A program made the position numbers and the translations under genes. A stretch of DNA of 64,000 nucleotides from Candidatus Methylomirabilota bacterium. Its GTDB lineage: Bacteria; Methylomirabilota; Methylomirabilia; Rokubacteriales; CSP1-6. The notes under the pieces were generated by a model. It made no database searches. It saw nothing but the letters and a program-made list of their open reading frames with translations, and was not told the DNA's origin. This document shows positions 1 through 64,000 of the stretch, piece by piece (position 1 is the stretch's first letter; every line of letters starts with the position of its first letter). The DNA lies in the NCBI GenBank assembly GCA_035708525.1, contig DASSSH010000026.1, positions 478 to 64,477 of the forward strand, written 5' to 3'.

Positions 1-252
1 CTTTACGAAAAAGGCCATACCTTGCTCTCGGTCTTCATGGTCCCGGCCTCGGCGGCCGGCACCGAGCTGACGGGCAAGCGCGTTCCGTATGGGGGTCGCG
101 AGTACATCACGGCGGAGCGCAAGGGCTACCGCACGGTGTCGTGGACCGATGGGCAGACGGTCTACGGACTGGTGTCTCTCCTCGACTACGATGCTCTGCT
201 CGAGTGTGCCGATCGGCTCCGCGCTGAACGCGCACGCGAAGCGCGGCTGTAG
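1..252 (+). CDS. anti-sigma factor, C-terminal fragment (5' end lies outside the window)
   Basis: Frame 1 is open from the window edge to TAG 250-252. The motif GYRTVSWTDGQTVYGLVSLLDYDALLECADRL resembles the C-terminal end of zf-HC2/ChrR-type anti-sigma factors. Confidence 0.5.
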   Translation, partial: LYEKGHTLLSVFMVPASAAGTELTGKRVPYGGREYITAERKGYRTVSWTDGQTVYGLVSLLDYDALLECADRLRAERAREARL

Positions 253-262
253 CAGTTGCCCG

Positions 263-1366
263 ATGGGGGCTCGGCTCGCGCGGCTCGGGCTCTTGGCGGT
301 GTTGGGCTGCCTGGCCGCCGTCGACAGCTCCCATGCCGGGGCCTTGCGGACCGACCTCAGCAAGGCCTTGGTCCCGTTGGACGAGATCGTCTCGGGCGGC
401 CCTCCCCCCGATGGCATTCCTGCGATCGATCGGCCGAGCTTCGTGACACTGGCCGCGGCCGATGCCTGGCTCAAGCCCAAGGAGCCGGTGGTGGCGCTTG
501 AGATCAGCGGCGACGCCCGGGCCTACCCCCTCCAGATTCTCATGTGGCACGAGATCGTCAACGACACGGTGGGCGGCAGGCCCGTCACCGTCACCTACTG
601 CCCGCTCTGCAACTCGGGGCTCGTCTTCGACCGCGTCGTGGGTGGCGTCACGCTCGACTTCGGCACCTCGGGCAAGCTCTACAAGAGCGATCTGGTCATG
701 TACGATCGGCAGAGTCATTCGCTCTGGGCCCAGATGGAGGGCCGGGCCATCGTCGGTGAGCGGGCGGGGACGCGTCTGGGCCTGATTCCCGCCAACACCG
801 TCGCCTACGAGGATTTCAAGGCGATCTATCCGGGTGGGAAGGTGTTGTCCCGGGAGACGGGCCACGCACGCTCCTACGGACGCAACCCCTATGAGGCCTA
901 CGACCGCCCCGATTCGTCCCCCTTCCTCCTGCAAGGCACGGCCGACCGGCGGCGCCCGCCCAAGGAGCGTGTGGTGGGGGTCCTCATGAGCGGGATGCCC
1001 CGGGCCTATCCGTGGTCGGTGCTCGAGAAGCAGGGCGTACTCCATGACACACTGGGCGGTGAGCCGCTGGTGATCTTCCATCGTCCAGGTGCGCTGTCCG
1101 CGCTGGATGATTCGCGCATGGAACAGTCCCGCGCGATCGGCGCTACGGCCGTGTTCAGCTCTGTGCTGGCTGGCAAGCTACTGACCTTCGAGCGGGTGGC
1201 CGATGGATTCCGCGACAAACAGACCAGCAGCCTCTGGAGCCTGCTGGGCTACGCGACCAAGGGTCCGCTGGCCGGCAAGCGGCTTAAACCGATCCAGCAC
1301 GTGGATGCGTTCTGGTTCGCCTGGGCCGCGTTCAACCCCGCGACCTCGGTCTACGTCACACCGTGA
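263..1366 (+). CDS. DUF3179 domain-containing secreted protein
   Basis: ATG 263 gives the signal peptide MGARLARLGLLAVLGCLAAVDSSHA. DUF3179 motifs are present: DGIPAIDRPSF, YPLQILMWHEIVNDTVGG, VTYCPLCNSG and SGKLYKSDLVMYDRQSHSLW. Confidence 0.85.
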   Translation: MGARLARLGLLAVLGCLAAVDSSHAGALRTDLSKALVPLDEIVSGGPPPDGIPAIDRPSFVTLAAADAWLKPKEPVVALEISGDARAYPLQILMWHEIVNDTVGGRPVTVTYCPLCNSGLVFDRVVGGVTLDFGTSGKLYKSDLVMYDRQSHSLWAQMEGRAIVGERAGTRLGLIPANTVAYEDFKAIYPGGKVLSRETGHARSYGRNPYEAYDRPDSSPFLLQGTADRRRPPKERVVGVLMSGMPRAYPWSVLEKQGVLHDTLGGEPLVIFHRPGALSALDDSRMEQSRAIGATAVFSSVLAGKLLTFERVADGFRDKQTSSLWSLLGYATKGPLAGKRLKPIQHVDAFWFAWAAFNPATSVYVTP

Positions 1367-1956
1367 CCGCCCTCGAGGAGCTCGCCGCCCTGCTCGCAGA
1401 GCTCGAGCGGGCGCGCACATCCATCATGGCCCTGGCGCGTGGCAACTGCGCGCAGGAGCCCTGGAGGCTCTATCCGGGCGAATACGGGATCTTCGACCGC
1501 AAGACGCATAGCCAGTTCTACTACCACTCGCACGAAGGTGCCCGGCACGAGGCCGGCCACTTTCACACTGTCCGCCTCTTCACCGATCGCTCGGTGCATC
1601 TGGTGGCCATCTCCATGGCCGAGACCGGCTGGCCGCAGGCGCTGTTCACCGTCAACGGTTGGGCCATCGGTGACGCCTGGGAACCACCGGAGACGCTCAA
1701 GCAATACATTCGCCGATTCCACATCGGGCCGGGCCGAGGGCCCGCGCCACTGGTCCGGTTCATCAACCTGATGTTTGAGGCCTTCACCCTCGAAATGGAG
1801 CAGCTTCAGGACGACAAGGAGCGTGTGCTGCGGGCTTACTGCGCCGCCCATCCGGGGAAGGATCCCCTCCAAGACTGGTCGCTGGAGATCCTGAGCCGGG
1901 TCGAGATCGACATGAAGGCCCGTCTCGCCGGGCCGGCAGAAGTGGTCAGGCCTTGA
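1363..1956 (+). CDS. hypothetical protein with a His-rich motif (YYHSHEGARHEAGHFH), possibly metal-binding
   Basis: The GTG start overlaps the upstream stop (GTGA at 1363-1366). Third-position GC is coding-like. The protein sits between the DUF3179 gene and the TlpA-like gene, with overlapping junctions on both sides. Confidence 0.65.
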   Translation: MTALEELAALLAELERARTSIMALARGNCAQEPWRLYPGEYGIFDRKTHSQFYYHSHEGARHEAGHFHTVRLFTDRSVHLVAISMAETGWPQALFTVNGWAIGDAWEPPETLKQYIRRFHIGPGRGPAPLVRFINLMFEAFTLEMEQLQDDKERVLRAYCAAHPGKDPLQDWSLEILSRVEIDMKARLAGPAEVVRP

Positions 1957-2516
1957 TCCGCGCACGGATCCTCGCCGTGCTCGTCGGGGTGGTCGCGCTC
2001 GGCGGGGTCTTGCAAGTGGCCGCCGTGGGCCCGGATCCGACGCTCGGGGCGGATCTCTGGCGGGTCGCAGGCATCGCGCGGGCCGGTCGCCAGGTCGCCG
2101 CGCCGTCGTTCCAGCTGCAGGATATCGCCGGGAACCGGGTCGAGCTGCGCCAGCTCCGCGGGCGAATCGTGCTGGTCTACTTCTGGGGCTCGTGGTGACC
2201 GCACTGCACGAGGGAGTTGCCCTCGGTGGATGGGCTGCACGAGAAGCTGGCGCGAGAAGGGCTCACCGTTCTCCTCGTGAACATCGGGGAGACCCGTGAG
2301 ACCGTGGTCCGGGCCCTGGCGTCGCGCCGCTACACAGCCCCCGTGTTCCTCGACTCGAACGGCAAGACCAGCGAGTCCTATCGCGTCGCAGGCACCCCCA
2401 CGGTGTTCATCATCGGTCGGGACGGGATGATCCTCGGGAGTGCCGTGGGCCCTGGCCCCTGGGCGGAACCGGCCGGGCGCGCGCTGCTCGAAGCGCTGCT
2501 CCGCGGTCGAACGTAA
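1953..2516 (+). CDS. TlpA/ResA-like thiol:disulfide oxidoreductase, selenocysteine-containing (UGA 2196-2198 read as Sec)
   Basis: ORFs 1953..2198 and 2217..2516 are in the same frame. The junction reads VLVYFWGSW-[TGA]-PHC-TRELPSV, the thioredoxin-fold WCxxC site. There is an N-terminal membrane anchor and a C-terminal AGTPTVFIIGRDG motif. The TTG start overlaps the upstream TGA (TTGA). Confidence 0.8.
2204..2229 (+). promoter_or_regulatory. putative bacterial SECIS hairpin for UGA 2196
   Basis: CGAGGG-AGUUG-CCCUCG at 2209-2225. It can be extended by 4 pairs with a bulged A at 2208. The loop A lies 19 nt from the U of UGA. Confidence 0.6.
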
Positions 2517-2560
2517 GCAGAGGTCATGCCGATTCCGCCGGTCTCCTTGCACCGCGCGGT

Positions 2561-3514
2561 TCAGTCGCCGGCCGCGCGGAATCCTCGCCAGGCGAGCCGG
2601 TGCTTCCGGAAAAAGAACGCGAGCATGGCGACGGCGGATAGTAGATTACCGATCAGAATGGTCCACCAGGCCAACGCTTCCAGCAGCCACTCGGCCAGCG
2701 CCGCGACCAACCCGATGAAGAAGACCTCGAAGCAGCAGAAGAGCATGACGAAGGCGTAGAGCAGGCGCGGCTCGCGGTCGGCCAGCGCCAGCAGTCCTGC
2801 GGCGGCCCAGCCGAAGGCAACGAAGGCTGCGCCGTGCACCACGGTGTACTTGGCGACGGCCGGCACCGTGACGGTCAGGGCATTGACGTCCCGTAGTCCG
2901 TCGAAAAGCGCGGCGCCGAGCAAGGCCGGAGTGCGCAATGGCCGGCCAGCCGCCAAGTCGTAGAGCAGAAACCACACCGCCACCGTCACCGCGCCCAGCA
3001 GCCCGGCCATGAAGCCTTCCCTAGTCGCGCCCGTCCATGGGCCCAGCAGCGCGCGTCCGAGCGCGCGATGCCCGACGAAAAAGTACGCGAGCATCCCGGC
3101 GGCGGCGAGCAGATTGGCCGCCAAGATTGCCCACCAAGCCACTTCGGTCAGGACCGGGTGAGCCAGCCAGACCACGAGAGCGAGAGACAAGACCTCGAAG
3201 CACATGAGACCGATGAAGAGCACGAGCAGCCGGCTCGGGTGAGTTTGGGCTGAGGCGATGAGATACGCGATCAGCACCCCGATCATCGCGAAGACGACGC
3301 CGTGCAGCACCGTGTATTGGAGGACCAGGCCGGGCGACGTGGACACCGCCCCAGGGTCGGTCGCGCCCTGGAGCGCGGCAGCGCCTAGCACAGCGGGCGT
3401 GCGAAAGGGATGCCCGCGCGCCGCATCAAGGATCAAAAACCATACGGCGACGACTGCGGCGCCGATCATGCCGCCGATGACGCCTTCACGAACGAAGCGG
3501 TGTGAGAGCGCCAT
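2561..3514 (-). CDS. integral membrane protein with an internal duplication (two ~150-aa halves)
   Basis: ATG 3514 is preceded by an AGGAGG ribosome-binding site (RBS). Both halves share REG..G..GA..VAVWFL..D.A.G.P.RTPA.LGAA ... CFEV ... WW.IL..NLL.A..MLA.FF..HR. Confidence 0.75.
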   Translation of the reverse strand: MALSHRFVREGVIGGMIGAAVVAVWFLILDAARGHPFRTPAVLGAAALQGATDPGAVSTSPGLVLQYTVLHGVVFAMIGVLIAYLIASAQTHPSRLLVLFIGLMCFEVLSLALVVWLAHPVLTEVAWWAILAANLLAAAGMLAYFFVGHRALGRALLGPWTGATREGFMAGLLGAVTVAVWFLLYDLAAGRPLRTPALLGAALFDGLRDVNALTVTVPAVAKYTVVHGAAFVAFGWAAAGLLALADREPRLLYAFVMLFCCFEVFFIGLVAALAEWLLEALAWWTILIGNLLSAVAMLAFFFRKHRLAWRGFRAAGD

Positions 3515-3668
3515 TGAGCCTCCTGTGTTGGTGCCCAGGGCGATGTCGGATGGGACCGCTAACAAAACAGGAAACCGGGTGATCTACCTACTTATTCCTC
3601 TGAAAACCGAGCGCCGGCTGGGAATACGAGCGCCGCCAGGGGAGTTGTCCGGATGAGGAGGACGAGCC

Positions 3669-3788
3669 ATGAAGATCCTACCGTTGGTTGCCCTGTTCCT
3701 GGCTGTCGCGGCTCCCGTTTATGCTTTTCACGACAAGCCCCCGGACATCCAGGCCCCCCTCAGCGCGGACGATATCCAGGCTCCGTGA
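3669..3788 (+). CDS. small secreted peptide (39 aa), hypothetical
   Basis: A GAGGAGGA RBS lies about 7 nt upstream. The product is MKILPLVALFLAVAAPVYA-FHDKPPDIQAPLSADDIQAP, a signal peptide followed by a DIQAP repeat. It is too short for the ORF track. Confidence 0.3.
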   Translation: MKILPLVALFLAVAAPVYAFHDKPPDIQAPLSADDIQAP

Positions 3789-3851
3789 GGTCGAGTTGCC
3801 TTCGCACCGGATCTCCCGGGTGGCGTTTGTTCGCGTGCCCACGCGAATGTT

Positions 3852-4190
3852 TCAAGACGCGGAGCGGGCCAGATACGAGGTAAGCCAGTAGAGCGAGATG
3901 TAGACGATGACCATCGCGACGGCCACGGTGAGGAGCAGATGCCATTGGGCTTGCGCGCCGCGCAGACTGCAGGCGTTCCGGCGGCGCAGGATGGCCATCA
4001 CGCCTAGCACGGCCAAGATAAGGGCCGCGCCGCGGAAATACCACCCGTAGCCGTAGTAGAGAGTGTTGCCCAGGCTGATCGCGAAGGACGCCGAGGCGAG
4101 CCCAAGCAGGACCAACACGACGGGGCTCACGCAGCAGGAGATCCCGAGCAGGCCAGCCAGCAGGCCGAGCTTGAGACCCGTCTTGTCCAT
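3852..4190 (-). CDS. small membrane protein with a vicinal Cys-Cys in TM1 (MerT/MerF-like)
   Basis: MDKTGLKLGLLAGLLGISCCVSPVVLVLLG followed by further TM helices. The ATG overlaps the DUF547 stop (TGATG at 4188-4192). Confidence 0.6.
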   Translation of the reverse strand: MDKTGLKLGLLAGLLGISCCVSPVVLVLLGLASASFAISLGNTLYYGYGWYFRGAALILAVLGVMAILRRRNACSLRGAQAQWHLLLTVAVAMVIVYISLYWLTSYLARSAS

Positions 4191-4870
4191 CAGCGCAATC
4201 CCGCGGAATGGCTCGCCGATCGCTCCGGCAGCTGCCAGTCGTACTCCCGCCAGGTGACGCGGTCGAGCCCGCCTGCGAGGACCGTCCGCCTGACCGGACC
4301 GTCCTCGAGGTGGTCGGCGAGGAAGCCCACGAGCCCGCCTGGCCACTGGGCGAAGTCGGCGGCGAACCATTGGAAGATGGGCGTGGCGACCAACCGCTCC
4401 TTGTCCAGCGTCACCTCCCGGGTCACGAAGCCCCGCGTCGCCGCGTCGAGCTGGTCGTGCACGTGGACGCTGTCGTAGTGCTGCAGGGGCGGGCACGATC
4501 GCGCGCCGCAGTCGATGGCGAAGTGGATCCGGGGATCAAGGTCCGATATCACGTGCGCCAGACGCGGGTCGTCAGGCGAGAACGGTGGCGCGCCCGAGAG
4601 CGGATTGGGCCGGTTGCCGCGGAGCACCCCATGCTCGATGTCGTTGGCCGAGAACTCCAGCCCGCCGATGCGAGCGCGAATACGGTCGAAGAAGTCCGGG
4701 ACCTCCCAGACCGTCTGCCGGATCCCGAGGGCTGCGAGGCCCCCGGTGACCAAATCATTGTAGGCGTTGATCCAGAACGCGAGCCGCTCCCCACGTGTCG
4801 CGAGGCCGGCGAGCGGCGGGGCGGAAAGGTCCCTCAGTACCACGGCAACCATTAAACCAAACCGCGACAT
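4190..4870 (-). CDS. DUF547 domain-containing protein
   Basis: Motifs ERLAFWINAYN, IEHGVLRGNRPNP and DPRIHFAIDCGARSCPPL are typical of DUF547. Confidence 0.8.
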   Translation of the reverse strand: MSRFGLMVAVVLRDLSAPPLAGLATRGERLAFWINAYNDLVTGGLAALGIRQTVWEVPDFFDRIRARIGGLEFSANDIEHGVLRGNRPNPLSGAPPFSPDDPRLAHVISDLDPRIHFAIDCGARSCPPLQHYDSVHVHDQLDAATRGFVTREVTLDKERLVATPIFQWFAADFAQWPGGLVGFLADHLEDGPVRRTVLAGGLDRVTWREYDWQLPERSASHSAGLR

Positions 4871-4949
4871 CGCCTATTCCCGGTGCTTGACGGGCAGGCC
4901 ACGGTTGATGCGGTGCCGGCACGGGCGTGCGAGACGGGCGATTTTCCTC

Positions 4950-4980
4950 TTGACCTTGCCCCAAGGGGCCGGGTTTAGGC
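4950..4980 (+). promoter_or_regulatory. MerR/CueR-type promoter-operator (TTGACC, 19-bp spacer with dyad, TTAGGC)
   Basis: CTTGACCTTGCCCCAAGGGGCCGGGTTTAGGCT closely resembles, from memory, the E. coli copA promoter CTTGACCTTCCCCTTGCTGGAAGGTTTAACCT. The dyad ACCTTGCCCC/GGGGCCGGGT matches at 8 of 10 positions. The -10 element ends 7 nt before ATG 4988, so the transcript may be leaderless. Confidence 0.55.
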
Positions 4981-4987
4981 TGCGGTC

Positions 4988-5410
4988 ATGGGACGAGATG
5001 GCCTGCTGATCGGTGAGGTGGCGAAGCAGAGCGGCGCAAGCCGGAAGGCGCTGCGGCTGTATGAGACCGCGGGTATCCTTCCCGCTCCCCGCCGCACCGG
5101 GGCGGGCTATCGCGTGTACGGAGCCGACACGCTGGCGCTCCTCTCGTTCGTCCGGCGGGCGCAGCGACTCGGCTTCTCCCTGGAGGAGATCAAGGAGATC
5201 GTCGCCATCCGGCGAGCGGGACGCGCTCCATGCCCTCACGTCCGTGAGCTTGTCCGACGGAAGACCGAGGAACTCGACCGGCGGCTCACGGACCTGATGG
5301 AGGTGCGTGCTGGCCTTCGAGCCCTGGTGAAGGGCTGGCGCTCTTCGGGGCAGGGCCGCGCGGCGGTCTGCCCGCACATCGAGCGCGGCACTGGTCAGAG
5401 GGGGAGGTGA
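4988..5410 (+). CDS. MerR family (heavy-metal/CueR-like) transcriptional regulator
   Basis: N-terminal HTH LIGEVAKQSGASRKALRLYETAGILP..R...GYR.Y, a coiled-coil dimerisation helix, and two CPH motifs (APCPHV, VCPHIE). Confidence 0.9.
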   Translation: MGRDGLLIGEVAKQSGASRKALRLYETAGILPAPRRTGAGYRVYGADTLALLSFVRRAQRLGFSLEEIKEIVAIRRAGRAPCPHVRELVRRKTEELDRRLTDLMEVRAGLRALVKGWRSSGQGRAAVCPHIERGTGQRGR

Positions 5411-5416
5411 GAAGTG

Positions 5417-5557
5417 ATGCCTTGGAAGAAGGGTGAGGTGTACAGGTGCCCTGACCCCAACTGCGGGTGTGAGGTCGCGGTGACGAGAGAGCCGAGGCCT
5501 GGGATGGGAGGCGATCGGGCACCGGCCTGCTGCTGCGGCAAGACCATGACGAAGTAG
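5417..5557 (+). CDS. small Cys-rich desulforedoxin-like metal-binding protein (46 aa)
   Basis: MPWKKGEVYRCPDPNCGCEVAVT...APACCCGKTMTK matches the Dx pattern VY.C..CG..V.V...CCG..M. A GGGGGAGG RBS is present. The gene is too short for the ORF track. Confidence 0.55.
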   Translation: MPWKKGEVYRCPDPNCGCEVAVTREPRPGMGGDRAPACCCGKTMTK

Positions 5558-5583
5558 AACGTCCAAACAAGGAGGGATAGAGG

Positions 5584-5754
5584 ATGGACAGCCTGAAGAT
5601 GTCGCTGTGCCCGGCGTGTACCGCGTGCCCTGAAGTCGAGATCGCCGGGGACGAGGTCAGGATCGGCGAAACCGGCAACCTTGCCGTGCTGAAGCGAGAC
5701 GAATGGAACGTGCTGGTAGACCTGATCCAGGCGGGCCAGCTGTCGAAGCTCTGA
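5584..5754 (+). CDS. small hypothetical protein with a CPACTACP motif (56 aa)
   Basis: An AAGGAGGG RBS lies 8 nt upstream. The product is MDSLKMSLCPACTACPEVEIAGDEVRIGETGNLAVLKRDEWNVLVDLIQAGQLSKL, with high third-position GC. Confidence 0.45.
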   Translation: MDSLKMSLCPACTACPEVEIAGDEVRIGETGNLAVLKRDEWNVLVDLIQAGQLSKL

Positions 5755-5985
5755 TCAGCACCGACCTCCAACGTCCCGCGCGGGTCACCGGTCGAAGAGG
5801 CCGGTGGCCCGCAGGTCGTTTCAGGCCTGGGGTTGGCCCATCGCGTAAAATGCCTTCACCGCGGCCGCGGCCCGGCGCAGAGGTGGCCAAGGCCAGGGCC
5901 TGTGGGAATAAGTCGCCGAGGAGCTGTGTTATGTGTGTTGGTGTACACGCCGGGCGGCCCCCGGAAGACGAGAAAGGAGCCGAGA

Positions 5986-6480
5986 ATGGCGAGAGCGGGA
6001 AATCGAATCCTCGACAGCGGCGAGGTGCTGCCGACAATCGCCATGGACACCGTTGCCCATGAGCGAATCAGCGCGCCAGAGTGCTTCGGAAGCGGCTGGG
6101 GGGTCTTCCTCATCTACCGCGCCCACTGGTGACCATACTGCAAGCAGCAGTTAGCTGCCTTCGAGCGTGCGCTGCCAAAACTCCAGGATGAAGGGATTAC
6201 CGTCGTAGGGGCGTCCACTGACGCGCTGGAAAAGGCCAAAGAGACAGTAAGAGAACACGCCCTCTCCTTCCCCATCGGCTATGGGCTCCCGCTCCGAGAG
6301 ACTGCGGCAACCCTAGGCACGTTCTACGAGGAGCGCCGAGGCATCTTGCAGTCTACCGGGTTCTTGATCAAGCCGGACAAGACGATCGCGGTCGCGCAGT
6401 ACAGCTCAGGACCCATCGGTCGCTTGGTCTGGCAGGACGTCCTCGGTCTGGTTCAGTTCTATAAGAAGCAGGCGAAATAG
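5986..6480 (+). CDS. peroxiredoxin-like (AhpC/TSA, PRX-like2-type) selenoprotein (UGA 6130-6132 read as Sec)
   Basis: A GAAAGGAG RBS precedes ATG 5986. The junction reads GVFLIYRAHW-[TGA]-PYC-KQQLAAFERALPKLQDEGITVVGASTD. The frame then stays open for 115 more codons to TAG 6478-6480 (…FPIGYGLP…SGPIGRL…). The downstream half is absent from the ORF track because it has no start codon. Confidence 0.8.
6142..6161 (+). promoter_or_regulatory. putative bacterial SECIS hairpin for UGA 6130
   Basis: AAGCAGC-AGUUA-GCUGC(C)UU, a stem with a bulged C. The loop A at 6149 lies 19 nt from the U of UGA. Confidence 0.55.
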
Positions 6481-6517
6481 CGATTCGGCCTACGAACCGG
6501 AGGCACGGGACCTGCTC

Positions 6518-6862
6518 ATGACCGCGATGGAGTGGGACTGCTGCCGGCACGGGGAAGAGACCCGTCTGACGTTTCAGTTCGCAGGTCGATCGGGGTCGGT
6601 TCGCAAATGCTGGTGGTGTGCGCTCGTGCACCCGCCCATGCTCTGGCGGTCCGTGAAGATTGGGCTTGTGGTAGGGAGCGTTCTGGCCGCCATCAACCAT
6701 GGCGGCGTCCTGGTGAGTGGCGAGCTGACCTCTGGCGTAGCCTGGAAGATCGGGTTGACCTATCTAGTGCCCTTTGTCGTGGCAACGTGGAGCGCCCTCG
6801 CGGCGAGTCGGATCTCCTCCGTCGCCGAGCCACGCGGTCGAGGCTCGGGTCCGGGCACATAA
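6518..6862 (+). CDS. NrtS-like (nitrate/nitrite transporter NrtS family) small membrane protein with a Cys-rich N-terminal extension
   Basis: The core LWRSVKIGLVVGSVLAAINHGGVLVSGELTSGVAWKIGLTYLVPFVVATWSAL matches NrtS-family sequences. The N-terminus carries CC..H and CWWC. Confidence 0.65.
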   Translation: MTAMEWDCCRHGEETRLTFQFAGRSGSVRKCWWCALVHPPMLWRSVKIGLVVGSVLAAINHGGVLVSGELTSGVAWKIGLTYLVPFVVATWSALAASRISSVAEPRGRGSGPGT

Positions 6863-6958
6863 GGTCATGACGGAGAAACCTCATCGAAGAGAGTTGACGC
6901 CGCCGTGACAAACCAGCGCAGTGTCCGTGGGAGGATGGAGCACAAAGGAGGTTTCGCG

Positions 6959-7441
6959 ATGCGACGCGGACTGATCGCGGCAGTCCTCTTGGGCCTGGGC
7001 GCGACCGTGAGCTGGGCCGCGACGCCGGCCCCGACCTTCATCTTGCCCCTCATCCAGGGCGGTAAGGTGTTCGATTCCAAAGCCGAGATCGGCAGGCGGG
7101 TCCTGGTTGTCCGCTTCCAGGCCTCCTGGTGACCCACCTGCGTGCAGGAGTCTCCTGCATTCGAGAAAGCCTACCGGAAGTACAAGACGCGTGGCGTCGA
7201 GTTCGTGGGCGTCCAGGTGCAGGACGAGGAGGCTGACGCCCGGCGGTTCCTCAAGGCTCACCAGGCGACCTATCCCGCAGGGCTCGATCCCGATCTGGCT
7301 ATCGCCAAGCGCTTCGGCTACACAGCGACGCCTCTGACCGTCATCATTGACCGTCAGGGCAACATCGCCGCGCGCCAGTTCGGGCCGGCGGACGACACCT
7401 GGATCGCCGCCCACCTCGCCCCGTTGCTCAAGCCCAAGTAG
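6959..7441 (+). CDS. TlpA-like periplasmic thiol:disulfide oxidoreductase, selenocysteine-containing (UGA 7130-7132 read as Sec)
   Basis: AAAGGAGG RBS, then the signal peptide MRRGLIAAVLLGLGATVSWA. The junction reads RVLVVRFQASW-[TGA]-PTC-VQESPAFEKAYRKYKTRGVEFVGVQVQD. ORFs 6905..7132 and 7142..7441 are in the same frame. Confidence 0.8.
7142..7160 (+). promoter_or_regulatory. putative bacterial SECIS hairpin for UGA 7130
   Basis: UGCAGG-AGUCU-CCUGCA at 7143-7159. The loop A at 7149 lies 19 nt from the U of UGA. Confidence 0.6.
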
Positions 7442-7513
7442 GGACTACGGCTTCAGCACGATCTTCATCGGGCGGTCGGTCGGTTCCAATTCGACCCCGC
7501 AACCAAGGCATCC

Positions 7514-7553
7514 AAGGGGTGAGCGAGGTGATCGCTAACCCCTTCGTGTTTTC
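7514..7553 (+). terminator. intrinsic terminator-like hairpin after the TlpA-like gene
   Basis: AAGGGGUGAGCGA-GGUGA-UCGCUAACCCCUU followed by CGUGUUUU. It lies in the gap between convergent genes. Confidence 0.5.
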
Positions 7554-7606
7554 TCCTGCCAGTTTGCCCCAAACCTTCCCGGATTGTCCGCCTGTCGAGC
7601 TGACCC

Positions 7607-8545
7607 TTATCCCGTGGAGTCTCGAATGGACGGCAGGACCTCGTGGGCGAAGCGCTCGATCTGCTCCAGCCGTTGTGGCCAGCGCGGCACCATGAATTGA
7701 AGCGCGATGTGCTCCACCCCGATCCTGCGATAGGCGGTGAGCGCCTTGACGAGCTGGGTCGAATCGCCGATCAATCGGTCCTCTTCCTGGGGCACGGGCT
7801 CCCGCGTGAGCTCGATGGGGAGACAACACGCCAGGCTGATCTGGCCGGGGTCTCTGCCTTGCTTGACCGCCCAGCTCCGCACGTTGTCGAACCGGGCGGC
7901 CAGCTCGCGCGGCGTGATCCGGACGAAGTAGGGAAACCACGCGTCTCCATACACGGCCGCCCGACGCTGGGCTCGCGCCCCTTCGCCGCCCACCCAGATC
8001 GGGATCCGGGGCCTCTGAAAGGGCTTCGGCGAAAAGCCGATCTCCTGAAAGCGGTAGTACCGGCCGTCGAACCGGGGCCGTTCTTCGGTCCAGACCCGGT
8101 TCACGACGTCGAGCTGTTCATCGGCGACGGCGCCACGGTCCGTGAACGGAGCCCCGAGCGCGCTGAACTCCTCGAGCATCCAGCCGACGCCCACCCCCAG
8201 GATCAAGCGCCCGAGTGAGAGGTGGTCGATCGTGGCGGCGATCTTGGCCCAGTAGAGAGGATGGCGATACGGCATGACCAGGACGCTCATCCCGAGCAGA
8301 ACCCGTCGCGTGCAGCCCGCCAGGAAGGCGAGACAGGTCAGCGCCTCCAGGAACGGAACATCAGGGGGAACGATGAAGCGCTGGTCCGCGCTGTACGGGT
8401 AGGGGGTCTTGATCTCCCACGGCGTGACGATCCGATCGGCGGCCCACACCGAGTCAAAGCCCAGGGCTTCGGCCCGATTCGCCGCCTCCGTGAGGACGCC
8501 GCTCGCGGCTCTGCCCGAGATCGGGAGAAAGACACCGACCTTCAT
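7607..8545 (-). CDS. LLM-class (luciferase-like) F420/flavin-dependent oxidoreductase
   Basis: MKVGVFLP..., LGFDSVWAADR, LGRLILGVGVGW, RPRIPIWVGG. Confidence 0.9.
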   Translation of the reverse strand: MKVGVFLPISGRAASGVLTEAANRAEALGFDSVWAADRIVTPWEIKTPYPYSADQRFIVPPDVPFLEALTCLAFLAGCTRRVLLGMSVLVMPYRHPLYWAKIAATIDHLSLGRLILGVGVGWMLEEFSALGAPFTDRGAVADEQLDVVNRVWTEERPRFDGRYYRFQEIGFSPKPFQRPRIPIWVGGEGARAQRRAAVYGDAWFPYFVRITPRELAARFDNVRSWAVKQGRDPGQISLACCLPIELTREPVPQEEDRLIGDSTQLVKALTAYRRIGVEHIALQFMVPRWPQRLEQIERFAHEVLPSIRDSTG

Positions 8546-8549
8546 TGGC

Positions 8550-9092
8550 CTAGACCGAGCTGACGCGGCGGGCGACGAACTCCACGTTGAGACGCCACGT
8601 GGCTCCACCATCGGCGGACACCTCACCCCGCCAGCGAAACGATTTCGGCGCCATCTCGGAGAAGCTCCATCGGATCAGACTCCCGTCGGGGCCGTTCCCT
8701 TCCTGGACGATGTCTTCACCCCGCTTGCGGCCGATCATCGTGAAGTACGTCTGCGATGCCGGATCCGTCCACTGGATGTGCCACGCGTCGATTCGTGGAT
8801 CGTAGACGCGCAACGTCGTGCCATAGTAGGCGCTGCTGGCCGCGGGATCCCCCTCGCGCTTTGCGCTGCGCGCCGGGACGATCCAGACATCCTGGATGGC
8901 GCGGCCTTCGAGCACCCATCCGAAGTGCCATTCGCCGGAGCTGCGACGCTTCGAGCCATCTTCCAGGTATCCGGTCACGTCGAGCTCCCAGGAGCCCACC
9001 AGCCAGCCGTAGAGGTCCATCTTGCCGGCGCGGTCTGCTGCCGGGCCGTTGGCGTGAAGAACGCCGAGAAATGGAGACGAGGGTGCGATCAT
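8550..9092 (-). CDS. hypothetical protein (DUF1579-like beta-barrel)
   Basis: AAGGAGG RBS. Motifs LVGSWELDVTGYLEDG...GEWHFGWVLEGRAIQDVW. The gene lies 4 nt upstream of the LLM gene. Confidence 0.7.
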   Translation of the reverse strand: MIAPSSPFLGVLHANGPAADRAGKMDLYGWLVGSWELDVTGYLEDGSKRRSSGEWHFGWVLEGRAIQDVWIVPARSAKREGDPAASSAYYGTTLRVYDPRIDAWHIQWTDPASQTYFTMIGRKRGEDIVQEGNGPDGSLIRWSFSEMAPKSFRWRGEVSADGGATWRLNVEFVARRVSSV

Positions 9093-9693
9093 GTGCCACC
9101 TCCTTCTGCTGGTCGCGCAGGCCCGGGTCCCAGCCCCGCTTCATGACGCCGTCATGACGCGGCGGCATCGTAGCACGTCGCGCGGCCGCCACTCTTGGTT
9201 CCGCTATCCCATGAAACACCGGATCCGGTGATTCGTGAAGACGGGGTCCGGCTGACCCCGGCGCCAGCGCTGAGGGTTGGGCCGCGGAGCTGCCGTCCGC
9301 GATAGAGACGGCGCCTGTGACCTGGGCGGCGCCGGCACGGAAGTGGAAGGTCGCCGGCGCCGCCCTTCGTTAACCGCAGCAGCCAGCCTTGGCGGGCTCA
9401 GGGGAGGGGCGGCGGCGCGGGCCGAGCATGCGGTCTGCCGCCTGAGGATCAGGCGCGCCGGGGTTTCCTTCACCTTCTCGGCGACCGTTAGGGCCGCGCG
9501 GAGCTGATCCTCCGTCGTCCCTTGTGTTCGAACGACCGTGACCGTCTCGGCGCCCTATGCCGCAGCAGCCGCGCCCGCCCGCGGCCAGCAGATAGAGGGC
9601 CATCATCCCCACGCAGACCAGCAGCAGTTGTCCACCGCTCATCAAGATCAAAACTGCGAGTGCAGATTACAAACAACCGCGTGATGGGTCTCC

Positions 9694-10020
9694 TTAGACG
9701 ACCGGCGCTCCATTCGGCACCGGGCGGTTGACCGTCAGGAGAGCGACCGCGTCGGCCTGTTCGCAGCCGACGCCCAGGAGCATGCCCTGGGATTCGATCC
9801 CCCGGATTCGAGCCGGGGCCAGATTCGCCACGACCACGACCTTCAACCCGTGGAGCTCGTCCGGTCGGTAGCTCTGCCCGAGCCCGCCGACGACGGTTCG
9901 CCGATCTCCTCCAAGGTCCACCGTGAGCCGAAGCAGCCGGTCGGACCCAGGGACGGATTCAGCAGCAAGCACCTCGCCGATCCGCAGTTCGATCCGCTTG
10001 AACTCGTCCAAAGAAATCAT
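9694..10020 (-). CDS. tRNA-binding domain protein (CsaA/EMAP-like)
   Basis: MISLDEFKRIELRIGEVLAAESVPGSDRLLRLTVDLGG..RTVVGGL...Y.PDEL.G.KVVVVANLAPARIRGIESQGMLL. Confidence 0.8.
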   Translation of the reverse strand: MISLDEFKRIELRIGEVLAAESVPGSDRLLRLTVDLGGDRRTVVGGLGQSYRPDELHGLKVVVVANLAPARIRGIESQGMLLGVGCEQADAVALLTVNRPVPNGAPVV

Positions 10021-10777
10021 CCGCCTGGCCTCCCGTCTCGCTCGGTCTGAACACCGGGATCCGTTTCGCGAGGAGCGCGTCGATCCCCTCTCGCCAGTCC
10101 GCCTTGCCCCAGACGCTCTCGAAGCATCCCACCTCATCCCTGCCCGCGAGCGCACACTTCGCGGCTCGAAGGGCCGCGGCTGACAGCGCGGCCGTTTCCC
10201 GGCCTCGCCCCATTACCTCTCCCAAGAGGCGCTCGGAGGACACAACCTGGGTCACGAGCCCCATGTCCAGGGCGCGGCTCGCATCGACCCTCCGGCCGGT
10301 CAGGAGCAACTCCGCCGCGTTGGCCCGACCGACGAGATCGACGAGGCGGCTGATGAGCCCCCAGCCGGGGATGAAGCCGTATCCGACCTCCGGGAGCCGA
10401 AAGGCCGCGTTTTCTGACGCGATCCGAAGGTCGCACGCGAGCGCGAGGGTGAGCCCGTCGCCGATGACGTGGCCATTGATGGCGGCGATGGTCGGCTTGG
10501 ATAGCCGCGCGATCCGGTCGAAGACCTCGCGGCCCGCCCGACTGACCGCTTCAGCGTCATGGATCCCGCGCCAGTAGCCGAGGTCGCCCCCCGAGCAAAA
10601 GATGCCGTCGATTCCGCTCATGAGAACAAGCGCGCGAGCGCCGGCGTCCGCCTCGACGTCTCGGGCGATCGCCGCCAACTGCAACAGGGCGTCGCGGTCG
10701 AGGGCGTTGATGGGGGGACGGGTGAGGGTGACGAGGGCGATCGGCCCCTCTTGCCGACGGACGAATGCCTGGCTCAT
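9959..10777 (-). CDS. enoyl-CoA hydratase/isomerase family protein
   Basis: ALVLMSGIDGIFCSGGDL, KPTIAAINGHVIGDGLTLALACDLRIA, FRLPEVGYGFIPGWG. The 3' end overlaps the CsaA-like gene by 62 nt. Confidence 0.85.
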   Translation of the reverse strand: MSQAFVRRQEGPIALVTLTRPPINALDRDALLQLAAIARDVEADAGARALVLMSGIDGIFCSGGDLGYWRGIHDAEAVSRAGREVFDRIARLSKPTIAAINGHVIGDGLTLALACDLRIASENAAFRLPEVGYGFIPGWGLISRLVDLVGRANAAELLLTGRRVDASRALDMGLVTQVVSSERLLGEVMGRGRETAALSAAALRAAKCALAGRDEVGCFESVWGKADWREGIDALLAKRIPVFRPSETGGQADDFFGRVQADRTADRRGACC

Positions 10778-10973
10778 GGCGGTGTCCTCCCGACTCCCGC
10801 GAGGGGGTCTCCGCGCGTCATGCCGCACTCCTCGGGTCCCTTCAGTAGTGGTAGAAGTGCCGCGGCTCGGCAGATTTCATATTTCCATAGATATCAAACT
10901 ATAGACAGGCTGTCAAGCGAATCGTTTCTGCCCGGCGGGCCCCGCCCTCGAAGGCGAGGGGAGACGACTGGGT

Positions 10974-12155
10974 CTACAGCGCCGCGTAGACTCGATCGAT
11001 GAGCTGGCGCACGTGCTTGTGCTGCCAGCCTTCCCGGCCCTGGTTCATGGCGTAGGCGAAGGCGACGCGCGCGTCGGGATCGGCGAACCCGAGCGAGCCG
11101 CCGGCGCCGAAGTGCCCGAACGAGCGCGGGTTCGGCCCGAGTGGCCGCTCCCGCATGGTGAGCTGGAATCCCAGCCCGAAGCGCGTCGGCCGCTGGAGGA
11201 CGAGGTCCTCTTCGTACACCTGCTCAGTGATCGCCAGCTCGAGGATCGCGGGGGAGAGAATGTGGATCCCGTCCAGCTCGCCGTCGGTCGCCAGCGCCGA
11301 ATAGAGCCGTGCGACCGCTCGCGCGTTGCCGTGGCCGTTGGTGGACGGCACCTCGGCCGCGCGCCACTCGCGCGTGTTGACGATGCCCTGTCCTGAGAGA
11401 TCTGGCGGGTTCCGATAGGCGCCCGCGCGCATGCGCGACAGGCCGGTGAATGCTGCCAGGTCGCCCTCGAGCAGCAGCCTCCGCTGCTCCCCCTCCGGCC
11501 CCGGCACGGCCGGGATCAGGTCAGCGCAACGCGGGTCGAGCTCCGGGCCAAACCCGATGAAGAAGTCGATGCCGGCCGGGCCGGCGATCTCCTCCCGCAG
11601 ATAGGCGCCGAGGCTCTTGCCGGTGACCCTTCGGACCACCTCGCCGATGAGGAACCCGTAGGTATTGACGTGGTAGCCGTGCCCCTCGCCCGGCTTCCAC
11701 CACGGCTCCTGGCTGGCGAGGGCCTCCGTCATGACTTCCCACTCGAGCACCGCGCCCTTCGGCAGCTCGCGGAAGACCGCGGGCAACCCCGCCTGGTGGG
11801 TCAAGAGATAGCGAACGGGGAGATGCTTCTTCCCGGCCTGAGCGAACTCGGGCCAGTACCATGAGACGGGCGCGTCGAGGTCGAGCAGGCCGCGCTCCAC
11901 GAGCTGGAGCGCGCAGACGGCGGTGATGGCCTTCCCCACGGAATAGAGGTTGACGAGGGTGTGCTCGTCCCACGGGCGCGTCCTGGCTCGATCCGTGTGG
12001 CCGGCCCACAGGTCGACGACCGATTGCTTGCCCACATAGACCGCGAGCGCAGCACCCACCTCGCGCCCGGTGTCGATGCTGTCGGCGAGGGCCGCTCGCA
12101 GCGACTCGAACGCGGGCTCGCAGCGTCCGTGAACCTCGGCCGCCTCGGCCTTCAT
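10974..12155 (-). CDS. serine hydrolase (class C beta-lactamase/esterase family)
   Basis: SxxK motif in LYSVGKAITAVCALQLVERG, with family-typical length and motifs. Confidence 0.9.
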   Translation of the reverse strand: MKAEAAEVHGRCEPAFESLRAALADSIDTGREVGAALAVYVGKQSVVDLWAGHTDRARTRPWDEHTLVNLYSVGKAITAVCALQLVERGLLDLDAPVSWYWPEFAQAGKKHLPVRYLLTHQAGLPAVFRELPKGAVLEWEVMTEALASQEPWWKPGEGHGYHVNTYGFLIGEVVRRVTGKSLGAYLREEIAGPAGIDFFIGFGPELDPRCADLIPAVPGPEGEQRRLLLEGDLAAFTGLSRMRAGAYRNPPDLSGQGIVNTREWRAAEVPSTNGHGNARAVARLYSALATDGELDGIHILSPAILELAITEQVYEEDLVLQRPTRFGLGFQLTMRERPLGPNPRSFGHFGAGGSLGFADPDARVAFAYAMNQGREGWQHKHVRQLIDRVYAAL

Positions 12156-12298
12156 GGGCGACGGCTTCTCATCGTTGCGTGCGTTCTCCGCCCGCTTCGC
12201 CCGGCCGCCTCCGGGTCGTCCCCATTGATAGGAGCAGCCTAGCAGACGTTGTCGCCAGCGGCTGACCTATCGTTCGCGCCCGGTCTGGGCGCGGCGGC

Positions 12299-12895
12299 TC
12301 AGGACAGCCGTGTTCTGATCTTCTTGATCAAGTCGCGGTACGAGGAGGTCTTGATCACGCCTTCGAACTGCGTGCGGTAGTTGGCCACCAGGCTGACGCT
12401 CTCGATCACCACGTCGTGGATCATCCAGCGGGCGCCCTGCCGGGCCATGCGATAGTCCACCATCACTTCCTGGCCGGGCCTGAGGGTGACGCGGGTGCGC
12501 ACCATGGCCGCGTCGTCGTCCGTGGCCTCACCGACGTAGGCGACGTTCTCGGCGCCGTACCGCTCGATCTTTCCGATGTACGCACGCTCCAGGAGATCGC
12601 GGAACAGGGCGACGAACTCCGCCTGCTCTGCGGCCGTGCGCTCTTCCCAGTGCCGCCCCAGGGCCTGCCGGGCCATCTCGGGCCAGTCGAAGATACCGTC
12701 CGTGATCGTCCGGATGGCCTGACGGCGCTCGGCGGTCCGGGACTCGGGCTGCAGGGACGGGTTCTCGATCGTCGCGATGACCCGGGCGATCTCGGACTTG
12801 AGCTGCTCCGTCGCGGGCCCGGCCGCTGCGCCGGCCGTCGTGCCCAGCACGAGCGACGCCACCAGCGCGCTCCCGATGACGAATCGATTCCGCAT
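12299..12895 (-). CDS. MlaC/Ttg2D-family phospholipid-binding periplasmic protein
   Basis: Signal peptide, then FD...MARQALGRHW...T..EQ.EF..LF..LLERAY and SLVANYRTQF. Confidence 0.8.
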   Translation of the reverse strand: MRNRFVIGSALVASLVLGTTAGAAAGPATEQLKSEIARVIATIENPSLQPESRTAERRQAIRTITDGIFDWPEMARQALGRHWEERTAAEQAEFVALFRDLLERAYIGKIERYGAENVAYVGEATDDDAAMVRTRVTLRPGQEVMVDYRMARQGARWMIHDVVIESVSLVANYRTQFEGVIKTSSYRDLIKKIRTRLS

Positions 12896-13140
12896 GCGTT
12901 CTCCTCGGTTTGGGTGGATTGAACGGGCCCCCTGAGGGCGCCGGGACCCGACATAAGAAGAGCCCCGCGAGTGCCGGGGCTCCGTGGTCTTCCTGAAGCC
13001 GCACTCGAGTATACATGCGATCTCCGCCGGGCGCCAGGGATCGCCGCGGGAGCCCTTGCGCGGATCGGCGTACCTGCTAGACTCGCGGCCACGGCGGGAG
13101 GGCGGGCCGAGCGGTCATCGCAGGAGCCGGGAGGACGATC

Positions 13141-14196
13141 ATGGGCGAGCGGCTGGGGGTGTCACACGTCTACGTCGGCGCCGCGAGGTTCACGGCTACG
13201 GCCGTCGGGGGGATCTTCCGGTGGGCCGTCGGTGACGAACGCTGGGAGCCGCTCGCGAAAGGCCTGCCCGAGCCGGCGAACGTCCAGGCGATCACCGTCC
13301 ACCCGGTAAATCCCGACCTCGTATACCTCGGCACTCAGGACGGCCCGTACCGCAGCGTGGACCGCGGCGAGCGCTGGGAGCGCCTCGACTTCCCCCGGGA
13401 GACCGAGGTCTGGTCGATTCTCGTCCATCCGAGCCGCCCGCGCACCCTCTATGCCGGCACGTCGCCCATCGGGGTCTACCGCAGCGAGGATGGCGGCGAC
13501 ACCTGGCGGCGCCTTCCGGCGCGGTCACCGGACCGCGTCCGGATGAGCTTCGCCTGCCGGGTGATGCGGCTCGCCGCCGATCCGGCGCGCCCGGACGAGC
13601 TCTACGCGACGCTCGAGGTCGGCGGCGTGATCCGCAGCCTGGACGGCGGCGAATCGTGGGAGGACATGAGCGCCGACCTCGTCGCGCTGGCCGAGCGGCC
13701 GCATCTCAAGAGCCGGATCCAGAGCGACACCGAGACGGAGGGCATGCTGGACGGCCACGCCCTCTGCGTCAGCGCTGCGGCGCCGGGCGTGGTGTTCCTC
13801 GCCGTGCGGATGGGGCTGTTCCGCAGCGCCGACCGCGGCGCCAGCTGGCAGGACATGGAGATCGGCCGGTTCTCCCCGCTGACCTACGCGCGGGACCTCC
13901 GGGTCTCGCCTCAGGATCCCCGCGTGCTGTACGGGTGCCTCAGCCCTGCGGCGCGCAGCGAGGACGGTTCGCTCTACCGCAGCCTGGACCTCGGCGAGAC
14001 GTGGACGCGCTTCGACCACGGCATCAAGGCCGAGAGCACCATGATGGCCGTCGCCTTGAATCATCGGGATGCGCGCCAGGTCCACTGCGTCAGCCGGACC
14101 GGCCAGGTGTTCAGCACCGAGGACGGCGGCGAGGCGTGGCGTAAGCGCCGGCTGCCCGCGGGCGTCCAGGACGTGTACGCCGTCGCGTGCGGATGA
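13141..14196 (+). CDS. BNR/Ycf48-like beta-propeller repeat protein
   Basis: Repeated S.D.G..W motifs (YRSVDRGERW, YRSEDGGDTW, IRSLDGGESW, FRSADRGASW, YRSLDLGETW, FSTEDGGEAW). Confidence 0.8.
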   Translation: MGERLGVSHVYVGAARFTATAVGGIFRWAVGDERWEPLAKGLPEPANVQAITVHPVNPDLVYLGTQDGPYRSVDRGERWERLDFPRETEVWSILVHPSRPRTLYAGTSPIGVYRSEDGGDTWRRLPARSPDRVRMSFACRVMRLAADPARPDELYATLEVGGVIRSLDGGESWEDMSADLVALAERPHLKSRIQSDTETEGMLDGHALCVSAAAPGVVFLAVRMGLFRSADRGASWQDMEIGRFSPLTYARDLRVSPQDPRVLYGCLSPAARSEDGSLYRSLDLGETWTRFDHGIKAESTMMAVALNHRDARQVHCVSRTGQVFSTEDGGEAWRKRRLPAGVQDVYAVACG

Positions 14197-14248
14197 CGGG
14201 ACGGTCGGGCTCGCGGGACGCTCGCCTCACCCGAAGGGAGGACTGTCC

Positions 14249-14866
14249 ATGATCTACGAGATCCGGACCTACACGCTGAAGCCCCGCAGCCTCGCCGAGG
14301 TGGAGAAGCGGTACGGTGAGGCCTACGAGTACCGGCGGAAGTACTCGCCGCTCGCCGCCTTCTGGCACACGGAGGTCGGCCCGCTCAACGAGATCATCCA
14401 CGTCTGGCCCTACACCGACCTCGCCGAGCGCGCCCGCATTCGCGCGGAGGCGGCCAAGGATCCGAACTGGCCGCCGAAGACCCGCGAGTTCATCGTCCAC
14501 CAGGAGGTGGAGATCGTGACGCCGTTCCCGTTCATCCCGGAGATCACGCCCGGCACGATGGGCCCGATCTTCGAGATCCGGTGCTACAGTCTCCGGCCCG
14601 GCTCGCTGCCGGAGGTGATGAAGCGGTGGGAGGGAAAGATCGCCGAGCGAACGAAGCTGTCGCCGGTCGTGCTGGCCGGCGGCGTGGAGTTCGGCCAGGC
14701 CAACCGGTTCATCCACATCTGGGCGTACAAGAGCATGGACGAGCGGCTGGCCATCCGGAACCAGGCGCGGGCGGCCGGCGTGTGGCCGCCGCCGGGCGGC
14801 GGCGACGAGCTGCTGGCGCAGACGAACAAGATCGTGATGCCCGCCGCCTTCTCGCCGCTGCAGTAG
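14249..14866 (+). CDS. NIPSNAP family protein (two NIPSNAP repeats)
   Basis: GAAGGGAGGA RBS. MIYEIRTYTLKP and a second repeat IFEIRCYSLRPG. IHVWPY / IHIWAY. Confidence 0.85.
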   Translation: MIYEIRTYTLKPRSLAEVEKRYGEAYEYRRKYSPLAAFWHTEVGPLNEIIHVWPYTDLAERARIRAEAAKDPNWPPKTREFIVHQEVEIVTPFPFIPEITPGTMGPIFEIRCYSLRPGSLPEVMKRWEGKIAERTKLSPVVLAGGVEFGQANRFIHIWAYKSMDERLAIRNQARAAGVWPPPGGGDELLAQTNKIVMPAAFSPLQ

Positions 14867-14911
14867 CGCCTCGCGCGCCCCCGTGTGGGGTGGCGGGCTC
14901 GAGGGGCGGGA

Positions 14912-15742
14912 TCAGCCGATGAAGAGGCCGCCGTTCGGCGAGAGCCACTGGCCGGTGTAGAAGGCGCCGTCGTCCGAGGCGAGGAACAGCGCTGTGGCCG
15001 CCACGTCGCGGGGCTCGCCCCAGCGGCCGAGGGGCGTGCGCGCCAGGACGGCGGCGCGCATGAGGGGTGACACCGCCTCGGTCATGGGCGTGTCGATGAA
15101 GCCCGGGCAGATCGCGTTCACGCGGATGCCGCGCGAGCCCACCTCGCGCGCGACCGAGCGGGTGAAGGCGAGAATGCCCCCCTTGGCGGCGCTGTAGTGC
15201 GGGACGCTGTCGAGCCCGGCGAGAGCGGCCACGCTCGACATGTTGATGATGACGCCGCGCTGCGCCCGGCGCATGAGTCGCAGGGCCTCGCGGGTGCAGA
15301 AGAACGTGCCGTTCAAGTGTACCCCGATCATCCGATGCCACGCCTCGTCGGTCATGTTCTCGGTGATGTCCCAGTGGGTCTGGATCCCCTGGCCCGACAT
15401 CAGCTCGCCCAGCCGCGCCTCAGCCTTCCGGCTGATCTCCTCGTGCTCCCCGGCGGCGGTCACCGCGATCCCCGCGTTGTTGACCAGGATGTCGAGCCTG
15501 CCGAACTCGCGCTCGACCTCGGCGAACATCGCCCGGACCTGCCGGCTGTCGGACACATCCGCCCGGATCGCGCGGGCCTGGCACGCGCGCGGGCCCATCG
15601 CCTCCAGCGTCTCCTGCGCGGCCTCGAGCCGGAGATCGTTCACGACGACGCGCGCGCCCTCCGCGGCGAAGAGCAGGGCGATGGCCCGGCCGATTCCCGA
15701 TCCTGCGCCCGTGACGAGGGCCACCCGGTCCAGCAGCTTCAT
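14912..15742 (-). CDS. SDR family oxidoreductase (FabG-like)
   Basis: VALVTGAGSGIGRA, NNAG, and YSAAK catalytic motifs. Confidence 0.9.
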   Translation of the reverse strand: MKLLDRVALVTGAGSGIGRAIALLFAAEGARVVVNDLRLEAAQETLEAMGPRACQARAIRADVSDSRQVRAMFAEVEREFGRLDILVNNAGIAVTAAGEHEEISRKAEARLGELMSGQGIQTHWDITENMTDEAWHRMIGVHLNGTFFCTREALRLMRRAQRGVIINMSSVAALAGLDSVPHYSAAKGGILAFTRSVAREVGSRGIRVNAICPGFIDTPMTEAVSPLMRAAVLARTPLGRWGEPRDVAATALFLASDDGAFYTGQWLSPNGGLFIG

Positions 15743-15745
15743 CGT

Positions 15746-16891
15746 CTATCGCCCGATTCCGGCGGTCTCGTCCACGTGGGCATCCTCCCGGAAATGCGGC
15801 ATGACCTCCCGCGAGAAGAGCTCCATCATCTCCAGCGTCTTCTCGTGACTGCCGCCGTTGAGGCCCGAGCACACGATCCCGGCCTGAAGCTCATCGGAGA
15901 AGACCGTGAGCTTGTCGCGCACCGTGGCGGGGCTGCCCACGATGATGTACCCCCCGGCCTCGAGATCGTCGAAGGTCAGCTCGGTGGGTGGCTTCGGCCG
16001 GTTGGCGAGCACGCGCCTCAGCGACGTCTCCGTCACGTAGCCCGGAGGCAGGTAAAACGGCGTTCGCATGCGGAGCCCCACGTTGTAGACCCAGAGGACG
16101 TTCTGCCGCGCGATCTCATAAGCCTTGGCGTCGTTCTCGGCCACCACGATGGGCAGGTTCACGGTGAGCTGGTAGCGGCTGGCCGTGTAGCCGGAACGCT
16201 CGCAGGCTTCCCGGTACTCGCCGTAGATCTGGGCGATGCGCTTGATGGGCGTGAAGACCATCAGATAGGGAAAGCGGCGCTGGGCCGCCCACTCGACCGT
16301 CTCGGTGCTGCCCTGGGACGGGCACCAGACGGGCGGATGCGGCTTCTGGAGCGGCCGGGGCCAGGGATTGACGTAGGGGTAGCGGAAGAAGCGGCCGTCA
16401 AAGGGGAACGGGCCTTCCTCGGTCCAGGCGCGGATGATCAGCTCGGCGGCCTCGTAGAAGCGCTCGCGCGAGTGAGTCGGGTTGACGGCCAGCGAGAAGT
16501 ACTCGGGGCCGATGCCGCGCACGAAGCCCGAGATCACGCGCCCCCCGGAGACCACATCCAGCATGGCGATCTCCTCGGCGACGCGGAGGGGATTCTCCCG
16601 GAGCGGGAGGCCATTGCCGAGGATGGCGATCTTCGCGCGGCTCGTCCTTCGCACCAGCATGGCCGCCATTACGTTGGGGCTCGGCATGGTGCCGTAGCAG
16701 TTCTGATGGTGCTCGTTGACGCACAGGCCATCCCAGCCGAGCCGCTCGGCGTATTCCAGCTGATCGAGGTACTGGTGGTACAGCCCGTGGCCGATCGCGG
16801 GGTCGTAATGGCGATTGGACAGCGTCACCCAGGACGACGGCTCCTCATGGTCCATCAGGTAGGGCATCAGATGGAAGTAGTAGAACTTCAC
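15746..16891 (-). CDS. LLM-class flavin-dependent oxidoreductase
   Basis: Luciferase-like motifs (GWDGLCVNEHH, PPVWCPSQGS). The ATG overlaps the upstream stop (ATGA). Confidence 0.9.
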   Translation of the reverse strand: MKFYYFHLMPYLMDHEEPSSWVTLSNRHYDPAIGHGLYHQYLDQLEYAERLGWDGLCVNEHHQNCYGTMPSPNVMAAMLVRRTSRAKIAILGNGLPLRENPLRVAEEIAMLDVVSGGRVISGFVRGIGPEYFSLAVNPTHSRERFYEAAELIIRAWTEEGPFPFDGRFFRYPYVNPWPRPLQKPHPPVWCPSQGSTETVEWAAQRRFPYLMVFTPIKRIAQIYGEYREACERSGYTASRYQLTVNLPIVVAENDAKAYEIARQNVLWVYNVGLRMRTPFYLPPGYVTETSLRRVLANRPKPPTELTFDDLEAGGYIIVGSPATVRDKLTVFSDELQAGIVCSGLNGGSHEKTLEMMELFSREVMPHFREDAHVDETAGIGR

Positions 16892-17679
16892 CGCGTGCCT
16901 TCCTGGCGGCAGCAGAAGTCGACCACGGCCGCGGCGACCGCCTCGGGCTCCTCCAGGTGTGGCACGTGGCCCGATTCACGGAAGGTCACGAGTCGGGCCC
17001 CGGGAATCTCCTTCATCCAGGCGTCCGCGCAGAGGAGCGGGCTCAGCTGGTCGTGCTCGCCCCAGCAGAGCAAGGTCGGCGCGGTGATCCGCGGCAGGCG
17101 CCGCCTGAGCAGCGGGTTGTAGAGGTAAGGATTCCAGGCCACGCGGGCCAGCGCCGCGTTCTGCCGGTAGAGCTCGGCGAGGGTGTCGATGGACTGATCC
17201 TTGGGCGCGAGGGCGAGCGCCGCTTCGGGGCGATGAAACACCGTCGCCACCAGCTCCGGGAGCTCCATCCCGAAGAGGAACGGATAGATCCAGCCGGTGA
17301 CCTTGATGCCGACCGGGTCGATGAGGACGAGCGAGCGGAGGCGATGCGAGGCCATGACCGCGATCTCGGCGGCGATCCACCCGCCGAACGACGCGCCGAC
17401 CAAGTGCACGCGGTCGAGCCCGAGCTCATCCAGGAGATCGAGGTAGTGGAAGGCCAGGTCCGAGACGTGCTCGATCCACTCGGCGGCCGGGGAGCCGCTA
17501 TGGCCGGGATGGCTCGGAGCGTAGACCGTGAAGTGGCGGGCCACGTGTTCCTGGAAGGTGAGCCAGCGTCCGCCCGCGCCGGCGCCGTGAAGGAAGAGGA
17601 GCGCCGGCCCGCTGCCGTCTGAAAGCAGGTGAACCGGGGTACCGCGCACCGAAAGCCGGCGCTCCGCTGGCGGGCTCAA
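16888..17679 (-). CDS. alpha/beta hydrolase
   Basis: LLFLHGAGAGG and the nucleophile elbow GASFGG. I chose TTG 17679 as the start because it overlaps the P450 stop (TTGA). The ATG at 17730 is an alternative. Confidence 0.8.
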   Translation of the reverse strand: MSPPAERRLSVRGTPVHLLSDGSGPALLFLHGAGAGGRWLTFQEHVARHFTVYAPSHPGHSGSPAAEWIEHVSDLAFHYLDLLDELGLDRVHLVGASFGGWIAAEIAVMASHRLRSLVLIDPVGIKVTGWIYPFLFGMELPELVATVFHRPEAALALAPKDQSIDTLAELYRQNAALARVAWNPYLYNPLLRRRLPRITAPTLLCWGEHDQLSPLLCADAWMKEIPGARLVTFRESGHVPHLEEPEAVAAAVVDFCCRQEGTR

Positions 17680-18878
17680 CAGCTGACCGGCAGGCTCTTG
17701 AGACCGCGGAGCACTTGGGACTCCCGCCACTCCAGCCGGTCCGTGGCGAGCGTAAGCCGCGGCAATCGGCGGACCAGGGTCCCAAGCGCGATCTGTCCCT
17801 CGAGGCGCGCCAGCGGTGCGCCCAGACAGAAGTGGATCCCGAAGCCGAAGGCGATGTGACGGTTGTCGGGCCGCGAGATGTCGAGCCGATCGGGATCGGG
17901 GAAGTGAGCGGGATCCCGGTTCGCGGCGCCGATCACGGTGACGACCATGGAGCGGTGAGCGATCTTGTGCCCGCCGATCTCCACGTCGGCGTTGGTGATC
18001 CGCGCGGTCCGTTGGACCGGTCCGTCATAGCGGAGCAGCTCCTCGACGGCGCTCTGGGTCAGCGCCGGATCGTCGCGGAGCCGCTTGAGCTCCGCGGGAT
18101 GACGGAGCAGGGCCAGCAGGCCATTGCCGATCAGGTTGACGGTCGTCTCATGACCGGCGATGTAAAGGAGCACGCACGTGGCCAGGAGCTCGCCTTCGGA
18201 GAGCTTGTCGCCCTGCTCCTCGGCCTCGATCAGCAGGCTCAGCAGATCGCCGCGAGGGCGCTTCTTGCGGTCGGGGATAAGACTGCGGAAGTAGTCGCCG
18301 ATCGCGCGCCGCCCCGTCCTGCCGCGCTCCACGATCTCCTGGTCCGTCGGGAGGCCGATGGCGTCCAGGCTCCGCGCGATGTCCGCGGACCATTGCTTGA
18401 TCCGCTCGCGATCGTCCTCGGGAACGCCGAGCATCTCCGAGATCACCGTGACGGGCAAGGGGTAGGCGAGGTCGGCGATCACCTCCATCCGCCCCGCCTC
18501 CTGGATCCGATCCAGCAACCCGTCCACGATCTGCTGGATGCGGGGCCGCAGCCCCTCGATCACCCGGGGAGTGAAGGCGCGGCTCACCAGCCCGCGCAGC
18601 CGCGTGTGATCGGGTGGGTCCCGGAAGAGCATGGAGGTCGGGAGCCGCCCCGGCTCGGCCGCGCCGCCGTAGACCGACTCGAGCATGGCTTCAAACCCTG
18701 CGCGGCCGAAGCGTGGATCGCGCAGGACCATCACGCAGTCGTCGTAGCGCGTGAGGACCCAGAAGCCGAGCGGGCTCTGATGGACCGGATCGACCTCGCG
18801 CAGGCGCTGGTAGAAGGGATACGGGTCAGCGTTGAAGTCGGGCAGGAACGGGTCGAACAGCGCCTCGGCGGATGCCAT
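17676..18878 (-). CDS. cytochrome P450
   Basis: Heme loop FGFGIHFCLGAPLARLE, EELLR (ExxR), and AGHETT in the I-helix. Confidence 0.92.
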   Translation of the reverse strand: MASAEALFDPFLPDFNADPYPFYQRLREVDPVHQSPLGFWVLTRYDDCVMVLRDPRFGRAGFEAMLESVYGGAAEPGRLPTSMLFRDPPDHTRLRGLVSRAFTPRVIEGLRPRIQQIVDGLLDRIQEAGRMEVIADLAYPLPVTVISEMLGVPEDDRERIKQWSADIARSLDAIGLPTDQEIVERGRTGRRAIGDYFRSLIPDRKKRPRGDLLSLLIEAEEQGDKLSEGELLATCVLLYIAGHETTVNLIGNGLLALLRHPAELKRLRDDPALTQSAVEELLRYDGPVQRTARITNADVEIGGHKIAHRSMVVTVIGAANRDPAHFPDPDRLDISRPDNRHIAFGFGIHFCLGAPLARLEGQIALGTLVRRLPRLTLATDRLEWRESQVLRGLKSLPVSC

Positions 18879-19027
18879 GGCTGGCGATGGTAAACGAAGC
18901 CCCGGCAGCCCGCAAGGGATCCCGGCGAGGGTCCGCGCGGCGCGGCGGAATTCAGGGACAGGACGCCCGGGGTGGGTGTATAAAGGACCCTCGTGTCGGC
19001 CTGAAACCTTCCACCAAGGAGCCGCTC

Positions 19028-20011
19028 GTGGCCACCAAGGTCGTGCTTTCGCCGAAGCTGCCCGTCCCGCTGGTCGAGATCGCGCGCTCCGTCATGCCCG
19101 CCGGCTACGAGCTCCATGTCGCCGACCAGGGCACCGCGGAGTTTTTCGACACCCTGGAGGACGCCGAGTACTTCGTGGGCTTCGCCCGGTCGAGCCTCGG
19201 CTCGGACTTCTACCGCGCCGCTCCGCGGCTCAAGCTCGTCCAGCTCATCAGCGCCGGCTACGACCGACTCGACCTCGAGGCGGCCCGCAAGGCGCGCGTG
19301 CCCGTCGCCAACAACGGGGGCGCCAACGCCATCGCGGTCGCCGAGCACACCCTGGCGCTCATGCTGGCGGTGATGAAGAAGATCGTGTGGCAGCACAACA
19401 ACGTCGTCGCCGGCAAGTGGCGGGTCGGCGACTTCTCGGCCACGCGGCTCTACGAGCTCTCCGGCAAGACCCTCGGCATCGTCGGGCTCGGCAACATCGG
19501 CAAGAAGGTGGCCCGGCGGGCGCTGGGATTCGACATGCAGGTGCGGTATTACGACATCGTCCGGCTCGCGGAGGACCGAGAGGACGCCCTCGGCGTCCGC
19601 TTCGCGCTCTTCGAGGAGCTCCTCCGGGTCTCCGATGTCGTGAGTCTGCACGTGCCGCTGACGGATCGGACGCGCGGGATGATGGGCGAGCGCGAGTTCG
19701 CTCTGATGAAGCCCAGCGCGATCCTCATCAACACCTGTCGCGGCCCGGTGGTGGACGAGGTCGCCCTCCACGCGGCGCTCACGAGCGGGCGGATCGCCGG
19801 CGCCGGGCTCGACGTCATGCTCGAGGAGCCGCCGCCGGCGGACCATCCGCTCTTCGCGCTCGACACCGTGACGATCACGCCGCACATGGCGGGCCCCACG
19901 TGGGACAACTGGTCGCGGTGCTTCCGGAACGCCTTCGACAACATCCAGCGTGTCGCCTGCGGCGACCGGCCGCTCTGGATCATCCCCGAGCTGGAGCAGC
20001 CGCCGCGCTGA
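19028..20011 (+). CDS. D-isomer-specific 2-hydroxyacid dehydrogenase family protein
   Basis: GTG 19028 with an AAGGAG RBS. NAD-binding site GIVGLGNIGKKVA, and TPHMAG at the catalytic His region. Confidence 0.88.
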   Translation: MATKVVLSPKLPVPLVEIARSVMPAGYELHVADQGTAEFFDTLEDAEYFVGFARSSLGSDFYRAAPRLKLVQLISAGYDRLDLEAARKARVPVANNGGANAIAVAEHTLALMLAVMKKIVWQHNNVVAGKWRVGDFSATRLYELSGKTLGIVGLGNIGKKVARRALGFDMQVRYYDIVRLAEDREDALGVRFALFEELLRVSDVVSLHVPLTDRTRGMMGEREFALMKPSAILINTCRGPVVDEVALHAALTSGRIAGAGLDVMLEEPPPADHPLFALDTVTITPHMAGPTWDNWSRCFRNAFDNIQRVACGDRPLWIIPELEQPPR

Positions 20012-20107
20012 GCGCCTGGGTCGAAGCCGGGCGACCTGGCTCGCGCCGGCGGGCGATCGCTTGACGGGACCGCGGGCTGGTGGGACGCTCTGCTCGCGAG
20101 CACGGCG

Positions 20108-20698
20108 ATGAGACGGGTGGGCCTTCTTCATCTCGTGAGTGCGCTCGGCGCCTTGGCGCTGTTGACCGGCGCGGCCGCGGCTCAGGAGCGTCCGAGGTCA
20201 CACGACCGCCTCCCGACGACCGCGCCCAACCAGGTCGTCGCCCATCCCCGGTTCTCACAGCGGATTCACCCAGCCTTTCTCCCGCGGCATCGGGCCCCGC
20301 ATATCCCATATCCGTATTCGAGCTATTTCTACGGGCCGCCGATGGTGTACGAGCAGCCCTCGTCGTACCTGATCGCGCCCCCCGCCCCGATCCCGTCGGT
20401 GATCGAGTACCCGAACGGCCGTTATGAGCTGCGGGGGGACGGCGTCACCACGCCGTTTCGCTGGGTGTGGATTCCCAAGCCGCCCCCTGGGCCGCCCGAA
20501 GCCCCCCCGGCCGCGCCACCCGCTCCGCCTGAGCCGCCGGTAGCGGCCAAGCCCAGCGCCGAGCGGCGGCCGGCGTCTCCCACGGCCGTCTATCGCTGGA
20601 CCGACGAGGAGGGCGTGACGCACTGGACCGATCAGCTGGAAAATATTCCCGAGCGCTACCGCGCCAAGGTCCAACGGCCGACTCTCGCCGGACGGTAG
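20108..20698 (+). CDS. secreted Pro-rich protein with a C-terminal DUF4124 domain
   Basis: Signal peptide, the motif YPNGRYELRGDGVTTPFRWVWIPKPPP, and the DUF4124-like VYRWTDEEGVTHWTDQLENIP. Confidence 0.75.
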   Translation: MRRVGLLHLVSALGALALLTGAAAAQERPRSHDRLPTTAPNQVVAHPRFSQRIHPAFLPRHRAPHIPYPYSSYFYGPPMVYEQPSSYLIAPPAPIPSVIEYPNGRYELRGDGVTTPFRWVWIPKPPPGPPEAPPAAPPAPPEPPVAAKPSAERRPASPTAVYRWTDEEGVTHWTDQLENIPERYRAKVQRPTLAGR

Positions 20699-20951
20699 GG
20701 GCGGTCCTCAAGGGGCCGTGGAACGAAGACTGAGCCCGCCGAGTTTGGGGCGGTAAGAAGGATGGATGAGGCCGGCCGCGGCGGAGCGGCGGGTTATGGC
20801 GCCCTGCGTTGGATAGCTGCGAGCGATCCACGGGGGGTGGCGGGGGGATACTAGTCGGGCCGCCCTGTCGGTTTTCTTCTTCTGCGTTGAATGGCCGAGA
20901 GGGTAGCCGGGTCCAAGGTAATAGCGAGTCGGCAGGGCCAGGAGGCGGGCA

Positions 20952-21401
20952 ATGAAGCGGTTGGTGATCGTGGCTCTTGCGGTGCTGGCGTCAGTCTTCT
21001 GGAGTACAGCCCCGAGTCAGGCCTGGGACGGCCGTCACGGTGGGTCCAGGGGCCATCACCACGGCTTCCGGGGCCATCATCACGGCTTCCGGGGTCACCA
21101 TGGCTTCGTCGGCGCCCGGGTCTTCATCGGGCCTGGGATCTTCTTCGGCGCCCCGTTCGTGTATCCCTATACCTACCCGTACGCGTATCGTTATACCTAC
21201 CCGTACGCGTATCCTTATCCGGTCTACTCGCCGCCCGCCGTCGTCGAGGCCCCGCCTCCGGTCTATGCTCAGCCTCAGCCGCAGTACTGGTACTACTGCC
21301 AGGACGCGCAGGGGTACTACCCGTATGTCTCGCAGTGTCCGGGGGGCTGGCTCCAGGTCGCACCCTCCCCGCAGCCCGGGGGTCCTTCCCAGGGATACTA
21401 G
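20952..21401 (+). CDS. secreted His/Tyr/Pro-rich repeat protein with a C-terminal YWYYC...CPGGW motif
   Basis: AGGAGG RBS, signal peptide MKRLVIVALAVLASVFWSTAPSQA, GHHHGFR repeats, YTYPYAYR repeats, and QYWYYCQDAQGYYPYVSQCPGGWLQV. Confidence 0.7.
   Translation: MKRLVIVALAVLASVFWSTAPSQAWDGRHGGSRGHHHGFRGHHHGFRGHHGFVGARVFIGPGIFFGAPFVYPYTYPYAYRYTYPYAYPYPVYSPPAVVEAPPPVYAQPQPQYWYYCQDAQGYYPYVSQCPGGWLQVAPSPQPGGPSQGY
21051..21107 (+). repeat. intragenic 21-nt tandem repeat (about 2.7 units) encoding GHHHGFR
   Basis: ggccatcaccacggcttccgg / ggccatcatcacggcttccgg / ggtcaccatggcttc. Confidence 0.85.
21168..21215 (+). repeat. intragenic 24-nt tandem repeat (2 units) encoding YTYPYAY(R/P)
   Basis: tatacctacccgtacgcgtatcgt / tatacctacccgtacgcgtatcct. 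Confidence 0.85.
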
Positions 21402-21427
21402 AGGAGGGCAGCACCACCTGAGCGCGG

Positions 21428-23284
21428 TCAGGAGGCGACGAGCTTCCGCACCGTCTCGACGATGTGCCGGGCGCTGATCCCGTAGCGGTCGAGCAAGGCC
21501 TCGGACGGACCGCTCCGCGGCAGCTCGCTGACGGCGAGCTTGTGGACCTGGACTCCCTCGCCGGCGACAGCCTCCAGCACCGCATCGCCAAGCCCGCCCT
21601 GCAGGTAGTGGTCCTCCACCGTGACCAGTCGGCCGCCGGTCGCGCGGGCCGCGGCCAGCAGGCTCTCCCGGTCGAGGGGCTTGACAGAGTACAGGTCGAT
21701 CACCCGGATCGAAATGCCGTGTCGACCGAGTTCCTCGCGGGCCTTGAGCGCCTCGTGAAGGGTGATGCCCGCGGCCACGACGGTCACGCGGTCGGCCTCG
21801 CTCTGGGCGACCACCTTCAGACCGCCGATGGCGAAGGTCTCATCGGGGCCGTAGAGGACCGGCGTCTTGGGGCGGGTGGTGCGGATATAGACGATCCCTC
21901 GCCGACCCGCGGCCAGCTCCACGCATCGCTCCGTCGACACCGAATCGGCCGGGTACAGGATGACCGAATCCGGGATGACGCGGAACATGGCCAGATCCTC
22001 CAGCCCCATCTGAGACGGCCCGTCCTCACCGATGCTCACGCCGCAGTGCGAGCCGCTGAACTTCACGTTGGCCCGCGAGATGGCAGCCATGCGGATCTGG
22101 TCGAACGCGCGGGTCAGGAAGCACGCGAAGGTCGAGACGAAGGGGATCTTCCCATAGGCGGCTAGGCCGACCGCGACCCCGACCATGTTCTGCTCGGCGA
22201 TGAAGCCCTCGACGTACTGCTCCGGGCACGCCTTCTTGAAGAGCTCCGCGTAGGTCGAGTTCTTGACGTCGCCGTCCAGCGCCACGATGCCCGGACTGAG
22301 CCTCCCGAGCTTGGCCAGCGCCTCGCCATAGGCCTGGCGCGTCGCCACGGCGGTCCCCTTGTCATGCGCGGAGACGCGGAAGGCTTCCGGGTTGGCCGCC
22401 TTCGGAGCGGCCGGCGGCGGCCCCTGGGGCGGATGAACCGGCGGGAGCTTGGCCCCGTGCAGCCGCGCTTCCAGCGCCGCGATCGCCTTGCTGGCGGCGG
22501 TCTCGTCGAGCGCCCGTCCGTGCCAGCCCTCCTGATCCTCGATGCCCTCGATGCCTTTGCCCTTGAAGGTTCGGGCGATCACGGCGACCGGAACACCTGA
22601 TGGACGGCGCGCCCGGCGCAAGGCTCGGACGACCTGCTCCATCTCGTGGCCTTCGACGAGAAGGGCCCGCCAGCCGAAGGCCTCGAAGCGTCCCTGGTAG
22701 ACCCGGATGTCGTGCTCGAGCATGGTGGGCTGCGACTGGCCGAGGCGGTTGACGTCCACGACCGCGATCAGGTTTTCCAGCCGGTAGTAGCCGGCGAAGG
22801 CCGCCGCTTCCCACACGCTGCCCTCGGCGCATTCTCCGTCGCCGAGGAGCACGAAGATCGCCCCGGGAGCATTGTCGAGCTTGCGCGCGAGGGCCATGCC
22901 GACCCCGACGCTGAGACCCTGGCCGAGCGAGCCCGTGGCGACCTCCACGAACTTCAGGCGCGGGGTCGGGTGACCTTCGAGATCGCTGTCCAGGTGTCGG
23001 AGCGTCACGAGGTCTTCGGGCGAGAGGACTCCAGCTTCGGCCCAGGCCGCGTACAGCAGCGGCGCCGCGTGCCCTTTGCTGAGGATCAGCCGATCATTGT
23101 CGGGCGCGAGCGGCTCGGTCGGCCTGAAGCGCATGACGTCGAAGAAGAGGGCGGCCATCAGGTCGGCCGCCGAGCAGCAGCTCGTCGGATGCCCGCTGCC
23201 GGCCGCGGTGGTGGCGCGAATCGAATGGATGCGGAGTCGCGTGGCTCGATCTTCGAGGCCGGGCAGATCCGGCTGAGTTGGCAT
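21428..23284 (-). CDS. transketolase (single polypeptide carrying both N- and C-terminal halves)
   Basis: ATG 23284 with a GGAGGA RBS. GSGHPTSCCSAADL, the TPP-binding motif GDGECAEGSVWEA, and the pyrimidine-binding and C-terminal domains. Confidence 0.9.
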   Translation of the reverse strand: MPTQPDLPGLEDRATRLRIHSIRATTAAGSGHPTSCCSAADLMAALFFDVMRFRPTEPLAPDNDRLILSKGHAAPLLYAAWAEAGVLSPEDLVTLRHLDSDLEGHPTPRLKFVEVATGSLGQGLSVGVGMALARKLDNAPGAIFVLLGDGECAEGSVWEAAAFAGYYRLENLIAVVDVNRLGQSQPTMLEHDIRVYQGRFEAFGWRALLVEGHEMEQVVRALRRARRPSGVPVAVIARTFKGKGIEGIEDQEGWHGRALDETAASKAIAALEARLHGAKLPPVHPPQGPPPAAPKAANPEAFRVSAHDKGTAVATRQAYGEALAKLGRLSPGIVALDGDVKNSTYAELFKKACPEQYVEGFIAEQNMVGVAVGLAAYGKIPFVSTFACFLTRAFDQIRMAAISRANVKFSGSHCGVSIGEDGPSQMGLEDLAMFRVIPDSVILYPADSVSTERCVELAAGRRGIVYIRTTRPKTPVLYGPDETFAIGGLKVVAQSEADRVTVVAAGITLHEALKAREELGRHGISIRVIDLYSVKPLDRESLLAAARATGGRLVTVEDHYLQGGLGDAVLEAVAGEGVQVHKLAVSELPRSGPSEALLDRYGISARHIVETVRKLVAS

Positions 23285-23542
23285 GACATCCTCCGTATCG
23301 TCCGAGGCGAAGCGCGCTGGCCCGTGAATGCGGCCGATCGCCTCCGTCTCAATGGCATCAAGCAAAGGCTCACGCCGGATGCGCATGTTGTCAAGGCACC
23401 GCAAGCCCACTTGGCACCGGCGCGCCCCGCGAATCCTGGAGCGCTTCGGGCCTTGGCACGGAGAATGCTCCGGAGAATCTCCGAAGTCGCAAAGGGATCG
23501 AGATCCACGGACGATTCGGGCGCTCGGGGGAGGAGCCAGCCG

Positions 23543-23923
23543 ATGATGACCATCGTGACTCACACCGAGGTGAAAGATGGGGCGGAACGCCGGTGGGACG
23601 CGGTGATGCGCGAGCGTATGATCGCCGCGAAGGCGCAGCCGGGGTGGATTGGCGGACAGCTGCTTCGGTCAGCCGATGAGCCGAACAAGCGCGTAATCGT
23701 CGGCACATGGAGGGCTCGCGCCGACTGGGAGAAGTGGCACAAGGATCCCCGGTTCGCCGAGACCCGCCAGGAGCTCGACGAGCTGGTGACCGGACCCGCC
23801 GAGCACTGGTGGCACGAGGTGGTGCTCGATGTCAGAAAGGCGGGAGTGAAAGCGGCTCCGCCTGCGGCCAAATCGAAAGGCAAGCGCTCCGCGAAGCGCA
23901 AGGCGAGATATACGGGCCGGTAA
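23543..23923 (+). CDS. antibiotic-biosynthesis-monooxygenase (ABM) domain protein with a Lys-rich tail
   Basis: GGGGGAGGAG RBS. MMTIVTHTEVKDG...VIVGTWRARADWEKWH. The upstream part of ORF 22646..23923 is antisense to the transketolase gene. Confidence 0.75.
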   Translation: MMTIVTHTEVKDGAERRWDAVMRERMIAAKAQPGWIGGQLLRSADEPNKRVIVGTWRARADWEKWHKDPRFAETRQELDELVTGPAEHWWHEVVLDVRKAGVKAAPPAAKSKGKRSAKRKARYTGR

Positions 23924-23973
23924 ATCTTACCCGCCATGCCGGTACTTCTTTCCGGCGCCGGAGGACTGTCTCC

Positions 23974-24345
23974 ATGAGGATCACCACTGAATCACGGATC
24001 AGCGACATCCTCCAGCGGTACCCGAGCACGGGGCCCGTGTTCATCCAGAGCGGACGCTTGTACGTGAACCGGCCGGGCGAGCTCTACGCGCGGTTCCCTG
24101 AGCTCTCGGTGGAGGAGTTCGCCAGGCAGAACGGGATCGACCTGTCCTCGCTGCTCAGAGAACTCGACGCCCTCGCGGGATCCGAGGAGGCGGCATGGAG
24201 CGGTCGCGCTCCGCGGGCCGTCGAGGAAGCCCGCGGCGACTTCTCGTTGACCCTGGGCTATACCGGCAGCTATCGGCCTGGCGAGGACTCGGCTCCCCAG
24301 AGAGTCTCGGTGGTCGCGACGCAGTCCGCCCGCGGTCCCGAGTAG
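23974..24345 (+). CDS. DUF1858-like domain protein
   Basis: MRITTESRISDILQRYPSTGPVFIQSG...SVEEFARQNGIDLSSLLRELD resembles DUF1858 N-terminal domains. Confidence 0.6.
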   Translation: MRITTESRISDILQRYPSTGPVFIQSGRLYVNRPGELYARFPELSVEEFARQNGIDLSSLLRELDALAGSEEAAWSGRAPRAVEEARGDFSLTLGYTGSYRPGEDSAPQRVSVVATQSARGPE

Positions 24346-24380
24346 CCGACGAAGCGAGCGGGCGAGAGGAGGGCGACGAC

Positions 24381-24698
24381 ATGGTGATGGTGACGATGCG
24401 AGCGAAGGAGGCGCTGGTACGCATTCGGGCATCGGCGAACGTGAACGACCCGGACATCGGGCTGCGATTGGAGGCCGCGAACGCCGGCTTCGGGCTGTTT
24501 CCGGACCGCGGGAAGCCGGGCGATCAGATCGTCGAGCACGACGGCGAGAAGATCTTGCTCATCGACGATAAACTGTCCGAAGCCCTTACAGGAGCCCGGA
24601 TCGACTGCAAGCGGGCCGGGGACGAGATCCAGCTCGTGATCGGCCGAGCCGAGGACTCCCCGTCACCGGCCAGCAACGGCGGGCCGGGGGCCGCATAA
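24381..24698 (+). CDS. HesB/IscA-fold-like small protein lacking the Cys triad
   Basis: The pattern MVTMRAKEALVRIRA...GLRLEAA..GFGLFPD..KPGDQIVEHDGEKILLIDDKLSEALTGARIDC resembles HesB-like proteins. A GAGGAGGG RBS is present. Confidence 0.55.
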   Translation: MVMVTMRAKEALVRIRASANVNDPDIGLRLEAANAGFGLFPDRGKPGDQIVEHDGEKILLIDDKLSEALTGARIDCKRAGDEIQLVIGRAEDSPSPASNGGPGAA

Positions 24699-24786
24699 TC
24701 GGGTCGACCCTCACGCCCTGAGTGCTTCGCTCCTCGCCCCAGAATCCCGGGTGGCGCGCCGGCGCGTCCAGACGGTATGATCAGAT

Positions 24787-25104
24787 ATGGGCGCGTCCGG
24801 TCCGGCAGCGGCCTCTGATCCCCTCGCGAAGGCTATCGAGCTCTTGGCCGAGGGAGCATGGCAGCCGGCCCACGACCTCGTCCAGCGCGAGAAGTCCCCG
24901 CTGGCCGCGTGGCTCCACGGCATCGCGCATACCGTCGAGGGCGATCTCGAGAATGCGCGGTACTGGTACCGCAGAGCGGACCGCGCCTTTCCTGGGCGAG
25001 ATGCCCTGGAACGCGAGATCGCGGCGGCCCGAGACGCGCTGCGGGACCGGAGCCATCCGGAACGGTGTGAGGGCTTTCCCGGGCCCGACGCAAGACGGCC
25101 ATGA
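24787..25104 (+). CDS. conserved hypothetical protein
   Basis: AHDLVQ...AAWLHGIAHTVEGDLENARYWYRRADR is a recurrent small-protein motif. Codon bias looks coding. Confidence 0.55.
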   Translation: MGASGPAAASDPLAKAIELLAEGAWQPAHDLVQREKSPLAAWLHGIAHTVEGDLENARYWYRRADRAFPGRDALEREIAAARDALRDRSHPERCEGFPGPDARRP

Positions 25105-25152
25105 CGTCGTCTGGGCCGCCCGCTCGTGACTCCAACACAGGAGGGTTCAGAC

Positions 25153-26034
25153 GTGGCGCTTTCACGGCGTAGCCTTTTCCTGCTCCTGCCCGCGCTCGCC
25201 CAGCTCCCCGCGTCCCTGCTCGCGGCCGCCGCGGCCCATGCCACCGGCGGCCCGGGCGATCCACCCGCGCCGCTCCCCGAGGCGAAGGGCCATGACGTCG
25301 CCCAGCGCACCGTGATCGTCAACGCGGACGACTTCGGTGAGAGCGTGGGCGTCAACCGCGGCATCATCGAGGCCCACGAGCGCGGGGTCGTCACGAGCGC
25401 GAGCCTCATGGTCGGCCGGCCGGGCACCGTCGCGGCCGTGGCCCTGGCGCGTCAGCGTCCGGATCTGAGCCTGGGGCTCCACGTCAATCTCGACGGCATC
25501 GGTCTCGCCCTGATCGGACAGGAGCGTCTGGACGTCCTCGGCCGGGAGATCGAGCGGCAGTTCAAGATGTTCACTGACCTGACCGGCAGCTTGCCGACCC
25601 ATCTCGACTCCCATCATCACGTGCACCGGCAGCTGAACGTCGCGCGCCTCTTCCTCACCCTCAGCCAGCGTCACGGGATCCCGCTCCGCGGGTTCTCCGA
25701 TGTGGTCTATCTCGGTGGGTTCTACGCGCAGTGGGATTTCGGCAAGTTCGACCGGAGGCACATCAGCGTCGAGTATCTGATCACCCTGTTCGGAAAGGCG
25801 GCGCCGGGCTTCACCGAGATCGGTTGCCATCCGGGCTACACAGACTTCGTTGCTGACGCGGCCTACAGCTGGCAGCGCGAGGTCGAGCTGAATACGCTCA
25901 CGGATCCCCGCGCCAAGGCGAGCCTCTTGGCCCTGGGGATTCGGCTCGTGAACTACCGTGACTACGGGTCCACGGTGGGCGTGACGGCTGCCCAGGCCTC
26001 CGTGCCGGGCTGCCAGTCGACCATGACCCGCTGA
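25153..26034 (+). CDS. ChbG/YdjC/HpnK-family carbohydrate deacetylase with a Tat-type signal
   Basis: GTG 25153 after an AGGAGGG RBS. SRRSLFLLLPALA (twin-Arg), VIVNADDFGESVGVNRGIIEAHERGVVTSASLMV, LGLHVNL. Confidence 0.82.
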   Translation: MALSRRSLFLLLPALAQLPASLLAAAAAHATGGPGDPPAPLPEAKGHDVAQRTVIVNADDFGESVGVNRGIIEAHERGVVTSASLMVGRPGTVAAVALARQRPDLSLGLHVNLDGIGLALIGQERLDVLGREIERQFKMFTDLTGSLPTHLDSHHHVHRQLNVARLFLTLSQRHGIPLRGFSDVVYLGGFYAQWDFGKFDRRHISVEYLITLFGKAAPGFTEIGCHPGYTDFVADAAYSWQREVELNTLTDPRAKASLLALGIRLVNYRDYGSTVGVTAAQASVPGCQSTMTR

Positions 26035-26105
26035 GCCGGCTCGTGGAAGGGAATATGGCCCGCGCCGGTTCGTGTGTCGAGTCCTGGATCACCAGGTTCC
26101 CGCGG

Positions 26106-27260
26106 TTACATCACTTGATCTAGTAAGCGGGTGAGCACCTTCTTCGAGTCCAGATACTCCTCGGCGATCCGCCGGGCAGAGCGGGAGTGGCGGTCGTAAT
26201 TGGCGGCAATCCGATCTAGCGCTTCCGCCGCCTCGTCGACGGACCGGAAACCGAACAGGCCCTCGCCGACCGGCAACCACCGCTCGAACCCGCTGGGCTG
26301 CGTCACCACCGGGCGGCCGCTGGCCAGATAGCACGAGCTTCGGTCGCTGAACCATCCGCTGGGCAGGCTGCGATAGATCTCCTTGACCACGGTGAACTCC
26401 CCCGCCGACGCCCGGATGAACTGGGCAAATGCATGACAGGACATGGTTACCGGCTCAGGGTCGATGCACCTCCAGCCGCGGGATTCGAAGCGCGACCGCA
26501 CGTCGCCGGGCATGGTCTGCATGCCGATCGTCATCGTCCAGCGGGAGGCGCGACGGGGCAGGTCGATGACCTTCATCCATTCGACCCCTTTACTGGACAG
26601 ATATCGCCTGCCTTCGAACTCCACGTGGCGGTCGGTCGCGTGCTCCCACTTGCCGACGGTCGTAAAGTCGCGCGAGATCGCCGGCACCACGGGCCAATGC
26701 GGGAGGCAGACCGGCTGACAGGTTGGAACCCAGTCGATCCCGTGAGTGGGGATCGAACACTCGCTCGTTCCGATCAATCTCCCAAAGGTCGCGGCCCGAT
26801 CGAACTGCCGGTAGTAGTCGAGAAACTCCGTGTCATCCTGCATCCGAAGTTGCGTGAACGCTGGATCCGTGTCGATCACCGCTGCCCGCCGGGGCCGGGG
26901 TCGGTCCGGTCGCACCGCCGTCACACCGCTGACGCAGAGGAGCAGGTCGGCTCGACGGAGCAGATCGTGAAGCTCCGCCCGGGTCAGCCCATAATATTCA
27001 CCCCGGGATTGCGCGTAATAGCAGTAGCGCAGCGCCAGGCCGTGCTCCCGGAGGGTCGTCTCCAGGTACTCGATTCCGTAGGTCGGATCGGCGTCGCATG
27101 TCCGCGTGGCAGGGTTATAGGGGACGGCGTCGTCTCCGGAATCCTCCAGGAACCAGACCTCGTGCCCCAGTTCGTGCAGGCCGAGCAGGTAGTTCAGATG
27201 ATGCCAAGTCATTCCGCCGAGCGGGAAGGCGACGATGTATCCGCCGACGACAATGGTCAT
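26106..27260 (-). CDS. CgeB-like GT-B glycosyltransferase-like protein, paralogue A
   Basis: N-terminus IVVGGYIVAFPLGGMTWHHLNYLLGLHELGHEVWFLEDSG. C-terminus GWFSDRSSCYLASGRPVVTQPSGF...EAAEALDRIAANYDRHSRSARRIA (Glyco_trans_1_2-like). Confidence 0.78.
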   Translation of the reverse strand: MTIVVGGYIVAFPLGGMTWHHLNYLLGLHELGHEVWFLEDSGDDAVPYNPATRTCDADPTYGIEYLETTLREHGLALRYCYYAQSRGEYYGLTRAELHDLLRRADLLLCVSGVTAVRPDRPRPRRAAVIDTDPAFTQLRMQDDTEFLDYYRQFDRAATFGRLIGTSECSIPTHGIDWVPTCQPVCLPHWPVVPAISRDFTTVGKWEHATDRHVEFEGRRYLSSKGVEWMKVIDLPRRASRWTMTIGMQTMPGDVRSRFESRGWRCIDPEPVTMSCHAFAQFIRASAGEFTVVKEIYRSLPSGWFSDRSSCYLASGRPVVTQPSGFERWLPVGEGLFGFRSVDEAAEALDRIAANYDRHSRSARRIAEEYLDSKKVLTRLLDQVM

Positions 27261-27291
27261 GAGACGCCGGACCCTCCGCCGTGTTCTCCAC

Positions 27292-28446
27292 TCAACCTGC
27301 GAGCGCGGCCTCGACGAGGCGTTCGAGCACCTTGCGCGCGTCGAAATACTGGTGCGCGATCTCACGCGCCGCGCGGGCGTGGGCGTCATAATTCGCCTCG
27401 ACCTCGCGGATGTCGGCGACCGCCTCGTCCGGATTGGAGAAAGAGAGTACCCCGCGCCCGGTCGGGATCACCGCGTCGAAACCCGTGTCCTCGACCACGA
27501 CCGGCCTACCGGCTGCCAGGTAGCACGCGGATCGGCAGGAAAACCAGCCCGACTTACCTACGACATAGCCGTTCTTCGCGACGCTCCATTCGGCCTTCGA
27601 GGCTGAAAGATAGTGTCGGTAGGAGTCGAGGTCGGGGCACACCGTGTCCGGGTCGGCGAGGCGCCAGCCCTTGTGACGCAGGAGATCGTACGGCGTCTTG
27701 CGCGTCTTTCCGAGGTTCACGGCGATCTCGAGCTCGGTCGGCTTCACCCGTGCCGGCAGGTCGATGAAGCGCTCGAACTCGATGTCCTTCTGGCCATAAC
27801 GCACGCCCTCGTGGACGATCGGCCGCGCCGTGGTCCAGTTCATGACGGTGGTGAACACCTCGCGGCGCTCGTCGATGGCTGGCCATTCGTCGAGCAGGAT
27901 CGGCTGGCGCGTCGGGATCCACGCATACTGCGTCGGTGGCGTGTTACCAGGCAGCGCCTCGCCAAAGCTGAAATGCACATCGTGCGCGACCATCAGCGAG
28001 GCGAGGCTCGTCTCGCCGCGCGCGAGCTTCACCTGGGTGAACACGGGATCGCTGTCGATATAGGCGAGCCGACGCACCGAGCGGTACTTCGCCGGGGCGG
28101 CCAGCGTTCCCGAAATGTTGAGCAGGAGGTCGGCGGTCTCGATGACCTCCTTGCGGCTCGCGTCCGACAGCCCGAACCACTGCGACCCGTGCGGGAAGCA
28201 ATAGGCCCAGCGGCTCCCCAGCCCAAAGCGATCCATCAACTGCTGCAGATAGCGAACGTTGTAGTCGCATATCTTGCTGATGCCGCCTTCCTCCGGGTTG
28301 TAGGGCCAGATGCCCGTGTCCTCGACGTAGTAGGCGTCGTAGCCGAGCCGCGCGAGCCCTGCGACATATTGCACGTAGTCCCAGGCGACGCCACCCAGGG
28401 GATACTGCGCGATCAGCCCGGAGACGATGATCCGCGGGCGGGGCAT
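27292..28446 (-). CDS. CgeB-like GT-B glycosyltransferase-like protein, paralogue B
   Basis: IIVSGLIAQYPLGGVAWDYVQYVAGLARLGYDAYYVEDTG ... GWFSCRSACYLAAGRPVVVEDTGF. Same length as paralogue A. Confidence 0.82.
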   Translation of the reverse strand: MPRPRIIVSGLIAQYPLGGVAWDYVQYVAGLARLGYDAYYVEDTGIWPYNPEEGGISKICDYNVRYLQQLMDRFGLGSRWAYCFPHGSQWFGLSDASRKEVIETADLLLNISGTLAAPAKYRSVRRLAYIDSDPVFTQVKLARGETSLASLMVAHDVHFSFGEALPGNTPPTQYAWIPTRQPILLDEWPAIDERREVFTTVMNWTTARPIVHEGVRYGQKDIEFERFIDLPARVKPTELEIAVNLGKTRKTPYDLLRHKGWRLADPDTVCPDLDSYRHYLSASKAEWSVAKNGYVVGKSGWFSCRSACYLAAGRPVVVEDTGFDAVIPTGRGVLSFSNPDEAVADIREVEANYDAHARAAREIAHQYFDARKVLERLVEAALAG

Positions 28447-29090
28447 CAGGATTGGGGCGAGTCCATCGTGGCGTGACAGCGCGCAACTGGGGGAAGACTG
28501 CGTCGGGTTACCGAGGGGTCCCCTTTCTCACTTCCCCGTGACGGATCGCGGGTCGGCGCCGGCTGCTCGTGGAAGCCGTAGAGGCGCCAGACGGAGCCTT
28601 CGCGCCGGGCCACTTCCGGCTCGCGCTCCCACCAGAGAAACGTCACCCATCTCTTCACGATTGGCAGACGGCCGGAGACCTCTCCGGTCGTGTAGACCCG
28701 CGCGGCGCCGTCCACCATGTCCACCGCGTCGATGGTGACCCGGGCGCGCACGGCCTCGTACAACCCGAAGATTCCCAGGAGCTGCTCGCGGATCAGCGCC
28801 TTGGTCAGCAGCCCGCTCCGGTATTGATCCGAGACGTAGGCGAGGACGCCGGCCGCATCGCGAGCCTCGAAGCGCTCTCGGGCCCGGGCCAGGGTGGCTT
28901 GGAGCTCCTGAACCGTCTGCGCGGAAGCGGCCGTGAAGCCCGGGGCGGCGGCGGCCGGCGGAGGTGGCTGCGCCGCACGCGCCACGGCCGTCCAGGACGC
29001 CTCCGCGAGAGCGAGCGTCAGGATGAGCGCGAGGGCAATCTGGGCGCGGCGGTCAGAGGCCGGCCTCGCGGCACAGCTCCGCGAGCACAT
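28446..29090 (-). CDS. secreted NTF2/SnoaL-like (DUF4440-like) protein
   Basis: Signal-like IALALILTLALAEA, then FEARDAAGVLAYVSDQY...ARVYTTGEVSG...WRLYGF. The junctions overlap both flanking GT-like genes. The exact start is uncertain. Confidence 0.55.
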   Translation of the reverse strand: MCSRSCAARPASDRRAQIALALILTLALAEASWTAVARAAQPPPPAAAAPGFTAASAQTVQELQATLARARERFEARDAAGVLAYVSDQYRSGLLTKALIREQLLGIFGLYEAVRARVTIDAVDMVDGAARVYTTGEVSGRLPIVKRWVTFLWWEREPEVARREGSVWRLYGFHEQPAPTRDPSRGSEKGDPSVTRRSLPPVARCHATMDSPQS

Positions 29091-30213
29091 GGTCCGAGCC
29101 GAAGTACTCCGCCGCGACCTCGCGTGCCGCGCGGCACTGGTCGGCGTAGTCGAGATTGATCTCGTCGATGGCCGCAGCCGCCTCCTCGCACGTCGAGAAC
29201 GCGAAGAGCCCGCGACCCGTCGGGATGAACTTGCTGAAACCGGTCTCCTGGGTGACCACCGGCTTGCCGGCGGCCAGGTAGCAGACGCTGCGATCGCTGA
29301 ACCAGCCGCAGTGCGTACGCGCTACCAGATCCTTCGCGACCGTAAACTCGCCCCGGGAGCCGTAGATGTGCGCCTGGTACGTGGCGGTGTCGCGGGATTT
29401 CTCGAAAGGATCCGCGAGTCGCCAGCCGCGACCGCGCAGGAGCCGATCCGTGTCAGCATCCGTCTCGATGGCCAGCTCCAGCGGCTGTGGGGTCAGGCTC
29501 GGGAGGTTCATGAATCGCAGGAAGTTGACATGCTTGGACCAGGAGTATGTCTCTCCCGCGAAATGGATGTCCTTTCCGACGTTCTTCCAAGTGCCGACCG
29601 TGGTGAACGCGGCGGCCGAGGGATCGAAGCGCGGCTCCCAGAGGTCGAGCACGACGGGCGGCCGGGTCGCTCTCCAGTGGAGCTCGCCCAGGGGAATCGG
29701 GCAGTCGGGCCCACCCAGGTTCTCGCCGTACGTGAAGTGGTGGGTGTGAGCCGAGAGCGCGGCCCGGGCCCGCTGGTTGTTCTGGGCCAGGAGGATCTGG
29801 TCGTGCACGGGGTCGGTCTGCACGTAGATGCGGATGGGGCAGCGCAGGTGCTCCTCGCCCAGGCGGCTGGCGCCGCACACGTTGACCAGCGCGTCGGCCT
29901 CGCGGTAAAGCCGCTCGAGCTGCTCGCGGGGCAGGCCGTAACAGCGGCCACTGGCCCCATCCCGGTACACCCAGCGATCGGCGAGCCCGAACCGCTCCAT
30001 GGTCCGACGGAGGAATTCGACGCTGTAGGCACAGTCCTCGACCACGCTCTGGAGCCTCGGATCGTAGGGCGGCGCGGCCGAGTCCTCGACGTAGTACACG
30101 TCGTGACCCAGGCGGCTCAAGCCGACCAGATGGTGGACCGCCTGCCAGCCGATTCCCCCCATCGGGTACTGCCCCGCGAGATGGAGGACCAGGATCCGCT
30201 TACGGGACGGCAA
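29053..30213 (-). CDS. CgeB-like GT-B glycosyltransferase-like protein, paralogue C
   Basis: ILVLHLAGQYPMGGIGWQAVHHLVGLSRLGHDVYYVEDSA ... GWFSDRSVCYLAAGKPVVTQETGF...EEAAAAIDEINLDYADQCRAAREVA. Confidence 0.82.
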   Translation of the reverse strand: MPSRKRILVLHLAGQYPMGGIGWQAVHHLVGLSRLGHDVYYVEDSAAPPYDPRLQSVVEDCAYSVEFLRRTMERFGLADRWVYRDGASGRCYGLPREQLERLYREADALVNVCGASRLGEEHLRCPIRIYVQTDPVHDQILLAQNNQRARAALSAHTHHFTYGENLGGPDCPIPLGELHWRATRPPVVLDLWEPRFDPSAAAFTTVGTWKNVGKDIHFAGETYSWSKHVNFLRFMNLPSLTPQPLELAIETDADTDRLLRGRGWRLADPFEKSRDTATYQAHIYGSRGEFTVAKDLVARTHCGWFSDRSVCYLAAGKPVVTQETGFSKFIPTGRGLFAFSTCEEAAAAIDEINLDYADQCRAAREVAAEYFGSDHVLAELCREAGL

Positions 30214-31984
30214 GGGGGCTCTCCTCCGGGACGCCGCCCTGCAGCCGGTAGAGGGCCGCGAAGGTGCCCCGGCCCTCCATGAGGGCTTCGAAGCCGCCTT
30301 GCTCCACGATCCGGCCGTCCCGCAGGACCACGATGAGGTCGGCCCGCCGCGCCGTGGAGAGCCGGTGAGCGATGATGAAGGTCGTGCGCCCCGCCGTCAG
30401 CCGCTCGAGCCCCTGCATGACGAGCGCCTCGGTCTCGGCGTCGAGGGCTGAGGTGGGCTCGTCCAGGATCAGGATCGGCGAGTCGCGGAGGAGGGCGCGC
30501 GCGATGGTGATCCGCTGCTTCTCGCCCTCCGACAGCGTGACGCCTTGCTCCCCGACCACGGTGTGGTATCCCCGGGGCAACCGGCTGATCATCCCATCGA
30601 TGCGGGCCAGCCGGGCGGCGGCCACGATCTCGTCGGGCCGCGCGCCCGGGCGCCCGAACGCGATGTTGTCGCCCAGCGTGGCCGGGAAGACGAGCGGCGG
30701 CTGGAGCACCATGGCGATCTGGCGACGCAGCGAGGCAAGCTGGTATTCCCGCACGTCGACGCCGTCCACGAGGAGCCGGCCCGCCGTGCAGTCGTAGAAG
30801 CGCGGGAGGAGACTCAGCAGGGTGGACTTGCCGGCGCCCGTCGGGCCGACGATGGCCACCTTTTGCCCCGCCCGGACACGAAGGGTCACGCCGTTCAGCA
30901 CGGGCTGGCCCCGCGTGTACTCGAAGGCGACGTCCTCCCACGCGACCTCGCCCCGGACGCCCTTCGGAACGGTGCGCGGACCATCCGCGATGTCCCGCTC
31001 CACGTCCAGCAGGTCGAAGACGCGCCGCACGCCCACCTTGGACCCCTGGGCGAGCCCGTAGGTCTGGAACATGCTGTTGATGGGACCGTAGAGCGAAGCC
31101 AGATAGGAGACGAAGATCACCAGCGATCCGACGCTCAGCGAGCCGTCCAGGACGTGGCGCGCCCCCACCCAGACGACGGCAGCGGTGCCGAGCGCGATCA
31201 CCACGTTGATCACGCACGAGTAGGAGGTCTGCAGCGTGTAGAGCCGCAGGCCTGCCGCCAGGCTGTGGCGGTTGGCGGTCATGAACCGGCTGTGCTCGTC
31301 GTCCTCGCGCGTGAAGGCCTGGATCACCCGCATCGTGGACATGGCCTGCTGGACGACGGCGTACATCTCGCTCTCGCGCTCGCGCGCGTGCCCCGCCACT
31401 CGCGTGATCCGGCCGTTGAGCCGCGCGATCGCCGCGAACAGCGCCGGGCACACGGCGAGCGCGAGGAGCGTGAGCTTCCAGTCGAGGTGGAGCATGATCG
31501 CGCCCATTCCCGCCAGGAGGACCAGCGCCGTCGCGGCCGGGAAGAGGCAGTTCATGGTGAGGCTCTGCAGCGCGAAGGTGTCGGCGGTGACCCGATAGAG
31601 CAGGTCGCCCACCTGTGCGCGGCTGTGGAAGGCGAGGGAGAGCCGGTGGAGGTGGCCGTACAGATCGCTCCGCAGGTCGCTCACCATTCGCTGCCCGACG
31701 CGGATCGTGGTGTAGTTGTTCAGCACGGTCAGCGCGCCCAGCGTGGCGTAGATGAGCACCAGCGCCACGCACGCCGCGAGCAGCAAGGCCTCGCGGGACC
31801 ATCTGGCCGGCCACCCCCACGGAGCCGGCTGTCCGCCCAGCACCGAGTCGATGATGACCTTGAGCGGCCAGGGCTTGAGCAGCTCACAGCCGGCGATGAG
31901 CAGGACCTGGCCGAGGGCCCAGAGCAAGGTGAGGCGATGCGGCCGGAGATAGCCGAGGACGCGGCCCGCGACCCCGCCGCTCAC
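30200..31984 (-). CDS. ABC exporter, fused permease/ATPase (MsbA-type)
   Basis: The GTG start overlaps the upstream stop (GTGA at 31981-31984). Six-TM domain, Walker A GPTGAGKST, signature LSEGEKQR, Walker B ILILDEPTS. The upstream part of ORF 30200..33817 is out-of-frame overlap with the synthase gene (GC artefact). Confidence 0.9.
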   Translation of the reverse strand: MSGGVAGRVLGYLRPHRLTLLWALGQVLLIAGCELLKPWPLKVIIDSVLGGQPAPWGWPARWSREALLLAACVALVLIYATLGALTVLNNYTTIRVGQRMVSDLRSDLYGHLHRLSLAFHSRAQVGDLLYRVTADTFALQSLTMNCLFPAATALVLLAGMGAIMLHLDWKLTLLALAVCPALFAAIARLNGRITRVAGHARERESEMYAVVQQAMSTMRVIQAFTREDDEHSRFMTANRHSLAAGLRLYTLQTSYSCVINVVIALGTAAVVWVGARHVLDGSLSVGSLVIFVSYLASLYGPINSMFQTYGLAQGSKVGVRRVFDLLDVERDIADGPRTVPKGVRGEVAWEDVAFEYTRGQPVLNGVTLRVRAGQKVAIVGPTGAGKSTLLSLLPRFYDCTAGRLLVDGVDVREYQLASLRRQIAMVLQPPLVFPATLGDNIAFGRPGARPDEIVAAARLARIDGMISRLPRGYHTVVGEQGVTLSEGEKQRITIARALLRDSPILILDEPTSALDAETEALVMQGLERLTAGRTTFIIAHRLSTARRADLIVVLRDGRIVEQGGFEALMEGRGTFAALYRLQGGVPEESPLAVP

Positions 31985-34560
31985 TTCGTCTCCGGCGCCC
32001 GCGCCTGAAGCGGCGGCGCGTAATGGAGCCGGGCCCGGCGCGCCACCGCCTGAAGCGAGCGGTGCAGCGTCCGGCCGAGATTGAGCCCTTCGCGCGCGAA
32101 AGCCAGCCCCCCGACCGCGGCCACGCCGAGGGCGGCCGCGGCCGCGAGCGGCGAGCCGAGCGTCACGGCCAGAGTGCCCAGCAGCAATGCTCCGGCGCCG
32201 ACCAGCCGGGTGAGCAGGGAGGTCCGTAGCGCGCACTTGACGCGCATGACCCGGCGGCCCGCGCAGTGATACTCGGTAGCCACCTTGACACGAGCACGCG
32301 ACCAGAACCCTCCGTACACCTGGAGATCCCACTCGCTCCATCCCTGATCGACGAGGACGAAGTACTGCCGGGCCGTGACGGCCTCTCGCAGGCCGTGCAG
32401 GAGGGTTTCCTTCTCGAGGCCGTTTTCGGTCCAGTAGGAGACGGCGAACGCCCGCTCGCGCCAGGATACCGGCAGGCTGCGGGCCGGGCGATCCTCCTCC
32501 ACGGGCTTCGCCGCCGAGATGCCACGCGCCAGCCAGCGATAGCGCTCGAAGCAGCGCAGCAGTGGTCCCACATAGGTGAGCAGCGCGATCAGCAGGCGGC
32601 CCCGAAGATTGTCCGCCCGCGGGTCCACGCGGGCGCGGAGCGCAGCACCCAGGCAGCAGCCCCACGTCAGCAGCAGCGGGACGGCGCCGAACCAGGCCCA
32701 GCCGCCCCGGACGAACGCGTAGGCGAGGAGGGCGGCAGCCGCCACGCTCCACTCGAGCGTGAAGGGCAGGTACGAGTAGAAGCTCGACGGGGGGTGGTAG
32801 AGCGTCTGGAACAGGCCGCGTCCGAACACGCCGCCGTAGATCACCGGGCGCCGCAGCGAGAACAGCGAGGTGAACAGGGAGTAGATCCCGCCGTAGATCC
32901 GGCCGCGCCAGCGTGAGTAGCCGAGGGCGTTGAAGCGCTGCGGGTGCCGGAAGTAGAGCAGGCCCTCGGCCTTGCCGTAGCCTCGCTGCTGCCCGATATA
33001 GGCCTTGACGGTGTTGCGCCGGAAGTGCCAGACCATGGCGGCAGGGCTGAAGGCGATGCGGTAGCCGCGCTCCTGGAGCCGCCAGCAGAGGTCCACGTCG
33101 TCGCCGGCCGCGCGGTAGATCGGATCGAACCCGCCGAGCTCCTCGAGCACCTCCCGGCGGAAGGCCATGTTGCAGCCGGGAATGTGCTCGGCCTCTTCGT
33201 CGTTCAGCAGCACGTGCAGCGGCCCGCCCGGAGAGGCGGCGACGCAGGTGGCGACCAGGGAGTCCTCCGGCGGCGGCAGATTGGGCCCGCCGACCGCCAC
33301 CCCGCCCGAGGAGAGGAAGGTGGCCACCAGATAGTGCAGCCAGTCGGGATCCACGATGCAGTCGGAGTCGGTGAAGGCGACGATCTCGCCGGTGGACGCG
33401 GCGATGCCGACGTTCCGGGCGGCGCTCAGGCCCTTGTTCTCCTGGTGGATCACGTGGATGCCTTCGTACTGGTCGGCGATCTCTCCCGTGCGGTCGGTGG
33501 AGCCGTCGTCGACCACCACGACCTCGTAGGCGGGGTAGCGGAGCTCCCGGAGCGAATCGAGGCAGGCGGCCATGGTGCTCTCGGCGTTGTAGGCGCAGAC
33601 CACGACGGAGACCTTCGGGTACTCCACGAGGGCGGGCAGCGCGTCGGTCGCGTACCAGCGCCGGACCGCCCGGTAGGCGGCCTTCGTCCGTCGCTCGCGG
33701 TCGACCAGCCCGAAGCCCCAGTCGCGCACCTCCTCGCCGCCCGTGAACCACTCGTCGGTGAGCGCGAAGACATAGGTGCCCGCCGCGCCCATCTCGAGCG
33801 CCGTGCGCACCTGCCACGACAGCGTCTCGGCCTGCTCCTGCTCGCCGTGACGGAACGAGTCCATGCCGAACTCCGTGAGGACGAGGGGCCGGTCCCCCGC
33901 CAGCGTGTGCAAACGGTAGAGGTACCGGCGCAGGTCGGCCTCGCGGTGGAGGTACACGTTGAAAGCCAGGAAGTCCGTGAAGTCGGTCTCCAGATACTCG
34001 GTGGAGGGGAAGTTGGCGTAGCCGACGAGCGACTCGGGATCGATGCCTCGCACGACGTCCACCAGCTCGCGGAGGAAGCCGGCGACCCGCGGCGCGCCAT
34101 ACCAGCGGACGATGTCAGGGGGGATCTCATTGCCCACGAGATACGCGGCCAGCGCGGGATGGTCCGCGCAGCTGGTCACCGCCTCCGCGACCGTGCGACG
34201 GATGGACCGGGTCAGCGGCTTCGAATCGAGAAAGCAGACGTGCTCGGCCCACGGAAGCCCGGCCAGCACCCGCAAGTCCCGCTCCGCCGCCAGGTCGAGC
34301 AGCCAGCGGGGGGGAACGGTGAAGGTCCGGAAGGTGTTCGCCCCGAGTCCGACCATGAGGGAGAGGTCCCGCTTGACGGTCTCGCGGTCGGGAAACTGGG
34401 TGCCGAAGCCATCGGGCGCGAAAGGCCCGTAGGTGACGCCTTTGAGGAAGACCTTCTCGACTCCGGAGAAGAAGAACTTGCCGCGCGCCTCGAGCTTCCT
34501 ACCGTCTTGCAGAAGCCCACGGGGGCTCGGGGGCGGGACGGCGATCGACCGAGACTGCAC
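31981..34560 (-). CDS. fusion protein: clan GH-A TIM-barrel glycoside hydrolase domain, family 2 glycosyltransferase and a C-terminal multi-TM domain (synthase-like)
   Basis: The N-terminus has GNEIP and LTEFG (candidate acid/base and nucleophile Glu). The GT2 part has VSVVVCAYNAE, VVVVDDGSTD, FTDSD and GDDVDLCWR. The motif QQRGYG is followed by several TM helices. Confidence 0.85.
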   Translation of the reverse strand: MQSRSIAVPPPSPRGLLQDGRKLEARGKFFFSGVEKVFLKGVTYGPFAPDGFGTQFPDRETVKRDLSLMVGLGANTFRTFTVPPRWLLDLAAERDLRVLAGLPWAEHVCFLDSKPLTRSIRRTVAEAVTSCADHPALAAYLVGNEIPPDIVRWYGAPRVAGFLRELVDVVRGIDPESLVGYANFPSTEYLETDFTDFLAFNVYLHREADLRRYLYRLHTLAGDRPLVLTEFGMDSFRHGEQEQAETLSWQVRTALEMGAAGTYVFALTDEWFTGGEEVRDWGFGLVDRERRTKAAYRAVRRWYATDALPALVEYPKVSVVVCAYNAESTMAACLDSLRELRYPAYEVVVVDDGSTDRTGEIADQYEGIHVIHQENKGLSAARNVGIAASTGEIVAFTDSDCIVDPDWLHYLVATFLSSGGVAVGGPNLPPPEDSLVATCVAASPGGPLHVLLNDEEAEHIPGCNMAFRREVLEELGGFDPIYRAAGDDVDLCWRLQERGYRIAFSPAAMVWHFRRNTVKAYIGQQRGYGKAEGLLYFRHPQRFNALGYSRWRGRIYGGIYSLFTSLFSLRRPVIYGGVFGRGLFQTLYHPPSSFYSYLPFTLEWSVAAAALLAYAFVRGGWAWFGAVPLLLTWGCCLGAALRARVDPRADNLRGRLLIALLTYVGPLLRCFERYRWLARGISAAKPVEEDRPARSLPVSWRERAFAVSYWTENGLEKETLLHGLREAVTARQYFVLVDQGWSEWDLQVYGGFWSRARVKVATEYHCAGRRVMRVKCALRTSLLTRLVGAGALLLGTLAVTLGSPLAAAAALGVAAVGGLAFAREGLNLGRTLHRSLQAVARRARLHYAPPLQARAPETK

Positions 34561-34918
34561 TAACCGAGACCTCCTTGGGACGGTTGCGCTTCAGACGGGG
34601 GAGGGGTGGCCCCCCGCGGTGACTTCGCTCTCCCCGCCGACCCCCGACGGGTCAGCCCGGCCGACAGGCTCGTGGCCAAGCAGAGGCAACCGCTGTGCCA
34701 GTCCCGGCCGAAGCCTGGCGCCCGTCGAAACCCCTGACTTACAGACACTAATGAGGCCATCACGACCCGAGGGCCGCCCGTCGGCGTCAATCGGCGATAT
34801 GGTGCGTACCTTTTTTACACGTTCGCAGGCAAAAGTTACCGTCGACGCTGCGTGCTGCCGTCGGTGGCGCGATCGGGTCCGGGCTACGTGGCCGGGGTCC
34901 GAGGCCGGGAGCCTTATC

Positions 34919-35107
34919 TTGACAGCTCACCGTCCCTACGGTGCGGGGTATTACCCGTCGGCGTACGCCTATCCGACGCGGGAGGTCCAGTACCCGCACG
35001 GGCGCTACGAGCTGTACGGCGACGGCTAGCGAACGCCCTATCAGTGGGTGTGGATCCCGAACCCGCCGCCTCCGTCCGCGGCTCCGCCGCCTCCGCCGGA
35101 CCGCTAG
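34919..35107 (+). pseudogene. relic or short paralogue of the YPxGRYELxGDG-TPxxWVWIP Pro-rich protein, interrupted by an in-frame TAG (35027-35029)
   Basis: …VQYPHGRYELYGDG-[TAG]-RTPYQWVWIPNPPPPSAAPPPPPDR* aligns with YPNGRYELRGDGVTTPFRWVWIPKPPPGPP of gene 20108..20698. No convincing signal peptide lies upstream. Confidence 0.3.
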
Positions 35108-35406
35108 CGGCGGGGTTTGCGCCTCCGCGCGAGCATCGTCTGCATCAGCCGCTTGGCCTTGGCGAGCTCGGCGCGGCGGGCGGGTGTGAGCTGACGGCCG
35201 GCGCGGTTGATGAAGAACGTCAGCATGCGCAGCCCCGAGGAGACCCCTCGAGGGCTCACGCGCTTGGAGGCGAGCGTTCTCGCGATCGTGCGGGCATCCC
35301 GGGTGAACAGCCCCTTGGGCGGGTACGTCGAGACCGTGGTGACCGTGTGGCTCCAGTAGCGAGTCTTCCTCCGAGCTGATTTCCGGCGGTGTCGCCGTGT
35401 CGTCAT
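35104..35406 (-). CDS. DUF3175 domain-containing protein
   Basis: WSHTVTTVSTYPPKGLFTRDARTIARTLAS...SGLRMLTFFINRAGRQL...LAKAKRLM. Confidence 0.8.
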   Translation of the reverse strand: MTTRRHRRKSARRKTRYWSHTVTTVSTYPPKGLFTRDARTIARTLASKRVSPRGVSSGLRMLTFFINRAGRQLTPARRAELAKAKRLMQTMLARRRKPRR

Positions 35407-35504
35407 CGCGGGTCGCCTCCTCGCCCTCTTTCTGCAAGCCGGGCGGCGTGGGGCAGCTCGACGAGGCGATCAGGCGGCGAGCGACGGAGGCCCCACCCCG
35501 GTCG

Positions 35505-36344
35505 TCAGGTCTTGATGAGCTTGGCCCACTGGTCCAGGAGCGGCAGCACCGTGTCGCGCCCCTCCGGCGGCAGCCGCAGGATGGCCCGCGTGATCCCGGC
35601 CGTCGCGTAGGATTCGAGCGTCGCTTCGTCGGGCTTGGCGCCGAACACCGACACCGAGATGGTCTTCATGTCCCGTCCGGCTCTTGCCGCGCGGGCCCTG
35701 AGGTCCTGGAGCCCCGGCAGAATGGCCTCGTGCGCGCGCCCGCGCGGAAACCATCCGTCGCAGCAGTCGACCACGCGCTGGAGCGTGTGGGCGCTTTCGC
35801 CGCCCAGCAGGATCGGGGGATGGGGCTTCTGCTGGGGCTTGGGCCACGCCCAGATCTTGTCGAAGTTCACGAACCGGCCGTGAAACTCGGCCTCGTCCTT
35901 GGTCCAGATCTCCTTCATCGCGAGGATCTGCTCGCACAGCCGCTTGAAGCGCGTGGGGAAGTCCGTGCCATGGTGCTCCATCTCCTCGCGATTCCACCCA
36001 CCGCCCACGCCGAAAAGAAAGCGGCCGTTGGACAGGACGTCCAGGCTCGCGACCTCCTTGGCCGTGGTGATGGTGTCGCGCTCGATGAGCAGGCAGATGC
36101 CGGTGCCGATCTTGAGCCGCCGGGTAGCCGCGGCCGCCGCCATCAGCGAGACGAAGGGGTCGAAGGTATGGGAGTACTCCGTCGGGATCGGGCCGCCGCT
36201 GGGGAACGGGGTCCGCCGGCTGACCGGGATGTGGGTGTGCTCCGGGACGAAGAGCGACTCGAAGCCGCGCTCCTCGGCGGCCCGCGCCAGCTCGTCGGGG
36301 CGGATCGCGTAGTCCGTGGCGAAGATGCAGACGCCGATATCCAT
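35505..36344 (-). CDS. LLM-class F420-dependent oxidoreductase
   Basis: MDIGVCIFATDYAIRPDELARAAEERGFESLFVPEHTHIP, FLFGVGGGWNREE. Confidence 0.9.
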   Translation of the reverse strand: MDIGVCIFATDYAIRPDELARAAEERGFESLFVPEHTHIPVSRRTPFPSGGPIPTEYSHTFDPFVSLMAAAAATRRLKIGTGICLLIERDTITTAKEVASLDVLSNGRFLFGVGGGWNREEMEHHGTDFPTRFKRLCEQILAMKEIWTKDEAEFHGRFVNFDKIWAWPKPQQKPHPPILLGGESAHTLQRVVDCCDGWFPRGRAHEAILPGLQDLRARAARAGRDMKTISVSVFGAKPDEATLESYATAGITRAILRLPPEGRDTVLPLLDQWAKLIKT

Positions 36345-36441
36345 GGTGACCTCCTGATGGATTCCGGGGAGCGCTCCGTTCGTCGAGCGGAGTCTAGCAC
36401 AGGCACGTTTGGCGGTCCGGACTGCGCTATAGTACGGGGCC

Positions 36442-37650
36442 GTGGAAGCGATGAGGCCTTGGGATCACCCCGGCTCGCCGTCCGAGCGCCCCGGCGTGGA
36501 CTACGTGGAGCGGGCCAAGAAGCTCGCGCCTCAGATCGAGTCCTGGGCGGACCAGGGGGAGCAGGAGCGCCGGCTGCCCGAGCCCATGGTGGCCGCCCTG
36601 TTCGACGCGGGGCTCTTCCGCTTGCTCCTGCCGCGCACGCTCAACGGCGCCGAAGTCGATCCGGTGACCTTCGTGCATGTCGTCGAGGAGATCGCCAAGG
36701 CCGATGGCAGCGCCGCCTGGTGCCTGGGCCAGGCCGCCGGATGCTCGATGGTCTCGGCGTACCTGAAGCCGGACGTCGCTGCGGAGATCTTCGCGGACCC
36801 CCGGGCGCTGCTGGCCTGGGGGCCAGGGCCCGATGCGCGGGCCGTCGCCGTGGAGGGCGGCTATCGGGTGACGGGCACGTGGAGTTTCGCCAGCGGCTGC
36901 CGCCACGCTACCTGGCTGGGCGGCTACTGTTCGGTCTACGAGCCGGACGGCCGGCCCCGTCGACGCCCGGACGGCGCCCCCGTCGGGCGCACGATGTTGT
37001 TCCCCGTCGAGAGCGCCCGCCTCATCGACATCTGGAGCGTCGGCGGCCTGCGAGCGACGGGCAGCGACGCCTTCGCCGTCTCCGATCTCTTCGTCCCGAG
37101 CGAGCGCTCCGCCGCCCGCGATGACCCAGCCGAGCGGCTCCACCCGGGCCCACTCTACTGCTTCCCGATCGGATGCCTCTACGCCTCCGGCTTCGCCGCG
37201 GTCGCCCTCGGAATCGCCCGCAGCATGCTGGACGCCCTGGTCGACCTCGCCAAGGACAAGACTCCGCGCGGGTCGAAGCGCGTGCTGCGCGACAACGCGG
37301 TGATCCAATCCCAGGTCGCCCAGGCGGAGGCGCAGCTCCGCTCCGCGCGGCTGTTCCTCGTCTCCTCGCTCGAGGAGATCTGGCGCGCGGTCGAGCCGAC
37401 CGGCCTGCTCACCCTCGAGCAGCGAGTGCTGATCCGGCTGGCGTCGACCTACGCGATCCATCAGGCGAAGGAGGTCGCCGACGTCGCCCATCACGTGGCT
37501 GGCGCGACGGCGATCTTCACGGCGAGCCCATTCGATCGCCGGTTCCGGGACATCCACGCGGTGACCCAGCAGGTGCAGGGCCGTCAGGCCCACTTCGAGA
37601 CGGTCGGACAGTTCCTGCTCGGCCTCGAGCCCGACACCACCTGGCTCTAA
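36442..37650 (+). CDS. acyl-CoA dehydrogenase family protein (type-2/flavin monooxygenase-like)
   Basis: LFDAGLFRLLLPRTLNGAEVDP, IAKADGSAAWC, and SGCRHATW in the middle domain. The start could be GTG 36442 or ATG 36451. Confidence 0.85.
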   Translation: MEAMRPWDHPGSPSERPGVDYVERAKKLAPQIESWADQGEQERRLPEPMVAALFDAGLFRLLLPRTLNGAEVDPVTFVHVVEEIAKADGSAAWCLGQAAGCSMVSAYLKPDVAAEIFADPRALLAWGPGPDARAVAVEGGYRVTGTWSFASGCRHATWLGGYCSVYEPDGRPRRRPDGAPVGRTMLFPVESARLIDIWSVGGLRATGSDAFAVSDLFVPSERSAARDDPAERLHPGPLYCFPIGCLYASGFAAVALGIARSMLDALVDLAKDKTPRGSKRVLRDNAVIQSQVAQAEAQLRSARLFLVSSLEEIWRAVEPTGLLTLEQRVLIRLASTYAIHQAKEVADVAHHVAGATAIFTASPFDRRFRDIHAVTQQVQGRQAHFETVGQFLLGLEPDTTWL

Positions 37651-38166
37651 GCTGAGAGCCGCGAGGCGAAGTCGCTCCTCAACGCGTCGAGCCTCGACAC
37701 CCCTCGCCACTCCACGCGATCGCGCTCGAACGCGAGAAATAATTTCATCCTGCGTGTAATTCCTACACGGGGAACGCGGGCTGAGAGGGTCTGCCGACGG
37801 CGCGATCGCGGCTCCTCGTCGTGGGATTCATGGCGACCTGTTCGGCGCGCGATCGCGCGTCTTCTGCACTCTCTCCTTGGTGGCAACGCGGGATCTGCCC
37901 CAATGAATTCCAGGGGTCGACGCGGGAGCCAGCCCTGACGGCGGCATCACAGGCGGTGCGCTTCCTTCGCGATTCTTGAGCCTCCTGTCCGTCGTGAGCC
38001 TCCCACAGCGGCGAGAAGAACGGGCTCGAGGCCGATGGCACGCGGATTGAATGCATCGCCGACGACCTCCAGCCGAGCCGCTGGAGGCTTTGTGCGTCCT
38101 GGGACCGACGCCACTGGGCTTGGCTCGCGGTCCCGGGCATCGAACACGAGGGGCTGGGGAGGGCGG

Positions 38167-38421
38167 ATGTCTCAGGGACCACCATCAGGCGGAGCGAGCT
38201 CCGAGGCTGAGGGTGATCGCGCGACGGATGTGCTCCTGACGGAGCTTCGAATGTCTCGAAGCGACCTTGCCCATCTGGTCGAGGTGGTGAGCCGGGAGCG
38301 GCGACAGTACGTCGCCGTGTCGGCGCAGGCGGTGCAGGCCTGGGAGGCCCGGGAGCCACAGGCGTGGGCGACGGTCCGGGCCTGGCTGACGAACCGTGGC
38401 GTCCGCGTCGTGACGATTTAG
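38167..38421 (+). CDS. small hypothetical protein, possibly HTH-like
   Basis: GGGGAGGG RBS. DVLLTELRMSRSDLAHLVEV...VSAQAVQAWEAREP is reminiscent of XRE-type HTH proteins. Support is weak. Confidence 0.3.
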   Translation: MSQGPPSGGASSEAEGDRATDVLLTELRMSRSDLAHLVEVVSRERRQYVAVSAQAVQAWEAREPQAWATVRAWLTNRGVRVVTI

Positions 38422-38442
38422 GGAACGACCGCGAGGCGCCGA

Positions 38443-41400
38443 CTACTTCGCCGGGACGGGCTGGCTCGGCCGGGCCGGGTGCCGGCGTGCCCGCCACTGG
38501 CTCATGCGCTCCCGCAGCCCTTCGAAGTAGAGGTAGATGACCGGGGTGATGTAGAGCGTCAGCAGCTGCGAGAGCACCAGCCCGCCCACCACCGACAGCC
38601 CCAGCGAGCGGCGCGAGTCCGCGCCGGCACCGATGCCGATGGCGATGGGGAGGGTCCCCATCAGCGCCGCCATGGTGGTCATCATGATCGGGCGGAACCG
38701 CAGCCGGCAGCCCTCGTAGATCGCCTCCGCGGCGGGCTTGCCCGCGCGCTGCGCGTCCAGAGCGAAGTCGATCATCATGATGGCGTTCTTCTTCACGATG
38801 CCCACCAGCATCATGACGCCCACGAAGCCGTAGAGGTTCAGCTCCTGGTGGAAGAGCAGCAGGGTCAGCAGCGCGCCCACCCCCGCCGACGGCAGTCCCG
38901 AGAGGATCGTCAGCGGGTGAATGAAGCTCTCGTACAGGATCCCCAGGATCAGGTAGATCACCAGGACCGCGGCCAGGAGCAGCAGGCCGAGGCCCTGCAG
39001 CGACCGCTGGAAGGCCTGCACCGTGCCCTGAAAGCTCGTGCTCAGCGTGGCGGGCAGACGCAGCTCGCGCTCCATCTTCCGGACCTCGTCCACCGCGTCG
39101 CCCAACGAGACTCCTGGGCGCAGGTTGAACGAGATGGTGACCGCCGGCAGCTGCCCGAGGTGGTTGACCGTCAGCGGGCCGACCGTGCGCGTGAGCTTCG
39201 CCACCGAGCCCAGCGGCACCAGCTTGCCGCTCGACGCGCGGATGTAGAGCATGGAGAGCGCCGCCGGATCACGCTGGTACTCGGGGAGGAGCTCCATCAT
39301 GACCCAGTACTGGTTGGTCGGCGTATAGATCGTCGAGACCTGCGGCGCCCCGTAGGCGTTGTTCAACGCGCTCTCGATCTGGTCGGCGGTCACGCCCATC
39401 GCCGACGCCTTGTCCCGGTCGATCTCCACGAGGACCTGCGGGCTTGTGATCTGCAGGTCGGAGTTGACGTCCAGGAAGCCCGGGAGGCTGCGGATCTTCT
39501 CGTAGAGGACGGGCGCCCAGCGGTAGAGCACCTGCGTATCGGCGTCCTGCAGGGTGTACTGGAACAACCCCTTAGTCAGCTGGCCACCGATGCGGATGGT
39601 CGGCAGGATCTGCGGGTAGACATTGATGCCGGGGACGCCGTTGAGCTTGCCCCGCAGGTCCTGAACGATCTCCTCCGCGGACGGGCGCTCGGAGCGCGGC
39701 CGGAGCCGCATGAAGATCCGCCCGACGTTGGGTACGACGTTGATGCCGCTGGCGCCGATCCCTGAGAAGAACGACTCCACGTACGGCTGCTGGCGGACGA
39801 TCGCCGCGACCGCCTGCTGGTTGCGGGCCATGGCATCGAAGGAGACATCCTGGGAGGCCTCGGTGAAGGCGAAGACCTGGCCCGTATCCTCATTGGGGAT
39901 GAAGCCCTTGGGGATGATCATGAAGAGCCCGGCGGTGAGCAAGAGGGTGAGGACGAAGGCGATCATGGTGTAGCGCGGATGACGCAGCACCACTTTCAGC
40001 GTGCGGTCGTAGACGCGCAGCATGCCGTCGAAGACGCGCTCGGAGGTCGCGTAGAGCCGGCCGTGCGAGTGCTGGGGCGGCTTCAGGAAGCGGCTGCAGG
40101 CCATCGGGGTGAGGGTCAGCGAGACGAGGCCGGACACGAGGACAGCGGCGCCGATGACGACGGCGAACTCGTGAAGCAGCCGCCCCACCACACCGCCCAT
40201 GAAGAGCACGGGGAGGAACACGGCGGCCAGTGAGAGGGTCATGGAGACGATGGTGAAGCCGATCTCGTTGGCGCCCTTGATGGCCGCTTCCATGCGGGGC
40301 ATGCCCGCTTCCATGTGCCGGACGATGTTCTCGAGGACGACGATGGCGTCGTCCACGACGAAGCCCACCGCCAGCGTCAGCGCCATCAGAGAGAGGTTAT
40401 CGATGGTGTAGCCCAGCACGTACATCACCATGAAGGTGCCGATGATGGACATGGGCAGCGCCAGGCTCGGGATGATGGTCGCCGACACGTTGCGGAGAAA
40501 GAGGAAGATCACCAGGATCACGAGGGCCATGGCGAGGAACAGCGTGAACTGCACGTCGTGGACCGAGGCGCGGACCGACTGCGACCGGTCGTAGAGGGTG
40601 TTCAGACTCACCGAGGCGGGCAGCTGCGCCCGGAAGGCTGGGAGGATCTTCTTGATCGAGTCGACGACCTCGATGGTGTTGGTCCCCGGCTGGCGCTGGA
40701 TCGCCAGGACGACGGCCCGCTCGTCGTTGTACCAGCTCGCCACCTTGTCCGTCTGCACGCTATCGATCACGCGGCCCAGCTGCTCGAGCCGGACGGGGGA
40801 GCCGTTCCGATAGGCGACGATGAGCGGGCGGTACGCCGCGGCGGTCATGAGCTGTCCCGTGGCCTGCACGCTGAAGGCCTGATACGGCCCCCAGAGCGTT
40901 CCCGTCGGCAGGTTCACGTTGGCCTGGGCGAGCGCCTTCTGCACCTCGTCGATGCCGATGCCCAGGGTGGCCATGGCGCTCGGATCGAGCTGGGCGCGCA
41001 CCGCGTACTTCTGCGGCCCGAAGATCTGCACCTGCGCGACGCCGCTGATCGTGGAGATGCGCTGGGCCAGCATCGTGTCGGCGTACTCGTGCACGGTGTA
41101 CAGCGGCAGCGTCTTGGAGCTGAGCGCCATGTAGAGGACCGGCTGGTCGGCCGGATTGACCTTCCGATAGGACGGCGGGGTCGGCATGCCGGGCGGCAGC
41201 AGGGGCGCGGCGGCGGTGATCGCGGCCTGCACGTCCTGGCCCGCGGCGTCGATGTTCCGGTCGAGCGTGAACTGGATCGTGATCTGGGTCTGGCCCACGG
41301 CGGAGGTCGACGTCATGGAGTCGATCCCGGCGATCGTCGAGAACTGCCGCTCGAGGGGCGTGGCGACCGCGGAGGCCATCGTGTCGGGATTGGCGCCGGG

Positions 41401-41550
41401 CAGGCTGGCGGTGACCTGGATGGTGGGGAAATCCACGTTCGGCAGATCGCTCACCGGCAGGCGCTGGTAGGCCATGACGCCGAAGACCAGGATGCCCGCC
41501 ATGACCAGGCAGGTCATGACGGGACGCCGGATGAAGAGGGCGGGACTCAT
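38443..41550 (-). CDS. RND efflux transporter permease (AcrB/MdtC family)
   Basis: 1035 aa. FIRRPVMT N-terminus, 12-TM/two-loop architecture, and conserved VVDDAIVVLENI and GIVKKNAIMMIDFA. Confidence 0.95.
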   Translation of the reverse strand: MSPALFIRRPVMTCLVMAGILVFGVMAYQRLPVSDLPNVDFPTIQVTASLPGANPDTMASAVATPLERQFSTIAGIDSMTSTSAVGQTQITIQFTLDRNIDAAGQDVQAAITAAAPLLPPGMPTPPSYRKVNPADQPVLYMALSSKTLPLYTVHEYADTMLAQRISTISGVAQVQIFGPQKYAVRAQLDPSAMATLGIGIDEVQKALAQANVNLPTGTLWGPYQAFSVQATGQLMTAAAYRPLIVAYRNGSPVRLEQLGRVIDSVQTDKVASWYNDERAVVLAIQRQPGTNTIEVVDSIKKILPAFRAQLPASVSLNTLYDRSQSVRASVHDVQFTLFLAMALVILVIFLFLRNVSATIIPSLALPMSIIGTFMVMYVLGYTIDNLSLMALTLAVGFVVDDAIVVLENIVRHMEAGMPRMEAAIKGANEIGFTIVSMTLSLAAVFLPVLFMGGVVGRLLHEFAVVIGAAVLVSGLVSLTLTPMACSRFLKPPQHSHGRLYATSERVFDGMLRVYDRTLKVVLRHPRYTMIAFVLTLLLTAGLFMIIPKGFIPNEDTGQVFAFTEASQDVSFDAMARNQQAVAAIVRQQPYVESFFSGIGASGINVVPNVGRIFMRLRPRSERPSAEEIVQDLRGKLNGVPGINVYPQILPTIRIGGQLTKGLFQYTLQDADTQVLYRWAPVLYEKIRSLPGFLDVNSDLQITSPQVLVEIDRDKASAMGVTADQIESALNNAYGAPQVSTIYTPTNQYWVMMELLPEYQRDPAALSMLYIRASSGKLVPLGSVAKLTRTVGPLTVNHLGQLPAVTISFNLRPGVSLGDAVDEVRKMERELRLPATLSTSFQGTVQAFQRSLQGLGLLLLAAVLVIYLILGILYESFIHPLTILSGLPSAGVGALLTLLLFHQELNLYGFVGVMMLVGIVKKNAIMMIDFALDAQRAGKPAAEAIYEGCRLRFRPIMMTTMAALMGTLPIAIGIGAGADSRRSLGLSVVGGLVLSQLLTLYITPVIYLYFEGLRERMSQWRARRHPARPSQPVPAK

Positions 41551-42806
41551 CCGCCGGCGCCCTGACGCGGGGCGGCCGTGGGCGCGGTCTTGACGTCCAC
41601 GCGTGCGCCGGGCACCAGGCGTAGCTGCCCTTCCGTCACGACCTGCTCACCCGCCGCGACGCCTTTGGCGATGACGATGTTCCTGCCGTCCGTGATCCCG
41701 AGGACGACCGGGCGGACTTCCACCGTGCTGTCCGGCTTCACGACGAAGACGTACGAGCCCTGCTGGCTGCTCTGGATGGCCTGGGACGGCACCAGCACCG
41801 CGCGCGCCTGGGTCGTGAGGGTCAGCGTCACGTTGACGAACTGGCCCGGCCAGAGCGCGTTCTCGGCATTCTGGAAGGTCGCCTTCAGCTGGATGGTGCC
41901 GGTGGTCTGGTCCACCGTGTTGTTCACGAAGGTGAGGTCACCGCGGACCGTCGTCGGCGCCGGTCCGGGCGGCGTGGCCTCGACCTTGAGCTCGCCCGTG
42001 GCGCGGTAGCGCTTGATGCGCTCGAGCTCCTGCTCGGGAACGGAGAAGACGACGTAGATCGGGTGGACCTGGGTGATCACCACCAGCGGATTGCCGACGT
42101 CGTTGGCCTTGACGACGTTCCCCCGGTTGATGAGGACGTTACCGGTGCGGCCCTCGACGGGCGAGCGGATCACCGTGTAGCTCAGCAGGAGCTTCGCGTT
42201 CTCCACCATCGCGTCGTCCGCCCGGACCTGCGCCCGTGCATTGGCGATCGCGGCCCGGTCGGCCTCGATCGTGGCGGCCATCGTCCGCTCGGTCGTGACC
42301 AGTCGATCGTACTGCTCCCGGGCGACGTACCCCCGCTCCACCAGCTTGCGGTAGCGCTCCTCCTCGACCCGAGCGTTCTCGAGCTGGGCCATGTCGCGCA
42401 CCAGGTTGGCCTCCGCCTGGGTGACCTGGGCCTGGTGCTGGGCGCGCGTGGCCTGCGCCTGCTCGAGGGCGGCCTGGAACGGGCGCTGATCGATCGTGAA
42501 GAGCAGGTCGCCCTTGCGGACCTCCTGGCCCTCCTTGAAGTGGATCTGAAAGATCTCGCCCCCGACCAGGGAGAGCACGGACACGGTCGTGTAGGCCTGT
42601 ACGTTGCCGATGGCGCGCACCTGCACCGGGACGTCCTGCTCCATGGCCGTAGCCGCGGTCACCGGCAGACCCGGCTTCTGCCCGGCGGCCTTGGCGTCTC
42701 CCGGCCCGTCGCCGCGACAGCCGGCGAGCCCCCCGACGAGAAGCGCGAGGGCGAGGACGCCGGCGAAGCGCCGACCGCCGATACGGACGATCGGTCGGGC
42801 TGTCAC
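41547..42806 (-). CDS. RND efflux periplasmic adaptor (MFP) lipoprotein
   Basis: GTG 42806 after a GGAGG RBS, overlapping the TetR stop (GTGA). Lipobox LAGC, coiled-coil hairpin and beta-barrel motifs. The ATGA junction at 41547-41550 overlaps the RND gene. Confidence 0.88.
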   Translation of the reverse strand: MTARPIVRIGGRRFAGVLALALLVGGLAGCRGDGPGDAKAAGQKPGLPVTAATAMEQDVPVQVRAIGNVQAYTTVSVLSLVGGEIFQIHFKEGQEVRKGDLLFTIDQRPFQAALEQAQATRAQHQAQVTQAEANLVRDMAQLENARVEEERYRKLVERGYVAREQYDRLVTTERTMAATIEADRAAIANARAQVRADDAMVENAKLLLSYTVIRSPVEGRTGNVLINRGNVVKANDVGNPLVVITQVHPIYVVFSVPEQELERIKRYRATGELKVEATPPGPAPTTVRGDLTFVNNTVDQTTGTIQLKATFQNAENALWPGQFVNVTLTLTTQARAVLVPSQAIQSSQQGSYVFVVKPDSTVEVRPVVLGITDGRNIVIAKGVAAGEQVVTEGQLRLVPGARVDVKTAPTAAPRQGAGG

Positions 42807-43474
42807 GAGCGGCCTCCGTGTGGTGCGCCTTTCCGCCTTTGCCGGCGCCAGCGCTTCGGTCGGAGGGCCTCGGCGAACTGGCGCAGGAACTCGACACGCT
42901 GTCGGCGGAAGGCCGGCTCCATGGGCCGCAGCCCGGTGACCAGCCGGGTGAGCTGGGGAAAGGCCAGCGGGAGCATGGTGAGTCCCATCATGGCGAGAAG
43001 CAGATGACGGGGGTCGACATCGGACCGGAGGTGACCGCGCGCCTGACGGTCGCGCAGCAGCTCGACCGCCTGCTGGAGCCTGTGGCGTCGCTCCGTCTCC
43101 CGACTCACGGCTCCCGAGCCCATCTCGAGCGCCTCCCATTCCAGCAGCCGGATCCATTCGGGCTCGCTGTAGACCAGCCCGAACCAGTACGGGAGCGTCT
43201 CAGCCGGATCATCCGGTGTGGCGGTGATCCAGGCCGCGCGCTCCCCGAGCTTACGGCCCAGAACCGCGCGAAAGAGGCCATCCTTGCTCCCGAAGTAGTG
43301 ATAGAGCATCCGCTTGTTGACGCGGGCCCGTCGCGCAATGCGATCCACACGCGTCCCGGCGTAGCCGTGGGCCGCGAACTCGGCAAGCGAGGCAGCGAGG
43401 ATGCGCGCTCGCGTCCGCTCGGGGTGGCGGACGAGGTGCCGAACTTGAGTGGGTAGAGCGGCAACGGCTGCCAT
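42803..43474 (-). CDS. TetR/AcrR family transcriptional regulator
   Basis: N-terminal HTH RILAASLAEFAAHGYAGTRVDRIARRARVNKRMLYHYFGSKDGLF. Confidence 0.9.
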   Translation of the reverse strand: MAAVAALPTQVRHLVRHPERTRARILAASLAEFAAHGYAGTRVDRIARRARVNKRMLYHYFGSKDGLFRAVLGRKLGERAAWITATPDDPAETLPYWFGLVYSEPEWIRLLEWEALEMGSGAVSRETERRHRLQQAVELLRDRQARGHLRSDVDPRHLLLAMMGLTMLPLAFPQLTRLVTGLRPMEPAFRRQRVEFLRQFAEALRPKRWRRQRRKGAPHGGRS

Positions 43475-43475
43475 G

Positions 43476-43503
43476 CGGTTAGTAACCGTTTAGATACTAA
43501 CCG
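43476..43503. promoter_or_regulatory. perfect 9-bp inverted repeat (candidate TetR operator) abutting the tetR start codon
   Basis: CGGTTAGTA-N10-TACTAACCG in an AT-rich patch, beginning 2 nt upstream of ATG 43474. Confidence 0.5.
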
Positions 43504-43567
43504 CTTTGCTCCTGCGGTGCAACACGGAGCGGGCGCCCCGCAGGAGCACCACGGAAGGGTGGGCAGG

Positions 43568-43927
43568 CTACGCGGCCCGGCGCAGCGTGTCCGGCTTGGC
43601 CCCGTGCTCGCGGTCGGGCCTGGAGGAGGGCTGGATCACCAGCTCGTAGCCGCGCGGCACGCGGGCCAGCACGGCTGGCCAGACCTCGGCCAGGAGCGGC
43701 TCCCAGCCCGCCGGCACGGACACCTCCACCCGGCCGACGCGGCCGAGCGAGCCCGCGGTGACCCAGACCGAGATCATGGACTGCCCGTGGAGAGTATGGT
43801 CGACGGCGGACTGGATGTCGGCGCGCACGGCCAGCGCGCGCTCTTCGCGACGGTCCTTCCACAGACCCCAGCCCAGCGGGGCGAGCACCACCAGCGCGAG
43901 CACGATCAACGCGATCCAGTCGCCCAT
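43568..43927 (-). CDS. small membrane-anchored hypothetical protein
   Basis: MGDWIALIVLALVVLAPLGWGLW TM helix followed by a soluble domain, with coding-like GC3. Confidence 0.45.
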   Translation of the reverse strand: MGDWIALIVLALVVLAPLGWGLWKDRREERALAVRADIQSAVDHTLHGQSMISVWVTAGSLGRVGRVEVSVPAGWEPLLAEVWPAVLARVPRGYELVIQPSSRPDREHGAKPDTLRRAA

Positions 43928-44026
43928 GACCCTGTCCTCCCGCACGTTAAGACAGCGCCGGGAGCTCCGGGGATTCCGGTGCCGCTCTGGAATCCCTCGC
44001 GATGTCGGCAGCATCGCAAGGGTGTT

Positions 44027-44473
44027 ATGGCCAAGCGCATTCTGGTCCCCGTCGGGCCCAGCGAATCAGCCGACGCGGGCATTCCGCTCGTGGCCGAGCT
44101 GGCGCGCAGCACTGGCGCCACGGTCAGGCTGCTCACGGTCTACCCAGTGCCGCGTCTCGAGGCAGGCCGTGGCGGCGTTCCCTATGCGGATCGCGAGATC
44201 GAGCGGCTGCAGCGCGCGGGACTCCGGCGACTGGCGCCGCTCGCCGCCCGGCTCGACGGCGTGCCGGTGGAGATGATCGTCCGCTTCGGCAAGCCGGTCG
44301 AGGAGATCCTCATCGAATGCGAAGCCTTCGGCGCGGATCTGATCGCGCTCGGCTCGGTCGAGGAGGACTGGCGTCCCAGGTTCCTCGGTCTCGGGGTGGC
44401 CGATCGCGTGTTCCGCCGCGCCGCTGTGCCCGTCCTCCTGCTGCGCGCCCCATCCCTCGCCGTCGCCGCCTGA
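44027..44473 (+). CDS. universal stress protein (UspA family)
   Basis: KRILVPVGPSESA, GADLIALGS, GVADRVFRRAAVPVLLL. Confidence 0.85.
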   Translation: MAKRILVPVGPSESADAGIPLVAELARSTGATVRLLTVYPVPRLEAGRGGVPYADREIERLQRAGLRRLAPLAARLDGVPVEMIVRFGKPVEEILIECEAFGADLIALGSVEEDWRPRFLGLGVADRVFRRAAVPVLLLRAPSLAVAA

Positions 44474-44552
44474 CGGCTCGCGACCGGTTGCCGTCGCGCC
44501 GCGCTCCGCTGTACACTCCTCGCGGGCCCAGACTTCACGAGGAGACCCCACG

Positions 44553-46073
44553 ATGCGCATCGGAGCGTTGCTCGCCCTGCTCCTCATCGCCGCCTCGACG
44601 GCCGAAGCCCAGCTGGTGCAGATCACCATCGCCCAGCCGGCGGAAGCCACCACCATGGACCCCGGACGCAGCACCCAGGTCCTCACGGTCAACTACTTCT
44701 ACAACCTCTACGACAGCCTGACCCGCTGGGACACGGCGCTGCACCTCCAGCCGGGCCTGGCGACCGCGTGGCGGGCCCTCAACGAGACGACCTGGGAGTT
44801 CACGCTCCGGCCCGGGGTGAAGTTCCACGACGGCTCCACGCTCTCGGCCGAGGACGTCAAGGCCACGCTCGAGCGCAACCTGCAGCCGGGCAAGACCGTG
44901 GTCACGGCTGGGTTCACGACGATCGAGGTGGTGCAGGTCGTGAGCCCGACGGTCGTCCGCATCGTGACCAAGAAGCCCGATCCGCTCCTGCCGGTGCGCA
45001 TGGCGCAGATGGGCTCTCAGATCCTGCCGGCCCGGCTCACCACCGACGATGGCGTCAAGGAGCTGGCGCGCCGTCCGGTCGGCACCGGGGCCTACCGCTT
45101 CGTCGAGTGGATCAAAGACGAGCGGCTCGTGATGGAGGCCAACCGGGACTGGTGGGGCTGGGACGGCCGTCCTCCGGCCATCGACCGCGTGATCTGGAAG
45201 GCGATTCCCGACGACTTCCCGCGGCTAGTGGCGCTCGACAAGGGTGAGGCGGACATCGTGACCAACGTGCCGCCCGACCGGATCAAGGCCATCGCCGAGG
45301 GCCGCGCGACACGTATCGTGAGCACGCCATCCACGCGGACGGTGACCTTCTGGATCAACACGACCCAGCCGCCGCTGTCGGATGCGCGCGTGCGCCAGGC
45401 CATGCACTACGCCATGGATGTGCCCGCGATCGTGCGGAGCCTCTATGCGGGATTGGGCAGGCCGTTCAGCGGTGGGCTCGCCGACACCGACTTCGGCTAC
45501 AATCCCGCGCTCAAGCCGTATCCCCACGATCCGGCGCGGGCCCGTCGCCTGCTGGGCGAGGCCGGCTACCCCCGCGGCATCGACGTCACGCTCTTCGCGG
45601 GCAGCGGCACCATGGTCAACGACAAGCACCTGCTCGAGGTGATCGGGGACATGTGGTCGAGGGTGGGCATCCGCGCCCGCATCGAGATGATGGAGATGGC
45701 CGCCCGCCAGCGCATGAACAACGACCGGACCGTGCCGCCGTCGGGACTGCTGCTGATCAACCCGCAGTCTACCCTGCTGGACGCGGACGGCAGCCTCTGG
45801 CGTCTCTTCCATCCCAGCGGCTTCGGCGGCAAGTACTGGGTGGGCAGCCAGCCGGGCCAGCGCTTCCACGAGCTGATGGAGACGGCGCGCTATTCACTCG
45901 ATCCCGGGAAGCGCAAGCAGCTCTACGCGGAGGCGACGCGGATCATCCACGAGGAGAAGCCGTGGCTCGAGCTGTTCCAGGAAGTGGTGGTCTACGGGAC
46001 GAGCCAGCGGGTCGTCTTCAAGCCGCGGGCCGACTACCGGCTGATCGTCGCGGAGATGACCGCCACCCGGTAG
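44553..46073 (+). CDS. ABC transporter substrate-binding protein, family 5 (peptide/nickel type)
   Basis: Signal peptide, then NLYDSLTRWD, KFHDGSTLSAEDV, and family-typical length. Confidence 0.9.
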   Translation: MRIGALLALLLIAASTAEAQLVQITIAQPAEATTMDPGRSTQVLTVNYFYNLYDSLTRWDTALHLQPGLATAWRALNETTWEFTLRPGVKFHDGSTLSAEDVKATLERNLQPGKTVVTAGFTTIEVVQVVSPTVVRIVTKKPDPLLPVRMAQMGSQILPARLTTDDGVKELARRPVGTGAYRFVEWIKDERLVMEANRDWWGWDGRPPAIDRVIWKAIPDDFPRLVALDKGEADIVTNVPPDRIKAIAEGRATRIVSTPSTRTVTFWINTTQPPLSDARVRQAMHYAMDVPAIVRSLYAGLGRPFSGGLADTDFGYNPALKPYPHDPARARRLLGEAGYPRGIDVTLFAGSGTMVNDKHLLEVIGDMWSRVGIRARIEMMEMAARQRMNNDRTVPPSGLLLINPQSTLLDADGSLWRLFHPSGFGGKYWVGSQPGQRFHELMETARYSLDPGKRKQLYAEATRIIHEEKPWLELFQEVVVYGTSQRVVFKPRADYRLIVAEMTATR

Positions 46074-46120
46074 ATCGCGGAACCGGGGCTCCGGCCCGGA
46101 GCGGGCGGAGCGGGCGCGTC

Positions 46121-46693
46121 CTACTGGTCGCGGCCCATCGTGTAGAACTCGCGGTTCGGCCGCATGGCCGCCAGATTCGCCATGCGGTTGGACAGGTTGA
46201 AGAAGGCCGCGACCGCGCCGATGTCCCAGATGTCCGACTCGCTGAACCCGTGCCGCCGGAGCGGCTCGAAATCAGCCTCCTCGATGCCGGCCGAGTCGAG
46301 CGTGACCTTCACCGCGAAATCCAGCATGGCCCGCTGGCGCGGCGTGAGGTCCGCGTGGCGGTAGTTTGCGGTGATCTGGTCGGCGATCAGGGGGTGCTTC
46401 GACAGGACACGGAGCGCCGCTCCGTGAGCGACCGTTCAGTAGGCGCAGGAATTGGCGGCGCTGACAGCGACCACGATCATCTCGCGCTCGGCACGCGACA
46501 GCCCCGACTCCCCCCGCATGAGGACCTCATAGTAGTGGAAGAAGGCGCGGAAATGATCGGGCTTCCACGCGTACGCGAGAAAGACATTGGGGGTGAAGCC
46601 GGATTTCTTGGCGATCGCCTCGATGGCCTGCTTGAGGTCGGCGGGCAGGTCGGCGGGGTCGGCCACGGGGAAGCGGCTGATCGGCTCGGTCAT
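46121..46693 (-). CDS. AhpD-like peroxidase-related enzyme, selenocysteine-containing (UGA at 46438-46436 read as Sec)
   Basis: ORFs 46436..46786 and 46121..46327 are in the same frame. The junction reads EREMIVVAVSAANSCAY-[TGA]-TVAHGAAL, the CxxCxxxH AhpD core motif with TGA at the second Cys. ATG 46693 overlaps the upstream stop (ATGA). Confidence 0.82.
46408..46426 (-). promoter_or_regulatory. putative bacterial SECIS hairpin for UGA 46438
   Basis: CACGGAGC-GGC-GCUCCGUG, an 8-bp stem (or 7 bp with pentaloop CGGCG), starting 9 nt after the UGA. Confidence 0.6.
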
Positions 46694-47778
46694 GGCTCGG
46701 GCATCCTTTCGTATCGCCCGTACTCGCGGGCGGCCTCCATGAACCACCGCACGCAGTCGGGATTGGCGCGGGGGGGCAGTTCGCACGAGGTGGAGAGCAC
46801 GTAGCGAGAGCGACGTCCGACCGTGCCGAGGCAGCGCCGGACCTCGGCCTCGATCTCGGCCTTGGTGGCGCGCTCGAAGATGGTCACGTCCACGTTGCCG
46901 ATGGCCACGACCCCGCGCTGGTTGCCCAGCGTGACGAGTCGATCCAGCTGGTCCACCTGGAGCGCCGGGTCAGCCTGCTGGTCCAGGTCGATGGTGATGG
47001 CCACGAAGCCGGCGTCCATGAGGTCCTCGTGGATCTGGTGCGTCGTGCCGCAGATGTGCACCGTGGTGCCGACCTTCTTCGCCTTGAAGTAGTTGACCAG
47101 CTCCGTGTGGTACGGCTTGATGAACTCGCGGTATGTGTCGGGCCCGACCAGCGAGCAGGAGGCGGTCGGGTCCGAGTAGCTGAGGCCGATGCGGGTCTCG
47201 AGGACGGCGTCGCCGACGCGCTTGGCGTACTCCGTGGCGAAGCGCATCAGGTCGTGGACGAACGCGGGATCGTCGATCGTGTCGAGGCACATCAGCTCCG
47301 GGTTCCGCATCAGCATGGCGATGGTCCAGGGACCGACGTTGACGGAGCCGAGGGCGCTCGGGAGCCCGGCCGCGGAGAGGGCGGCGCACTGCTCGAGGAA
47401 CGCCGGCAGCCGACCGTCGCGCTTGGGGTCGGGGATCTCGAGGGTCGCCAGCTTGCTTTTGTCCTCCTGCAGGATGTGCCGGTCGATGGACGGCACCACG
47501 TAGTCGGAGTACTTGACGCGGCAGCCGGTGGCTTCGGCCTCCTTGGCCAGGTCGTTGAAGGCGATCATGATGTCGGGCTGGTACCGGTCGTAGTAGTTGA
47601 GCATCGCCTTCGCGGCCTTGGTGGGATTGGTGCAGTACTCTTCGATCGACAGGCCGTCGAGGCAGCCGGCGAACACGCCGGCGATCGGGTAGGCGGGCAC
47701 GCGATCGGCGAAGCTGCCCTTGTAGGCGGCGACGACGCGCTCGCGCGGCGTGTAGTGGGTCTTCTGCTCCTGCGGCAT
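46690..47778 (-). CDS. uroporphyrinogen decarboxylase (URO-D) family protein, MtaA/CmuA-like methyltransferase type
   Basis: URO-D fold motifs (RVPAYPI, FNDLAKEAEATGC, HICGTT). Confidence 0.85.
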   Translation of the reverse strand: MPQEQKTHYTPRERVVAAYKGSFADRVPAYPIAGVFAGCLDGLSIEEYCTNPTKAAKAMLNYYDRYQPDIMIAFNDLAKEAEATGCRVKYSDYVVPSIDRHILQEDKSKLATLEIPDPKRDGRLPAFLEQCAALSAAGLPSALGSVNVGPWTIAMLMRNPELMCLDTIDDPAFVHDLMRFATEYAKRVGDAVLETRIGLSYSDPTASCSLVGPDTYREFIKPYHTELVNYFKAKKVGTTVHICGTTHQIHEDLMDAGFVAITIDLDQQADPALQVDQLDRLVTLGNQRGVVAIGNVDVTIFERATKAEIEAEVRRCLGTVGRRSRYVLSTSCELPPRANPDCVRWFMEAAREYGRYERMPEP

Positions 47779-47973
47779 GTCGCGTCCTTCCCTGTGGGCG
47801 AGTGGCCGGTCTTGCAGAGACGCTGCGACACAGCATTATGGCCCGACGCCGCGCTGGCCGGGAAGGTGCAAATGCACTAGTGCCGGGCCAACTCACGTCG
47901 CCAGGCGCGAAGAGGCGGCGGGAGGAAGACGCTTCTGGGCCGGGCCGCTCAGCGAGCGACCCGGCCCGTGACG

Positions 47974-49860
47974 TTACCGGACGGGCGTTGCGGCTGCCTC
48001 CTCGACGCCCAGCTCGGCCAGCTTGGTCGCCGTGGGCCGCCCGGTCTCGGGGTCCCAGCCGGCCATCTCGTAGTAGGTCCGGCGCGCCGCGAGGAACTCC
48101 GCGGGGTCGATCCGCTGCCCCTGGAGCGCGCCGTTGCCGATTCCCTCGTGCAGCCGCTGGGGCAGGAGATCGTCGGCGGGCGTGAAGCCCTCACGGCAGT
48201 TGAACAGCCGCGCGAGCGTGTTGTTCCGCTCACCCACCTTCATGAGCTCGTACAGGCTCATGTTCCAGCCCGTGACCGCGTTGATGTAGGCGACCATCGG
48301 CTCGAGCTCGAGCCCGTTGAGCGGAGTGCCGACGAAGTCGCACATGCCGACCGAGTTGTAGGCGCTCCAGACCTTCTGGGTTTCGAAGAAGGCCCGGACC
48401 TTCTTGGCGTCGAGCACCAGCGGGTCGAGGGGCTCGATAAGGCCCAGCGCCCCCAGCGGGTGCCCCTGCGGGTGGAAGCCCGCGTAGAGCGGGTCGTGAG
48501 GCGCCTCCATGTGATCGGCGCCCGTGGGCGACAGCGCGTAGGCCAGGGAGAGGCCCTTCTTGCCCCGCGGGTCGTGCATGGGCAGCTCCTGCCCCTTGAC
48601 GTGCAGCGCGAAGCGCTCGGCGCCCTTGCCGAGCTTGGCGGCGGCGCGCTTGACACCCTCGCCCAGCAGCTCGCCGATGCCCTCGCGCGTGCCGATGCGA
48701 TGGACCATCTGCACGACCGCCTCGGCGTTGCCCCATGTGAGGTCGATGCCACCGGTCATCTCCTTGGTGATGATGCCGTGCTCGTAGCACTCCATGGCGA
48801 AGGCGATGACGGCACCGGTCGAGATCGAGTCCAGCACGTACTGGGCGTAGAGCTGGTTGATCAGCGCAAGGGCGTTCAGGTCGCTGACGCCGCAGAGCGA
48901 GCCCGATGCCGCCAGCGTCTCGTACTCGGGCCCGCCGTACTTCGGGGTCACGCCCAGCTCCTTGACCTCCACCTCGCGCTTGCACGCCACGGCGCAGGCG
49001 TAGCACGTGCCGCGGTTGACGAGGATGGTGTCGCGCATCGTCTGGCCGCTGATCGCGCGGGCGCCCTCGAAGGAGCCGTCCCGGAAGTTGCGCGTCGGCA
49101 GGATCCCGCTAGCGTCGAGCGCCAGCACGGCGCTGGAGGAGCCGAGCTGGTGGAAGCGGTCCTTGGCCCGGTCGTAGTGCTCGCGGAACCAGACCAGCTG
49201 GCCCTTGGCCCGCTCCTTGTCCATGGCCACGGGCGGCTTCGTGCCGCGCACGACGACGGCCTTGAGGCGCTTCGCGCCCATCACGGCGCCGAGCCCGCCC
49301 CGTCCGTGGAAATGCTTGAGCTGGTTCACGATGGCCGCGAACCGCACGCCGCGCTCCCCGGCGACGCCCGTCTGCAGCACGCGGACGCGCTTGTCGCCTA
49401 GCTCCTGCTCGATCCCGTCCTGCACCTCACCGGAGAGCTGGCCCCAGTAGGCGGTGGCGTCGCGGAACTCGACCTTGTCGTCCTTGATCCAGAGGTAGAC
49501 GGGGGTCTTCGACGCCCCGCGGATGACGAGCCCGTCCCAGCCGGCCGCCCGCAACTCCGGGCCCCACCAGCCGCCCGCTTCCGACTCGCCGTAGCCGCCG
49601 GTGAGCGGGGACTTCGCGGCCGCCGTGTACCGGTTGGTGCCCGACAGCGACAACCCGTTGATGATGCTGGTCGTGAAGACCAGCACGTTGTCCGGACCCA
49701 GAGGATCCACGCCGGCCGGCATGTCGCGCAGCAGGATCCACGCGGCCAGCGCCCCGCCGCCCAGATACTTCCGCGTCACCGTCTCGGGGACTTCCTCCGT
49801 GCGGGTCTGACGCGTGGTCAGGTCGACGTGCAGGAGCTTCGCCGTGATGCCGGATGCCAT
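47974..49860 (-). CDS. aldehyde:ferredoxin oxidoreductase family (tungstopterin enzyme)
   Basis: The N-terminus LLHVDLTTRQTRTEEVPE...YLGGGALAAWIL, TGGYGESEAGGWWG and 628-aa length are typical of AOR. Confidence 0.9.
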   Translation of the reverse strand: MASGITAKLLHVDLTTRQTRTEEVPETVTRKYLGGGALAAWILLRDMPAGVDPLGPDNVLVFTTSIINGLSLSGTNRYTAAAKSPLTGGYGESEAGGWWGPELRAAGWDGLVIRGASKTPVYLWIKDDKVEFRDATAYWGQLSGEVQDGIEQELGDKRVRVLQTGVAGERGVRFAAIVNQLKHFHGRGGLGAVMGAKRLKAVVVRGTKPPVAMDKERAKGQLVWFREHYDRAKDRFHQLGSSSAVLALDASGILPTRNFRDGSFEGARAISGQTMRDTILVNRGTCYACAVACKREVEVKELGVTPKYGGPEYETLAASGSLCGVSDLNALALINQLYAQYVLDSISTGAVIAFAMECYEHGIITKEMTGGIDLTWGNAEAVVQMVHRIGTREGIGELLGEGVKRAAAKLGKGAERFALHVKGQELPMHDPRGKKGLSLAYALSPTGADHMEAPHDPLYAGFHPQGHPLGALGLIEPLDPLVLDAKKVRAFFETQKVWSAYNSVGMCDFVGTPLNGLELEPMVAYINAVTGWNMSLYELMKVGERNNTLARLFNCREGFTPADDLLPQRLHEGIGNGALQGQRIDPAEFLAARRTYYEMAGWDPETGRPTATKLAELGVEEAAATPVR

Positions 49861-49878
49861 CGTGATGATCTCCTTTCG

Positions 49879-51306
49879 CTACGTCCGTGGCGTGCGAGGC
49901 GTCCGCCGCGCGACCCCGGTCCGCACCGCCGCCTCGGCGACGGCGCCGGAAACCGCGGGCACGACCCGGGAGTCGAACATCGACGGCGTGATGTACTCCT
50001 CGCTCAACTCGCTGTCCGATACGATGCTGGCCAGGGCGTGGGCCGCCGCCAGCTTCATGTCGTCGTTGACCCGGCGCGCGCGGACGTCGAGCAGGCCGCG
50101 GAAGAACCCCGGGAAGCAGCAAGAGTTGTTGATCTGGTTCGGGTAGTCCGAGCGGCCGGTGGCCATGACCCGCACGTAAGGCCCCGCCTCCTCGGGCATG
50201 ATCTCCGGCGTCGGGTTGGCCATGGCGAACACGATCGGGTCGCGGTTCATGGCCTGGATGTCCTTCAGCGACACGACGCCGGGGCCACTCAGGCCGACAA
50301 AGACATCGGCGCCCTTGAGCGCGTCGCCGGCCGAGCCCCGCAGCCGCTCGGGGTTGGTGTGCTCCGCGAACCACTGCTTCATGGAGTTCATGTTGTCGGT
50401 CCGGCCCGCGTAGATGGCGCCGGCCCGGTCGCACCCGATGATGTGGCGGGCCACTTCCAGCATCAGCAGCTTGGCGGTCGCGATGCCCGAGGCACCAGCC
50501 CCCGTGAACACGATCTTCGCGTCGCCCAGCTTCTTGCCCACGACCTTGAGCGCGTTGAGCAGCGCGGCGAGGACCACCACGGCCGTGCCGTGCTGGTCGT
50601 CGTGGAAGACGGGAATGTCGAGGTCCTTCTGGAGACGCTCCTCGATCTCGAAGCAGCGAGGCGCGGAGATGTCCTCGAGGTTGATGCCGCCGAACACCGG
50701 GGCGATGGCTTTGACCGTGGCGACGATCTCGTCGACGTTCTTCGTGTTGAGGCAGATCGGGAACGCGTCCACCCCCGCGAAGTCCTTGAAGATGAGGGCC
50801 TTGCCTTCCATGACCGGCTGGGCACCGTTGGGCCCGATGTCGCCCAGGCCCAGCACGGCGGTGCCGTCCGAGACGACGGCGACCGTGTTCTGCTTGATGG
50901 TCAGCGTGTAGGCCTTTTCGGGATCGTGGTGGATGGCCATGCAGACGCGCGCCACGCCGGGCGTGTAGGCCATGCTGAGATCGTCGCGAGTCTTGACCGG
51001 CACCCGGCCCCGAACCTCGATCTTGCCGCCCAGGTGCATGAGGAAGGTGCGATCCGAGACGTTGACGACCGTGACACCCTCCAGCGTCCGCAGGTGGGCA
51101 GTGATCCGCTCACCGTGCTTCTCATCGCTCGACTTGAAGGTGATGTCACGAATGACGACGTCGCGGCCGGCCTCGACGATGTCGATGGCGCCGATGTCCC
51201 CGCCCTCGTCCCCGATCGCGGAGGTGACTTTTCCCAGCATTCCGGGCTTGTTGGCGATGCGGACCCTGACGGTGAGGCTGTAGCTGGCGACTGGGGCATT
51301 GGTCAT
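49879..51306 (-). CDS. NAD(P)-dependent malic enzyme with an N-terminal ACT domain
   Basis: LSMAYTPGVARVC, VVSDGTAVLGLGDIG, FTGAGASGIA, FAMANPTPEI. Confidence 0.9.
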   Translation of the reverse strand: MTNAPVASYSLTVRVRIANKPGMLGKVTSAIGDEGGDIGAIDIVEAGRDVVIRDITFKSSDEKHGERITAHLRTLEGVTVVNVSDRTFLMHLGGKIEVRGRVPVKTRDDLSMAYTPGVARVCMAIHHDPEKAYTLTIKQNTVAVVSDGTAVLGLGDIGPNGAQPVMEGKALIFKDFAGVDAFPICLNTKNVDEIVATVKAIAPVFGGINLEDISAPRCFEIEERLQKDLDIPVFHDDQHGTAVVVLAALLNALKVVGKKLGDAKIVFTGAGASGIATAKLLMLEVARHIIGCDRAGAIYAGRTDNMNSMKQWFAEHTNPERLRGSAGDALKGADVFVGLSGPGVVSLKDIQAMNRDPIVFAMANPTPEIMPEEAGPYVRVMATGRSDYPNQINNSCCFPGFFRGLLDVRARRVNDDMKLAAAHALASIVSDSELSEEYITPSMFDSRVVPAVSGAVAEAAVRTGVARRTPRTPRT

Positions 51307-51470
51307 TGGGGACCTCCTGTGCTCGGGCTGAATGGCCGGGCGCGCGTTAGGGCTTGAGGATAGAGAGTTGGCACCGCAAACGCAAGAGCCGGATGCCTTA
51401 CTTCCCTAGGCCCCCTTTTCCCCCGTCCGCCGTCCCGGTTGCGCGGCGCATCACGAGGGGACGGCGCCCC

Positions 51471-51635
51471 TCAGGCCGACCGCCGCCGGCGCGAGCCCTT
51501 TCCCTGCTTCACGTGCTTGAAGAACTCGATCTGCCGGAGCCGGCGCTCGGCCTCGGCGCGCGTGTCGTAGGACCCGAAGCTGCGCCCGGTCTTCTCCGAG
51601 AGAACCACGTACTTCCCGCCGCGCTTTCTGATCAT
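51471..51635 (-). CDS. small basic hypothetical protein (54 aa)
   Basis: [40 protein letters not shown]. The ATG overlaps the msrA stop (ATGA at 51632-51635). Confidence 0.45.
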
Positions 51636-52279
51636 GTCGTCACACCCGTCGGGCAGCGGAGGCCGGTGCCGCCGATGCCGCAATAGCCCCAGGGGTTCTT
51701 GGCCAGGTACTGCTGGTGGTAATCCTCGGCGTAGTGGAACTCCGGCGCCTCCCTGATCTCGGTGGTAATGGCGCCGAAGCCGCCATCGCTCAGCACGCGC
51801 TGGAAGGCGCGCCGCGAAGCCTCGGCGGCCTGGCGCTGGGCGTCGCCGTAGCAATAGATGGCCGAGCGGTATTGGGTGCCGGTGTCGTTGCCCTGGCGCA
51901 TGCCCTGGGTCGGGTCGTGGCTTTCCCAGAACACGCGCAGCAGGTCCTCGTAGGCGACCTTGTCCGGATCGAAGACGACCCGGACGCCCTCGGCGTGGCC
52001 CGTGAGGCCGCTGCACACTTCCTCGTAGGTGGGATTGGGCGTGAGTCCGCCCGCATATCCCACCGCGGTCGAGTAGACGCCGGGCAGCTCCCAGAATTTC
52101 CGCTCCGCTCCCCAGAAACAGCCCATCCCGAACAAGGCCAGCGCCGTTCCCTCAGGGAAGGGTGGCTCGAGGCGGGCGCCGCTCACGAAATGAGCGGCCG
52201 GGACCCGAACGCGCTCGGCCCGTCCGGGGAGCGCGTCGGCCGGCGAGGGGAGCGCGGCCTTCTTCGAGCGGAGCCACAT
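51632..52279 (-). CDS. msrA: peptide-methionine (S)-S-oxide reductase
   Basis: SPADALPGR...GMGCFWGAE...[23 protein letters not shown] chose the start [20 protein letters not shown] by analogy with E. coli [19 protein letters not shown]. Confidence 0.9.
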
Positions 52280-52328
52280 GGGGGGCACCTCCACCGGCGA
52301 GTATACCAGGCCCATCGAGCCGCGTGGG

Positions 52329-52769
52329 CTAAGTGCCCTGGCTCAGCCCCGCGACGACGGTCGCATTGGGGAGGCGGGTGAAGACGGCCGGGGCGATCTT
52401 GATCTTCGCCGAGCGGCTGCCGCCGCCCAGGATGACCCACTCGAGCCCCATGAGCGTGTCATCGACGTAGATCGGCAGCCCGTCGGGCAGCGCGAACACC
52501 GTCACGCCGCCGATCATCATCCCGGTCAAGGCCCGCGTGTCCTCGGCGTCAGCGAACGACAGGCGGGAGACGCCCATCAAGCGTCGCACGGTGTGGTTCA
52601 CATCCAGGCGCCGGTCGGCCCGGACCACGCAGGCCGCGAACTGCCGCGGCTCCTTCTTGGAGGCCACGATGATCGTGTTGGCGCTCTGCTGGAGCGTGAA
52701 GCCGTAGCGCTCGCAGAAGGCGGCCGTGTCTGCATACTGGGGATCGATCCGAACCAGCTCGTAGGGCAC
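52329..52769 (-). CDS. YbaK/EbsC-type aminoacyl-tRNA editing domain protein (N-terminus uncertain)
   Basis: [38 protein letters not shown]. The in-frame upstream codons (TVARALDALG) look like genuine N-terminus, but there is no ATG, GTG or TTG. Confidence 0.7.
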
Positions 52770-52869
52770 GCCGAGCGCGTCGAGGGCGCGCGCGACGGTC
52801 TGCTCGATGGCGTCGGTGGTGATGGCCGGATTCCTCCCGGTGCCAGTATAGCCGGTGGCGTCCGGCGCT

Positions 52870-52898
52870 TGACAAGCCGGGCGCAGGCACCGAGACTA
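52870..52898 (+). promoter_or_regulatory. candidate sigma70-type promoter for mscL
   Basis: A perfect TTGACA, a 17-nt spacer, then GAGACT (a weak -10), 37 nt upstream of ATG 52936. Confidence 0.3.
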
Positions 52899-52935
52899 CG
52901 GTCCGCCCGCCGGGACGCGAGCGAGGAGGGACGCC

Positions 52936-53331
52936 ATGCTGGCCGACTTCAAGGAATTCCTGACGAAGACGAACGCGCTGGCCCTGGCCGTAGCCGTGAT
53001 CATCGGCGGCGCGGTCGGCAAGGTCGTCTCCTCGATCGTCGCCGACCTGCTGATGCCCGTGATCGGGCTCGTGCTGGGCGGCGGTGACTGGCGCGCCTGG
53101 CAGATCGCGCTCCGGACCGCCCCGGACGGCAAGATCCTCTCAGCCGTCAACGTCGGCACCTTCCTGGGCGCGCTGGTGGATTTCGTCCTCATCGCCTTCT
53201 GCGTGTTCCTGATCACCCGAGCCCTGCTGCCCCGCGCGCCCGCCCCGCCGCCGATGAAGACCTGCGGCGCGTGCGGTGAGAGCGTCCTCGCCCGGGCGAC
53301 TCGCTGCCGTTACTGCGCGACCGCCGTCTAG
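52936..53331 (+). CDS. mscL: large-conductance mechanosensitive channel with a C-terminal CxxC...CxxC extension
   Basis: MLADFKEFLTKTNALALAVAVIIGGAVGKVVSSIVADLLMPVIG, FLGALVDFVLIAFCVFLI. The tail is KTCGACGESVLARATRCRYCATAV. Confidence 0.9.
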   Translation: MLADFKEFLTKTNALALAVAVIIGGAVGKVVSSIVADLLMPVIGLVLGGGDWRAWQIALRTAPDGKILSAVNVGTFLGALVDFVLIAFCVFLITRALLPRAPAPPPMKTCGACGESVLARATRCRYCATAV

Positions 53332-53365
53332 CCCGATCCGATCCGACGGAGGTTTGGGGGACCCC

Positions 53366-54304
53366 ATGGCGCGTACCCACCAGCTCGAGGCGGATCAGGT
53401 GCACTACGAGTGGAACAATGCGCTGGCGCCGCGTCTGGAGATCGATCCGGGCGATACGGTGGTCTTTGCCACGCGGGATGCGGCCGACCGCTACTACTCG
53501 CGCGACTCGACTCATGCCGATGTCCTGGCCCGTGGGCCGTTCCGCGGCCATCCGCTGACGGGCCCCGTCTACGTCCGAGGCGCCGAGCCCGGAGATGTCC
53601 TGGTGGTGGAGATTCTCGACGTCAAGCCCGACGCCGACTTCGGCTGGACAGCGATCCGCCCCGGGCGCGGGCTCTTACCCGAGGCCGAGTTCCCGAAACC
53701 GTTTCTCCAGATCTGGGATCTGTCCGATGGGAAGTCCGCGCGAATGGGACGGGAGATCACCGTGCCCATCGAGGCCTTTCCGGGAGTGATGGGCACCGCG
53801 CTCGACGAGCCGGGCGGCCACAGCACGATGCCGCCGCGGAAGAACGGCGGCAACATGGACATCAAGCAACTCACGGCGGGCACGACGCTCTATCTGCCGG
53901 TCTGGGTGGACGGGGCGCTCTTCAGCGTGGGCGACGGTCACGCGGCCCAGGGCGACGGCGAGGTGTGCGTCACCGCCGTCGAGATGAACGCGCGGGTGAG
54001 CTTGCGATTCGGGCTCCAGCCGGGCGGCCGGCTGGCTGAGCCCCAGCTTCGAACCAGCGGCGCGCTTGACGCCGGGACCAACCGCGGGCCCCATTTCGCC
54101 ACCACGGCTCACGGCCCGGATCTCTTCGCGGCCGCGCAGCAGGCGACGCGCTACATGATCGAGCATCTGGCCGCCGAGCGCGGGCTCTCGCGCGAGGAGG
54201 CCTATATCCTCTGCAGCGTCGCGGCGGACCTCAAGATCAGCGAGATCGTGGACACGCCCAACTGGATCGTCTCCGCTTTCCTGCCGGAGAGCATCTTCGT
54301 CTGA
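53366..54304 (+). CDS. acetamidase/formamidase family protein
   Basis: GPVYVRGAEPGDVL, GGNMDIKQL, GDGHAAQGDGEV. Confidence 0.9.
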   Translation: MARTHQLEADQVHYEWNNALAPRLEIDPGDTVVFATRDAADRYYSRDSTHADVLARGPFRGHPLTGPVYVRGAEPGDVLVVEILDVKPDADFGWTAIRPGRGLLPEAEFPKPFLQIWDLSDGKSARMGREITVPIEAFPGVMGTALDEPGGHSTMPPRKNGGNMDIKQLTAGTTLYLPVWVDGALFSVGDGHAAQGDGEVCVTAVEMNARVSLRFGLQPGGRLAEPQLRTSGALDAGTNRGPHFATTAHGPDLFAAAQQATRYMIEHLAAERGLSREEAYILCSVAADLKISEIVDTPNWIVSAFLPESIFV

Positions 54305-54345
54305 GGCCGCTTCCTTGCTCTTCCAGCGCCAGTTCGTTCAGAGCT

Positions 54346-55458
54346 TCATGCGCGCCGGAATCCGCTGAGGACCGGCAGCATGTCCCGCACGCGGTCCCGC
54401 CATCGCTCCCGGTACACGCGCTTGATCTCCTGCCAGGCCCGGCCCATCCACACCAGCAGGACGAGCAGGAGCAGGTTGGCGATGACAAAGCGGGGCCAGT
54501 GGTTGAGGCGGATCCCGAGCCACTCGTTGATCAGGGTCAGCACGATCAGGTGGTGGGTGAAGTAGAGGAACAGCGCCGTCTGGCCGAGGATGACCAGCCA
54601 GCGGACGGGGAGGCGGAGGATCTCGACGAGCCAGTAGAACAGGGCCATCTGGCAGAAGACCATCCCCATGACCCAGGCCAGCGTGGCGCCTCGCGGGGTC
54701 CAGTGGTTGTTGAGCGAGAAGTCGCGCGTGAACATCCATTGCTTCGAGGTCTGGGCCCACCAGTCCCAGCCAAAGAACCAGAGGAGGCACAGCACGCCCG
54801 CCGCCGCCATCACCCACATGTACCGCGCACGCGCCGGCTTGTCGGGCTGCTGCACCCACCAGCCGCCCAGCACGAGGCCCACCAGGACCAGGCACAGCCA
54901 GGGCCAGGGCGGAAACTCGAAGAAGAAGATCTTCGAGAACGCCGGGTGTATCTGGACCCACTGGGTGAGCTGCGGGAACGTCCACCAGAAGACGAGATAG
55001 CCGAGGGCCGCGAGGGCGAGCAGCCCCCACTGGGCGGCACGCGAGCGCAGCAGCAGCGCGCCCGGCGTCGCGATGAGGATGCTGAAGCCGATCGTCTGCA
55101 GCACGCCGTTGTTCCAGACGGTTTTCCAGAGCGGCGGATCGGGGAAGACCAGGAGGTTGAGCAGCAGCCCCGCCACGATGAGCCGGACCCCGCGCGTGAG
55201 GCCCTTCGAGAGCGCGGCGACGGCTGATTCGCTCTTCGAGGTGGACAGCGGCACGCAGAAGCCGACGAGGAAGAGGAACATCGGCGCCGCCAGGGTCAGC
55301 GTGACGTAGATGAGGTAGTAGCGCGGCCACCGCATGGAGCCGTCCTGCCACCACCGTGGGGTGTGGTTCAGCACCATCAGGATCAGGGCCAGCCCGCGAA
55401 GAGCGTCGAGAAAGAGCAGCCGTTCCCGCTTGGGCCGGGGCTCCGCACTCGAATCCAC
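54346..55458 (-). CDS. DUF1624 (heparan-alpha-glucosaminide N-acetyltransferase-like) membrane acyltransferase
   Basis: RLLFLDALRGLALILMVLNHT followed by about 10 TM helices. Confidence 0.8.
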   Translation of the reverse strand: MDSSAEPRPKRERLLFLDALRGLALILMVLNHTPRWWQDGSMRWPRYYLIYVTLTLAAPMFLFLVGFCVPLSTSKSESAVAALSKGLTRGVRLIVAGLLLNLLVFPDPPLWKTVWNNGVLQTIGFSILIATPGALLLRSRAAQWGLLALAALGYLVFWWTFPQLTQWVQIHPAFSKIFFFEFPPWPWLCLVLVGLVLGGWWVQQPDKPARARYMWVMAAAGVLCLLWFFGWDWWAQTSKQWMFTRDFSLNNHWTPRGATLAWVMGMVFCQMALFYWLVEILRLPVRWLVILGQTALFLYFTHHLIVLTLINEWLGIRLNHWPRFVIANLLLLVLLVWMGRAWQEIKRVYRERWRDRVRDMLPVLSGFRRA

Positions 55459-55719
55459 CTGGGCTCTCCTTGTCGGTGAGCGGAACGGTGCATCCGCCGG
55501 CGTCAGTCTAGCGTGCCGGCCCTCACTCTGCCACCGCAGCGGTTGAGCCCTGGACGCCCGCGGTCACTGCGGGGCGAGAAGCGGCACCCGGGTGGGGCGC
55601 CGCTGCCCCGCGAGGGCGAGCCTCAGGCTCCTGCGCCCTTTGTTTTCGGGGCGTTGAGAAGGTACCAGTCCCTGGCACGCTTCCTGCTCCGTTCGTTATC
55701 ACGTGACCGGAGACCGAGC

Positions 55720-57648
55720 GTGATCTCAGAGCTCAATAAGGGCATCCTTGTCCCGGAATCCATCGGTCAAGAGCTCCGCCTGCAAGCCGCCGCGCTGGAG
55801 TCAGCCGCCAACGCCATCGTGATCGTGGATCTCTCGGGCGCCGTCGTCTGGGCGAACCCGGCCTTCTCCCGGCTCACGGGGTTCGCCCTCGAGGAGGTGC
55901 TGGGAGAAGATCTGCGCCTGCTCAAGTCCGGCCAGCAGCCGCCCGAGTTCTACAAGGAGCTGTGGGAGACGATCCTCTCGGGCCAGGTCTGGCAGGGGCA
56001 GCTCATCAACCGCCGGAGGGACGGCCGCTTCTACAACGAAGAGATGACCATCACGCCCGTGCGCGACGAGCAGGGCATCGTCACCCATTTCGTCGCGGTG
56101 AAGCAGGACGTCACCGAGCGGCGTCGTGCCGAAGAGAACCTTCAAGACTTGTATCGGCTGTTCCGATCCCTGATGCAGAACGCCCTCGACATCGTCACGA
56201 TCGTGGACGGAGACGGGATGATCCGCTACGGGAGCCCGTCCATCGAGCGGGTCCTGGGCTATACGCCGAGCGAGTTGGTGGGCCGGAGCGCGTTCGATTT
56301 CATGCCCGAGGAAGATGCCCGGAAGGTCGCCGAGCTCATCGCGCGGTCCGACGAGAAGCCCGGCTACGCGGCCTCGCTCGAGTTCCGCTTCCGTCACAAG
56401 GACGGTTCCTGGCACGTGCTCGAAGGTGTCGCCAAGGACATGCGCAAGGACTCGATCGTGGCCGGCATCGTCGTCAACTCGCGCGACGTCACCCAGCGCA
56501 AGCAGGTCGAGGATGAGCTCCAGCAGCAGCGCGAGGCCCGCTACCAGAGCGAGAAGCTGGCCGACATGGGAACCCTGCTGGCCGGCGTGGCACACGAGCT
56601 GAACAACCCGCTGGCCGTTGTCATGGGCTACTCCGCCATGCTCCAGGAGGCGCTCGCGGACGGCCCCCAGGCGCGCCGGGCGGGAAAGATCGTCAAGGCC
56701 GCCGACCGCTGCGTGCGGATCGTGCGCAACTTCCTCGCCCTGGCCCGCCACCATCGGCCCGAGCGCAAGGAAGTCCGACTCAACCAGGTCGTCGAGGAGG
56801 CCGTGGAGCTGCTCGCCTATCCGCTCCGCGTGGACGATGTGAACGTGACGCTCCGGCTGGCTCCCGAGCTGCCGGTGCTCTGGGCCGATCCGCACCAGCT
56901 GCATCAGGTCGTCGTCAACCTCATCACCAACGCCCATCAGGCCATGCGCGCGGCCGCGCCGCCCCGTCGGCTCGTCCTCACGACGACCGTCGATGCGGAC
57001 GGCGGGACAGTCGCGCTCGAGGTCGCGGACACTGGGCCGGGGATCCCGACCGAGATCCGGGCGCGGATCTTCGAGCCGTTCTTCACCACCAAGCCCGAGG
57101 GGCAGGGGACAGGGCTCGGGCTCCCGCTCTGCCAGGGCATCGTCGAGAGCCACGGCGGGACCATCCGGGTCGAGAGCGAGCCGGGGCACGGCGCTGCCTT
57201 CACCATCGAGATTCCGATCGTGGCGCCTCCCGCCGCCGAGGCGGCGGCACCCGATTCGGACGCGATCGTGGTCAAGCGGGGCGCGAAGATCCTGGTCGTG
57301 GACGACGAGCCCGAGGTGGGCAGGCTCCTGGCCGATGTCCTCGCCGTGGACGGCTACGAGGTGGACTCGGCAAGCGACGGCGCCGCGGCGCTGGAAAAGC
57401 TCGAGGAGTGCGACTACGATCTCATCCTGAGCGATCTGCGGATGCCGCGGCTCGACGGCCGGGGCCTCTACCGCGAGGTGGAGCAGCGCTGCCCCGCGCT
57501 GCTCTCGCGCTTCGTCTTTCTCACCGGGGACACGCTGAGCCAGGAGACGCGCACGTTCCTCGAGCAGGTCATGGCGCCCGCCCTGAACAAGCCGTTCGAC
57601 TTCAGTCAGGTCCGTGCCGTCGTGGCACGCGCGCTCCAGGGGCGCTGA
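55720..57648 (+). CDS. hybrid sensor histidine kinase/response regulator with two PAS domains
   Basis: PAS motifs ([12 protein letters not shown]; [14 protein letters not shown]), H-box [14 protein letters not shown] boxes, and a receiver domain ILVVDDEP...[10 protein letters not shown]. The GTG 55720 start is tentative; the ORF is open from 55513. Confidence 0.85.
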
Positions 57649-57664
57649 CGCCGCGGCCCGCGGC

Positions 57665-59296
57665 TCAGCGCTGATACTTGGTCGGAGTCCGGCGGGGCAG
57701 GAAGAAGACGGGGCGCGACATCCGGCCCACCGGCACCTCGATCAGCACCGGCCGGTCCATCTGGACGGCCTCCGAAACGAGACGGCCCACCTCAGTGGGT
57801 TCTTTTGCGCGCAGGCCACGCACCCCGAAGGCCTCGGCCAGCTTCATGAAGTCGGGGTTGGAGAGCTCGGCGCCGTAGGCGCCGCCCCACGATTCGTCCA
57901 GGTCCCGCGCGACGTTGCCGTAGGCGTTGTCGTTGAAGACCACGCTGACCACGTTGATCTTGTACCGGACGGCGGTGGCCAGCTCCTGGGCGTTGTACAT
58001 GAAGCCGCCGTCTCCCGAGACGGCGACGACCGGCCGATCCGGCTGGGCGACCTTGGCTCCCAGCGCCACCGGGAAGGCGTAGCCGAGGTTGCCGGAGTAG
58101 GACGAGCTCAGATAGGTCCGCGGCGCGTACACGGGCCAGAACGGGCGCGAGTAGTAGCCGATCTGGTTCATCCCGGCGACCAGGATGGCGTCCTCCGGCG
58201 TCCCGGCGCGCAGGCTCTTGAGGATCGAGGCCTGAGGCTCCTGGGTGGCGAGGGCGGCCACCTGACCCCGCAGCGCCTGGAACTCCGCCTTGCGCGAGGG
58301 CTTCGGCGGCCCGGCGGCGCGCAGTCGCTCCAGCAGCGCTTCGAGCGTTGCCCGCCCATCGCCGACCAGTCCCACCGCCACCGGATGATTGCGGCCGATC
58401 TCTTCCGGGTCCACGTCGAGCTGGATGATGCGCTGGTCGCGCTGGAAGGAGACGAGCGCCAGTCGTGAGCCCACGGCGAGCACCACGTCGGCCGCGTGCA
58501 CGTGGGCGCGCAGCGGTGATTCGCGCCAGAAGGCCGCGCCCAGGGCGAGATCGCTGTGGTCGCTCACGGCGCCCTTGCCCTCCGCGGAGGTGACGACGCC
58601 CGCCTGGAGGTGCTCGGCGACCGCGGCCAGGGCATCGTGGCAGCCCGAGAGGTGGACGCCGCCGCCGGCGTAGATGACGGGCGCCGCGGCGGCGAGCAGC
58701 AGCTCGGCGGCGCGGTCGAGGTCGGCGGCCGGCGCGGGGGACCGGGTGACGGTCGGGGGCTCGATGAGCTCGACCTCGCCTTCGTCCTCCATGGTCTCCG
58801 GCGGCATCTCGATCTCGACGGGGCGGGGCCGGCCGGTCCGGAGCTGCGTGACGGCCTCGCTCACGGCCGCGGGGATCTCGCCGATCTCGAGGACGCGCCG
58901 GCGCCACTTGGTCACGGGAGCGATGGCGTCGAGCTGGTCGTTGACCTCGTGGAGGAGCCCGATGTTCTTGCCGATGCTGGCCCGCGGGATCTGGCCCGCA
59001 ATCATCAGGACCGGGGAGGAGGCGGCGTAGGCCGTGCTCAGCCCGGACATGGCGTTGAGGAGCCCGGGGCCCGGGACCACGAGCGCGGTGCCGAAGTCTC
59101 CGCCGGCGCGCGCATAGCCGTCGGCCATGAAGCTCGTGGCCTGCTCGTGGCGTGTCGCGATGAAGCGGATCCGCGGCTCGTCGCGCAGCGCCGCCATCAC
59201 GCCGTAGAGCTGGACGCCGGGCAACCCGAAGATCACCCGCACGCCGGCGGCGAACAGGGAGCGGACGAGCGCCTCCCCGCCGGTCATCACCGCCAT
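57665..59296 (-). CDS. thiamine pyrophosphate-dependent enzyme (acetolactate synthase large-subunit-like)
   Basis: [53 protein letters not shown]. Confidence 0.9.
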
Positions 59297-59452
59297 CGTG
59301 TAAGCTCCCCTCGCAGGGCCTCGTGCGTGCCAGGCATCACGACGGGGCAGTATACCAGACGGGCGCTCGCTTGACGCCCCGCCGCCTCGCTGCAACAATC
59401 CGGGCGACGCCGAGGCGACGCGAACGACCCATTCGAGCCGCGGAGGGGAGCC

Positions 59453-60016
59453 ATGCCCATCACACGGATGCTGGAGCTCGACGAGCTGGAGCCGGCCCTG
59501 CGCGAGGCGGCGGAGAAGTGGGGCGCCCAGGGCGGCAACGTGAACATGCACCGGGTATTCGGCCAGATGCCCGACTTCTTCAAGAAGTTCGTCGAGTTCT
59601 ACGGGCCGCTGGTCAACCACGGGCGCGTCCCCGTGCGCGTCAAGGAGCTGGCGCGCATCCGTGTGGCCAACCTCAACGAGTGCCACTACTGACAGAAGAC
59701 CCGCTACGCCTTGGCAAGGCGGGTGACGAGGGAAGCCGAGCTCGAGCGGGTGGACGACTTCGAGGCCGCTGAGTTCAGCCCGGCGGAGAAGGCCGTGCTG
59801 CGCTTCACCGAGGCTTTCTACCGCGACCACAAGACGGTTCCCGATTCGGTGTGGAGCGACTTGCGCCGGCACTACAGCGAGCCCGAGATCATCGAGCTCG
59901 CCTGGACGATCGCGGCCTACATCATGCTGGGCAAGCTGATCTACGCCTTCCGCATTCCGTACGGTGACGAGGGCAGCGGGCCCCGAGGCGGAGCCATCCC
60001 GGAGGAACGCCCATGA
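59453..60016 (+). CDS. carboxymuconolactone decarboxylase/AhpD-like family selenoprotein (UGA 59690-59692 read as Sec)
   Basis: ORFs 59453..59692 and 59711..60016 are in the same frame. The junction reads VKELARIRVANLNECHY-[TGA]-QKTRYAL, i.e. CxxC with TGA at the second Cys. The downstream FSPAEKAVLRFTEAF...EIIELAWTIA is CMD-like. The stop overlaps the next gene's start (ATGA). Confidence 0.78.
59707..59721 (+). promoter_or_regulatory. putative bacterial SECIS hairpin for UGA 59690
   Basis: CGCCUU-GGC-AAGGCG, starting 14 nt after the UGA. An alternative outer pairing is CCCGC/GCGGG (59700-59723). Confidence 0.5.
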
Positions 60017-60807
60017 CCAACGATCTCCTGGAAACGGTCAAGGACGGCGTGGCCGTCCTCACTCTCAACCGGCCCGAGCGGCTGAACGCCATGTCGCGGG
60101 CGATGCTCGACGCGCTGCTCGAGGCGCTGCCCCGCCTCGCGGAGGATCCGGCCGTCGGCGCGGTGGTGCTCACCGGCGCCGGGCGCGGCTTCTGCGCAGG
60201 GGGCGACGTCAAGGCCATGGCCGAAGGGCAGGAGCTGGGCGGCGACACGCTCGAGGACAAGGCCCAGGCCCTGCGCGGCCGCATGGAGGTCTCGCGCTGG
60301 CTGCACGAGCTGCCCAAGCCCACGATCGCCATGGTGCGAGGCGCCGCCGCCGGCGCCGGGCTCTCCCTGGCGATGGCCTGCGACATGCGCATCGCCGGCG
60401 ACAGCGCGCGCTTCGGCACGGCCTTCGCCCGCGTCGGGTACTCGGGCGACTTCGGCGGCAGCTTCTTCCTCACCCAACTGGTGGGGACGGCCAAGGCGCG
60501 GGAGCTCTACTTCACCGCCGATCTGCTGGACGCCCAGCAAGCCCTGGCCCTCGGCCTCGTCAACCGCGTCGTATCCGACGCGCGGCTCGAGGAGGAGACG
60601 ATGGAGCTGGCCGGGCGCCTGGCGCGCGGCCCGCGCATCGCCTATCGCTACATGAAGCGCAATCTGAACGCCGCCGAGAGCGGCACGCTCAAGGAGCTGC
60701 TGGATCTGGAGGCCCTGCATCACACCCGCTGCGGGATGACCGAGGACCACCGGGAGGCCGCGCGGGCCTTCGTGGAGAAGCGGGAGCCGGTCTTCCGCGG
60801 CCGCTAA
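60013..60807 (+). CDS. enoyl-CoA hydratase/isomerase family protein
   Basis: VVLTGAGRGFCAGGD, KPTIAMVRGAAAGAGLSLAMACDMRIA, EDHREAARAFVEKREPVF. Confidence 0.9.
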   Translation: MTNDLLETVKDGVAVLTLNRPERLNAMSRAMLDALLEALPRLAEDPAVGAVVLTGAGRGFCAGGDVKAMAEGQELGGDTLEDKAQALRGRMEVSRWLHELPKPTIAMVRGAAAGAGLSLAMACDMRIAGDSARFGTAFARVGYSGDFGGSFFLTQLVGTAKARELYFTADLLDAQQALALGLVNRVVSDARLEEETMELAGRLARGPRIAYRYMKRNLNAAESGTLKELLDLEALHHTRCGMTEDHREAARAFVEKREPVFRGR

Positions 60808-60903
60808 CCCGGCAGCCTGGTCACTCGTTAACGGCGGGCCAGTTCCCAAGCTGGCTAACGCCGGGGTGAGCGGCGCGCGAAGCGCGTCCGTTCGACTGCG
60901 AAG

Positions 60904-61203
60904 TTATCTGTCCCGTCTGCGCTTCCACGTGCGAGGATCACGAGCGCCGTGGAAAATCGCATACACGAGGATCTCAGAGGTCTCGACCTCGTAGAAGATC
61001 GCGTATGGGAATCGACGAACGAGTGCTCTCCGCATATTGGGGTCGACCAAGGCATACGCCTCGGGATGCCGCTGGATCGACGCGAGCGATGCGTTGACGG
61101 TGGCAAGGAAGTCGGCAGCCAACCGAGGTGCCTGCCGATGGTACCAGAGGTGGGCCTCGTCAAGATCGAGCTCTGCCTCCGGGGTGAGGCGAAGTCGCTT
61201 CAC
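60904..61203 (-). CDS. type II toxin, ParE/RelE superfamily
   Basis: EAELDLDEAHLWY, RRFPYAIFYEVETSEILVYAIFHGARDP. The junction overlaps the antitoxin gene. Confidence 0.8.
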   Translation of the reverse strand: MKRLRLTPEAELDLDEAHLWYHRQAPRLAADFLATVNASLASIQRHPEAYALVDPNMRRALVRRFPYAIFYEVETSEILVYAIFHGARDPRTWKRRRDR

Positions 61204-61424
61204 TTCCGGCGTTGGAGCCTAGCACGTACCTCTGCCCAGGGCTTCGCGGCGGATGGATTCCGAGCGTGGGCACGCCGCCGCCGCGCGAGTTCCTTGCGCT
61301 GCCCATCGGTCACAGGAACGGCTTCGGGCGTCTCGACGAGGCTGTCCCAGATCTCCTCGAGTAGCTGCAGCCGATCAGAGACGCTGAGCGATTGGATCTC
61401 TTTGCGTACGATGCTCATGGGCAA
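61200..61424 (-). CDS. putative addiction-module antitoxin component
   Basis: LSVSDRLQLLEEIWDSL.....VPVTDGQRKELARR matches the addiction-module-component family pattern. Confidence 0.72.
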   Translation of the reverse strand: MPMSIVRKEIQSLSVSDRLQLLEEIWDSLVETPEAVPVTDGQRKELARRRRAHARNPSAAKPWAEVRARLQRRK

Positions 61425-61561
61425 ATTCTCCGCTTCTTGTTCAGTGACCGCAAGTCCCGGTCAGTGTGGATAACGTGCAGGCTCAGCGGCCGCGGGCGAG
61501 CAACGCGAGCCCGCGGCCCGCTGAAGCCTGATGTTCGACGCCCCCTTGTCCGGCCACCCGA

Positions 61562-62587
61562 TCATTCGATCACCTGGTCGGCGCGGAGGAGCACCGAGGG
61601 CGGGATCGTCAAGCCAAGCGCCTTGGCTGTCTTGAGGTTGATGACCATCTCGAACTTGGTGGGCTGTTCCACTGGAAGATCACTGGGCTTCGCTCCCTTG
61701 AGGATGCTGTCGATGTAGACTCCCGCGCGATGGTACTGTTCGGCTTGATTCGGCCCGTAGCACATCAGGATCCCTTCTCGGACATGCTGGGGGAGAAACG
61801 CTATCGTCGGGAGCCGGTTCTTGATCGCCCAATTGGCGATCCTCTGAACGTTAGGGACCGGAAATACGAGCAAAGCGTCCTGACGTTGCCTCAGGGCAGC
61901 CGCGAAGGCGGCGTCGAGATTCGCTGCCGTTCGCACGTCAAACCGCTGTAGTGTGACGCCCAAGATCTTGGCTGCGGCGTCCATGTGCCTATCGGCTAAC
62001 GTCTGGCCTGGATTCGTTGGATCCATCAACAACGCCACCCGAGAAACCGATGGAGCAGCCTCCTTCAGGGTCTCGAGGGCCTTGGGGGCTAGGTCGGCGG
62101 TCAGGACAGACAAGCCCGTGACGTTCCCTCCGGGTCGGGCCAGGCTGGTCACGAGCCCACTCTCGACGGGATCGCCGGCGTAGACCATGACAATCGGAAT
62201 CGTCTTCGTCGCCTGCTTGGCCGCCCGGGCGGATGGCGTACCCAAAGCGAGGATTACGTCAACCTTTAGTCTAACGAGTTCGGCCGCGAGGGCAGGCAGG
62301 CGGTTAGTCGCCTCTGGTGCAGATCGGCATTCAATGATGATGTTCTGGCTCTCGACGTAACCGCGTTCGTGCAGCCCTCGACGGAATGGATCCATAATGT
62401 CGGCACGAATCGGACACCCTGTGTATAAGGACAGAAACCCTATCCGGTACACCTTCCCCGCCTGCGCGTGGGCAGCGCCAGGTAGGGCAAAGGCGAACAG
62501 GAGCCACACCAGTATGAGGGCGGGGGCTCTTTTCGAAATCACTGATTTTGGGACCCGACACCAACGGTGGCCGCGAGTCAGTCGCAT
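61562..62587 (-). CDS. ABC transporter substrate-binding protein (ABC_sub_bind/PF04392-like)
   Basis: Signal peptide ...LLFAFALPGAAHA, then KVYRIGFLS and PIVMVYAGDPV. The start is uncertain; the ORF is open to 62647. Confidence 0.78.
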   Translation of the reverse strand: MRLTRGHRWCRVPKSVISKRAPALILVWLLFAFALPGAAHAQAGKVYRIGFLSLYTGCPIRADIMDPFRRGLHERGYVESQNIIIECRSAPEATNRLPALAAELVRLKVDVILALGTPSARAAKQATKTIPIVMVYAGDPVESGLVTSLARPGGNVTGLSVLTADLAPKALETLKEAAPSVSRVALLMDPTNPGQTLADRHMDAAAKILGVTLQRFDVRTAANLDAAFAAALRQRQDALLVFPVPNVQRIANWAIKNRLPTIAFLPQHVREGILMCYGPNQAEQYHRAGVYIDSILKGAKPSDLPVEQPTKFEMVINLKTAKALGLTIPPSVLLRADQVIE

Positions 62588-62665
62588 CGTCGTCCGCGGG
62601 TGCGGCGAACTAGAATTCGGCTGCAGGATAGGCCGGTCAGCGTTCACGGTAAACCCTGCGAGAAC

Positions 62666-62775
62666 CTGCAGCCTATCCCGATCGAGTTTTGGTAGCGGGC
62701 TTCGCGCAGAAATCCCCGGCCGCGACGCACTTCTAGTCGGGCCCCGAAGCTCTTATCCGCCAAGATAGGCTGCAG
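62666..62775. repeat. 12-bp perfect inverted repeat pair (CTGCAGCCTATC ... GATAGGCTGCAG) flanking about 86 bp of lower-GC non-coding DNA
   Basis: The arms are at 62666-62677 and 62764-62775. A related half-swapped copy, CTGCAGGATAGG, is at 62621-62632. Confidence 0.6.
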
Positions 62776-62838
62776 ACCCGCGCCGCGTATCTTGGCAGAT
62801 TTTCCCGAAAACGCAGCGAGGTATATCAAGCCAAGTGA

Positions 62839-63543
62839 CTAGCGGCGCGCGGCGGCGCGGCCGACCTGCCAGCCGAGATACAGGACGGCCGCCGCGGCGC
62901 CGGCCAGCACCGCGGTCGCGGCCAGGGTGGACAATTCCGACATCCACTTGATCGTCCCGCTCGACAGCCCGGCGAAGGCCAGCCCGAGCACCGGGAGGAC
63001 GGGGGCGCCGCAGCCGGTCACCGTGCAGGGCCCGGTGGACAGCCCAAGCGTGGTCACGAACGCCCCCACGACGCCGCCCTGCTTGGAGCGCCGCAGTCCC
63101 CAGCCGTGAGCCGCCACGGTATCGCGGCGGTAGACCCAGAGCGCGAAGTAGGCTCCGAAGAGCAGAGCCATCACGATGAACCGGAAGAGATCGGTCACCG
63201 TCACCGCGAAGCCCCACTCGGGCTCGATGGAGCCGGCCGAGACGAACCAGAAGAGGGCCAGCTGCGGCAGGAACTCGATCTTGCGCGAGAGCGGCACCTT
63301 GGCCGAGGCGACGAAGTCGGGCAAGTTCTTGAGCCAGGGGTTCAGGGTGAAGGACGTCATCGGCTTTCGGGCGACCGAGAGGACCAGGGGAGGCAGGAAG
63401 ACGTCCAGAAGAAAGATGGCGAGGGCGACGGCGGCGAAGATCTTCCAGCGGCTCTTCACCGCGAGCCCGATCCCTCTCAGAGCCTGGGCGGCGCCGGTCA
63501 TGGCCTGTGCAGCGATTATAGGGTTAGAGTCAGCCGGGCGCAC
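62839..63543 (-). CDS. integral membrane protein, hypothetical
   Basis: Several TM helices, a CTVTGCGAPVLPVLG motif and high GC3. The start could be 63543 or 63501. Confidence 0.6.
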   Translation of the reverse strand: MRPADSNPIIAAQAMTGAAQALRGIGLAVKSRWKIFAAVALAIFLLDVFLPPLVLSVARKPMTSFTLNPWLKNLPDFVASAKVPLSRKIEFLPQLALFWFVSAGSIEPEWGFAVTVTDLFRFIVMALLFGAYFALWVYRRDTVAAHGWGLRRSKQGGVVGAFVTTLGLSTGPCTVTGCGAPVLPVLGLAFAGLSSGTIKWMSELSTLAATAVLAGAAAAVLYLGWQVGRAAARR

Positions 63544-63778
63544 GGCAAGAGCGTCTGTGACGCACCGCGTTCAAGCGACTGCGCCGCCCTGCCTTTTCCA
63601 ACATTCGCGGAACTTTCCTCGGGGGATGGCGGTTTCCGGAACGACTGTCGTGAGTCCAGCCGGCGATGCGCGCTGTCCTGCCTCAGCATTCCCCTTGACA
63701 GGGCAGGGCCCTTGGCGTGATAAACGGGGCGCCTGACCGTGCCGGCTCTTCAACGTTTCCTCACCTAGGAGGGACACC

Positions 63779-64000
63779 ATGGCCGCAGAGGTTTCTCGTC
63801 GTGACTTCCTGAGCCAGCTGGGGGTGACCGTGGGCGCCGCCGCGGCCACCGCGTCGACCGCGCTGCCGCTGGTTGGCAAGGCCGAAGCCCAGCCAAAGGG
63901 CAGCATTCCGGATACACCCTACAAGATCGGCCACATGACCTTCTTCACGGGCCCTGCTGCCGTCCTCGGTGAGCCCTCGTACAAAGGGCATATCCTGGCG
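63779..64000 (+). CDS. Tat-signal periplasmic solute-binding protein (Leu/Ile/Val-type), 5' part only
   Basis: AGGAGGGA RBS. MAAEVSRRDFLSQLGVTVGAAAATA twin-Arg signal. The frame is open to the window end. Confidence 0.7.
   Translation, partial: MAAEVSRRDFLSQLGVTVGAAAATASTALPLVGKAEAQPKGSIPDTPYKIGHMTFFTGPAAVLGEPSYKGHILA

Follow-up and report, generated by a model that had tools for sequence, protein, structure and literature searches.

Organisation of the locus

The window (the whole 64,000-nucleotide stretch of DNA that was analysed) carries at its beginning a group of genes on the forward strand, the last of which reads as a redoxin with an in-frame TGA at its active site (Table 1). The open reading frames 1953..2198 and 2217..2516 share a frame on the + strand and have only TGA 2196-2198 and six sense codons (2199-2216, PHCTRE) between them, giving the read-through junction RIVLVYFWGSW-[TGA]-PHC-TRELPSV; the original prediction had described this split, and its coordinates and junction were reproduced. 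The redoxin gene begins with a TTG that shares bases with the TGA stop of the gene before it (TTGA), and the starts of the orthologues fall at the equivalent M-R-R-A-L-L position. By eye, the N-terminus has a basic n-region and then a hydrophobic segment, a pattern also displayed by the orthologues. At the other end of the group, the anti-sigma gene is probably cut by the window edge, position 22 being merely the first start codon of the listed reading frame; in L003-L006, among others, the zf-HC2 genes to which it was matched come after a gene for an ECF sigma factor.

Table 1. Features of the redoxin locus, in window coordinates.
Feature	Position	Strand	Evidence or remarks
Anti-sigma factor (zf-HC2 type), C-terminal end	22..252	+	tblastn to zf-HC2 genes after ECF sigma gene
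Secreted DUF3179 protein, conserved C-P-L-C motif	263..1366	+	Pfam DUF3179, 4.9e-109
DUF6969 protein	1363..1956	+	Pfam DUF6969, 7.9e-35; TGA stop overlaps redoxin TTG start
Putative Sec-redoxin gene	1953..2516	+	187 codons; TTG start, TAA stop; U-P-H-C active site
Putative signal peptide or membrane anchor (MIRARILAVLVGVVALGGVLQVAAVG)	1953..2030, end approximate	+	read from translation
UGA, predicted Sec82	2196..2198	+	replaces the N-terminal, attacking Cys of CxxC
TGC, Cys85, resolving Cys of U-P-H-C	2205..2207	+	aligned to second Cys of ResA CxxC
GAG, Glu88, C-x-x-E-x-P signature	2214..2216	+	matches conserved Glu after ResA CxxC (...CPHCKKEFP...)
CCC, Pro149 in G-T-P-T	2397..2399	+	cis-proline loop; aligned to ResA 'lPtTf'
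Candidate SECIS core hairpin	2209..2225	+	stem 2209-2214/2220-2225 (CGAGGG/CCCUCG), loop AGUUG 2215-2219
Possible extended lower stem	2199..2234	+	MFE structure, window only

Domain, active site and family of the redoxin

For the profile and structure comparisons, U was replaced by C. Pfam AhpC-TSA (PF00578) matched residues 49-160 (2.3e-24; 86.2 bits against a cut-off of 26) and Pfam Redoxin was matched as well (7.7e-21; 74.9 bits against 26.6), both domains spanning the junction, while the best matches among solved structures were Bacillus subtilis ResA (1.6e-23) and Bradyrhizobium TlpA (1jfu; 1.5e-13). At the level of sequence, the match to the solved ResA structures (PDB entries 1st9 and 3c71, the latter a chain with the CPHC motif) is unambiguous, and ResA WCPHC aligns on WUPHC, in agreement with the proposal of a TlpA/ResA-type active site with TGA at the first Cys. 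The class signature of the TlpA-like proteins of cd02966 is present, W-U-P-H-C-T-R-E-L-P and G-T-P-T both aligning with ResA and the predicted Sec standing for the first Cys. Pro149 of G-T-P-T is kept in every homologue listed; such a cis-proline loop is characteristic of active sites in the thioredoxin fold.

ResA and TlpA act as reductases outside the cytoplasm, and the window redoxin has in common with them the W-C-x-x-C ... E-x-P motif, the cis-Pro loop and, putatively, an N-terminal anchor. Nevertheless, ResA and TlpA use Cys whereas the window redoxin would use Sec, and the dipeptide between the two redox residues is P-H (as in DsbA-type CPHC) instead of the E-P of wild-type ResA. Since the scores against the NCBIfam models for ResA/StoA/TlpA (NF002854, NF041202 and NF047696) lie far under the cut-offs (90.1 against 170, 78 against 210 and 60.7 against 230), the protein is to be regarded as a relative and not as an orthologue of these three. 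The named models of Sec-containing redoxins also scored below their cut-offs, namely WAxxUGC_long (NF041054; 59.3 against 300), TUGYCR (NF053656; 18.6 against 100) and SelL-related (NF040769; 25.9 against 120). These families consist of thioredoxin-fold selenoproteins from the same superfamily and match the window redoxin weakly, and the motifs of the first two (UGC and TUGYCR) are unlike W-U-P-H-C.

UxxC selenoprotein homologues of thiol-disulfide oxidoreductases are an already known kind, of which the present gene is a new member. The selenoprotein family 'Prx-like thiol:disulfide oxidoreductase' (Kryukov and Gladyshev, 2004, as tabulated in PMC13188914) is recognised by PF00578 together with UxxC, and both are found in the window redoxin as read here. 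Prx-like selenoproteins and the window redoxin share the thioredoxin fold, the AhpC-TSA/Redoxin domain, Sec as the first residue of UxxC and a SECIS element within the coding sequence just downstream. The type members of this kind are WP_010940744.1 and MGB1650493.1. The clade of the window is set apart by the signature FW[GAT][ST]W-U-PHC-x-RELPS and by a SECIS sequence of its own, CGAGGG-AGUUR-CCCUCG.

Automatic annotation handles all of the homologues as two products, which here would be a secreted peptide of 81 residues, stopped at the UGA, and a protein of 99 residues beginning at TTG 2217. Such a reading is very improbable, as neither half makes a complete thioredoxin fold by itself (a point already made in the original prediction) and both the Pfam domain and the alignment to ResA continue over the junction without a break. 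Furthermore, the PHCTRE codons between TGA and TTG are conserved and include the resolving Cys, and other subclades (for example, the CLRERAAL forms) have no start codon at this place.

Conservation of the in-frame UGA

The seven closest proteins among 5.8 billion are C-terminal halves only (103-126 aa, 57-81% identity), and the contigs that encode them have this TGA in frame as well, preceded by an N-terminal half that is conserved in frame at the amino-acid level. Since these closest database entries are truncated halves, routine annotation does not reveal the redoxin family; the public assemblies examined wrongly list the gene and its relatives as pairs of fragments. The TGA occupies one column in the window, L001, L003, L007 and L008, and a pattern scan of metagenomes, which placed no constraint on the sequence downstream of the junction, yielded 76 distinct FW-x-x-W-U-PHC redoxins. 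A scan with the Cys-containing pattern VYFWGSWC gave only distant Cys homologues, at no more than 43% identity.

Cys is found at the Sec column in ResA and in the full-length forms P0014, P0021, P0025 (FWATWCPHCSRELPS) and P0033, and full-length Cys forms read FWATW-C-PHC-SRELPS and FWATW-C-PYC-SRELPS. Alignment of Cys homologues over the junction had been put forward as a check; on being run, it held for AhpC-TSA, Redoxin, ResA and the full-length Cys forms alike. Pairing of Sec with Cys, and conservation of the UGA together with conservation of the protein on both of its sides, are criteria for a selenoprotein, and the redoxin displays both.

The hairpin downstream of the UGA

The published criteria for a bacterial SECIS element (PMC13188914) are a loop of 3-9 nt, a G in the first two loop positions, a stem of at least 4 bp, a distance of 16-37 nt from the UGA and an MFE of -7.5 kcal/mol or lower. 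The hairpin 2209-2225 lies within every one of these limits: it starts 10 nt past the UGA, has a UGA-to-loop spacing of 16 nt and forms, by itself, a 6-bp stem of -9.1 kcal/mol. The original prediction of a GC-rich hairpin acting as a bacterial SECIS 10 nt after the UGA was thus upheld in its location and by these criteria, and also by the covariation described below. With the bSECISearch model and the E. coli fdhF prototype, the hairpin shares a loop of 3-9 nt, an early loop G followed by U and a stem of at least 4 bp; its spacing stands at the lower bound of the bacterial range, and its core is a very short minihelix of 17 nt in which no bulged U is evident, unlike the bacterial SECIS consensus.

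The RNAalifold consensus is the hairpin 2209-2225. Among 55 sequences, the hairpin is paired in 99.1% of cells (against about 53% with the partners slid by 1-3 columns), compensatory changes occur at four of the six pairs, and none of 500 shuffles reached the observed values; the conservation of the hairpin overlaps in part with that of the protein motif E-x-P. A hairpin of at least 5 bp is found at this offset in 75 of the 76 Sec forms, in 11 of 71 distant Cys homologues and at 21% of the coding positions of the window. In other subclades (with C-x-RER-x-AL or CRSQEAA after the motif), the hairpin is a different one and its offset is almost unchanged. On whether the arrangement is more than chance, the comparative evidence from related sequences is decisive.

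The fold energy of 2196-2260 is not better than that of dinucleotide shuffles (z = -0.10), a comparison that is uninformative on the stability of the hairpin because the DNA is 67% G+C. When the same peptide was recoded with the codon usage of the window, the native energy was reached in 0.7% of 3000 trials. The extended lower stem is weakly supported, since its register is not conserved among homologues. Rfam returned nothing at the gathering threshold in the entire window; the sole match at E up to 10, to RydC near the site, was attributed to chance.

Synonymous-site constraint

The hairpin is held by synonymous-site constraint. In 50 distinct RELPS Sec sequences, Arg is AGG (50/50), Leu is TTG or TTA (50/50) and Pro is CCC (50/50), and Thr is ACG wherever present in the count (37/37), while in the genes of the window AGG accounts for 4% of the Arg codons and TTG for 4.6% of the Leu codons. 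The controls examined were four distinct close Cys forms only; in these, Arg is CGG or CGC, Leu is CTG in three (SRELPS and RRELP motifs) with Met in the fourth (TREMPS), and each of the four has lost the hairpin or has a weaker one. The gene provides a well-supported example of a SECIS element in a coding region, with a constraint that can be read at synonymous sites (AGG and TTG fixed in the Sec forms and absent from the Cys forms).

The same codons bear on the explanation that the TGA arose by mutation or misreading of a Cys codon (TGC/TGT) in an ordinary TlpA-like gene, that is, by a pseudogene or an assembly or sequencing error. A single base change turns TGC into TGA, and gene callers do cut the gene into two. 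However, the TGA occupies this one column in assemblies made independently at four sources (NCBI, ENA, JGI and Logan) and in 76 distinct sequences, so it is not a read error; amino-acid conservation extends over both halves, and the downstream hairpin shows covariation and is maintained by rare codons absent from the Cys forms. Error or decay is hence scarcely credible as the origin of the TGA.

Apparent selenocysteine use in the source organism

TGA is the ordinary and commonest stop in the window, terminating 31 of the 51 crude gene calls. The 64 kb contain three further redox genes whose in-frame TGA stands where the canonical Cys would be, and two other contigs conserve one of these TGAs. 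Given these additional candidates in so short a stretch, the source organism appears to use Sec heavily. A Methylomirabilota origin was guessed from G+C content, neighbours in soil metagenomes and a review's remark on a MAG with 63 selenoproteins (PMC13188914).

The capacity of the genome for Sec decoding is one that can only be inferred, the three further in-frame-TGA redox genes lending it indirect support, since neither selA, selB, selD nor tRNA-Sec is present within the 64-kb window. Pfam assigned the 52 predicted proteins of the window (the three other TGA candidates included) to metabolic, transport and regulatory genes, with no sel genes, and tRNA-Sec was also absent from 192 related loci (1.6 Mb in all).

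Lineages with a recoded UGA exist, and Sec machinery is not seen within the window, both of which could favour a general reassignment or readthrough of UGA (for example, as Trp or Gly) with a standard amino acid as residue 82; nevertheless, this is barely tenable where TGA ends most gene calls, including that of the adjoining upstream gene (stop 1954-1956), where few in-frame TGAs are flanked by coding signal both before and after and those that convince stand at redox Cys positions, where a position-specific hairpin would be superfluous, and where an enzyme with Trp or Gly for its catalytic Cys would be inactive.

Reading of the gene and proposed mechanism

The computational analysis establishes one frame across the TGA, a domain that spans the junction, a conserved UGA, Cys in homologues and a covarying hairpin. 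On this basis, selenocysteine is almost certainly the residue that UGA 2196-2198 specifies in the active site of the redoxin, and 1953..2516 is, with high probability, a single gene for an exported TlpA/ResA-like thioredoxin-fold thiol-disulfide oxidoreductase whose attacking residue is Sec (W-U-P-H-C). We infer that the redoxin is exported, that its synthesis depends on SelB and that selenium is inserted at the UGA.

In the proposed mechanism, the UGA would be recoded co-translationally, with the mRNA hairpin 2209-2225 serving as the SECIS element by which SelB-GTP-Sec-tRNA(Sec) is brought to the ribosome. In the exported redoxin, the selenolate of U82 would attack the disulfide of a substrate, and Cys85 would next resolve the mixed selenenylsulfide. 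The knowledge of Sec decoding itself is unchanged by this gene.

Operon context and possible role

The order ECF sigma, anti-sigma, DUF3179, DUF6969 and Sec-redoxin (last) is conserved, and at least 20 contigs have the DUF3179 gene upstream of that for the Sec-redoxin. No mention of an ECF sigma/anti-sigma/DUF3179/DUF6969 operon was found in the two selenoprotein-family reviews that describe the Prx-like kind. The redoxin probably serves redox maintenance of the envelope, and the DUF3179 protein is possibly its partner.

A more specific and rather doubtful proposal is that the Sec-redoxin is the dedicated partner of the CPLC-containing DUF3179 protein, the two forming an envelope module under ECF-sigma control that occurs widely among high-G+C soil bacteria whose selenoproteomes are unusually large. 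If true, such a module would provide a first lead to the function of two uncharacterised domains, as well as a clue to why Sec is favoured in an envelope redox relay in oxic soil. The conserved link to an ECF-sigma operon provides a testable hypothesis for the uncharacterised DUF3179 and DUF6969. DUF3179 is itself listed among the UxxC/T selenoprotein families (PMC13188914), and its CPLC motif is conserved, with one relative reading W-TGA-PLC.

A redoxin gene very probably read through an in-frame UGA

The original prediction of two half-ORFs lying in one frame, a TGA and six codons apart, with a hairpin CGAGGG-AGUUG-CCCUCG at 2209-2225, was confirmed on the sequence. The read-through product has 187 residues (...RIVLVYFWGSW-U-PHC-TRELPSVDGLHEK...); its TTG start overlaps the TGA stop of the preceding gene (TTGA), and the N-terminal stretch MIRARILAVLVGVVALGGVLQVAAVG resembles a signal peptide or membrane anchor. 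When the U is read as C, both Pfam AhpC-TSA (2.3e-24, residues 49-160) and Redoxin (7.7e-21) match across the TGA. The top solved-structure matches are Bacillus subtilis ResA variants (1.6e-23), in which W-C-x-x-C aligns exactly with W-U-P-H-C, and the E-x-P after the motif and the T-P-T cis-proline loop align as well; TlpA (1jfu) matches at 1.5e-13. Alignment of Cys homologues across the junction, as anticipated, is seen with Pfam, ResA and full-length Cys forms alike. ResA, StoA and TlpA are the nearest NCBIfam models, but the protein scores far under their cut-offs and far under those of the named selenoprotein redoxin models, so it is a TlpA-like family member and the orthologue of no named protein. 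Translation of the half-ORFs as two separate products is implausible, as neither half constitutes a fold, the resolving Cys sits in the six codons between them and some subclades have no start codon after the UGA.

Coordinates of the features discussed
Feature	Position	Strand	Detail
Sec-redoxin, upstream half-ORF	1953..2198	+	stop TGA 2196-2198
Sec-redoxin, downstream half-ORF	2217..2516	+	same frame as 1953..2198, after six sense codons
DUF3179 gene	263..1366		
DUF6969 gene	1363..1956		
MerR-family regulator	4988..5410	+	within 4988..5754, then two small ORFs
Second split Redoxin/AhpC-TSA gene	6959..7441	+	TGA 7130-7132, RFQASW-U-PTC
CMD/AhpD-like gene	46121..46690	-	TGA 46438-46436, VSAANSCAY-U-TVAH
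Second CMD-family gene	59453..60016	+	TGA 59690-59692, RVANLNECHY-U-QKTR

Conservation of the UGA

In a collection of 5.8 billion proteins, each of the seven nearest relatives (57-81% identity) is a C-terminal half of 103-126 residues. The DNA of four of these (P0001, P0002, P0003 and P0007) has the in-frame TGA, and these loci show in-frame amino-acid conservation of the N-terminal half; at L008, a TGA-containing gene (FWTTW-U-PHC) lies directly upstream of P0007. Scanning of a metagenome collection with the pattern TTYTGGNNNNNNTGGTGACCNCAYTGY, the downstream sequence being left unconstrained, yielded at least 76 distinct TlpA-like read-through proteins (FW[GAT][ST]W-U-PHC) and at least 33 distinct Trx2-like selenothioredoxins (AEFWAPW-U-PHC); seven sequences among the matches listed were discarded as junk, mostly chance hits out of frame. 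With the C-terminal half as query, an exhaustive HMMER search recovered more truncated halves, beginning at a TTG-encoded Leu, along with full-length Cys forms flanked like the Sec forms (P0025, FWATW-C-PHC-SRELPSS; P0021, FWATW-C-PYC-SRELPST), which argues for a classical Sec/Cys pair at short evolutionary distance.

Recurrence of the TGA in independent assemblies, together with conservation on both sides, excludes a read error or a pseudogene. General reassignment of UGA is likewise excluded, since TGA is the stop of 31 of the 51 crude gene calls in the window, including the gene directly upstream. The selenocysteine reading is supported by the domain across the junction, the conserved UGA and the constrained hairpin, and UGA 2196-2198 is very probably a genuine Sec codon.

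In the tandem arrangement at L008 (2269..2939), the complete Sec copy is followed immediately, with an ATGA overlap, by the copy P0007, from which both the active site and the N-terminal half are missing; the two adjoin a multicopper oxidase gene. The Trx2-like forms (L074, L080, L090, L092-L094, L099-L101 and others) have a zinc-finger-like CxxC...CxxC segment at the N-terminus; a hairpin of their own, UUCGCACC-GGY-GGUGCGAA, is conserved among them, with paired changes such as UUUGCACA-GGU-UGUGCAA.

Constraint on the hairpin

The bacterial SECIS consensus comprises four criteria (PMC13188914), and the hairpin, proposed earlier as such an element, agrees with all of them: the loop is 5 nt, its second base is G followed by U, the stem is 6 bp and the distance from the UGA is 16 nt. 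It folds alone at -9.1 kcal/mol, and is not significantly more stable than dinucleotide shuffles (z = -0.10). Across 55 distinct 42-nt segments aligned without gaps, the RNAalifold consensus is exactly the 6-bp hairpin, with 99.1% of cells paired vs ~53% after a shift of the partners by 1-3 columns; the observed pairing values were reached in 0 of 500 column shuffles. Compensatory changes occur at four of the six pairs (C-G to G-C or U-A, A-U to C-G or G-C, G-C to A-U), while the loop reads AGUUN with G21, U22 and U23 invariant. A hairpin of at least 5 bp is present at this offset in 75 of the 76 Sec forms among the matches listed, vs 11/71 distant Cys homologues and 21% of window coding positions. 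Hairpins unrelated to this one occur at almost the same offset in subclades where the motif is followed by another peptide (CLRERAAL, CRSQEAA, CTRERSS).

The clearest result comes from synonymous sites. Across 50 distinct x-R-E-L-P-S sequences, the hairpin codons are AGG for Arg (50/50), TTG or TTA for Leu (50/50), CCC for Pro (50/50), ACG for Thr (37/37) and TCG for Ser (49/50). Leu codons at other places in this alignment are mostly CTG or CTC, and in window genes AGG accounts for 4% of Arg and TTG for 4.6% of Leu codons. When the hairpin peptide was recoded with window codon usage, 0.7% of 3000 trials attained the native energy. At the DNA level, the four distinct close Cys forms were compared: those with SRELPS or RRELP use CGG/CGC and CTG, the one with TREMPS uses CGC and has Leu replaced by Met, and all four have a broken or weakened hairpin. 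These comparisons point to a constrained RNA element and not a by-product of the protein.

Further in-frame TGA genes

Three further genes in the window have an in-frame TGA at canonical redox positions; the presence of four candidates within 64 kb is strong evidence that the organism uses Sec and is rich in selenoproteins. None of selA, selB, selD and tRNA-Sec lies in the 64-kb window. The second split redoxin (Pfam Redoxin 1.4e-24, U replaced by C) has a perfect 7-bp hairpin, UGCAGGA-GUC-UCCUGCA, 14 nt from the U of its UGA, the same start offset as in the first gene. Its native energy was reached in 0/3000 synonymous recodings, and its TGA is kept in orthologues at L179 (86% amino-acid identity) and L122 (76%). 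The CMD/AhpD-like gene (Pfam CMD 1.6e-16, U replaced by C) has its TGA at the second position of an N-x-C-x-Y-C core, followed by an 8-bp hairpin, CACGGAGC-GGC-GCUCCGUG; among the selenoprotein families named in current reviews are CMD-like and AhpD-like CxxU proteins, of which this is probably one. The second CMD-family gene matches Pfam CMD across the junction (6.3e-09), and the hairpin downstream is not superior to synonymous recodings, 42% of which reach its energy. The gene is overlapped by a long minus-strand ORF (57665..59872); as the TPP-enzyme domains of that ORF do not begin until residue 196, the true start of the minus-strand gene is probably near 59290.

Relation to known selenoproteins

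Predictions of UxxC selenoprotein homologues of thiol-disulfide oxidoreductases date back to 2004-2005, and such proteins figure in current reviews. Listed families include a Prx-like thiol:disulfide oxidoreductase, PF00578 (PMC13188914), as well as thiol:disulfide interchange and thiol-disulfide isomerase-like (cd02966) proteins (current reviews), and a Methylomirabilota MAG has 63 predicted selenoprotein genes (PMC13188914). On sequence evidence, the Sec-redoxin is a new and well-supported addition to this group, with a signature and SECIS sequence of its own and a conserved operon. It represents no new mechanism; the gene had been mis-annotated, the comparative evidence for it is unusually clean, and it would not surprise a selenoprotein specialist.

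Operon context

The Sec-redoxin gene follows DUF3179 in at least 20 contigs, with DUF6969 in between in most of them, a zf-HC2 anti-sigma factor upstream where the contig is long enough and an ECF sigma gene before it in the gene-annotated loci L003-L006. The DUF3179 protein is secreted and has an invariant C-P-L-C (TVTYCPLCNSGL), while the His-rich stretch of the DUF6969 protein, YYHSHEGARHEAGHFH, suggests metal binding. We infer an envelope thiol/selenol redox module under ECF-sigma control, the DUF3179 protein being a possible target for reduction or oxidation by the Sec-redoxin. The redoxin shares its P-H dipeptide with DsbA-type CPHC. A published table of selenoprotein families includes DUF3179 itself, as UxxC/T (PMC13188914). 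One more distant DUF3179 relative among the fetched loci (probably L115) reads AATW-TGA-PLCYTGI, an apparent Sec form.

Close to the redoxin operon, the MerR-family regulator and the two small ORFs after it may act as a unit that responds to metal. One of the small ORFs (5414..5557, 47 aa) is rich in Cys (CPDPNCGC ... CCCG), and Pfam gave no match for either. At L179, the Sec-redoxin is followed directly by a MerR homologue.

Follow-up and report, generated by a model that had tools for sequence, protein, structure and literature searches.

Five genes in a 64-kb stretch of DNA (the whole stretch analysed, hereafter "the window") very probably encode genuine selenoproteins of a Methylomirabilota/Rokubacteria-type bacterium, each by way of an in-frame UGA and a downstream hairpin. 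A six-frame scan of the window revealed an in-frame TGA, one per gene, in exactly five genes (Table 1), all within continuous coding-like frames and on a Cys-type motif. None of the Pfam or NCBIfam domain alignments of the five genes breaks at the TGA; on either side of it the sequence still aligns over the full domain and has a GC3 typical of coding DNA. The TGA column is occupied by Cys in homologues or solved structures, and the TGA falls on the redox Cys position in every case, so that the three thioredoxin-fold proteins read UxxC and the two AhpD/CMD-fold proteins CxxU. The scan and alignments thus confirmed the sequence-only reading, in which five loci were each said to carry a single in-frame TGA on the catalytic Cys of a CxxC-type motif, except that the loci are not "unrelated": they fall into these two fold classes, and three lie within 5.3 kb. 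A stricter scan, limited to open frames that have a hairpin and a GC3 >= 0.78 on either side of the TGA, recovered four of the five genes (gene 2, with a GC3 of ~0.73, was under the cut-off and not listed), and found no further credible in-frame TGA candidate in the window.

Table 1. Predicted selenoprotein genes, Sec codons, hairpins, and neighbouring genes in the window (L numbers designate orthologues).
Feature	Position	Strand	Remarks
Context of gene 1: DUF3179 (89-1366, Cys form, VTY-C-PLC) and DUF6969 (1363-1956)	89..1956	+	stop/start overlaps couple both to gene 1
Gene 1: membrane-anchored TlpA/ResA-like thioredoxin-fold selenoprotein, 187 aa, FWGSW-U-PHC	1953..2516	+	Pfam AhpC-TSA 86 bits, Redoxin 75 bits, across TGA
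Predicted Sec-UGA, gene 1	2196..2198	+	conserved in L010, L014, L013
Predicted bSECIS hairpin, gene 1: cgaggg-AGUUG-ccctcg, 16 nt past UGA, -9.1 kcal/mol	2209..2225	+	within SECIS criteria
Context of gene 2: MerR-family regulator upstream	4988..5410	+	arrangement kept in L010
Gene 2: AhpC/TSA-type "Prx-like thiol:disulfide oxidoreductase" selenoprotein, 164 aa, RAHW-U-PYC	5986..6480	+	Pfam AhpC-TSA 65.5 bits across TGA
Predicted Sec-UGA, gene 2	6130..6132	+	conserved in L010-L014
Predicted bSECIS hairpin, gene 2: gcagc-AGUUA-gcugc, -7.8 kcal/mol	6144..6158	+	A-U pair extends stem in L013, L014
Gene 3: TlpA/ResA-like selenoprotein, 160 aa, QASW-U-PTC	6959..7441	+	Pfam Redoxin 87 bits
Predicted Sec-UGA, gene 3	7130..7132	+	TGA kept in L107-L109
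Predicted bSECIS hairpin, gene 3: gugcagga-GUC-uccugcau, -10.4 kcal/mol	7142..7160	+	loop is GGC in orthologues
Gene 4: AhpD-like "peroxidase-related enzyme" selenoprotein, 190 aa, NSCAY-U-TVAH	46121..46693	-	TIGR01926 213.7 bits vs cut-off 81.8
Predicted Sec-UGA, gene 4	46436..46438	-	same in-frame TGA on 92 metagenome contigs
Predicted bSECIS hairpin, gene 4: cacggagc-GGC-gcuccgug, -12.5 kcal/mol	46408..46426	-	within SECIS criteria
Gene 5: divergent CMD/AhpD-fold selenoprotein, 187 aa, NECHY-U-QK	59453..60016	+	Pfam CMD 36.2 bits vs cut-off 23
Predicted Sec-UGA, gene 5	59690..59692	+	TGA kept in L003-L009
Predicted bSECIS hairpin core, gene 5: cgccuu-GGC-aaggcg, 20 nt past UGA	59707..59721	+	-8.1 kcal/mol including lower stem

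In all five genes, a hairpin is found 16-20 nt past the TGA, and its loop, stem, spacing, and MFE agree with published bacterial SECIS criteria. The stems are 5-8 bp long and the loops, of 3-5 nt, begin with (A)GU or GG; each loop starts at +20 to +24 with a G within its first two positions, compared with a background of 14.7% per position. Such a hairpin was present at only 4 of 24 true TGA stops versus five of five predicted Sec sites (Fisher p = 0.001). The minimal gene 2 hairpin, with 5 bp, is barely within the threshold, and RNAfold on the window sequence favours an alternative long-range pairing over it; the gene 5 core alone (-6.2 kcal/mol) passes only with its lower stem. The gene 5 hairpin is nucleotide-invariant in L003-L009, whose neighbouring codons vary. 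In gene 4, third-position entropy across 52 distinct orthologues is <=0.14 bit in the hairpin codons versus ~0.9-1.4 bit in the nearest flanking degenerate codons, and in a Cys-form orthologue (L001) different codons for the same peptide disrupt the stem. The stem of gene 1 is changed in a compensatory way in L013 (ggaggg/ccctcc). When genes 1-3 and their orthologues were compared over a shared-register helix, 96% of cells were paired and four of six pairs changed on both sides; the covariation score was 0.713, compared with 0.222 in shuffles (0/500 reached 0.713) and <=0.204 in slid controls, a signal that arises largely between paralogous families aligned by register, not within one orthologous set.

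As in the E. coli fdhF-type SECIS and the consensus bSECIS, the hairpins are located within the ORF, directly after the UGA. The G-U of the fdhF SECIS loop is at +23/+24, whereas that of the predicted loops here is at +21/+22, and a bulged U is not evident in these hairpins. They share with the consensus bSECIS model of Zhang and Gladyshev 2005, as summarised in section 5 of PMC13188914, a small loop with G and then U/G at its first positions, and fit its spacing (16-20 nt) and MFE (<= -7.5 kcal/mol).

Genes 1 and 3 share the Redoxin/AhpC-TSA fold with the thiol:disulfide interchange/TlpA-ResA-like thiol-disulfide isomerase selenoproteins (PF13098, cd02966, UxxC), and in both the W-U-P-x-C motif lines up with the ResA CxxC. 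Aligned to ResA/TlpA structures from the PDB, gene 3 has its U where these have Cys, and its Cys-form relatives read RFQASWCxxC. Both score under the equivalog cut-offs for ResA, TlpA, and DsbE; assignment to these specific enzymes was therefore rejected. Judged by eye, the N-termini of the two proteins resemble an anchor or signal peptide. That of gene 3, which is preceded by a ribosome-binding site (AAAGGAGG), resembles a signal peptide, so its product is probably exported. Gene 1 differs from the known TlpA-ResA-like selenoproteins in residing within a conserved ECF-sigma/anti-sigma/DUF3179/DUF6969 operon: its start codon, TTG, shares a TTGA with the TGA stop of the DUF6969 gene upstream, and L010 and L014 keep the order DUF3179/DUF6969/gene 1, with an ECF sigma factor and an anti-sigma factor ahead. 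The L010 orthologue (84% aa identity) has ATG at the same start position and keeps the TGA.

Gene 2 shares the AhpC-TSA domain and the W-U-P-x-C motif with the Prx-like thiol:disulfide oxidoreductase selenoproteins (PF00578, UxxC), which PMC13188914 lists from Kryukov and Gladyshev 2004, and its U column aligns to the CxxC of ResA. It differs from them in adjoining a MerR-type regulator, in the merB and merF genes that adjoin its orthologues in L010-L012, and in that no Cys form was found among its near relatives, one match having Trp and one Ser at the U column. The Trp of one relative, P0136, is exactly what would be expected if a gene caller had translated a short contig under code 4 or 25. 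The gene 2 product shows no evident N-terminal signal sequence and is therefore probably cytoplasmic.

Gene 4 belongs with the AhpD-like selenoprotein family (TIGR01926, CxxU), which, according to PMC13188914, was first predicted in the Sargasso Sea selenoproteome by Zhang, Fomenko and Gladyshev 2005. It has the motif C-x-x-U-x-x-x-H, in which U takes the place of the second Cys, and shares 60-80% identity with Cys forms. PDB 2prr, a match at E=9e-73, has Cys at the U column; Cys is conserved there among the 17 aligned homologues. Nothing substantive separates it from the family: as an orthologue from the Methylomirabilota clade, it carries a strictly conserved SECIS of its own with a GGC loop, and it is coupled at its start to a gene for an MtaA/URO-D-like methyltransferase, its ATG overlapping the TGA stop of that upstream gene (ATGA).

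Gene 5 is divergent. It resembles the CMD-like/distant AhpD-homologue selenoproteins (PF02627, CxxU) in that it passes the Pfam CMD threshold, and its C-H-Y-U matches the CxYC of CMD structures 2ijc and 3c1l, to which its U column aligns. However, it falls far under the cut-offs of the NCBIfam "YciW-related (seleno)protein" model NF053654 (53.7 vs 310) and of TIGR01926 (42 vs 81.8), and Arg replaces the usual His four residues past the second Cys. The near relatives found are all TGA forms, and those with an organism name are all Methylomirabilota/Rokubacteria; the TGA is kept by orthologues in four MAGs of this group and on JGI contigs. Gene 5 is also translationally coupled to an enoyl-CoA hydratase gene, whose ATG overlaps its ordinary TGA stop (ATGA).

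Three other explanations of the TGAs were considered. Reassignment or SECIS-independent readthrough of TGA as Trp, Gly, or Cys (cf. codes 4 and 25) would accommodate the Trp at the U column (HWWPYC) of P0136, a "full-length" relative of gene 2. However, TGA is the commonest true stop in the window, closing 24 of the 39 genes with family support where their domains are expected to end, and stop/start overlaps of the GTGA, TTGA, and ATGA types occur at 1363-1366, 1953-1956, 46690-46693 (-), and 60013-60016. In-frame TGAs are confined to redox Cys positions with a hairpin after them, and Trp at the CxxC nucleophile position would leave the enzyme inactive. Reassignment is therefore very unlikely, in line with the earlier exclusion of a global code change and with the observation that TGA serves as an ordinary stop at 1364-1366, 5408-5410, and in the overlapping junctions. 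Slightly less probable still are real two-part genes or programmed truncations, in which the N-terminal peptide would end at the TGA and the C-terminal part would be translated separately. Public pipelines do call the orthologues of genes 1, 2, 3, and 5 as two fragments (81+99, 48+109, 57+99, and 91+111 aa), more than 110 homologue clusters of gene 2 are 109-aa C-terminal fragments, and 15 of 15 database homologues of gene 5 are C-terminal fragments. Yet such a split severs a single thioredoxin or AhpD fold at its active-site motif, Cys-form relatives are single polypeptides, and the starts called for the C-terminal parts are arbitrary: they are ATG, GTG, or TTG codons inside the gene, 2-10 residues past the TGA, and vary between orthologues. 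Because public calls divide these orthologues in two, the expectation that gene callers would split or truncate the genes was directly confirmed for four of them.

Inactivating mutations, or sequencing or assembly errors, would make the five genes pseudogenes or artefacts. In each gene, one substitution in a Cys codon (TGC or TGT) would give the TGA, and for gene 4 the nearest database homologues of full length (78-81% identity) are Cys forms. This explanation is effectively refuted by the orthologues: those of all five genes keep TGA and hairpin in independent metagenome and MAG assemblies, with TGA in the same column at 75-94% identity, in dozens of assemblies from many independent samples and assemblers. 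The intact flanks, the location of five of five TGAs on the redox Cys position, and the synonymous constraint on the hairpin codons, unexpected for a pseudogene, also argue against it. Orthologue conservation and this constraint likewise bear out the view that five coincident pseudogenes are implausible and, together with domain continuity, Cys pairing, and the SECIS-type hairpins, support Sec recoding at the five loci.

In the favoured selenoprotein interpretation, the UGA would specify the N-terminal residue of UxxC in three thiol:disulfide oxidoreductases and the C-terminal residue of CxxU in the AhpD/CMD-fold pair. The compact stem-loop past each UGA would act as a bacterial SECIS element, recruiting SelB-GTP-Sec-tRNA(Sec) so that the ribosome inserts selenocysteine instead of terminating; a UGA lacking the hairpin, including the stop of gene 5 itself 324 nt downstream, would be read as a normal stop. 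Sec would thus be inserted at all five UGAs, with selA, selB, selC, and selD presumably encoded elsewhere in the genome. Their reported absence from the window holds: no tRNA and no Rfam family match was found in the 64 kb, and no SelA-, SelB-, or SelD-like protein among the ~50 ORFs tested. A likely role for the proteins is thiol/peroxide defence in the envelope and the cytoplasm, with control partly of the ECF-sigma or MerR type.

Among named relatives, Methylomirabilota/Rokubacteria (Rokuibacteriota) MAGs are the nearest. Sec use and the largest predicted bacterial selenoproteome have been reported for this phylum (PMC13188914, PMC13582414); one of its MAGs, with 63 predicted selenoprotein genes, holds the bacterial record (2026 review, PMC13188914). 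The proposal of a selenoprotein-rich organism fits this lineage. Each of the five families had already been listed among the selenoprotein families, and the enrichment at lineage level had been published; the five genes are thus new members of known families in a phylum whose exceptional richness in selenoproteins was already on record.

The six reading frames of the window were scanned for TGA codons that lie near a Cys and are flanked on each side by open, coding-like sequence, and the stop-to-stop frames were then extracted; a coding-like context was required because DNA of 68% GC carries long spurious ORFs in every frame. The scan returned the same five in-frame TGA loci that a sequence-only reading had placed across 1953-60016 (genes 1-5; see the table), and these are very probably cases of UGA-to-selenocysteine (Sec, U) recoding, as predicted from their sequences and those of their relatives. 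A stricter scan, which demanded a GC3 of at least 0.78 on each side of the TGA and a hairpin of at least 6 bp, recovered four of the five genes and no other credible candidate; gene 2, with a GC3 of about 0.73, fell under the cut-off. Genes 1-3 all lie inside 5.3 kb. The TGA at 5408, which is followed by a weak, G-U-rich hairpin, was considered as a Sec candidate and kept as the ordinary stop of a MerR gene, the role already assigned to it from sequence alone, since MerR models reach residue 113 of 140 and the frame runs on for only 48 codons. The overlap that gene 5 seems to have with a 735-aa ORF on the minus strand is spurious: TPP-enzyme domains start only at residue 196 of this ORF, which places its true start below 59300.

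Coordinates of the in-frame-TGA genes, their putative bSECIS hairpins (MFE in kcal/mol) and other features in the window and in related contigs
Feature	Sequence	Position	Strand	TGA	Motif	Hairpin	MFE
Gene 1	window	1953-2516	+	2196-2198	FWGSW-U-PHC	cgaggg-AGUUG-ccctcg	-9.1
Gene 2	window	5986-6480	+	6130-6132	RAHW-U-PYC	gcagc-AGUUA-gcugc	-7.8
Gene 3	window	6959-7441	+	7130-7132	QASW-U-PTC	gugcagga-GUC-uccugcau	-10.4
Gene 4	window	46693-46121	-	46436-46438	NSCAY-U-TVAH	cacggagc-GGC-gcuccgug	-12.5
Gene 5	window	59453-60016	+	59690-59692	NECHY-U-QK	cgccuu-GGC-aaggcg	-8.1 incl. lower stem
DUF3179, Cys form	window	89-1366	+		VTY-C-PLC
DUF3179, in-frame TGA	L013	14021-15025			VTW-TGA-PLC
Sigma/DUF3179 neighbourhood	window	1-2516
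Sigma/DUF3179 neighbourhood	L010	4017-7641
Sigma/DUF3179 neighbourhood	L014	11181-14814
Sigma/DUF3179 neighbourhood	L107	6407-8300
Further in-frame-TGA gene	L107	194-736
Further in-frame-TGA gene	L107	4322-5032	-
Further in-frame-TGA gene	L014	6942-7466	-
Further in-frame-TGA gene	L014	7463-8263	-
MerR-family regulator	window	4988-5410
Gene 2 orthologue with mer genes	L010	10735-12695
Luciferase-like monooxygenase	window	7607-8626	-
Luciferase-like monooxygenase	window	15746-16891	-
Luciferase-like monooxygenase	window	35505-36344	-
Three large ORFs in a row	window	26106-30213	-
MsrA, Cys form	window	51632-52315	-		GMGCFWG

Family searches, performed with U replaced by C, revealed a single domain spanning the TGA in all five genes (Pfam and NCBIfam alignments). 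Genes 1, 2 and 3 matched AhpC-TSA and Redoxin and genes 4 and 5 matched CMD in Pfam; the five loci, described from sequence alone as unrelated, thus belong to two fold classes. Gene 4 scored 213.7 bits against TIGR01926 "peroxidase-related enzyme" (cut-off 81.8), and this score, together with a C-A-Y-U-T-V-A-H motif of the CxxU/C-xxx-H type, places it among the AhpD-like selenoproteins. Gene 2 matched AhpC-TSA (PF00578) with 65.5 bits against a gathering score of 26, and with its W-U-P-Y-C motif can be assigned to the Prx-like thiol:disulfide oxidoreductase selenoproteins. Genes 1 and 3 resemble ResA, TlpA and DsbE and are members of the fold only, their 90 and 71 bits lying below the ResA subfamily cut-off of 170, with the TlpA and DsbE cut-offs also missed (NCBIfam). 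Gene 5 diverges from curated models: it scored 53.7 bits against a cut-off of 310 for NF053654 "YciW-related (seleno)protein" and was assignable to the generic CMD fold only (Pfam 36.2 vs 23). The AhpD-like (TIGR01926, CxxU), CMD-like (PF02627, CxxU), Prx-like thiol:disulfide oxidoreductase (PF00578, UxxC), thiol:disulfide interchange and thiol-disulfide isomerase-like (UxxC) and DUF3179 (UxxC/T) families are all catalogued as selenoproteins, and Prx-like and AhpD-like selenoprotein genes have been noted to cluster in operons (2026 review, PMC13188914).

The U columns coincide overall with catalytic or redox Cys positions, for gene 1 by domain placement: its UPHC lies within the AhpC-TSA/Redoxin/Thioredoxin domain matches, and ResA itself has WCPHC. 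For gene 4, Cys occupies the U column in 17 aligned homologues (N-x-C-x-Y-C-[TV]-V-x-H-G) and in PDB 2prr. Cys-form relatives of gene 3 read RFQASWC[KR][VT]C, and gene 3 was aligned with the WCxxC of the ResA and TlpA structures. The U column of gene 2 was aligned with the CxxC of ResA, in distant structures only; no Cys form was found among its near relatives, of which only two are "full-length", with Trp (P0136, HWWPYC) and Ser (P0137, PWSPYC) at the Sec column. The Trp probably reflects gene calling on a short contig under code 4 or 25, with TGA read as Trp; the Ser variant may be genuine. The C-H-Y-U of gene 5 matches the C-x-Y-C of the CMD structures 2ijc and 3c1l by alignment, and its near relatives likewise included no Cys forms. 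MsrA, a selenoprotein in some bacteria, is present in the window in its Cys form.

A hairpin was found 3′ of all five in-frame TGAs, with the apical loop starting at +20 to +24 (U of UGA = +1); loop position and sequence are very uniform. Published criteria for bSECIS elements include a loop of 3-9 nt, a stem of 4-16 bp, a G at loop position 1 or 2, usually with G or U after it, a distance of 16-37 nt from the UGA and an MFE of at most -7.5 kcal/mol (PMC13188914). All five hairpins fall within these limits, those of genes 2 and 5 narrowly. In its loosest form, the hairpin is present at 14.7% of positions overall and at 16% of TGA trinucleotides, and it accompanies 5/5 in-frame TGAs versus 4/24 genuine TGA stops (one-sided Fisher p = 0.001). 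This positional test replaced a comparison of the MFE of the whole 63 nt after each TGA with random sequence, which was uninformative in DNA of such high GC content (random mean -21.5 kcal/mol). Genes 1-3 and their orthologues share a common register, in which positions 14-19 pair with 25-30. In this helix 96.3% of cells are paired, both sides change in four of the six pairs, and the covariation score of 0.713 compares with 0.222 for shuffles (0/500 as high) and at most 0.204 for slid-partner controls.

UGA and hairpin are retained together in orthologues from independent assemblies, with covariation or synonymous constraint. Contig L010 is 87-88% identical in nucleotide sequence to window 1-6856 and carries, in order, DUF3179, DUF6969, a split 81+99 aa gene, DUF547, MerR and a split 48+109 aa gene, the last and the first split gene being the orthologues of genes 2 and 1. 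Read-through translation showed the TGAs of genes 1 and 2 to be kept in L010 and in two further contigs, L013 and L014. More than 110 clusters of 109-aa fragments represent gene 2, one of them from an NCBI "Candidatus Rokubacteria" MAG. The top representative match of gene 3 is a 99-aa fragment, and its orthologues on contigs from two NCBI assemblies and one Logan assembly are called as 57+99 aa, with the TGA kept. All 15 database homologues of gene 5 are C-terminal fragments that start 2-10 residues past U. It had been anticipated that gene callers would split or truncate such genes, and the public calls for orthologues of genes 1, 2, 3 and 5 bear this out. In the syntenic JGI contigs L003-L005, the gene 5 orthologue reads NECHY*Q (asterisk, TGA), has an identical hairpin and overlaps a 264-aa enoyl-CoA hydratase gene by 4 nt; TGA and hairpin are also kept in four GTDB MAGs, in which the neighbouring codons vary. 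For gene 4, metagenomes scanned directly for the pattern N-x-C-x-Y-TGA-T-V-x-H-G-A gave 92 contigs, each with the TGA in frame. Across 52 distinct close orthologues, third-position entropy is at most 0.14 bit at codons +4 to +10, which form the hairpin, compared with ~0.9-1.4 bit for degenerate codons right beside it. A 78%-identical Cys-form orthologue of gene 4 (L001) has the same peptide, TVAHGAALR, and its GGC and CGC codons break the stem, where the window has the rarer GGA and CGT.

Reassignment of TGA, discounted already in the sequence-only reading, is excluded: TGA ends 24 of the 39 family-supported genes and forms GTGA, TTGA and ATGA overlaps. Gene 5 would use UGA in both senses: the in-frame UGA, which a hairpin follows, would encode Sec, and a hairpin-less UGA 324 nt further on (60014-60016) is the stop and overlaps the ATG of the enoyl-CoA hydratase gene (ATGA), a coupling kept in L003-L007. 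Pseudogenes and assembly errors are both excluded by conservation of the TGA in orthologues and by synonymous constraint, in line with the earlier view that five coincident pseudogenes are implausible. Public annotation treats each TGA as separating two real genes; against this, such a division would break single folds apart at the active site. Sec recoding thus remains the very probable reading of genes 1-5, and the window is a clean, well-controlled case of context-dependent UGA decoding.

No Sec-insertion gene was found in the window, as had been stated: SelA, SelB and SelD were absent among the ~50 ORFs searched, and neither a tRNA nor an Rfam match was found in it. Immediately upstream of gene 4 lie genes of 475, 628 and 362 aa, whose sizes suggested selA, selB and selD; this was rejected, as they match malic enzyme, aldehyde:ferredoxin oxidoreductase and an MtaA/URO-D-like methyltransferase (NCBIfam). 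ARAGORN did not find tRNA-Sec in eight related loci. Lineage-level literature suggests that selA, selB, selC and selD are present in the source genome. The named relatives are all Methylomirabilota/Rokuibacteriota MAGs, in which gene 5 shows 81-88% amino acid identity and other regions reach 88% nucleotide identity; the phylum has Sec-type [NiFeSe] hydrogenases (2026 paper, PMC13582414), and the review PMC13188914, citing Deng et al. 2026, gives 63 predicted selenoprotein genes in one Methylomirabilota MAG as a new bacterial maximum. The window also encodes a P450, two enoyl-CoA hydratases, aldehyde:ferredoxin oxidoreductase, an MtaA/CmuA-like methyltransferase and three luciferase-like monooxygenases, together with three consecutive large ORFs (427, 384 and 386 aa) of coding-like GC3 and without a Pfam match.

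A neighbourhood of ECF sigma-70, zf-HC2 anti-sigma, DUF3179, DUF6969 and a TlpA-like selenoprotein is conserved among the relatives; as the window begins within it, sigma and anti-sigma genes would be expected just upstream of position 1. Two papers treating DUF3179 together with selenoproteins yielded no description of this neighbourhood. The Cys-form DUF3179 of the window and its counterpart in a Rokubacteria MAG (L013), which has an in-frame TGA and is split 109+217 aa in public calls, are a Cys/Sec pair; relatives of the redox island, the 5.3-kb cluster of genes 1-3, also hold DUF3179-type Sec genes. More in-frame-TGA genes in relatives are TlpA-like (TTT*PKC), CMD (CEY*[IT]VAHS) and OsmC-like (LAF*LMTQ), and they adjoin orthologues of genes 1-3, so that Sec genes cluster in these relatives. 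In the closest relatives (L010, L011 and L012), the gene 2 orthologue adjoins merR, merB (organomercurial lyase) and merF, unlike the window, where gene 3 follows gene 2; both arrangements have a MerR-family regulator upstream of gene 2.

Local Sec density is high, with five genes in 64 kb and three in the redox island. It is possible, though rather unlikely, that the first 7.5 kb are part of a Methylomirabilota-specific, rearranging selenoprotein redox island where Sec has taken over in almost all CxxC-type oxidoreductases, and which would comprise the ECF-sigma/anti-sigma/DUF3179/DUF6969/TlpA-like operon, Prx-like genes linked to MerR, and genes of the CMD and OsmC types. If so, the gene 2 and gene 5 clades, for which no Cys counterpart survives in near relatives, would imply that the phylum requires selenium obligately for envelope, peroxide or metal-stress defence. 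A density of five per 64 kb, if it held more widely, would give a selenoproteome larger than the published maximum of 63 genes, an extrapolation to the genome that is not justified since three of the five genes are clustered.

Genes 1-5 add members to established selenoprotein families, and their lineage had been noted before as rich in selenoproteins; current understanding is unchanged, the families, the mechanism and the selenoprotein richness of the phylum all being published. With loops AGUUR, GKC and GGC at +20 to +24, the conserved hairpins provide SECIS patterns particular to this lineage, from which Sec-aware annotation could benefit. In Methylomirabilota/Rokubacteria, public gene calling systematically breaks these redox enzymes at the active site, and the thiol-redox capacity and selenium dependence of these organisms are therefore under-reported in soil and groundwater metagenomes.

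Follow-up and report, generated by a model that had tools for sequence, protein, structure and literature searches.

Within the 64,000 nt of DNA analyzed here (the window), three genes for thioredoxin-fold proteins carry an in-frame UGA in a W-U-P-x-C motif, and each UGA is followed by a hairpin with a loop starting with AGU. This raises the question whether the hairpins act as SECIS elements, and whether their common geometry belongs to the bacterial lineage or to the protein family. We consider it probable that they are SECIS elements recoding UGA as Sec, and that the distance of 19 nt between the U of UGA and the loop A (+19) is set by the protein family and not by the lineage.

Three W-U-P-x-C genes and their hairpins

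The read-through ORFs of the three genes (here named genes 1, 2 and 3) encode AhpC-TSA/Redoxin proteins of 160-190 aa (Table 1), which in pairwise comparison share only ~27% identity over 89 aa or are not alignable. Gene 1 matched the Pfam families AhpC-TSA (2.3e-24) and Redoxin (7.7e-21), and its start overlaps the stop of an upstream DUF6969 gene. In the alignment with Cys-type relatives, its UGA falls on the first Cys of their W-C-x-P-C motif; the ortholog in locus L369 has been annotated as two separate fragments (81 and 99 aa). For gene 2, over 110 close homologs are on record solely as C-terminal fragments beginning at the Leu codon of the loop, and its orthologs in L367, L368 and L369 have kept the TGA. 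The ORF of gene 3 is open from 6905, with the ATG at 6959 as the likely start. The closest named homolog belongs to Candidatus Rokubacteria (81% identity), and we infer that the host is probably a high-GC, Rokubacteria-like bacterium.

Table 1. Predicted selenoprotein genes, Sec codons and SECIS hairpins of the window
Feature	Position	Strand	Basis or details
Gene 1, TlpA-like thioredoxin-fold selenoprotein gene (W-U-P-H-C)	1953-2516	+	read-through translation, Pfam
Sec codon of gene 1, in-frame UGA	2196-2198	+	tgg-TGA-ccg-cac-tgc, read directly
Putative SECIS hairpin, gene 1	2209-2225	+	stem 2209-2214/2220-2225 CGAGGG/CCCUCG, 6 bp; loop AGUUG 2215-2219
Gene 2, Prx-like (AhpC-TSA) selenoprotein gene (W-U-P-Y-C)	5986-6480	+	read-through translation, Pfam
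Sec codon of gene 2, in-frame UGA	6130-6132	+	read directly from sequence
Putative SECIS hairpin, gene 2	6142-6161	+	stem 6144-6148/6154-6158 GCAGC/GCUGC, 5 contiguous bp; loop AGUUA 6149-6153
Gene 3, secreted TlpA/Redoxin-like selenoprotein gene (W-U-P-T-C)	6959-7441	+	read-through translation, Redoxin 1.4e-24
Sec codon of gene 3, in-frame UGA	7130-7132	+	read directly from sequence
Putative SECIS hairpin, gene 3	7142-7160	+	stem 7142-7148/7154-7160, 6 Watson-Crick + 1 G-U; loop AGUCU 7149-7153
AhpD-like (CMD) selenoprotein gene, S-C-A-Y-U	46121-46666	-	UGA 46438-46436; CMD 1.5e-16
AhpD-like (CMD) selenoprotein gene, E-C-H-Y-U	59453-60016	+	UGA 59690-59692; CMD 6.3e-9

The first-pass annotation had described one geometry for all three genes, with stems of 6-7 bp. 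The loops AGUUG, AGUUA and AGUCU, with the loop A at +19 in 3/3 genes, were found as described, but the stems range from 5 to 7 bp, gene 2 having five contiguous pairs and reaching 7 bp only with one 3' C bulged. The hairpin of gene 1 is 17 nt long and begins 10 nt after the UGA. In the ViennaRNA fold of gene 3 the A-U pair of the loop is closed, which results in a GUC triloop. The orthologs in L367-L369 have kept both the TGA and the hairpin (with the loop AGUUG in those of gene 2), and hundreds of homologs are on record solely as fragments cut at the TGA. Rfam gave zero matches at any family's gathering score in the whole window; between 2100 and 7300, eight weak matches appeared when E-values as high as 10 were allowed, all away from the three hairpins.

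Chance, stability and coding constraint

Considering both strands of the window, 15 of 1513 TGA triplets are followed by a 5-nt loop at +19 on a stem of 5 bp or more. The loop starts with AGU in three of these 15, which are exactly those at 2196, 6130 and 7130. Three of the six AGUYN-pentaloop hairpins of the window have a TGA at -19, compared with 5/250 in background DNA (p = 4e-4). Furthermore, a hairpin-only covariance model (R1), derived from unrelated metagenome sequences and containing neither the UGA nor a coding motif, ranked the hairpins of gene 2 (6141-6161, 23.8 bits), gene 1 (2207-2227, 22.2 bits) and gene 3 (7141-7161, 19.8 bits) first, second and third in the window, the best score after these being 15.8 bits. 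The restriction of the pattern to 3/1513 TGAs and the top three ranks of R1 bear out the earlier reading of the hairpins as SECIS-type elements behind a Sec-encoding UGA.

Folding stability was less informative. The minimum free energies (MFE) were -17.3, -9.5 and -11.6 kcal/mol for genes 1, 2 and 3, and the z-scores against dinucleotide shuffles of this 68% GC sequence were -2.55, -0.32 and -2.00, respectively. At this GC content stability alone does not discriminate, and the shuffle control proposed earlier would therefore count in part against gene 2; compared with synonymous recoding the stability was unexceptional as well. What sets the hairpins apart is their geometry, the sequence of the loop and the choice of codons rather than free energy.

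Free energies ordinary for GC-rich coding sequence would also be expected if the hairpins were passive by-products of the conserved C-x-x-C protein sequence with no RNA function, and the UGAs pseudogene lesions or sequencing errors. The loop itself lends something to this explanation: A19-G20 end a Glu/Gln codon, and Glu occupies codon +6 in 51/56 Cys-type W-C-P-x-C relatives, so that part of the loop identity is protein conservation. To this extent the claim that the structure is not just amino-acid conservation has to be narrowed. It stands for codon choice. Under synonymous recoding with the window's own codon usage the pattern had P = 1.5e-4, 2.5e-3 and 1.5e-2 across the three genes, and the loop codons are rare in the genome (by the window's usage, UUG 4.4% and UUA 0.5% of Leu; UCU 4.6% of Ser). 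Among the metagenome matches listed (see below), Leu at codon +7 is UUR in 62/85 cases (73%) compared with 17% of 1729 other Leu codons of the same ORFs (p = 1.5e-27).

The Cys-type genes speak against a by-product too, since they lack the stem. In a small matched control, twelve Cys-type TlpA-like genes of named bacteria (31-72% GC) have AGAUG, AGCUG etc. at +19 with stems of 0-3 bp, AGU being present in 0/12, and the hairpin was found in 0/180 viral W-C-P-x-C genes. Met is located at codon +7 in 42/56 Cys-type W-C-P-x-C motifs and in 0/20 Sec-type genes with Glu at +6 and Pro at +8 (p = 1.3e-9). Additionally, the stem halves co-vary via amino-acid changes. In 103 distinct, unselected sequences among the metagenome matches listed, 68.9% of the stem cells were paired, whereas shuffles gave 41% and slid controls 39-47%, and the covariation score was 0.62 vs 0.20, these counts being uncorrected for phylogeny. 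The observed values were reached by 0/500 shuffles, and each stem pair was represented by 3-6 pair types. Together with the TGA retained at the position of the catalytic Cys in orthologs and in the truncated homologs, these data render a passive origin extremely improbable.

Known SECIS elements and predicted Sec decoding

In the general bacterial SECIS model of bSECISearch (Zhang & Gladyshev 2005), as outlined in PMC13188914, the hairpin is located in the coding region right after the UGA, with an apical loop of 3-9 nt, an upper stem of 4-16 bp, an MFE of at most -7.5 kcal/mol, a G at loop position 1 or 2 with G or U after it, and a spacing of 16-37 nt. The window hairpins agree with every rule of this outline: the loop is 5 nt, the stem 5-7 bp, the spacing 16 nt and the MFE -9.5 to -17.3 kcal/mol, and the loop begins A-G-U, with AGUCU fitting N1-G-U-N-N2 (N1/N2 paired). 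They occupy a narrow corner of the model so outlined, combining the shortest spacing with a pentaloop, the ends of which usually form a purine-purine mismatch (A/G or A/A). No description of the AGU-at-+19 sub-form or of its link to W-U-P-x-C-x-x-[EQ]-L was found in those parts of the SECIS literature that were compared.

The SECIS element of E. coli fdhF, the sequence of which was confirmed in 5419/5426 E. coli genomes, has a 17-nt upper hairpin 11 nt from the UGA, and its bulged U17 is required for SelB binding (PMC8659212). The window elements share the ~17-nt hairpin at a fixed short distance past the UGA (10-11 nt) and a G-U in a small apical loop, which is the predicted SelB contact. They differ from fdhF in position, as its loop GGUC starts at +21 with G-U at +22/+23 and the window loops start at +19 with G-U at +20/+21. 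A counterpart of U17 is missing in genes 1 and 3, while gene 2 has at most a 3'-side bulged C, and the window elements have no extended lower stem.

Prx-like, Trx-like (U-x-x-C) and AhpD-like (C-x-x-U) selenoprotein families are known from the GOS and other selenoproteome surveys (PMC2398784, Table 2), and a Prx-like gene adjoining an AhpD-like gene has already been reported (PMC2398784). The window genes correspond to these families in Pfam domains (PF00578, PF08534, PF02627) and Sec motifs and are new members of them, from a soil-type, high-GC uncultured bacterium.

The three hairpins would thus serve to recode UGA as Sec in distantly related thioredoxin-fold oxidoreductases, one Prx-like and two TlpA-like. 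With the UGA in the ribosomal A site, the hairpin would be placed at the mRNA entrance, where SelB, the elongation factor specific for Sec, may bind the apical G20-U21 together with its Sec-tRNASec. The tethered SelB would deliver Sec in competition with release factor 2, and the ribosome would then melt the stem and read it as codons 4-10. SelB binding and actual Sec insertion at the three UGAs are predicted here from sequence. As none of selA, selB, selD or tRNA-Sec was found in the 64 kb window, the capacity for Sec decoding is likewise something that we infer.

The same absence of Sec machinery from the window is what one would expect if UGA were read as Trp, Cys or Gly, through a variant code or near-cognate decoding, with the hairpin as a generic read-through stimulator; database homologs with Trp (P0001) or Ser (P0002) at the UGA position point in this direction as well. 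However, TGA ends 22/33 Pfam-supported ORFs, and the code is therefore standard. In every case the UGA stands in place of the redox-active Cys of U-x-x-C/C-x-x-U, in families already catalogued as selenoproteins, and the loop has the G-U dinucleotide expected for SelB recognition. We regard read-through without Sec as highly improbable.

Lineage consensus or family form

The metagenome search pattern was blind to all sequence 3' of C-x-x-C, and the sample consisted of the first 120 matches listed and is not random. In total, 110 of these 120 were read-through W-U-P-x-C ORFs, from soil, marine and freshwater metagenomes. AGU at +19 was present in 66/110, a pentaloop at +19 closed by a stem of 5 bp or more in 61/110, and the combination in 57/110 of these listed genes. 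The contigs of the 57 ranged from 38 to 71% GC, with 48 below 65% and 9 below 50%; since most contigs are without taxonomy, how widely the form is spread among lineages was judged from GC range, habitat and sequence divergence. G at +20, the wobble position, was conserved in at least 90% of the metagenome sequences listed. Other W-U-P-x-C genes among the matches listed have GGN at +24 or GGUC at +20 or +34. Judging from these sequences, AGU-at-+19 would be the SECIS form most often used by W-U-P-x-C genes of environmental bacteria at large. When the metagenome loci were scanned with the pattern, the matches with TGA at -19 were almost only W-U-P-x-C genes (60/61).

The same annotation had proposed a lineage-specific consensus, in which AGUYN at +19 would reflect the taste of this lineage's SelB and be common to its selenoprotein genes. 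All three W-U-P-x-C genes of the window, six further ones in three related loci and one metagenome match located in a Rokubacteria protein cluster share the form, as this proposal requires. The other selenoprotein genes of the lineage do not. Both AhpD-like C-x-x-U genes of the window have the GGC apex noted before: that on the plus strand in a hairpin at about 59707-59721 (apex 59713-59715, +23), and that on the minus strand, with a putative GTG start at 46666, in an 8-bp hairpin at 46426-46408 (apex 46418-46416, +20). Closely related loci, about 56 kb in all, contain AhpD-like, DUF3179, OsmC-like and Grx-like Sec genes with the loops CGGU, CGGGAA, CGUGU, CGGUAU, and AGUUU at +25. As the geometry agrees with the published consensus for bacteria and is found again in this gene family in unrelated metagenomes (the 57/110 listed genes), a lineage signature was rejected as very unlikely.

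We would rather attribute the identical geometry to the protein family. The Glu/Gln codon (GAG or CAG) six codons past Sec/Cys would fix A19-G20, and the next codon would have to begin with U to provide G-U, hence the rare UUG, UUA or UCU in place of the Met codon (AUG) of Cys-type relatives. Codons 4-5 and 8-9 co-vary such that the stem forms. This combination of a Glu/Gln codon and a U-starting codon would lead to the tightest spacing in the published SECIS model, 16 nt.

Inheritance from one ancestral Sec thioredoxin-fold gene, as opposed to convergence driven by the Glu codon, appears possible on sequence grounds but rather doubtful. Every carrier belongs to one superfamily, and the hairpins encode few recurrent types of peptides (N-S-E-L-R-S, R-E-E-L-P-S, R-R-Q-L-V-G). 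Against common descent stand the low similarity of the three window proteins, their closest full-length relatives in a representative search, which are Cys-type with E-M-P, and the differing hairpins of other W-U-P-x-C genes, which argue for repeated invention.

Some of the metagenome contigs in the sample are Rokubacteria.

Predicted SECIS hairpins of three thioredoxin-fold genes

The window (64 kb, 68% GC) contained three thioredoxin-fold genes with an in-frame UGA in a W-U-P-x-C motif, here named genes 1, 2 and 3. The read-through ORFs encoded proteins of 160-190 aa, with 102-115 codons located 3' of the UGA. With Cys in place of Sec they matched Pfam AhpC-TSA/Redoxin (E = 1e-18 to 1e-24), and with a PF00578 or PF08534 domain and a U-x-x-C motif opened by Sec they fit the Prx-like/Trx-like U-x-x-C class. 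TGA was an ordinary stop codon in this DNA, terminating 22 of the 33 Pfam-supported ORFs, which rules out its reassignment by code variation. Since TGA normally is a stop here, a dedicated recoding signal is required.

The first-pass annotation had located the A of an AGU-initial pentaloop at +19 (counted from the U of UGA as 0) in all three genes. Reading of the sequence confirmed this position as well as the coordinates, and the pentaloop was closed by a stem in three of three genes. ViennaRNA gave the same stems; in the loop AGUCU the A-U closes, leaving a GUC triloop.

Locations of candidate Sec codons, hairpins and neighboring genes (window positions unless a related locus, L367-L369, is named)
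Feature	Location	Strand	Remark
Gene 1 Sec codon TGA	2196-2198	+	W-U-P-H-C context
Gene 1 hairpin CGAGGG-AGUUG-CCCUCG	2209-2225	+	6 bp stem, 17 nt
Gene 2 Sec codon TGA	6130-6132	+	W-U-P-Y-C context
Gene 2 hairpin GCAGC-AGUUA-GCUGC	6144-6158	+	5 bp stem; 7 bp over 6142-6161 with one bulged C
Gene 3 Sec codon TGA	7130-7132	+	W-U-P-T-C context
Gene 3 hairpin GUGCAGG-AGUCU-CCUGCAU	7142-7160	+	7 bp stem
AhpD-like gene, TGA	59690	+	GGC apex at +23
AhpD-like gene (46121-46666), TGA	46438	-	GGC apex at +20
AhpD-like candidate Sec gene, among those listed	L368 8017	-	CGGGAA at +23
AhpD-like candidate Sec gene, among those listed	L367 9406	+	CGGU at +22
OsmC-like candidate Sec gene, among those listed	L368 7250	-	F-U-L-M-T; CGGUAU at +21
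Grx-like candidate Sec gene	L369 11989	+	T-U-Q-S-C; AGUUU at +25; adjoins merB/merF
DUF3179 gene	89-1366	+	Cys-type, Y-C-P-L-C
DUF3179 gene, Rokubacteria MAG	L367 14021-15025		split by in-frame TGA 14348, W-U-P-L-C; 7-bp hairpin, CGUGU at +23
MerR	4988-5410		between DUF547 and Cys-rich ORFs
Two small Cys-rich ORFs	5414-5557 and 5584-5754		5' of gene 2
URO-D-like gene	46690-47778	-	
Aldehyde:ferredoxin oxidoreductase	47974-49860	-	AFOR_N/AFOR_C
MsrA	51632-52315	-	G-C-F-W-G with Cys
Luciferase-like monooxygenases	7607-8626, 15746-16891, 35505-36344	-	three paralogs

According to PMC13188914, the bacterial SECIS model of bSECISearch asks for an upper stem of 4-16 bp capped by an apical loop of 3-9 nt. 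One of the first two loop bases has to be a G (mostly N1-G-[G/U]-N-N2), the spacing is 16-37 nt and the MFE -7.5 kcal/mol or lower. The proposed comparison with this model found the three hairpins to agree with all of its structural rules. They begin 10-11 nt after the in-frame UGA, inside the coding region, and the spacing from UGA to loop is exactly 16 nt (+3 to +18), the lower bound of the model. The loops A-G-U-U-G, A-G-U-U-A and A-G-U-C-U follow the rule of G, then G or U, and the MFE over 40 nt from the UGA was -17.3, -9.5 and -11.6 kcal/mol for genes 1-3. This supports reading the hairpins as SECIS elements, as predicted from sequence.

For E. coli fdhF, PMC8659212 describes an upper hairpin of 17 nt, situated 11 nt after the UGA and carrying a bulged U17. 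The gene 1 hairpin likewise has 17 nt and starts 10 nt from the UGA, but lacks the bulge. In fdhF the loop is GGUC at +21 with the G-U at +22/+23 (5419 of 5426 genomes). The bulged U17 and the G23-U24 in GGUC are opposed in genes 1-3 by an AGUYN loop with G-U at 21/22 (1-based) and no bulged U. The elements of genes 1-3 would work like that of fdhF, but are not of its sequence type.

The decoding steps that go with the observed anatomy, conservation and selection of the hairpin we infer from established knowledge on Sec decoding. SelB-GTP-Sec-tRNASec would bind the apical G-U through the C-terminal winged-helix domains of SelB. With the UGA in the A site, the stem base (+12 to +13) would lie just outside the mRNA entrance, and the tethered SelB would compete with RF2 to deliver Sec. 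Unwinding and translation of the helix would follow. A tRNA search and a Pfam survey of the 64 kb window found no sel gene or tRNA.

Earlier catalogues (PMC2398784, Table 2; PMC9312934) already include the Prx-like and Trx-like U-x-x-C, the AhpD-like C-x-x-U, the OsmC-like and the DUF3179 families of selenoproteins. The analysis supports the view that five genes of the window, the three thioredoxin-fold and two AhpD-like ones, newly add to known selenoprotein families and carry predicted canonical bacterial SECIS elements. Genes which are annotated, or would be annotated, as fragments thus become full-length selenoproteins. Nothing here overturns the current view of Sec decoding.

Geometry, loop sequence and covariation

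The expectation that the hairpins exceed shuffled sequences in stability held only in part. The dinucleotide-shuffle z-scores were -2.55 and -2.00 for genes 1 and 3, and gene 2 was not exceptional (-0.32). Synonymous recodings of genes 2 and 3 folded about as well as the native sequence. In coding DNA this rich in GC, MFE and z-score have no discriminating power and were dropped as criteria; geometry and loop sequence, not stability, are decisive for the question of chance.

The two strands of the window together hold 1513 TGA triplets. Fifteen of these were followed by a stem of 5 bp or more with a 5-nt loop at +19, and the loop was AGU-initial in only three of the 15, which are the three focal sites. 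When the genes were resampled synonymously with the codon usage of the window, AGU at +19 on a stem of 5 bp or more arose with P = 1.5e-4, 2.5e-3 and 1.5e-2. The loop codons are rare in the window: UUG and UUA account for 4.4% and 0.5% of Leu codons, UCU for 4.6% of Ser codons.

The search was extended to metagenomes with the pattern hydrophobic-hydrophobic-x-[FY]-x-[AG]-x-W-TGA-P-x-C, in which nothing was specified 3' of the motif. The resulting set holds at least 120 loci in no particular order, most of them on contigs without taxonomy. Among the matches listed, 110 of 120 loci were read-through ORFs. Hairpins with an AGUYN pentaloop occurred about 50-100 times per Mb in all DNA scanned. The anticipated enrichment behind UGA was found, since a TGA lay at -19 of three of the six such hairpins in the window versus 5 of 250 in viral background DNA. 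The corresponding counts were 6 of 12 in related loci and 61 of 103 in the metagenome loci listed; 60 of these 61 had the context W-TGA-CC.

For a covariation test we placed a 7-bp structure on 103 distinct sequences, unselected for structure and with kinship ignored. Paired cells amounted to 68.9%, compared with 41% after shuffling and 39-47% with slid partners. The covariation score was 0.62 versus 0.20, and the observed values were reached by none of 500 shuffles. Each stem pair was realized by 3-6 pair types, and the G at +20 was kept in at least 90% of these relatives. The stem halves co-varied through residue changes, as in N-S-E-L-R-S (CUCCG/CGGAG), R-E-E-L-P-P (GGGAGG/CCUCCC) and R-R-Q-L-V-G (GCCGGC/GUCGGC).

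From 47 metagenome hairpins, stripped of the UGA and the coding motif, we derived a 21-nt covariance model (R1). Both strands of the window were scanned with it, filters being switched off. The three W-U-P-x-C Sec sites ranked first to third in a search space of 128 kb (6141-6161, 23.8 bits; 2207-2227, 22.2; 7141-7161, 19.8), the next hit scoring 15.8. Rfam matched none of them: there was no match in the window at gathering thresholds, and even with E-values as high as 10 the three sites stayed without a match.

Probable protein-family anchoring of the loop

The first-pass annotation had taken the shared loop for a lineage-specific SECIS consensus, which was not borne out. The varied apexes in the window and in related loci argue against a single consensus in the lineage. 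The two AhpD-like genes of the window, CMD-family C-x-x-U genes, indeed carried the GGC apex described before, and the AhpD-like, DUF3179, OsmC-like and Grx-like Sec genes had other apexes or offsets (Table). Nor was the form rare outside the lineage. It was found in 57 of the 110 listed W-U-P-x-C genes on contigs of 38-71% GC (9 below 50% and only 9 at 65% or more), its breadth being judged from GC and habitat. The record names of the carriers refer to many different metagenome samples, with at least one marine label. Among the protein clusters inspected for the taxonomy of low-GC carriers, a single one bore an organism name, Rokubacteria.

At +19 to +21 the 110 listed genes had AGU in 66, AGC in 20 and AGG in 8 cases. 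In 61 of them a 5-nt loop at +19 sat on a stem of 5 bp or more, including the 57 AGU-initial ones, whose commonest loops were AGUUG (31) and AGUUA (20). Among 100 listed genes with a SECIS-type hairpin, the first loop G was at +20 in 63. Alternative hairpins in the listed genes had a GGN triloop at +24 (12 genes) or a GGUC tetraloop at +20, +27 or +34, the latter being the loop of E. coli fdhF. One subgroup with W-U-P-P-C-R-A-M-Y-P-H-E (L027, L071, L084, L092, L095 and L120) lacked the +19 hairpin; these loci carried CACGAGC-GGUC-GCUCGUG at +34, an E. coli-type loop close to the upper limit of the published spacing range. By sequence, genes 1-3 use what is the commonest, minimum-spacing form of predicted SECIS in their family.

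The position of the loop follows the reading frame. A19-G20 are bases 2 and 3 of codon +6 (codons counted from Sec/Cys), a Glu or Gln codon (GAG or CAG), and U21 is base 1 of codon +7. A set of 150 gene 1-related cluster representatives contained 56 Cys-type W-C-P-x-C motifs, with Glu at +6 in 51, Met at +7 in 42 and E-M-P in 40. Met at +7 was absent from all 20 Sec-type genes in which +6 is Glu and +8 is Pro (p = 1.3e-9 versus Cys-type), where Leu (14), Ser (2), Ala (2), Phe (1) and Thr (1) were found instead. A single A-to-U change at +21 turns AUG into UUG and creates the G-U dinucleotide. In the 110 listed Sec-type ORFs, Leu at +7 was encoded by UUR in 62 of 85 cases, compared with 17% of the 1729 Leu codons at other positions of these ORFs (p = 1.5e-27).

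As a DNA control served 12 Cys-type TlpA-like genes of named bacteria with 31-72% GC, including Thermomicrobium, Ralstonia, Azospirillum, Bacillus, Mycobacteroides and E. coli. Their sequence at +19 was AGAUG (5), AGCUG (2), AACUG and others; AGU at +19 was absent and the stem never exceeded 3 bp in all 12. The UGA of the Sec-type genes thus aligns with Cys in homologs without the hairpin (56 Cys-type motifs, 12 Cys-type genes). The hairpin was also found in none of 180 viral W-C-P-x-C genes, a loose control of 37% GC and classical thioredoxins; a more family-specific viral scan gave three matches and was not useful. Three plasmid matches without an annotated feature (H5, H7 and H41) were suspected to be Sec-type. 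H41 turned out to be a normal Cys-type gene whose record carries few annotations, and no motif was recovered for H5 and H7.

The earlier statement that the shared structure is not just amino-acid conservation therefore holds as far as U21 and the stem are concerned, but does not extend to A19-G20, which come from the conserved Glu/Gln codon. In view of this codon, the bias at +7 and the Cys-type controls, the loop position appears to be set by the protein family and the remainder by selection at the RNA level. Judged by sequence, AGU at +19 tracks the context W-U-P-x-C-x-x-[EQ]-[LSF]. A bacterial SECIS can thus be fixed codon-exactly by a conserved residue of the protein it encodes, and the RNA constraint feeds back on this protein, the Met of Cys-type proteins being Leu, Ser or Phe in Sec-type ones.

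We tentatively consider it possible, if slightly short of probable, that the AGUUR pentaloop at +19 constitutes a discrete, protein-family-anchored bacterial SECIS subclass. As part of the same reading, the TlpA-/Prx-like motif C-x-x-C-x-x-Glu-Met-Pro may be only one A-to-U change (+21) and a few stem substitutions away from a minimum-spacing SECIS. If true, such pre-adaptation would help to explain the dominance of U-x-x-C thioredoxin-fold proteins in bacterial selenoproteomes and the recurrent conversion of Cys to Sec. The RNA would then visibly reshape the protein, by Met to Leu, Ser or Phe and by co-varying residues at +4/+5 and +8/+9.

Annotation of homologs and genomic neighborhood

When the homologs of gene 2 were ranked, almost all of the top 120 were 'peroxiredoxin' fragments of 108-112 aa covering the C-terminal two thirds, starting from the loop Leu codon. 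This codon is TTA in gene 2 (6151-6153) and TTG in orthologs, e.g. at L367 10001-10003. The fragments begin there because gene callers take the loop UUG as a start. The homolog P0015, for example, begins with 'MAAFEK', corresponding to the TTG at L367 10001. Seven of ten predicted loop-start fragments were found verbatim in the protein collection, and the artefact was also present at the metagenome loci L019, L031, L036, L045, L067, L081 and L110. ORFs started at a UUG within the SECIS loop are thus a systematic annotation error. Under the subclass reading, thousands of cut-down 'peroxiredoxin' entries would be affected and could be repaired by a simple model. We regard this artefact, the anchoring of the loop in a conserved codon and the change from Met to Leu(UUR) at +7 as modestly new.

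A GC3-based finder for read-through ORFs detected none of the three focal genes, and gene 2 was still missed when it was relaxed with a redox-motif filter. Searching the genome collection with the single protein of gene 3 yielded only five distant Cys-type relatives.

Among the best 120 homologs, the closest named relative of gene 2 (81% identity) was from Candidatus Rokubacteria (MAG GCA_016209635.1), which makes an origin of the window in this group probable. Orthologs of genes 1 and 2 in L367-L369 kept both TGA and hairpin, with changes of AGUUA to AGUUG or AGUUU and of CGAGGG/CCCUCG to GGAGGG/CCCUCC. Two further gene 2 homologs of about 70% identity differed at the Sec position. P0001 had Trp, presumably from translation of TGA as W by the source pipeline, and P0002 had Ser (W-S-P-Y-C), possibly a Ser variant or a sequencing difference.

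The neighborhood of redox and metal-stress genes was conserved between the window (89-7441) and L369 (4017-13108). Its order was ECF sigma and anti-sigma factor (in L369), DUF3179, DUF6969, gene 1, DUF547, MerR, two Cys-rich ORFs and gene 2. Located 3' of gene 2 were MerR-MerB-MerF (mercury resistance) in the related loci L369-L371 and, in the window, a 114-aa membrane protein followed by gene 3. The genes with in-frame UGA would make the organism a selenium user that possesses a cluster of redox and metal-stress genes. In the window, the DUF3179 gene located 5' of gene 1 was Cys-type, and its counterpart in the Rokubacteria MAG was split by an in-frame TGA (Table); the family is already listed among selenoproteins (PMC9312934).

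A URO-D-like gene and an aldehyde:ferredoxin oxidoreductase, the latter from a tungsten or molybdenum enzyme family, immediately precede the AhpD-like Sec gene of the reverse strand. MsrA, whose family includes selenoproteins in some organisms, was ruled out as a selenoprotein here by its Cys. The window additionally carried three luciferase-like monooxygenase paralogs, a P450, an acyl-CoA dehydrogenase and enoyl-CoA hydratases, a gene set typical of a large-genome soil heterotroph.
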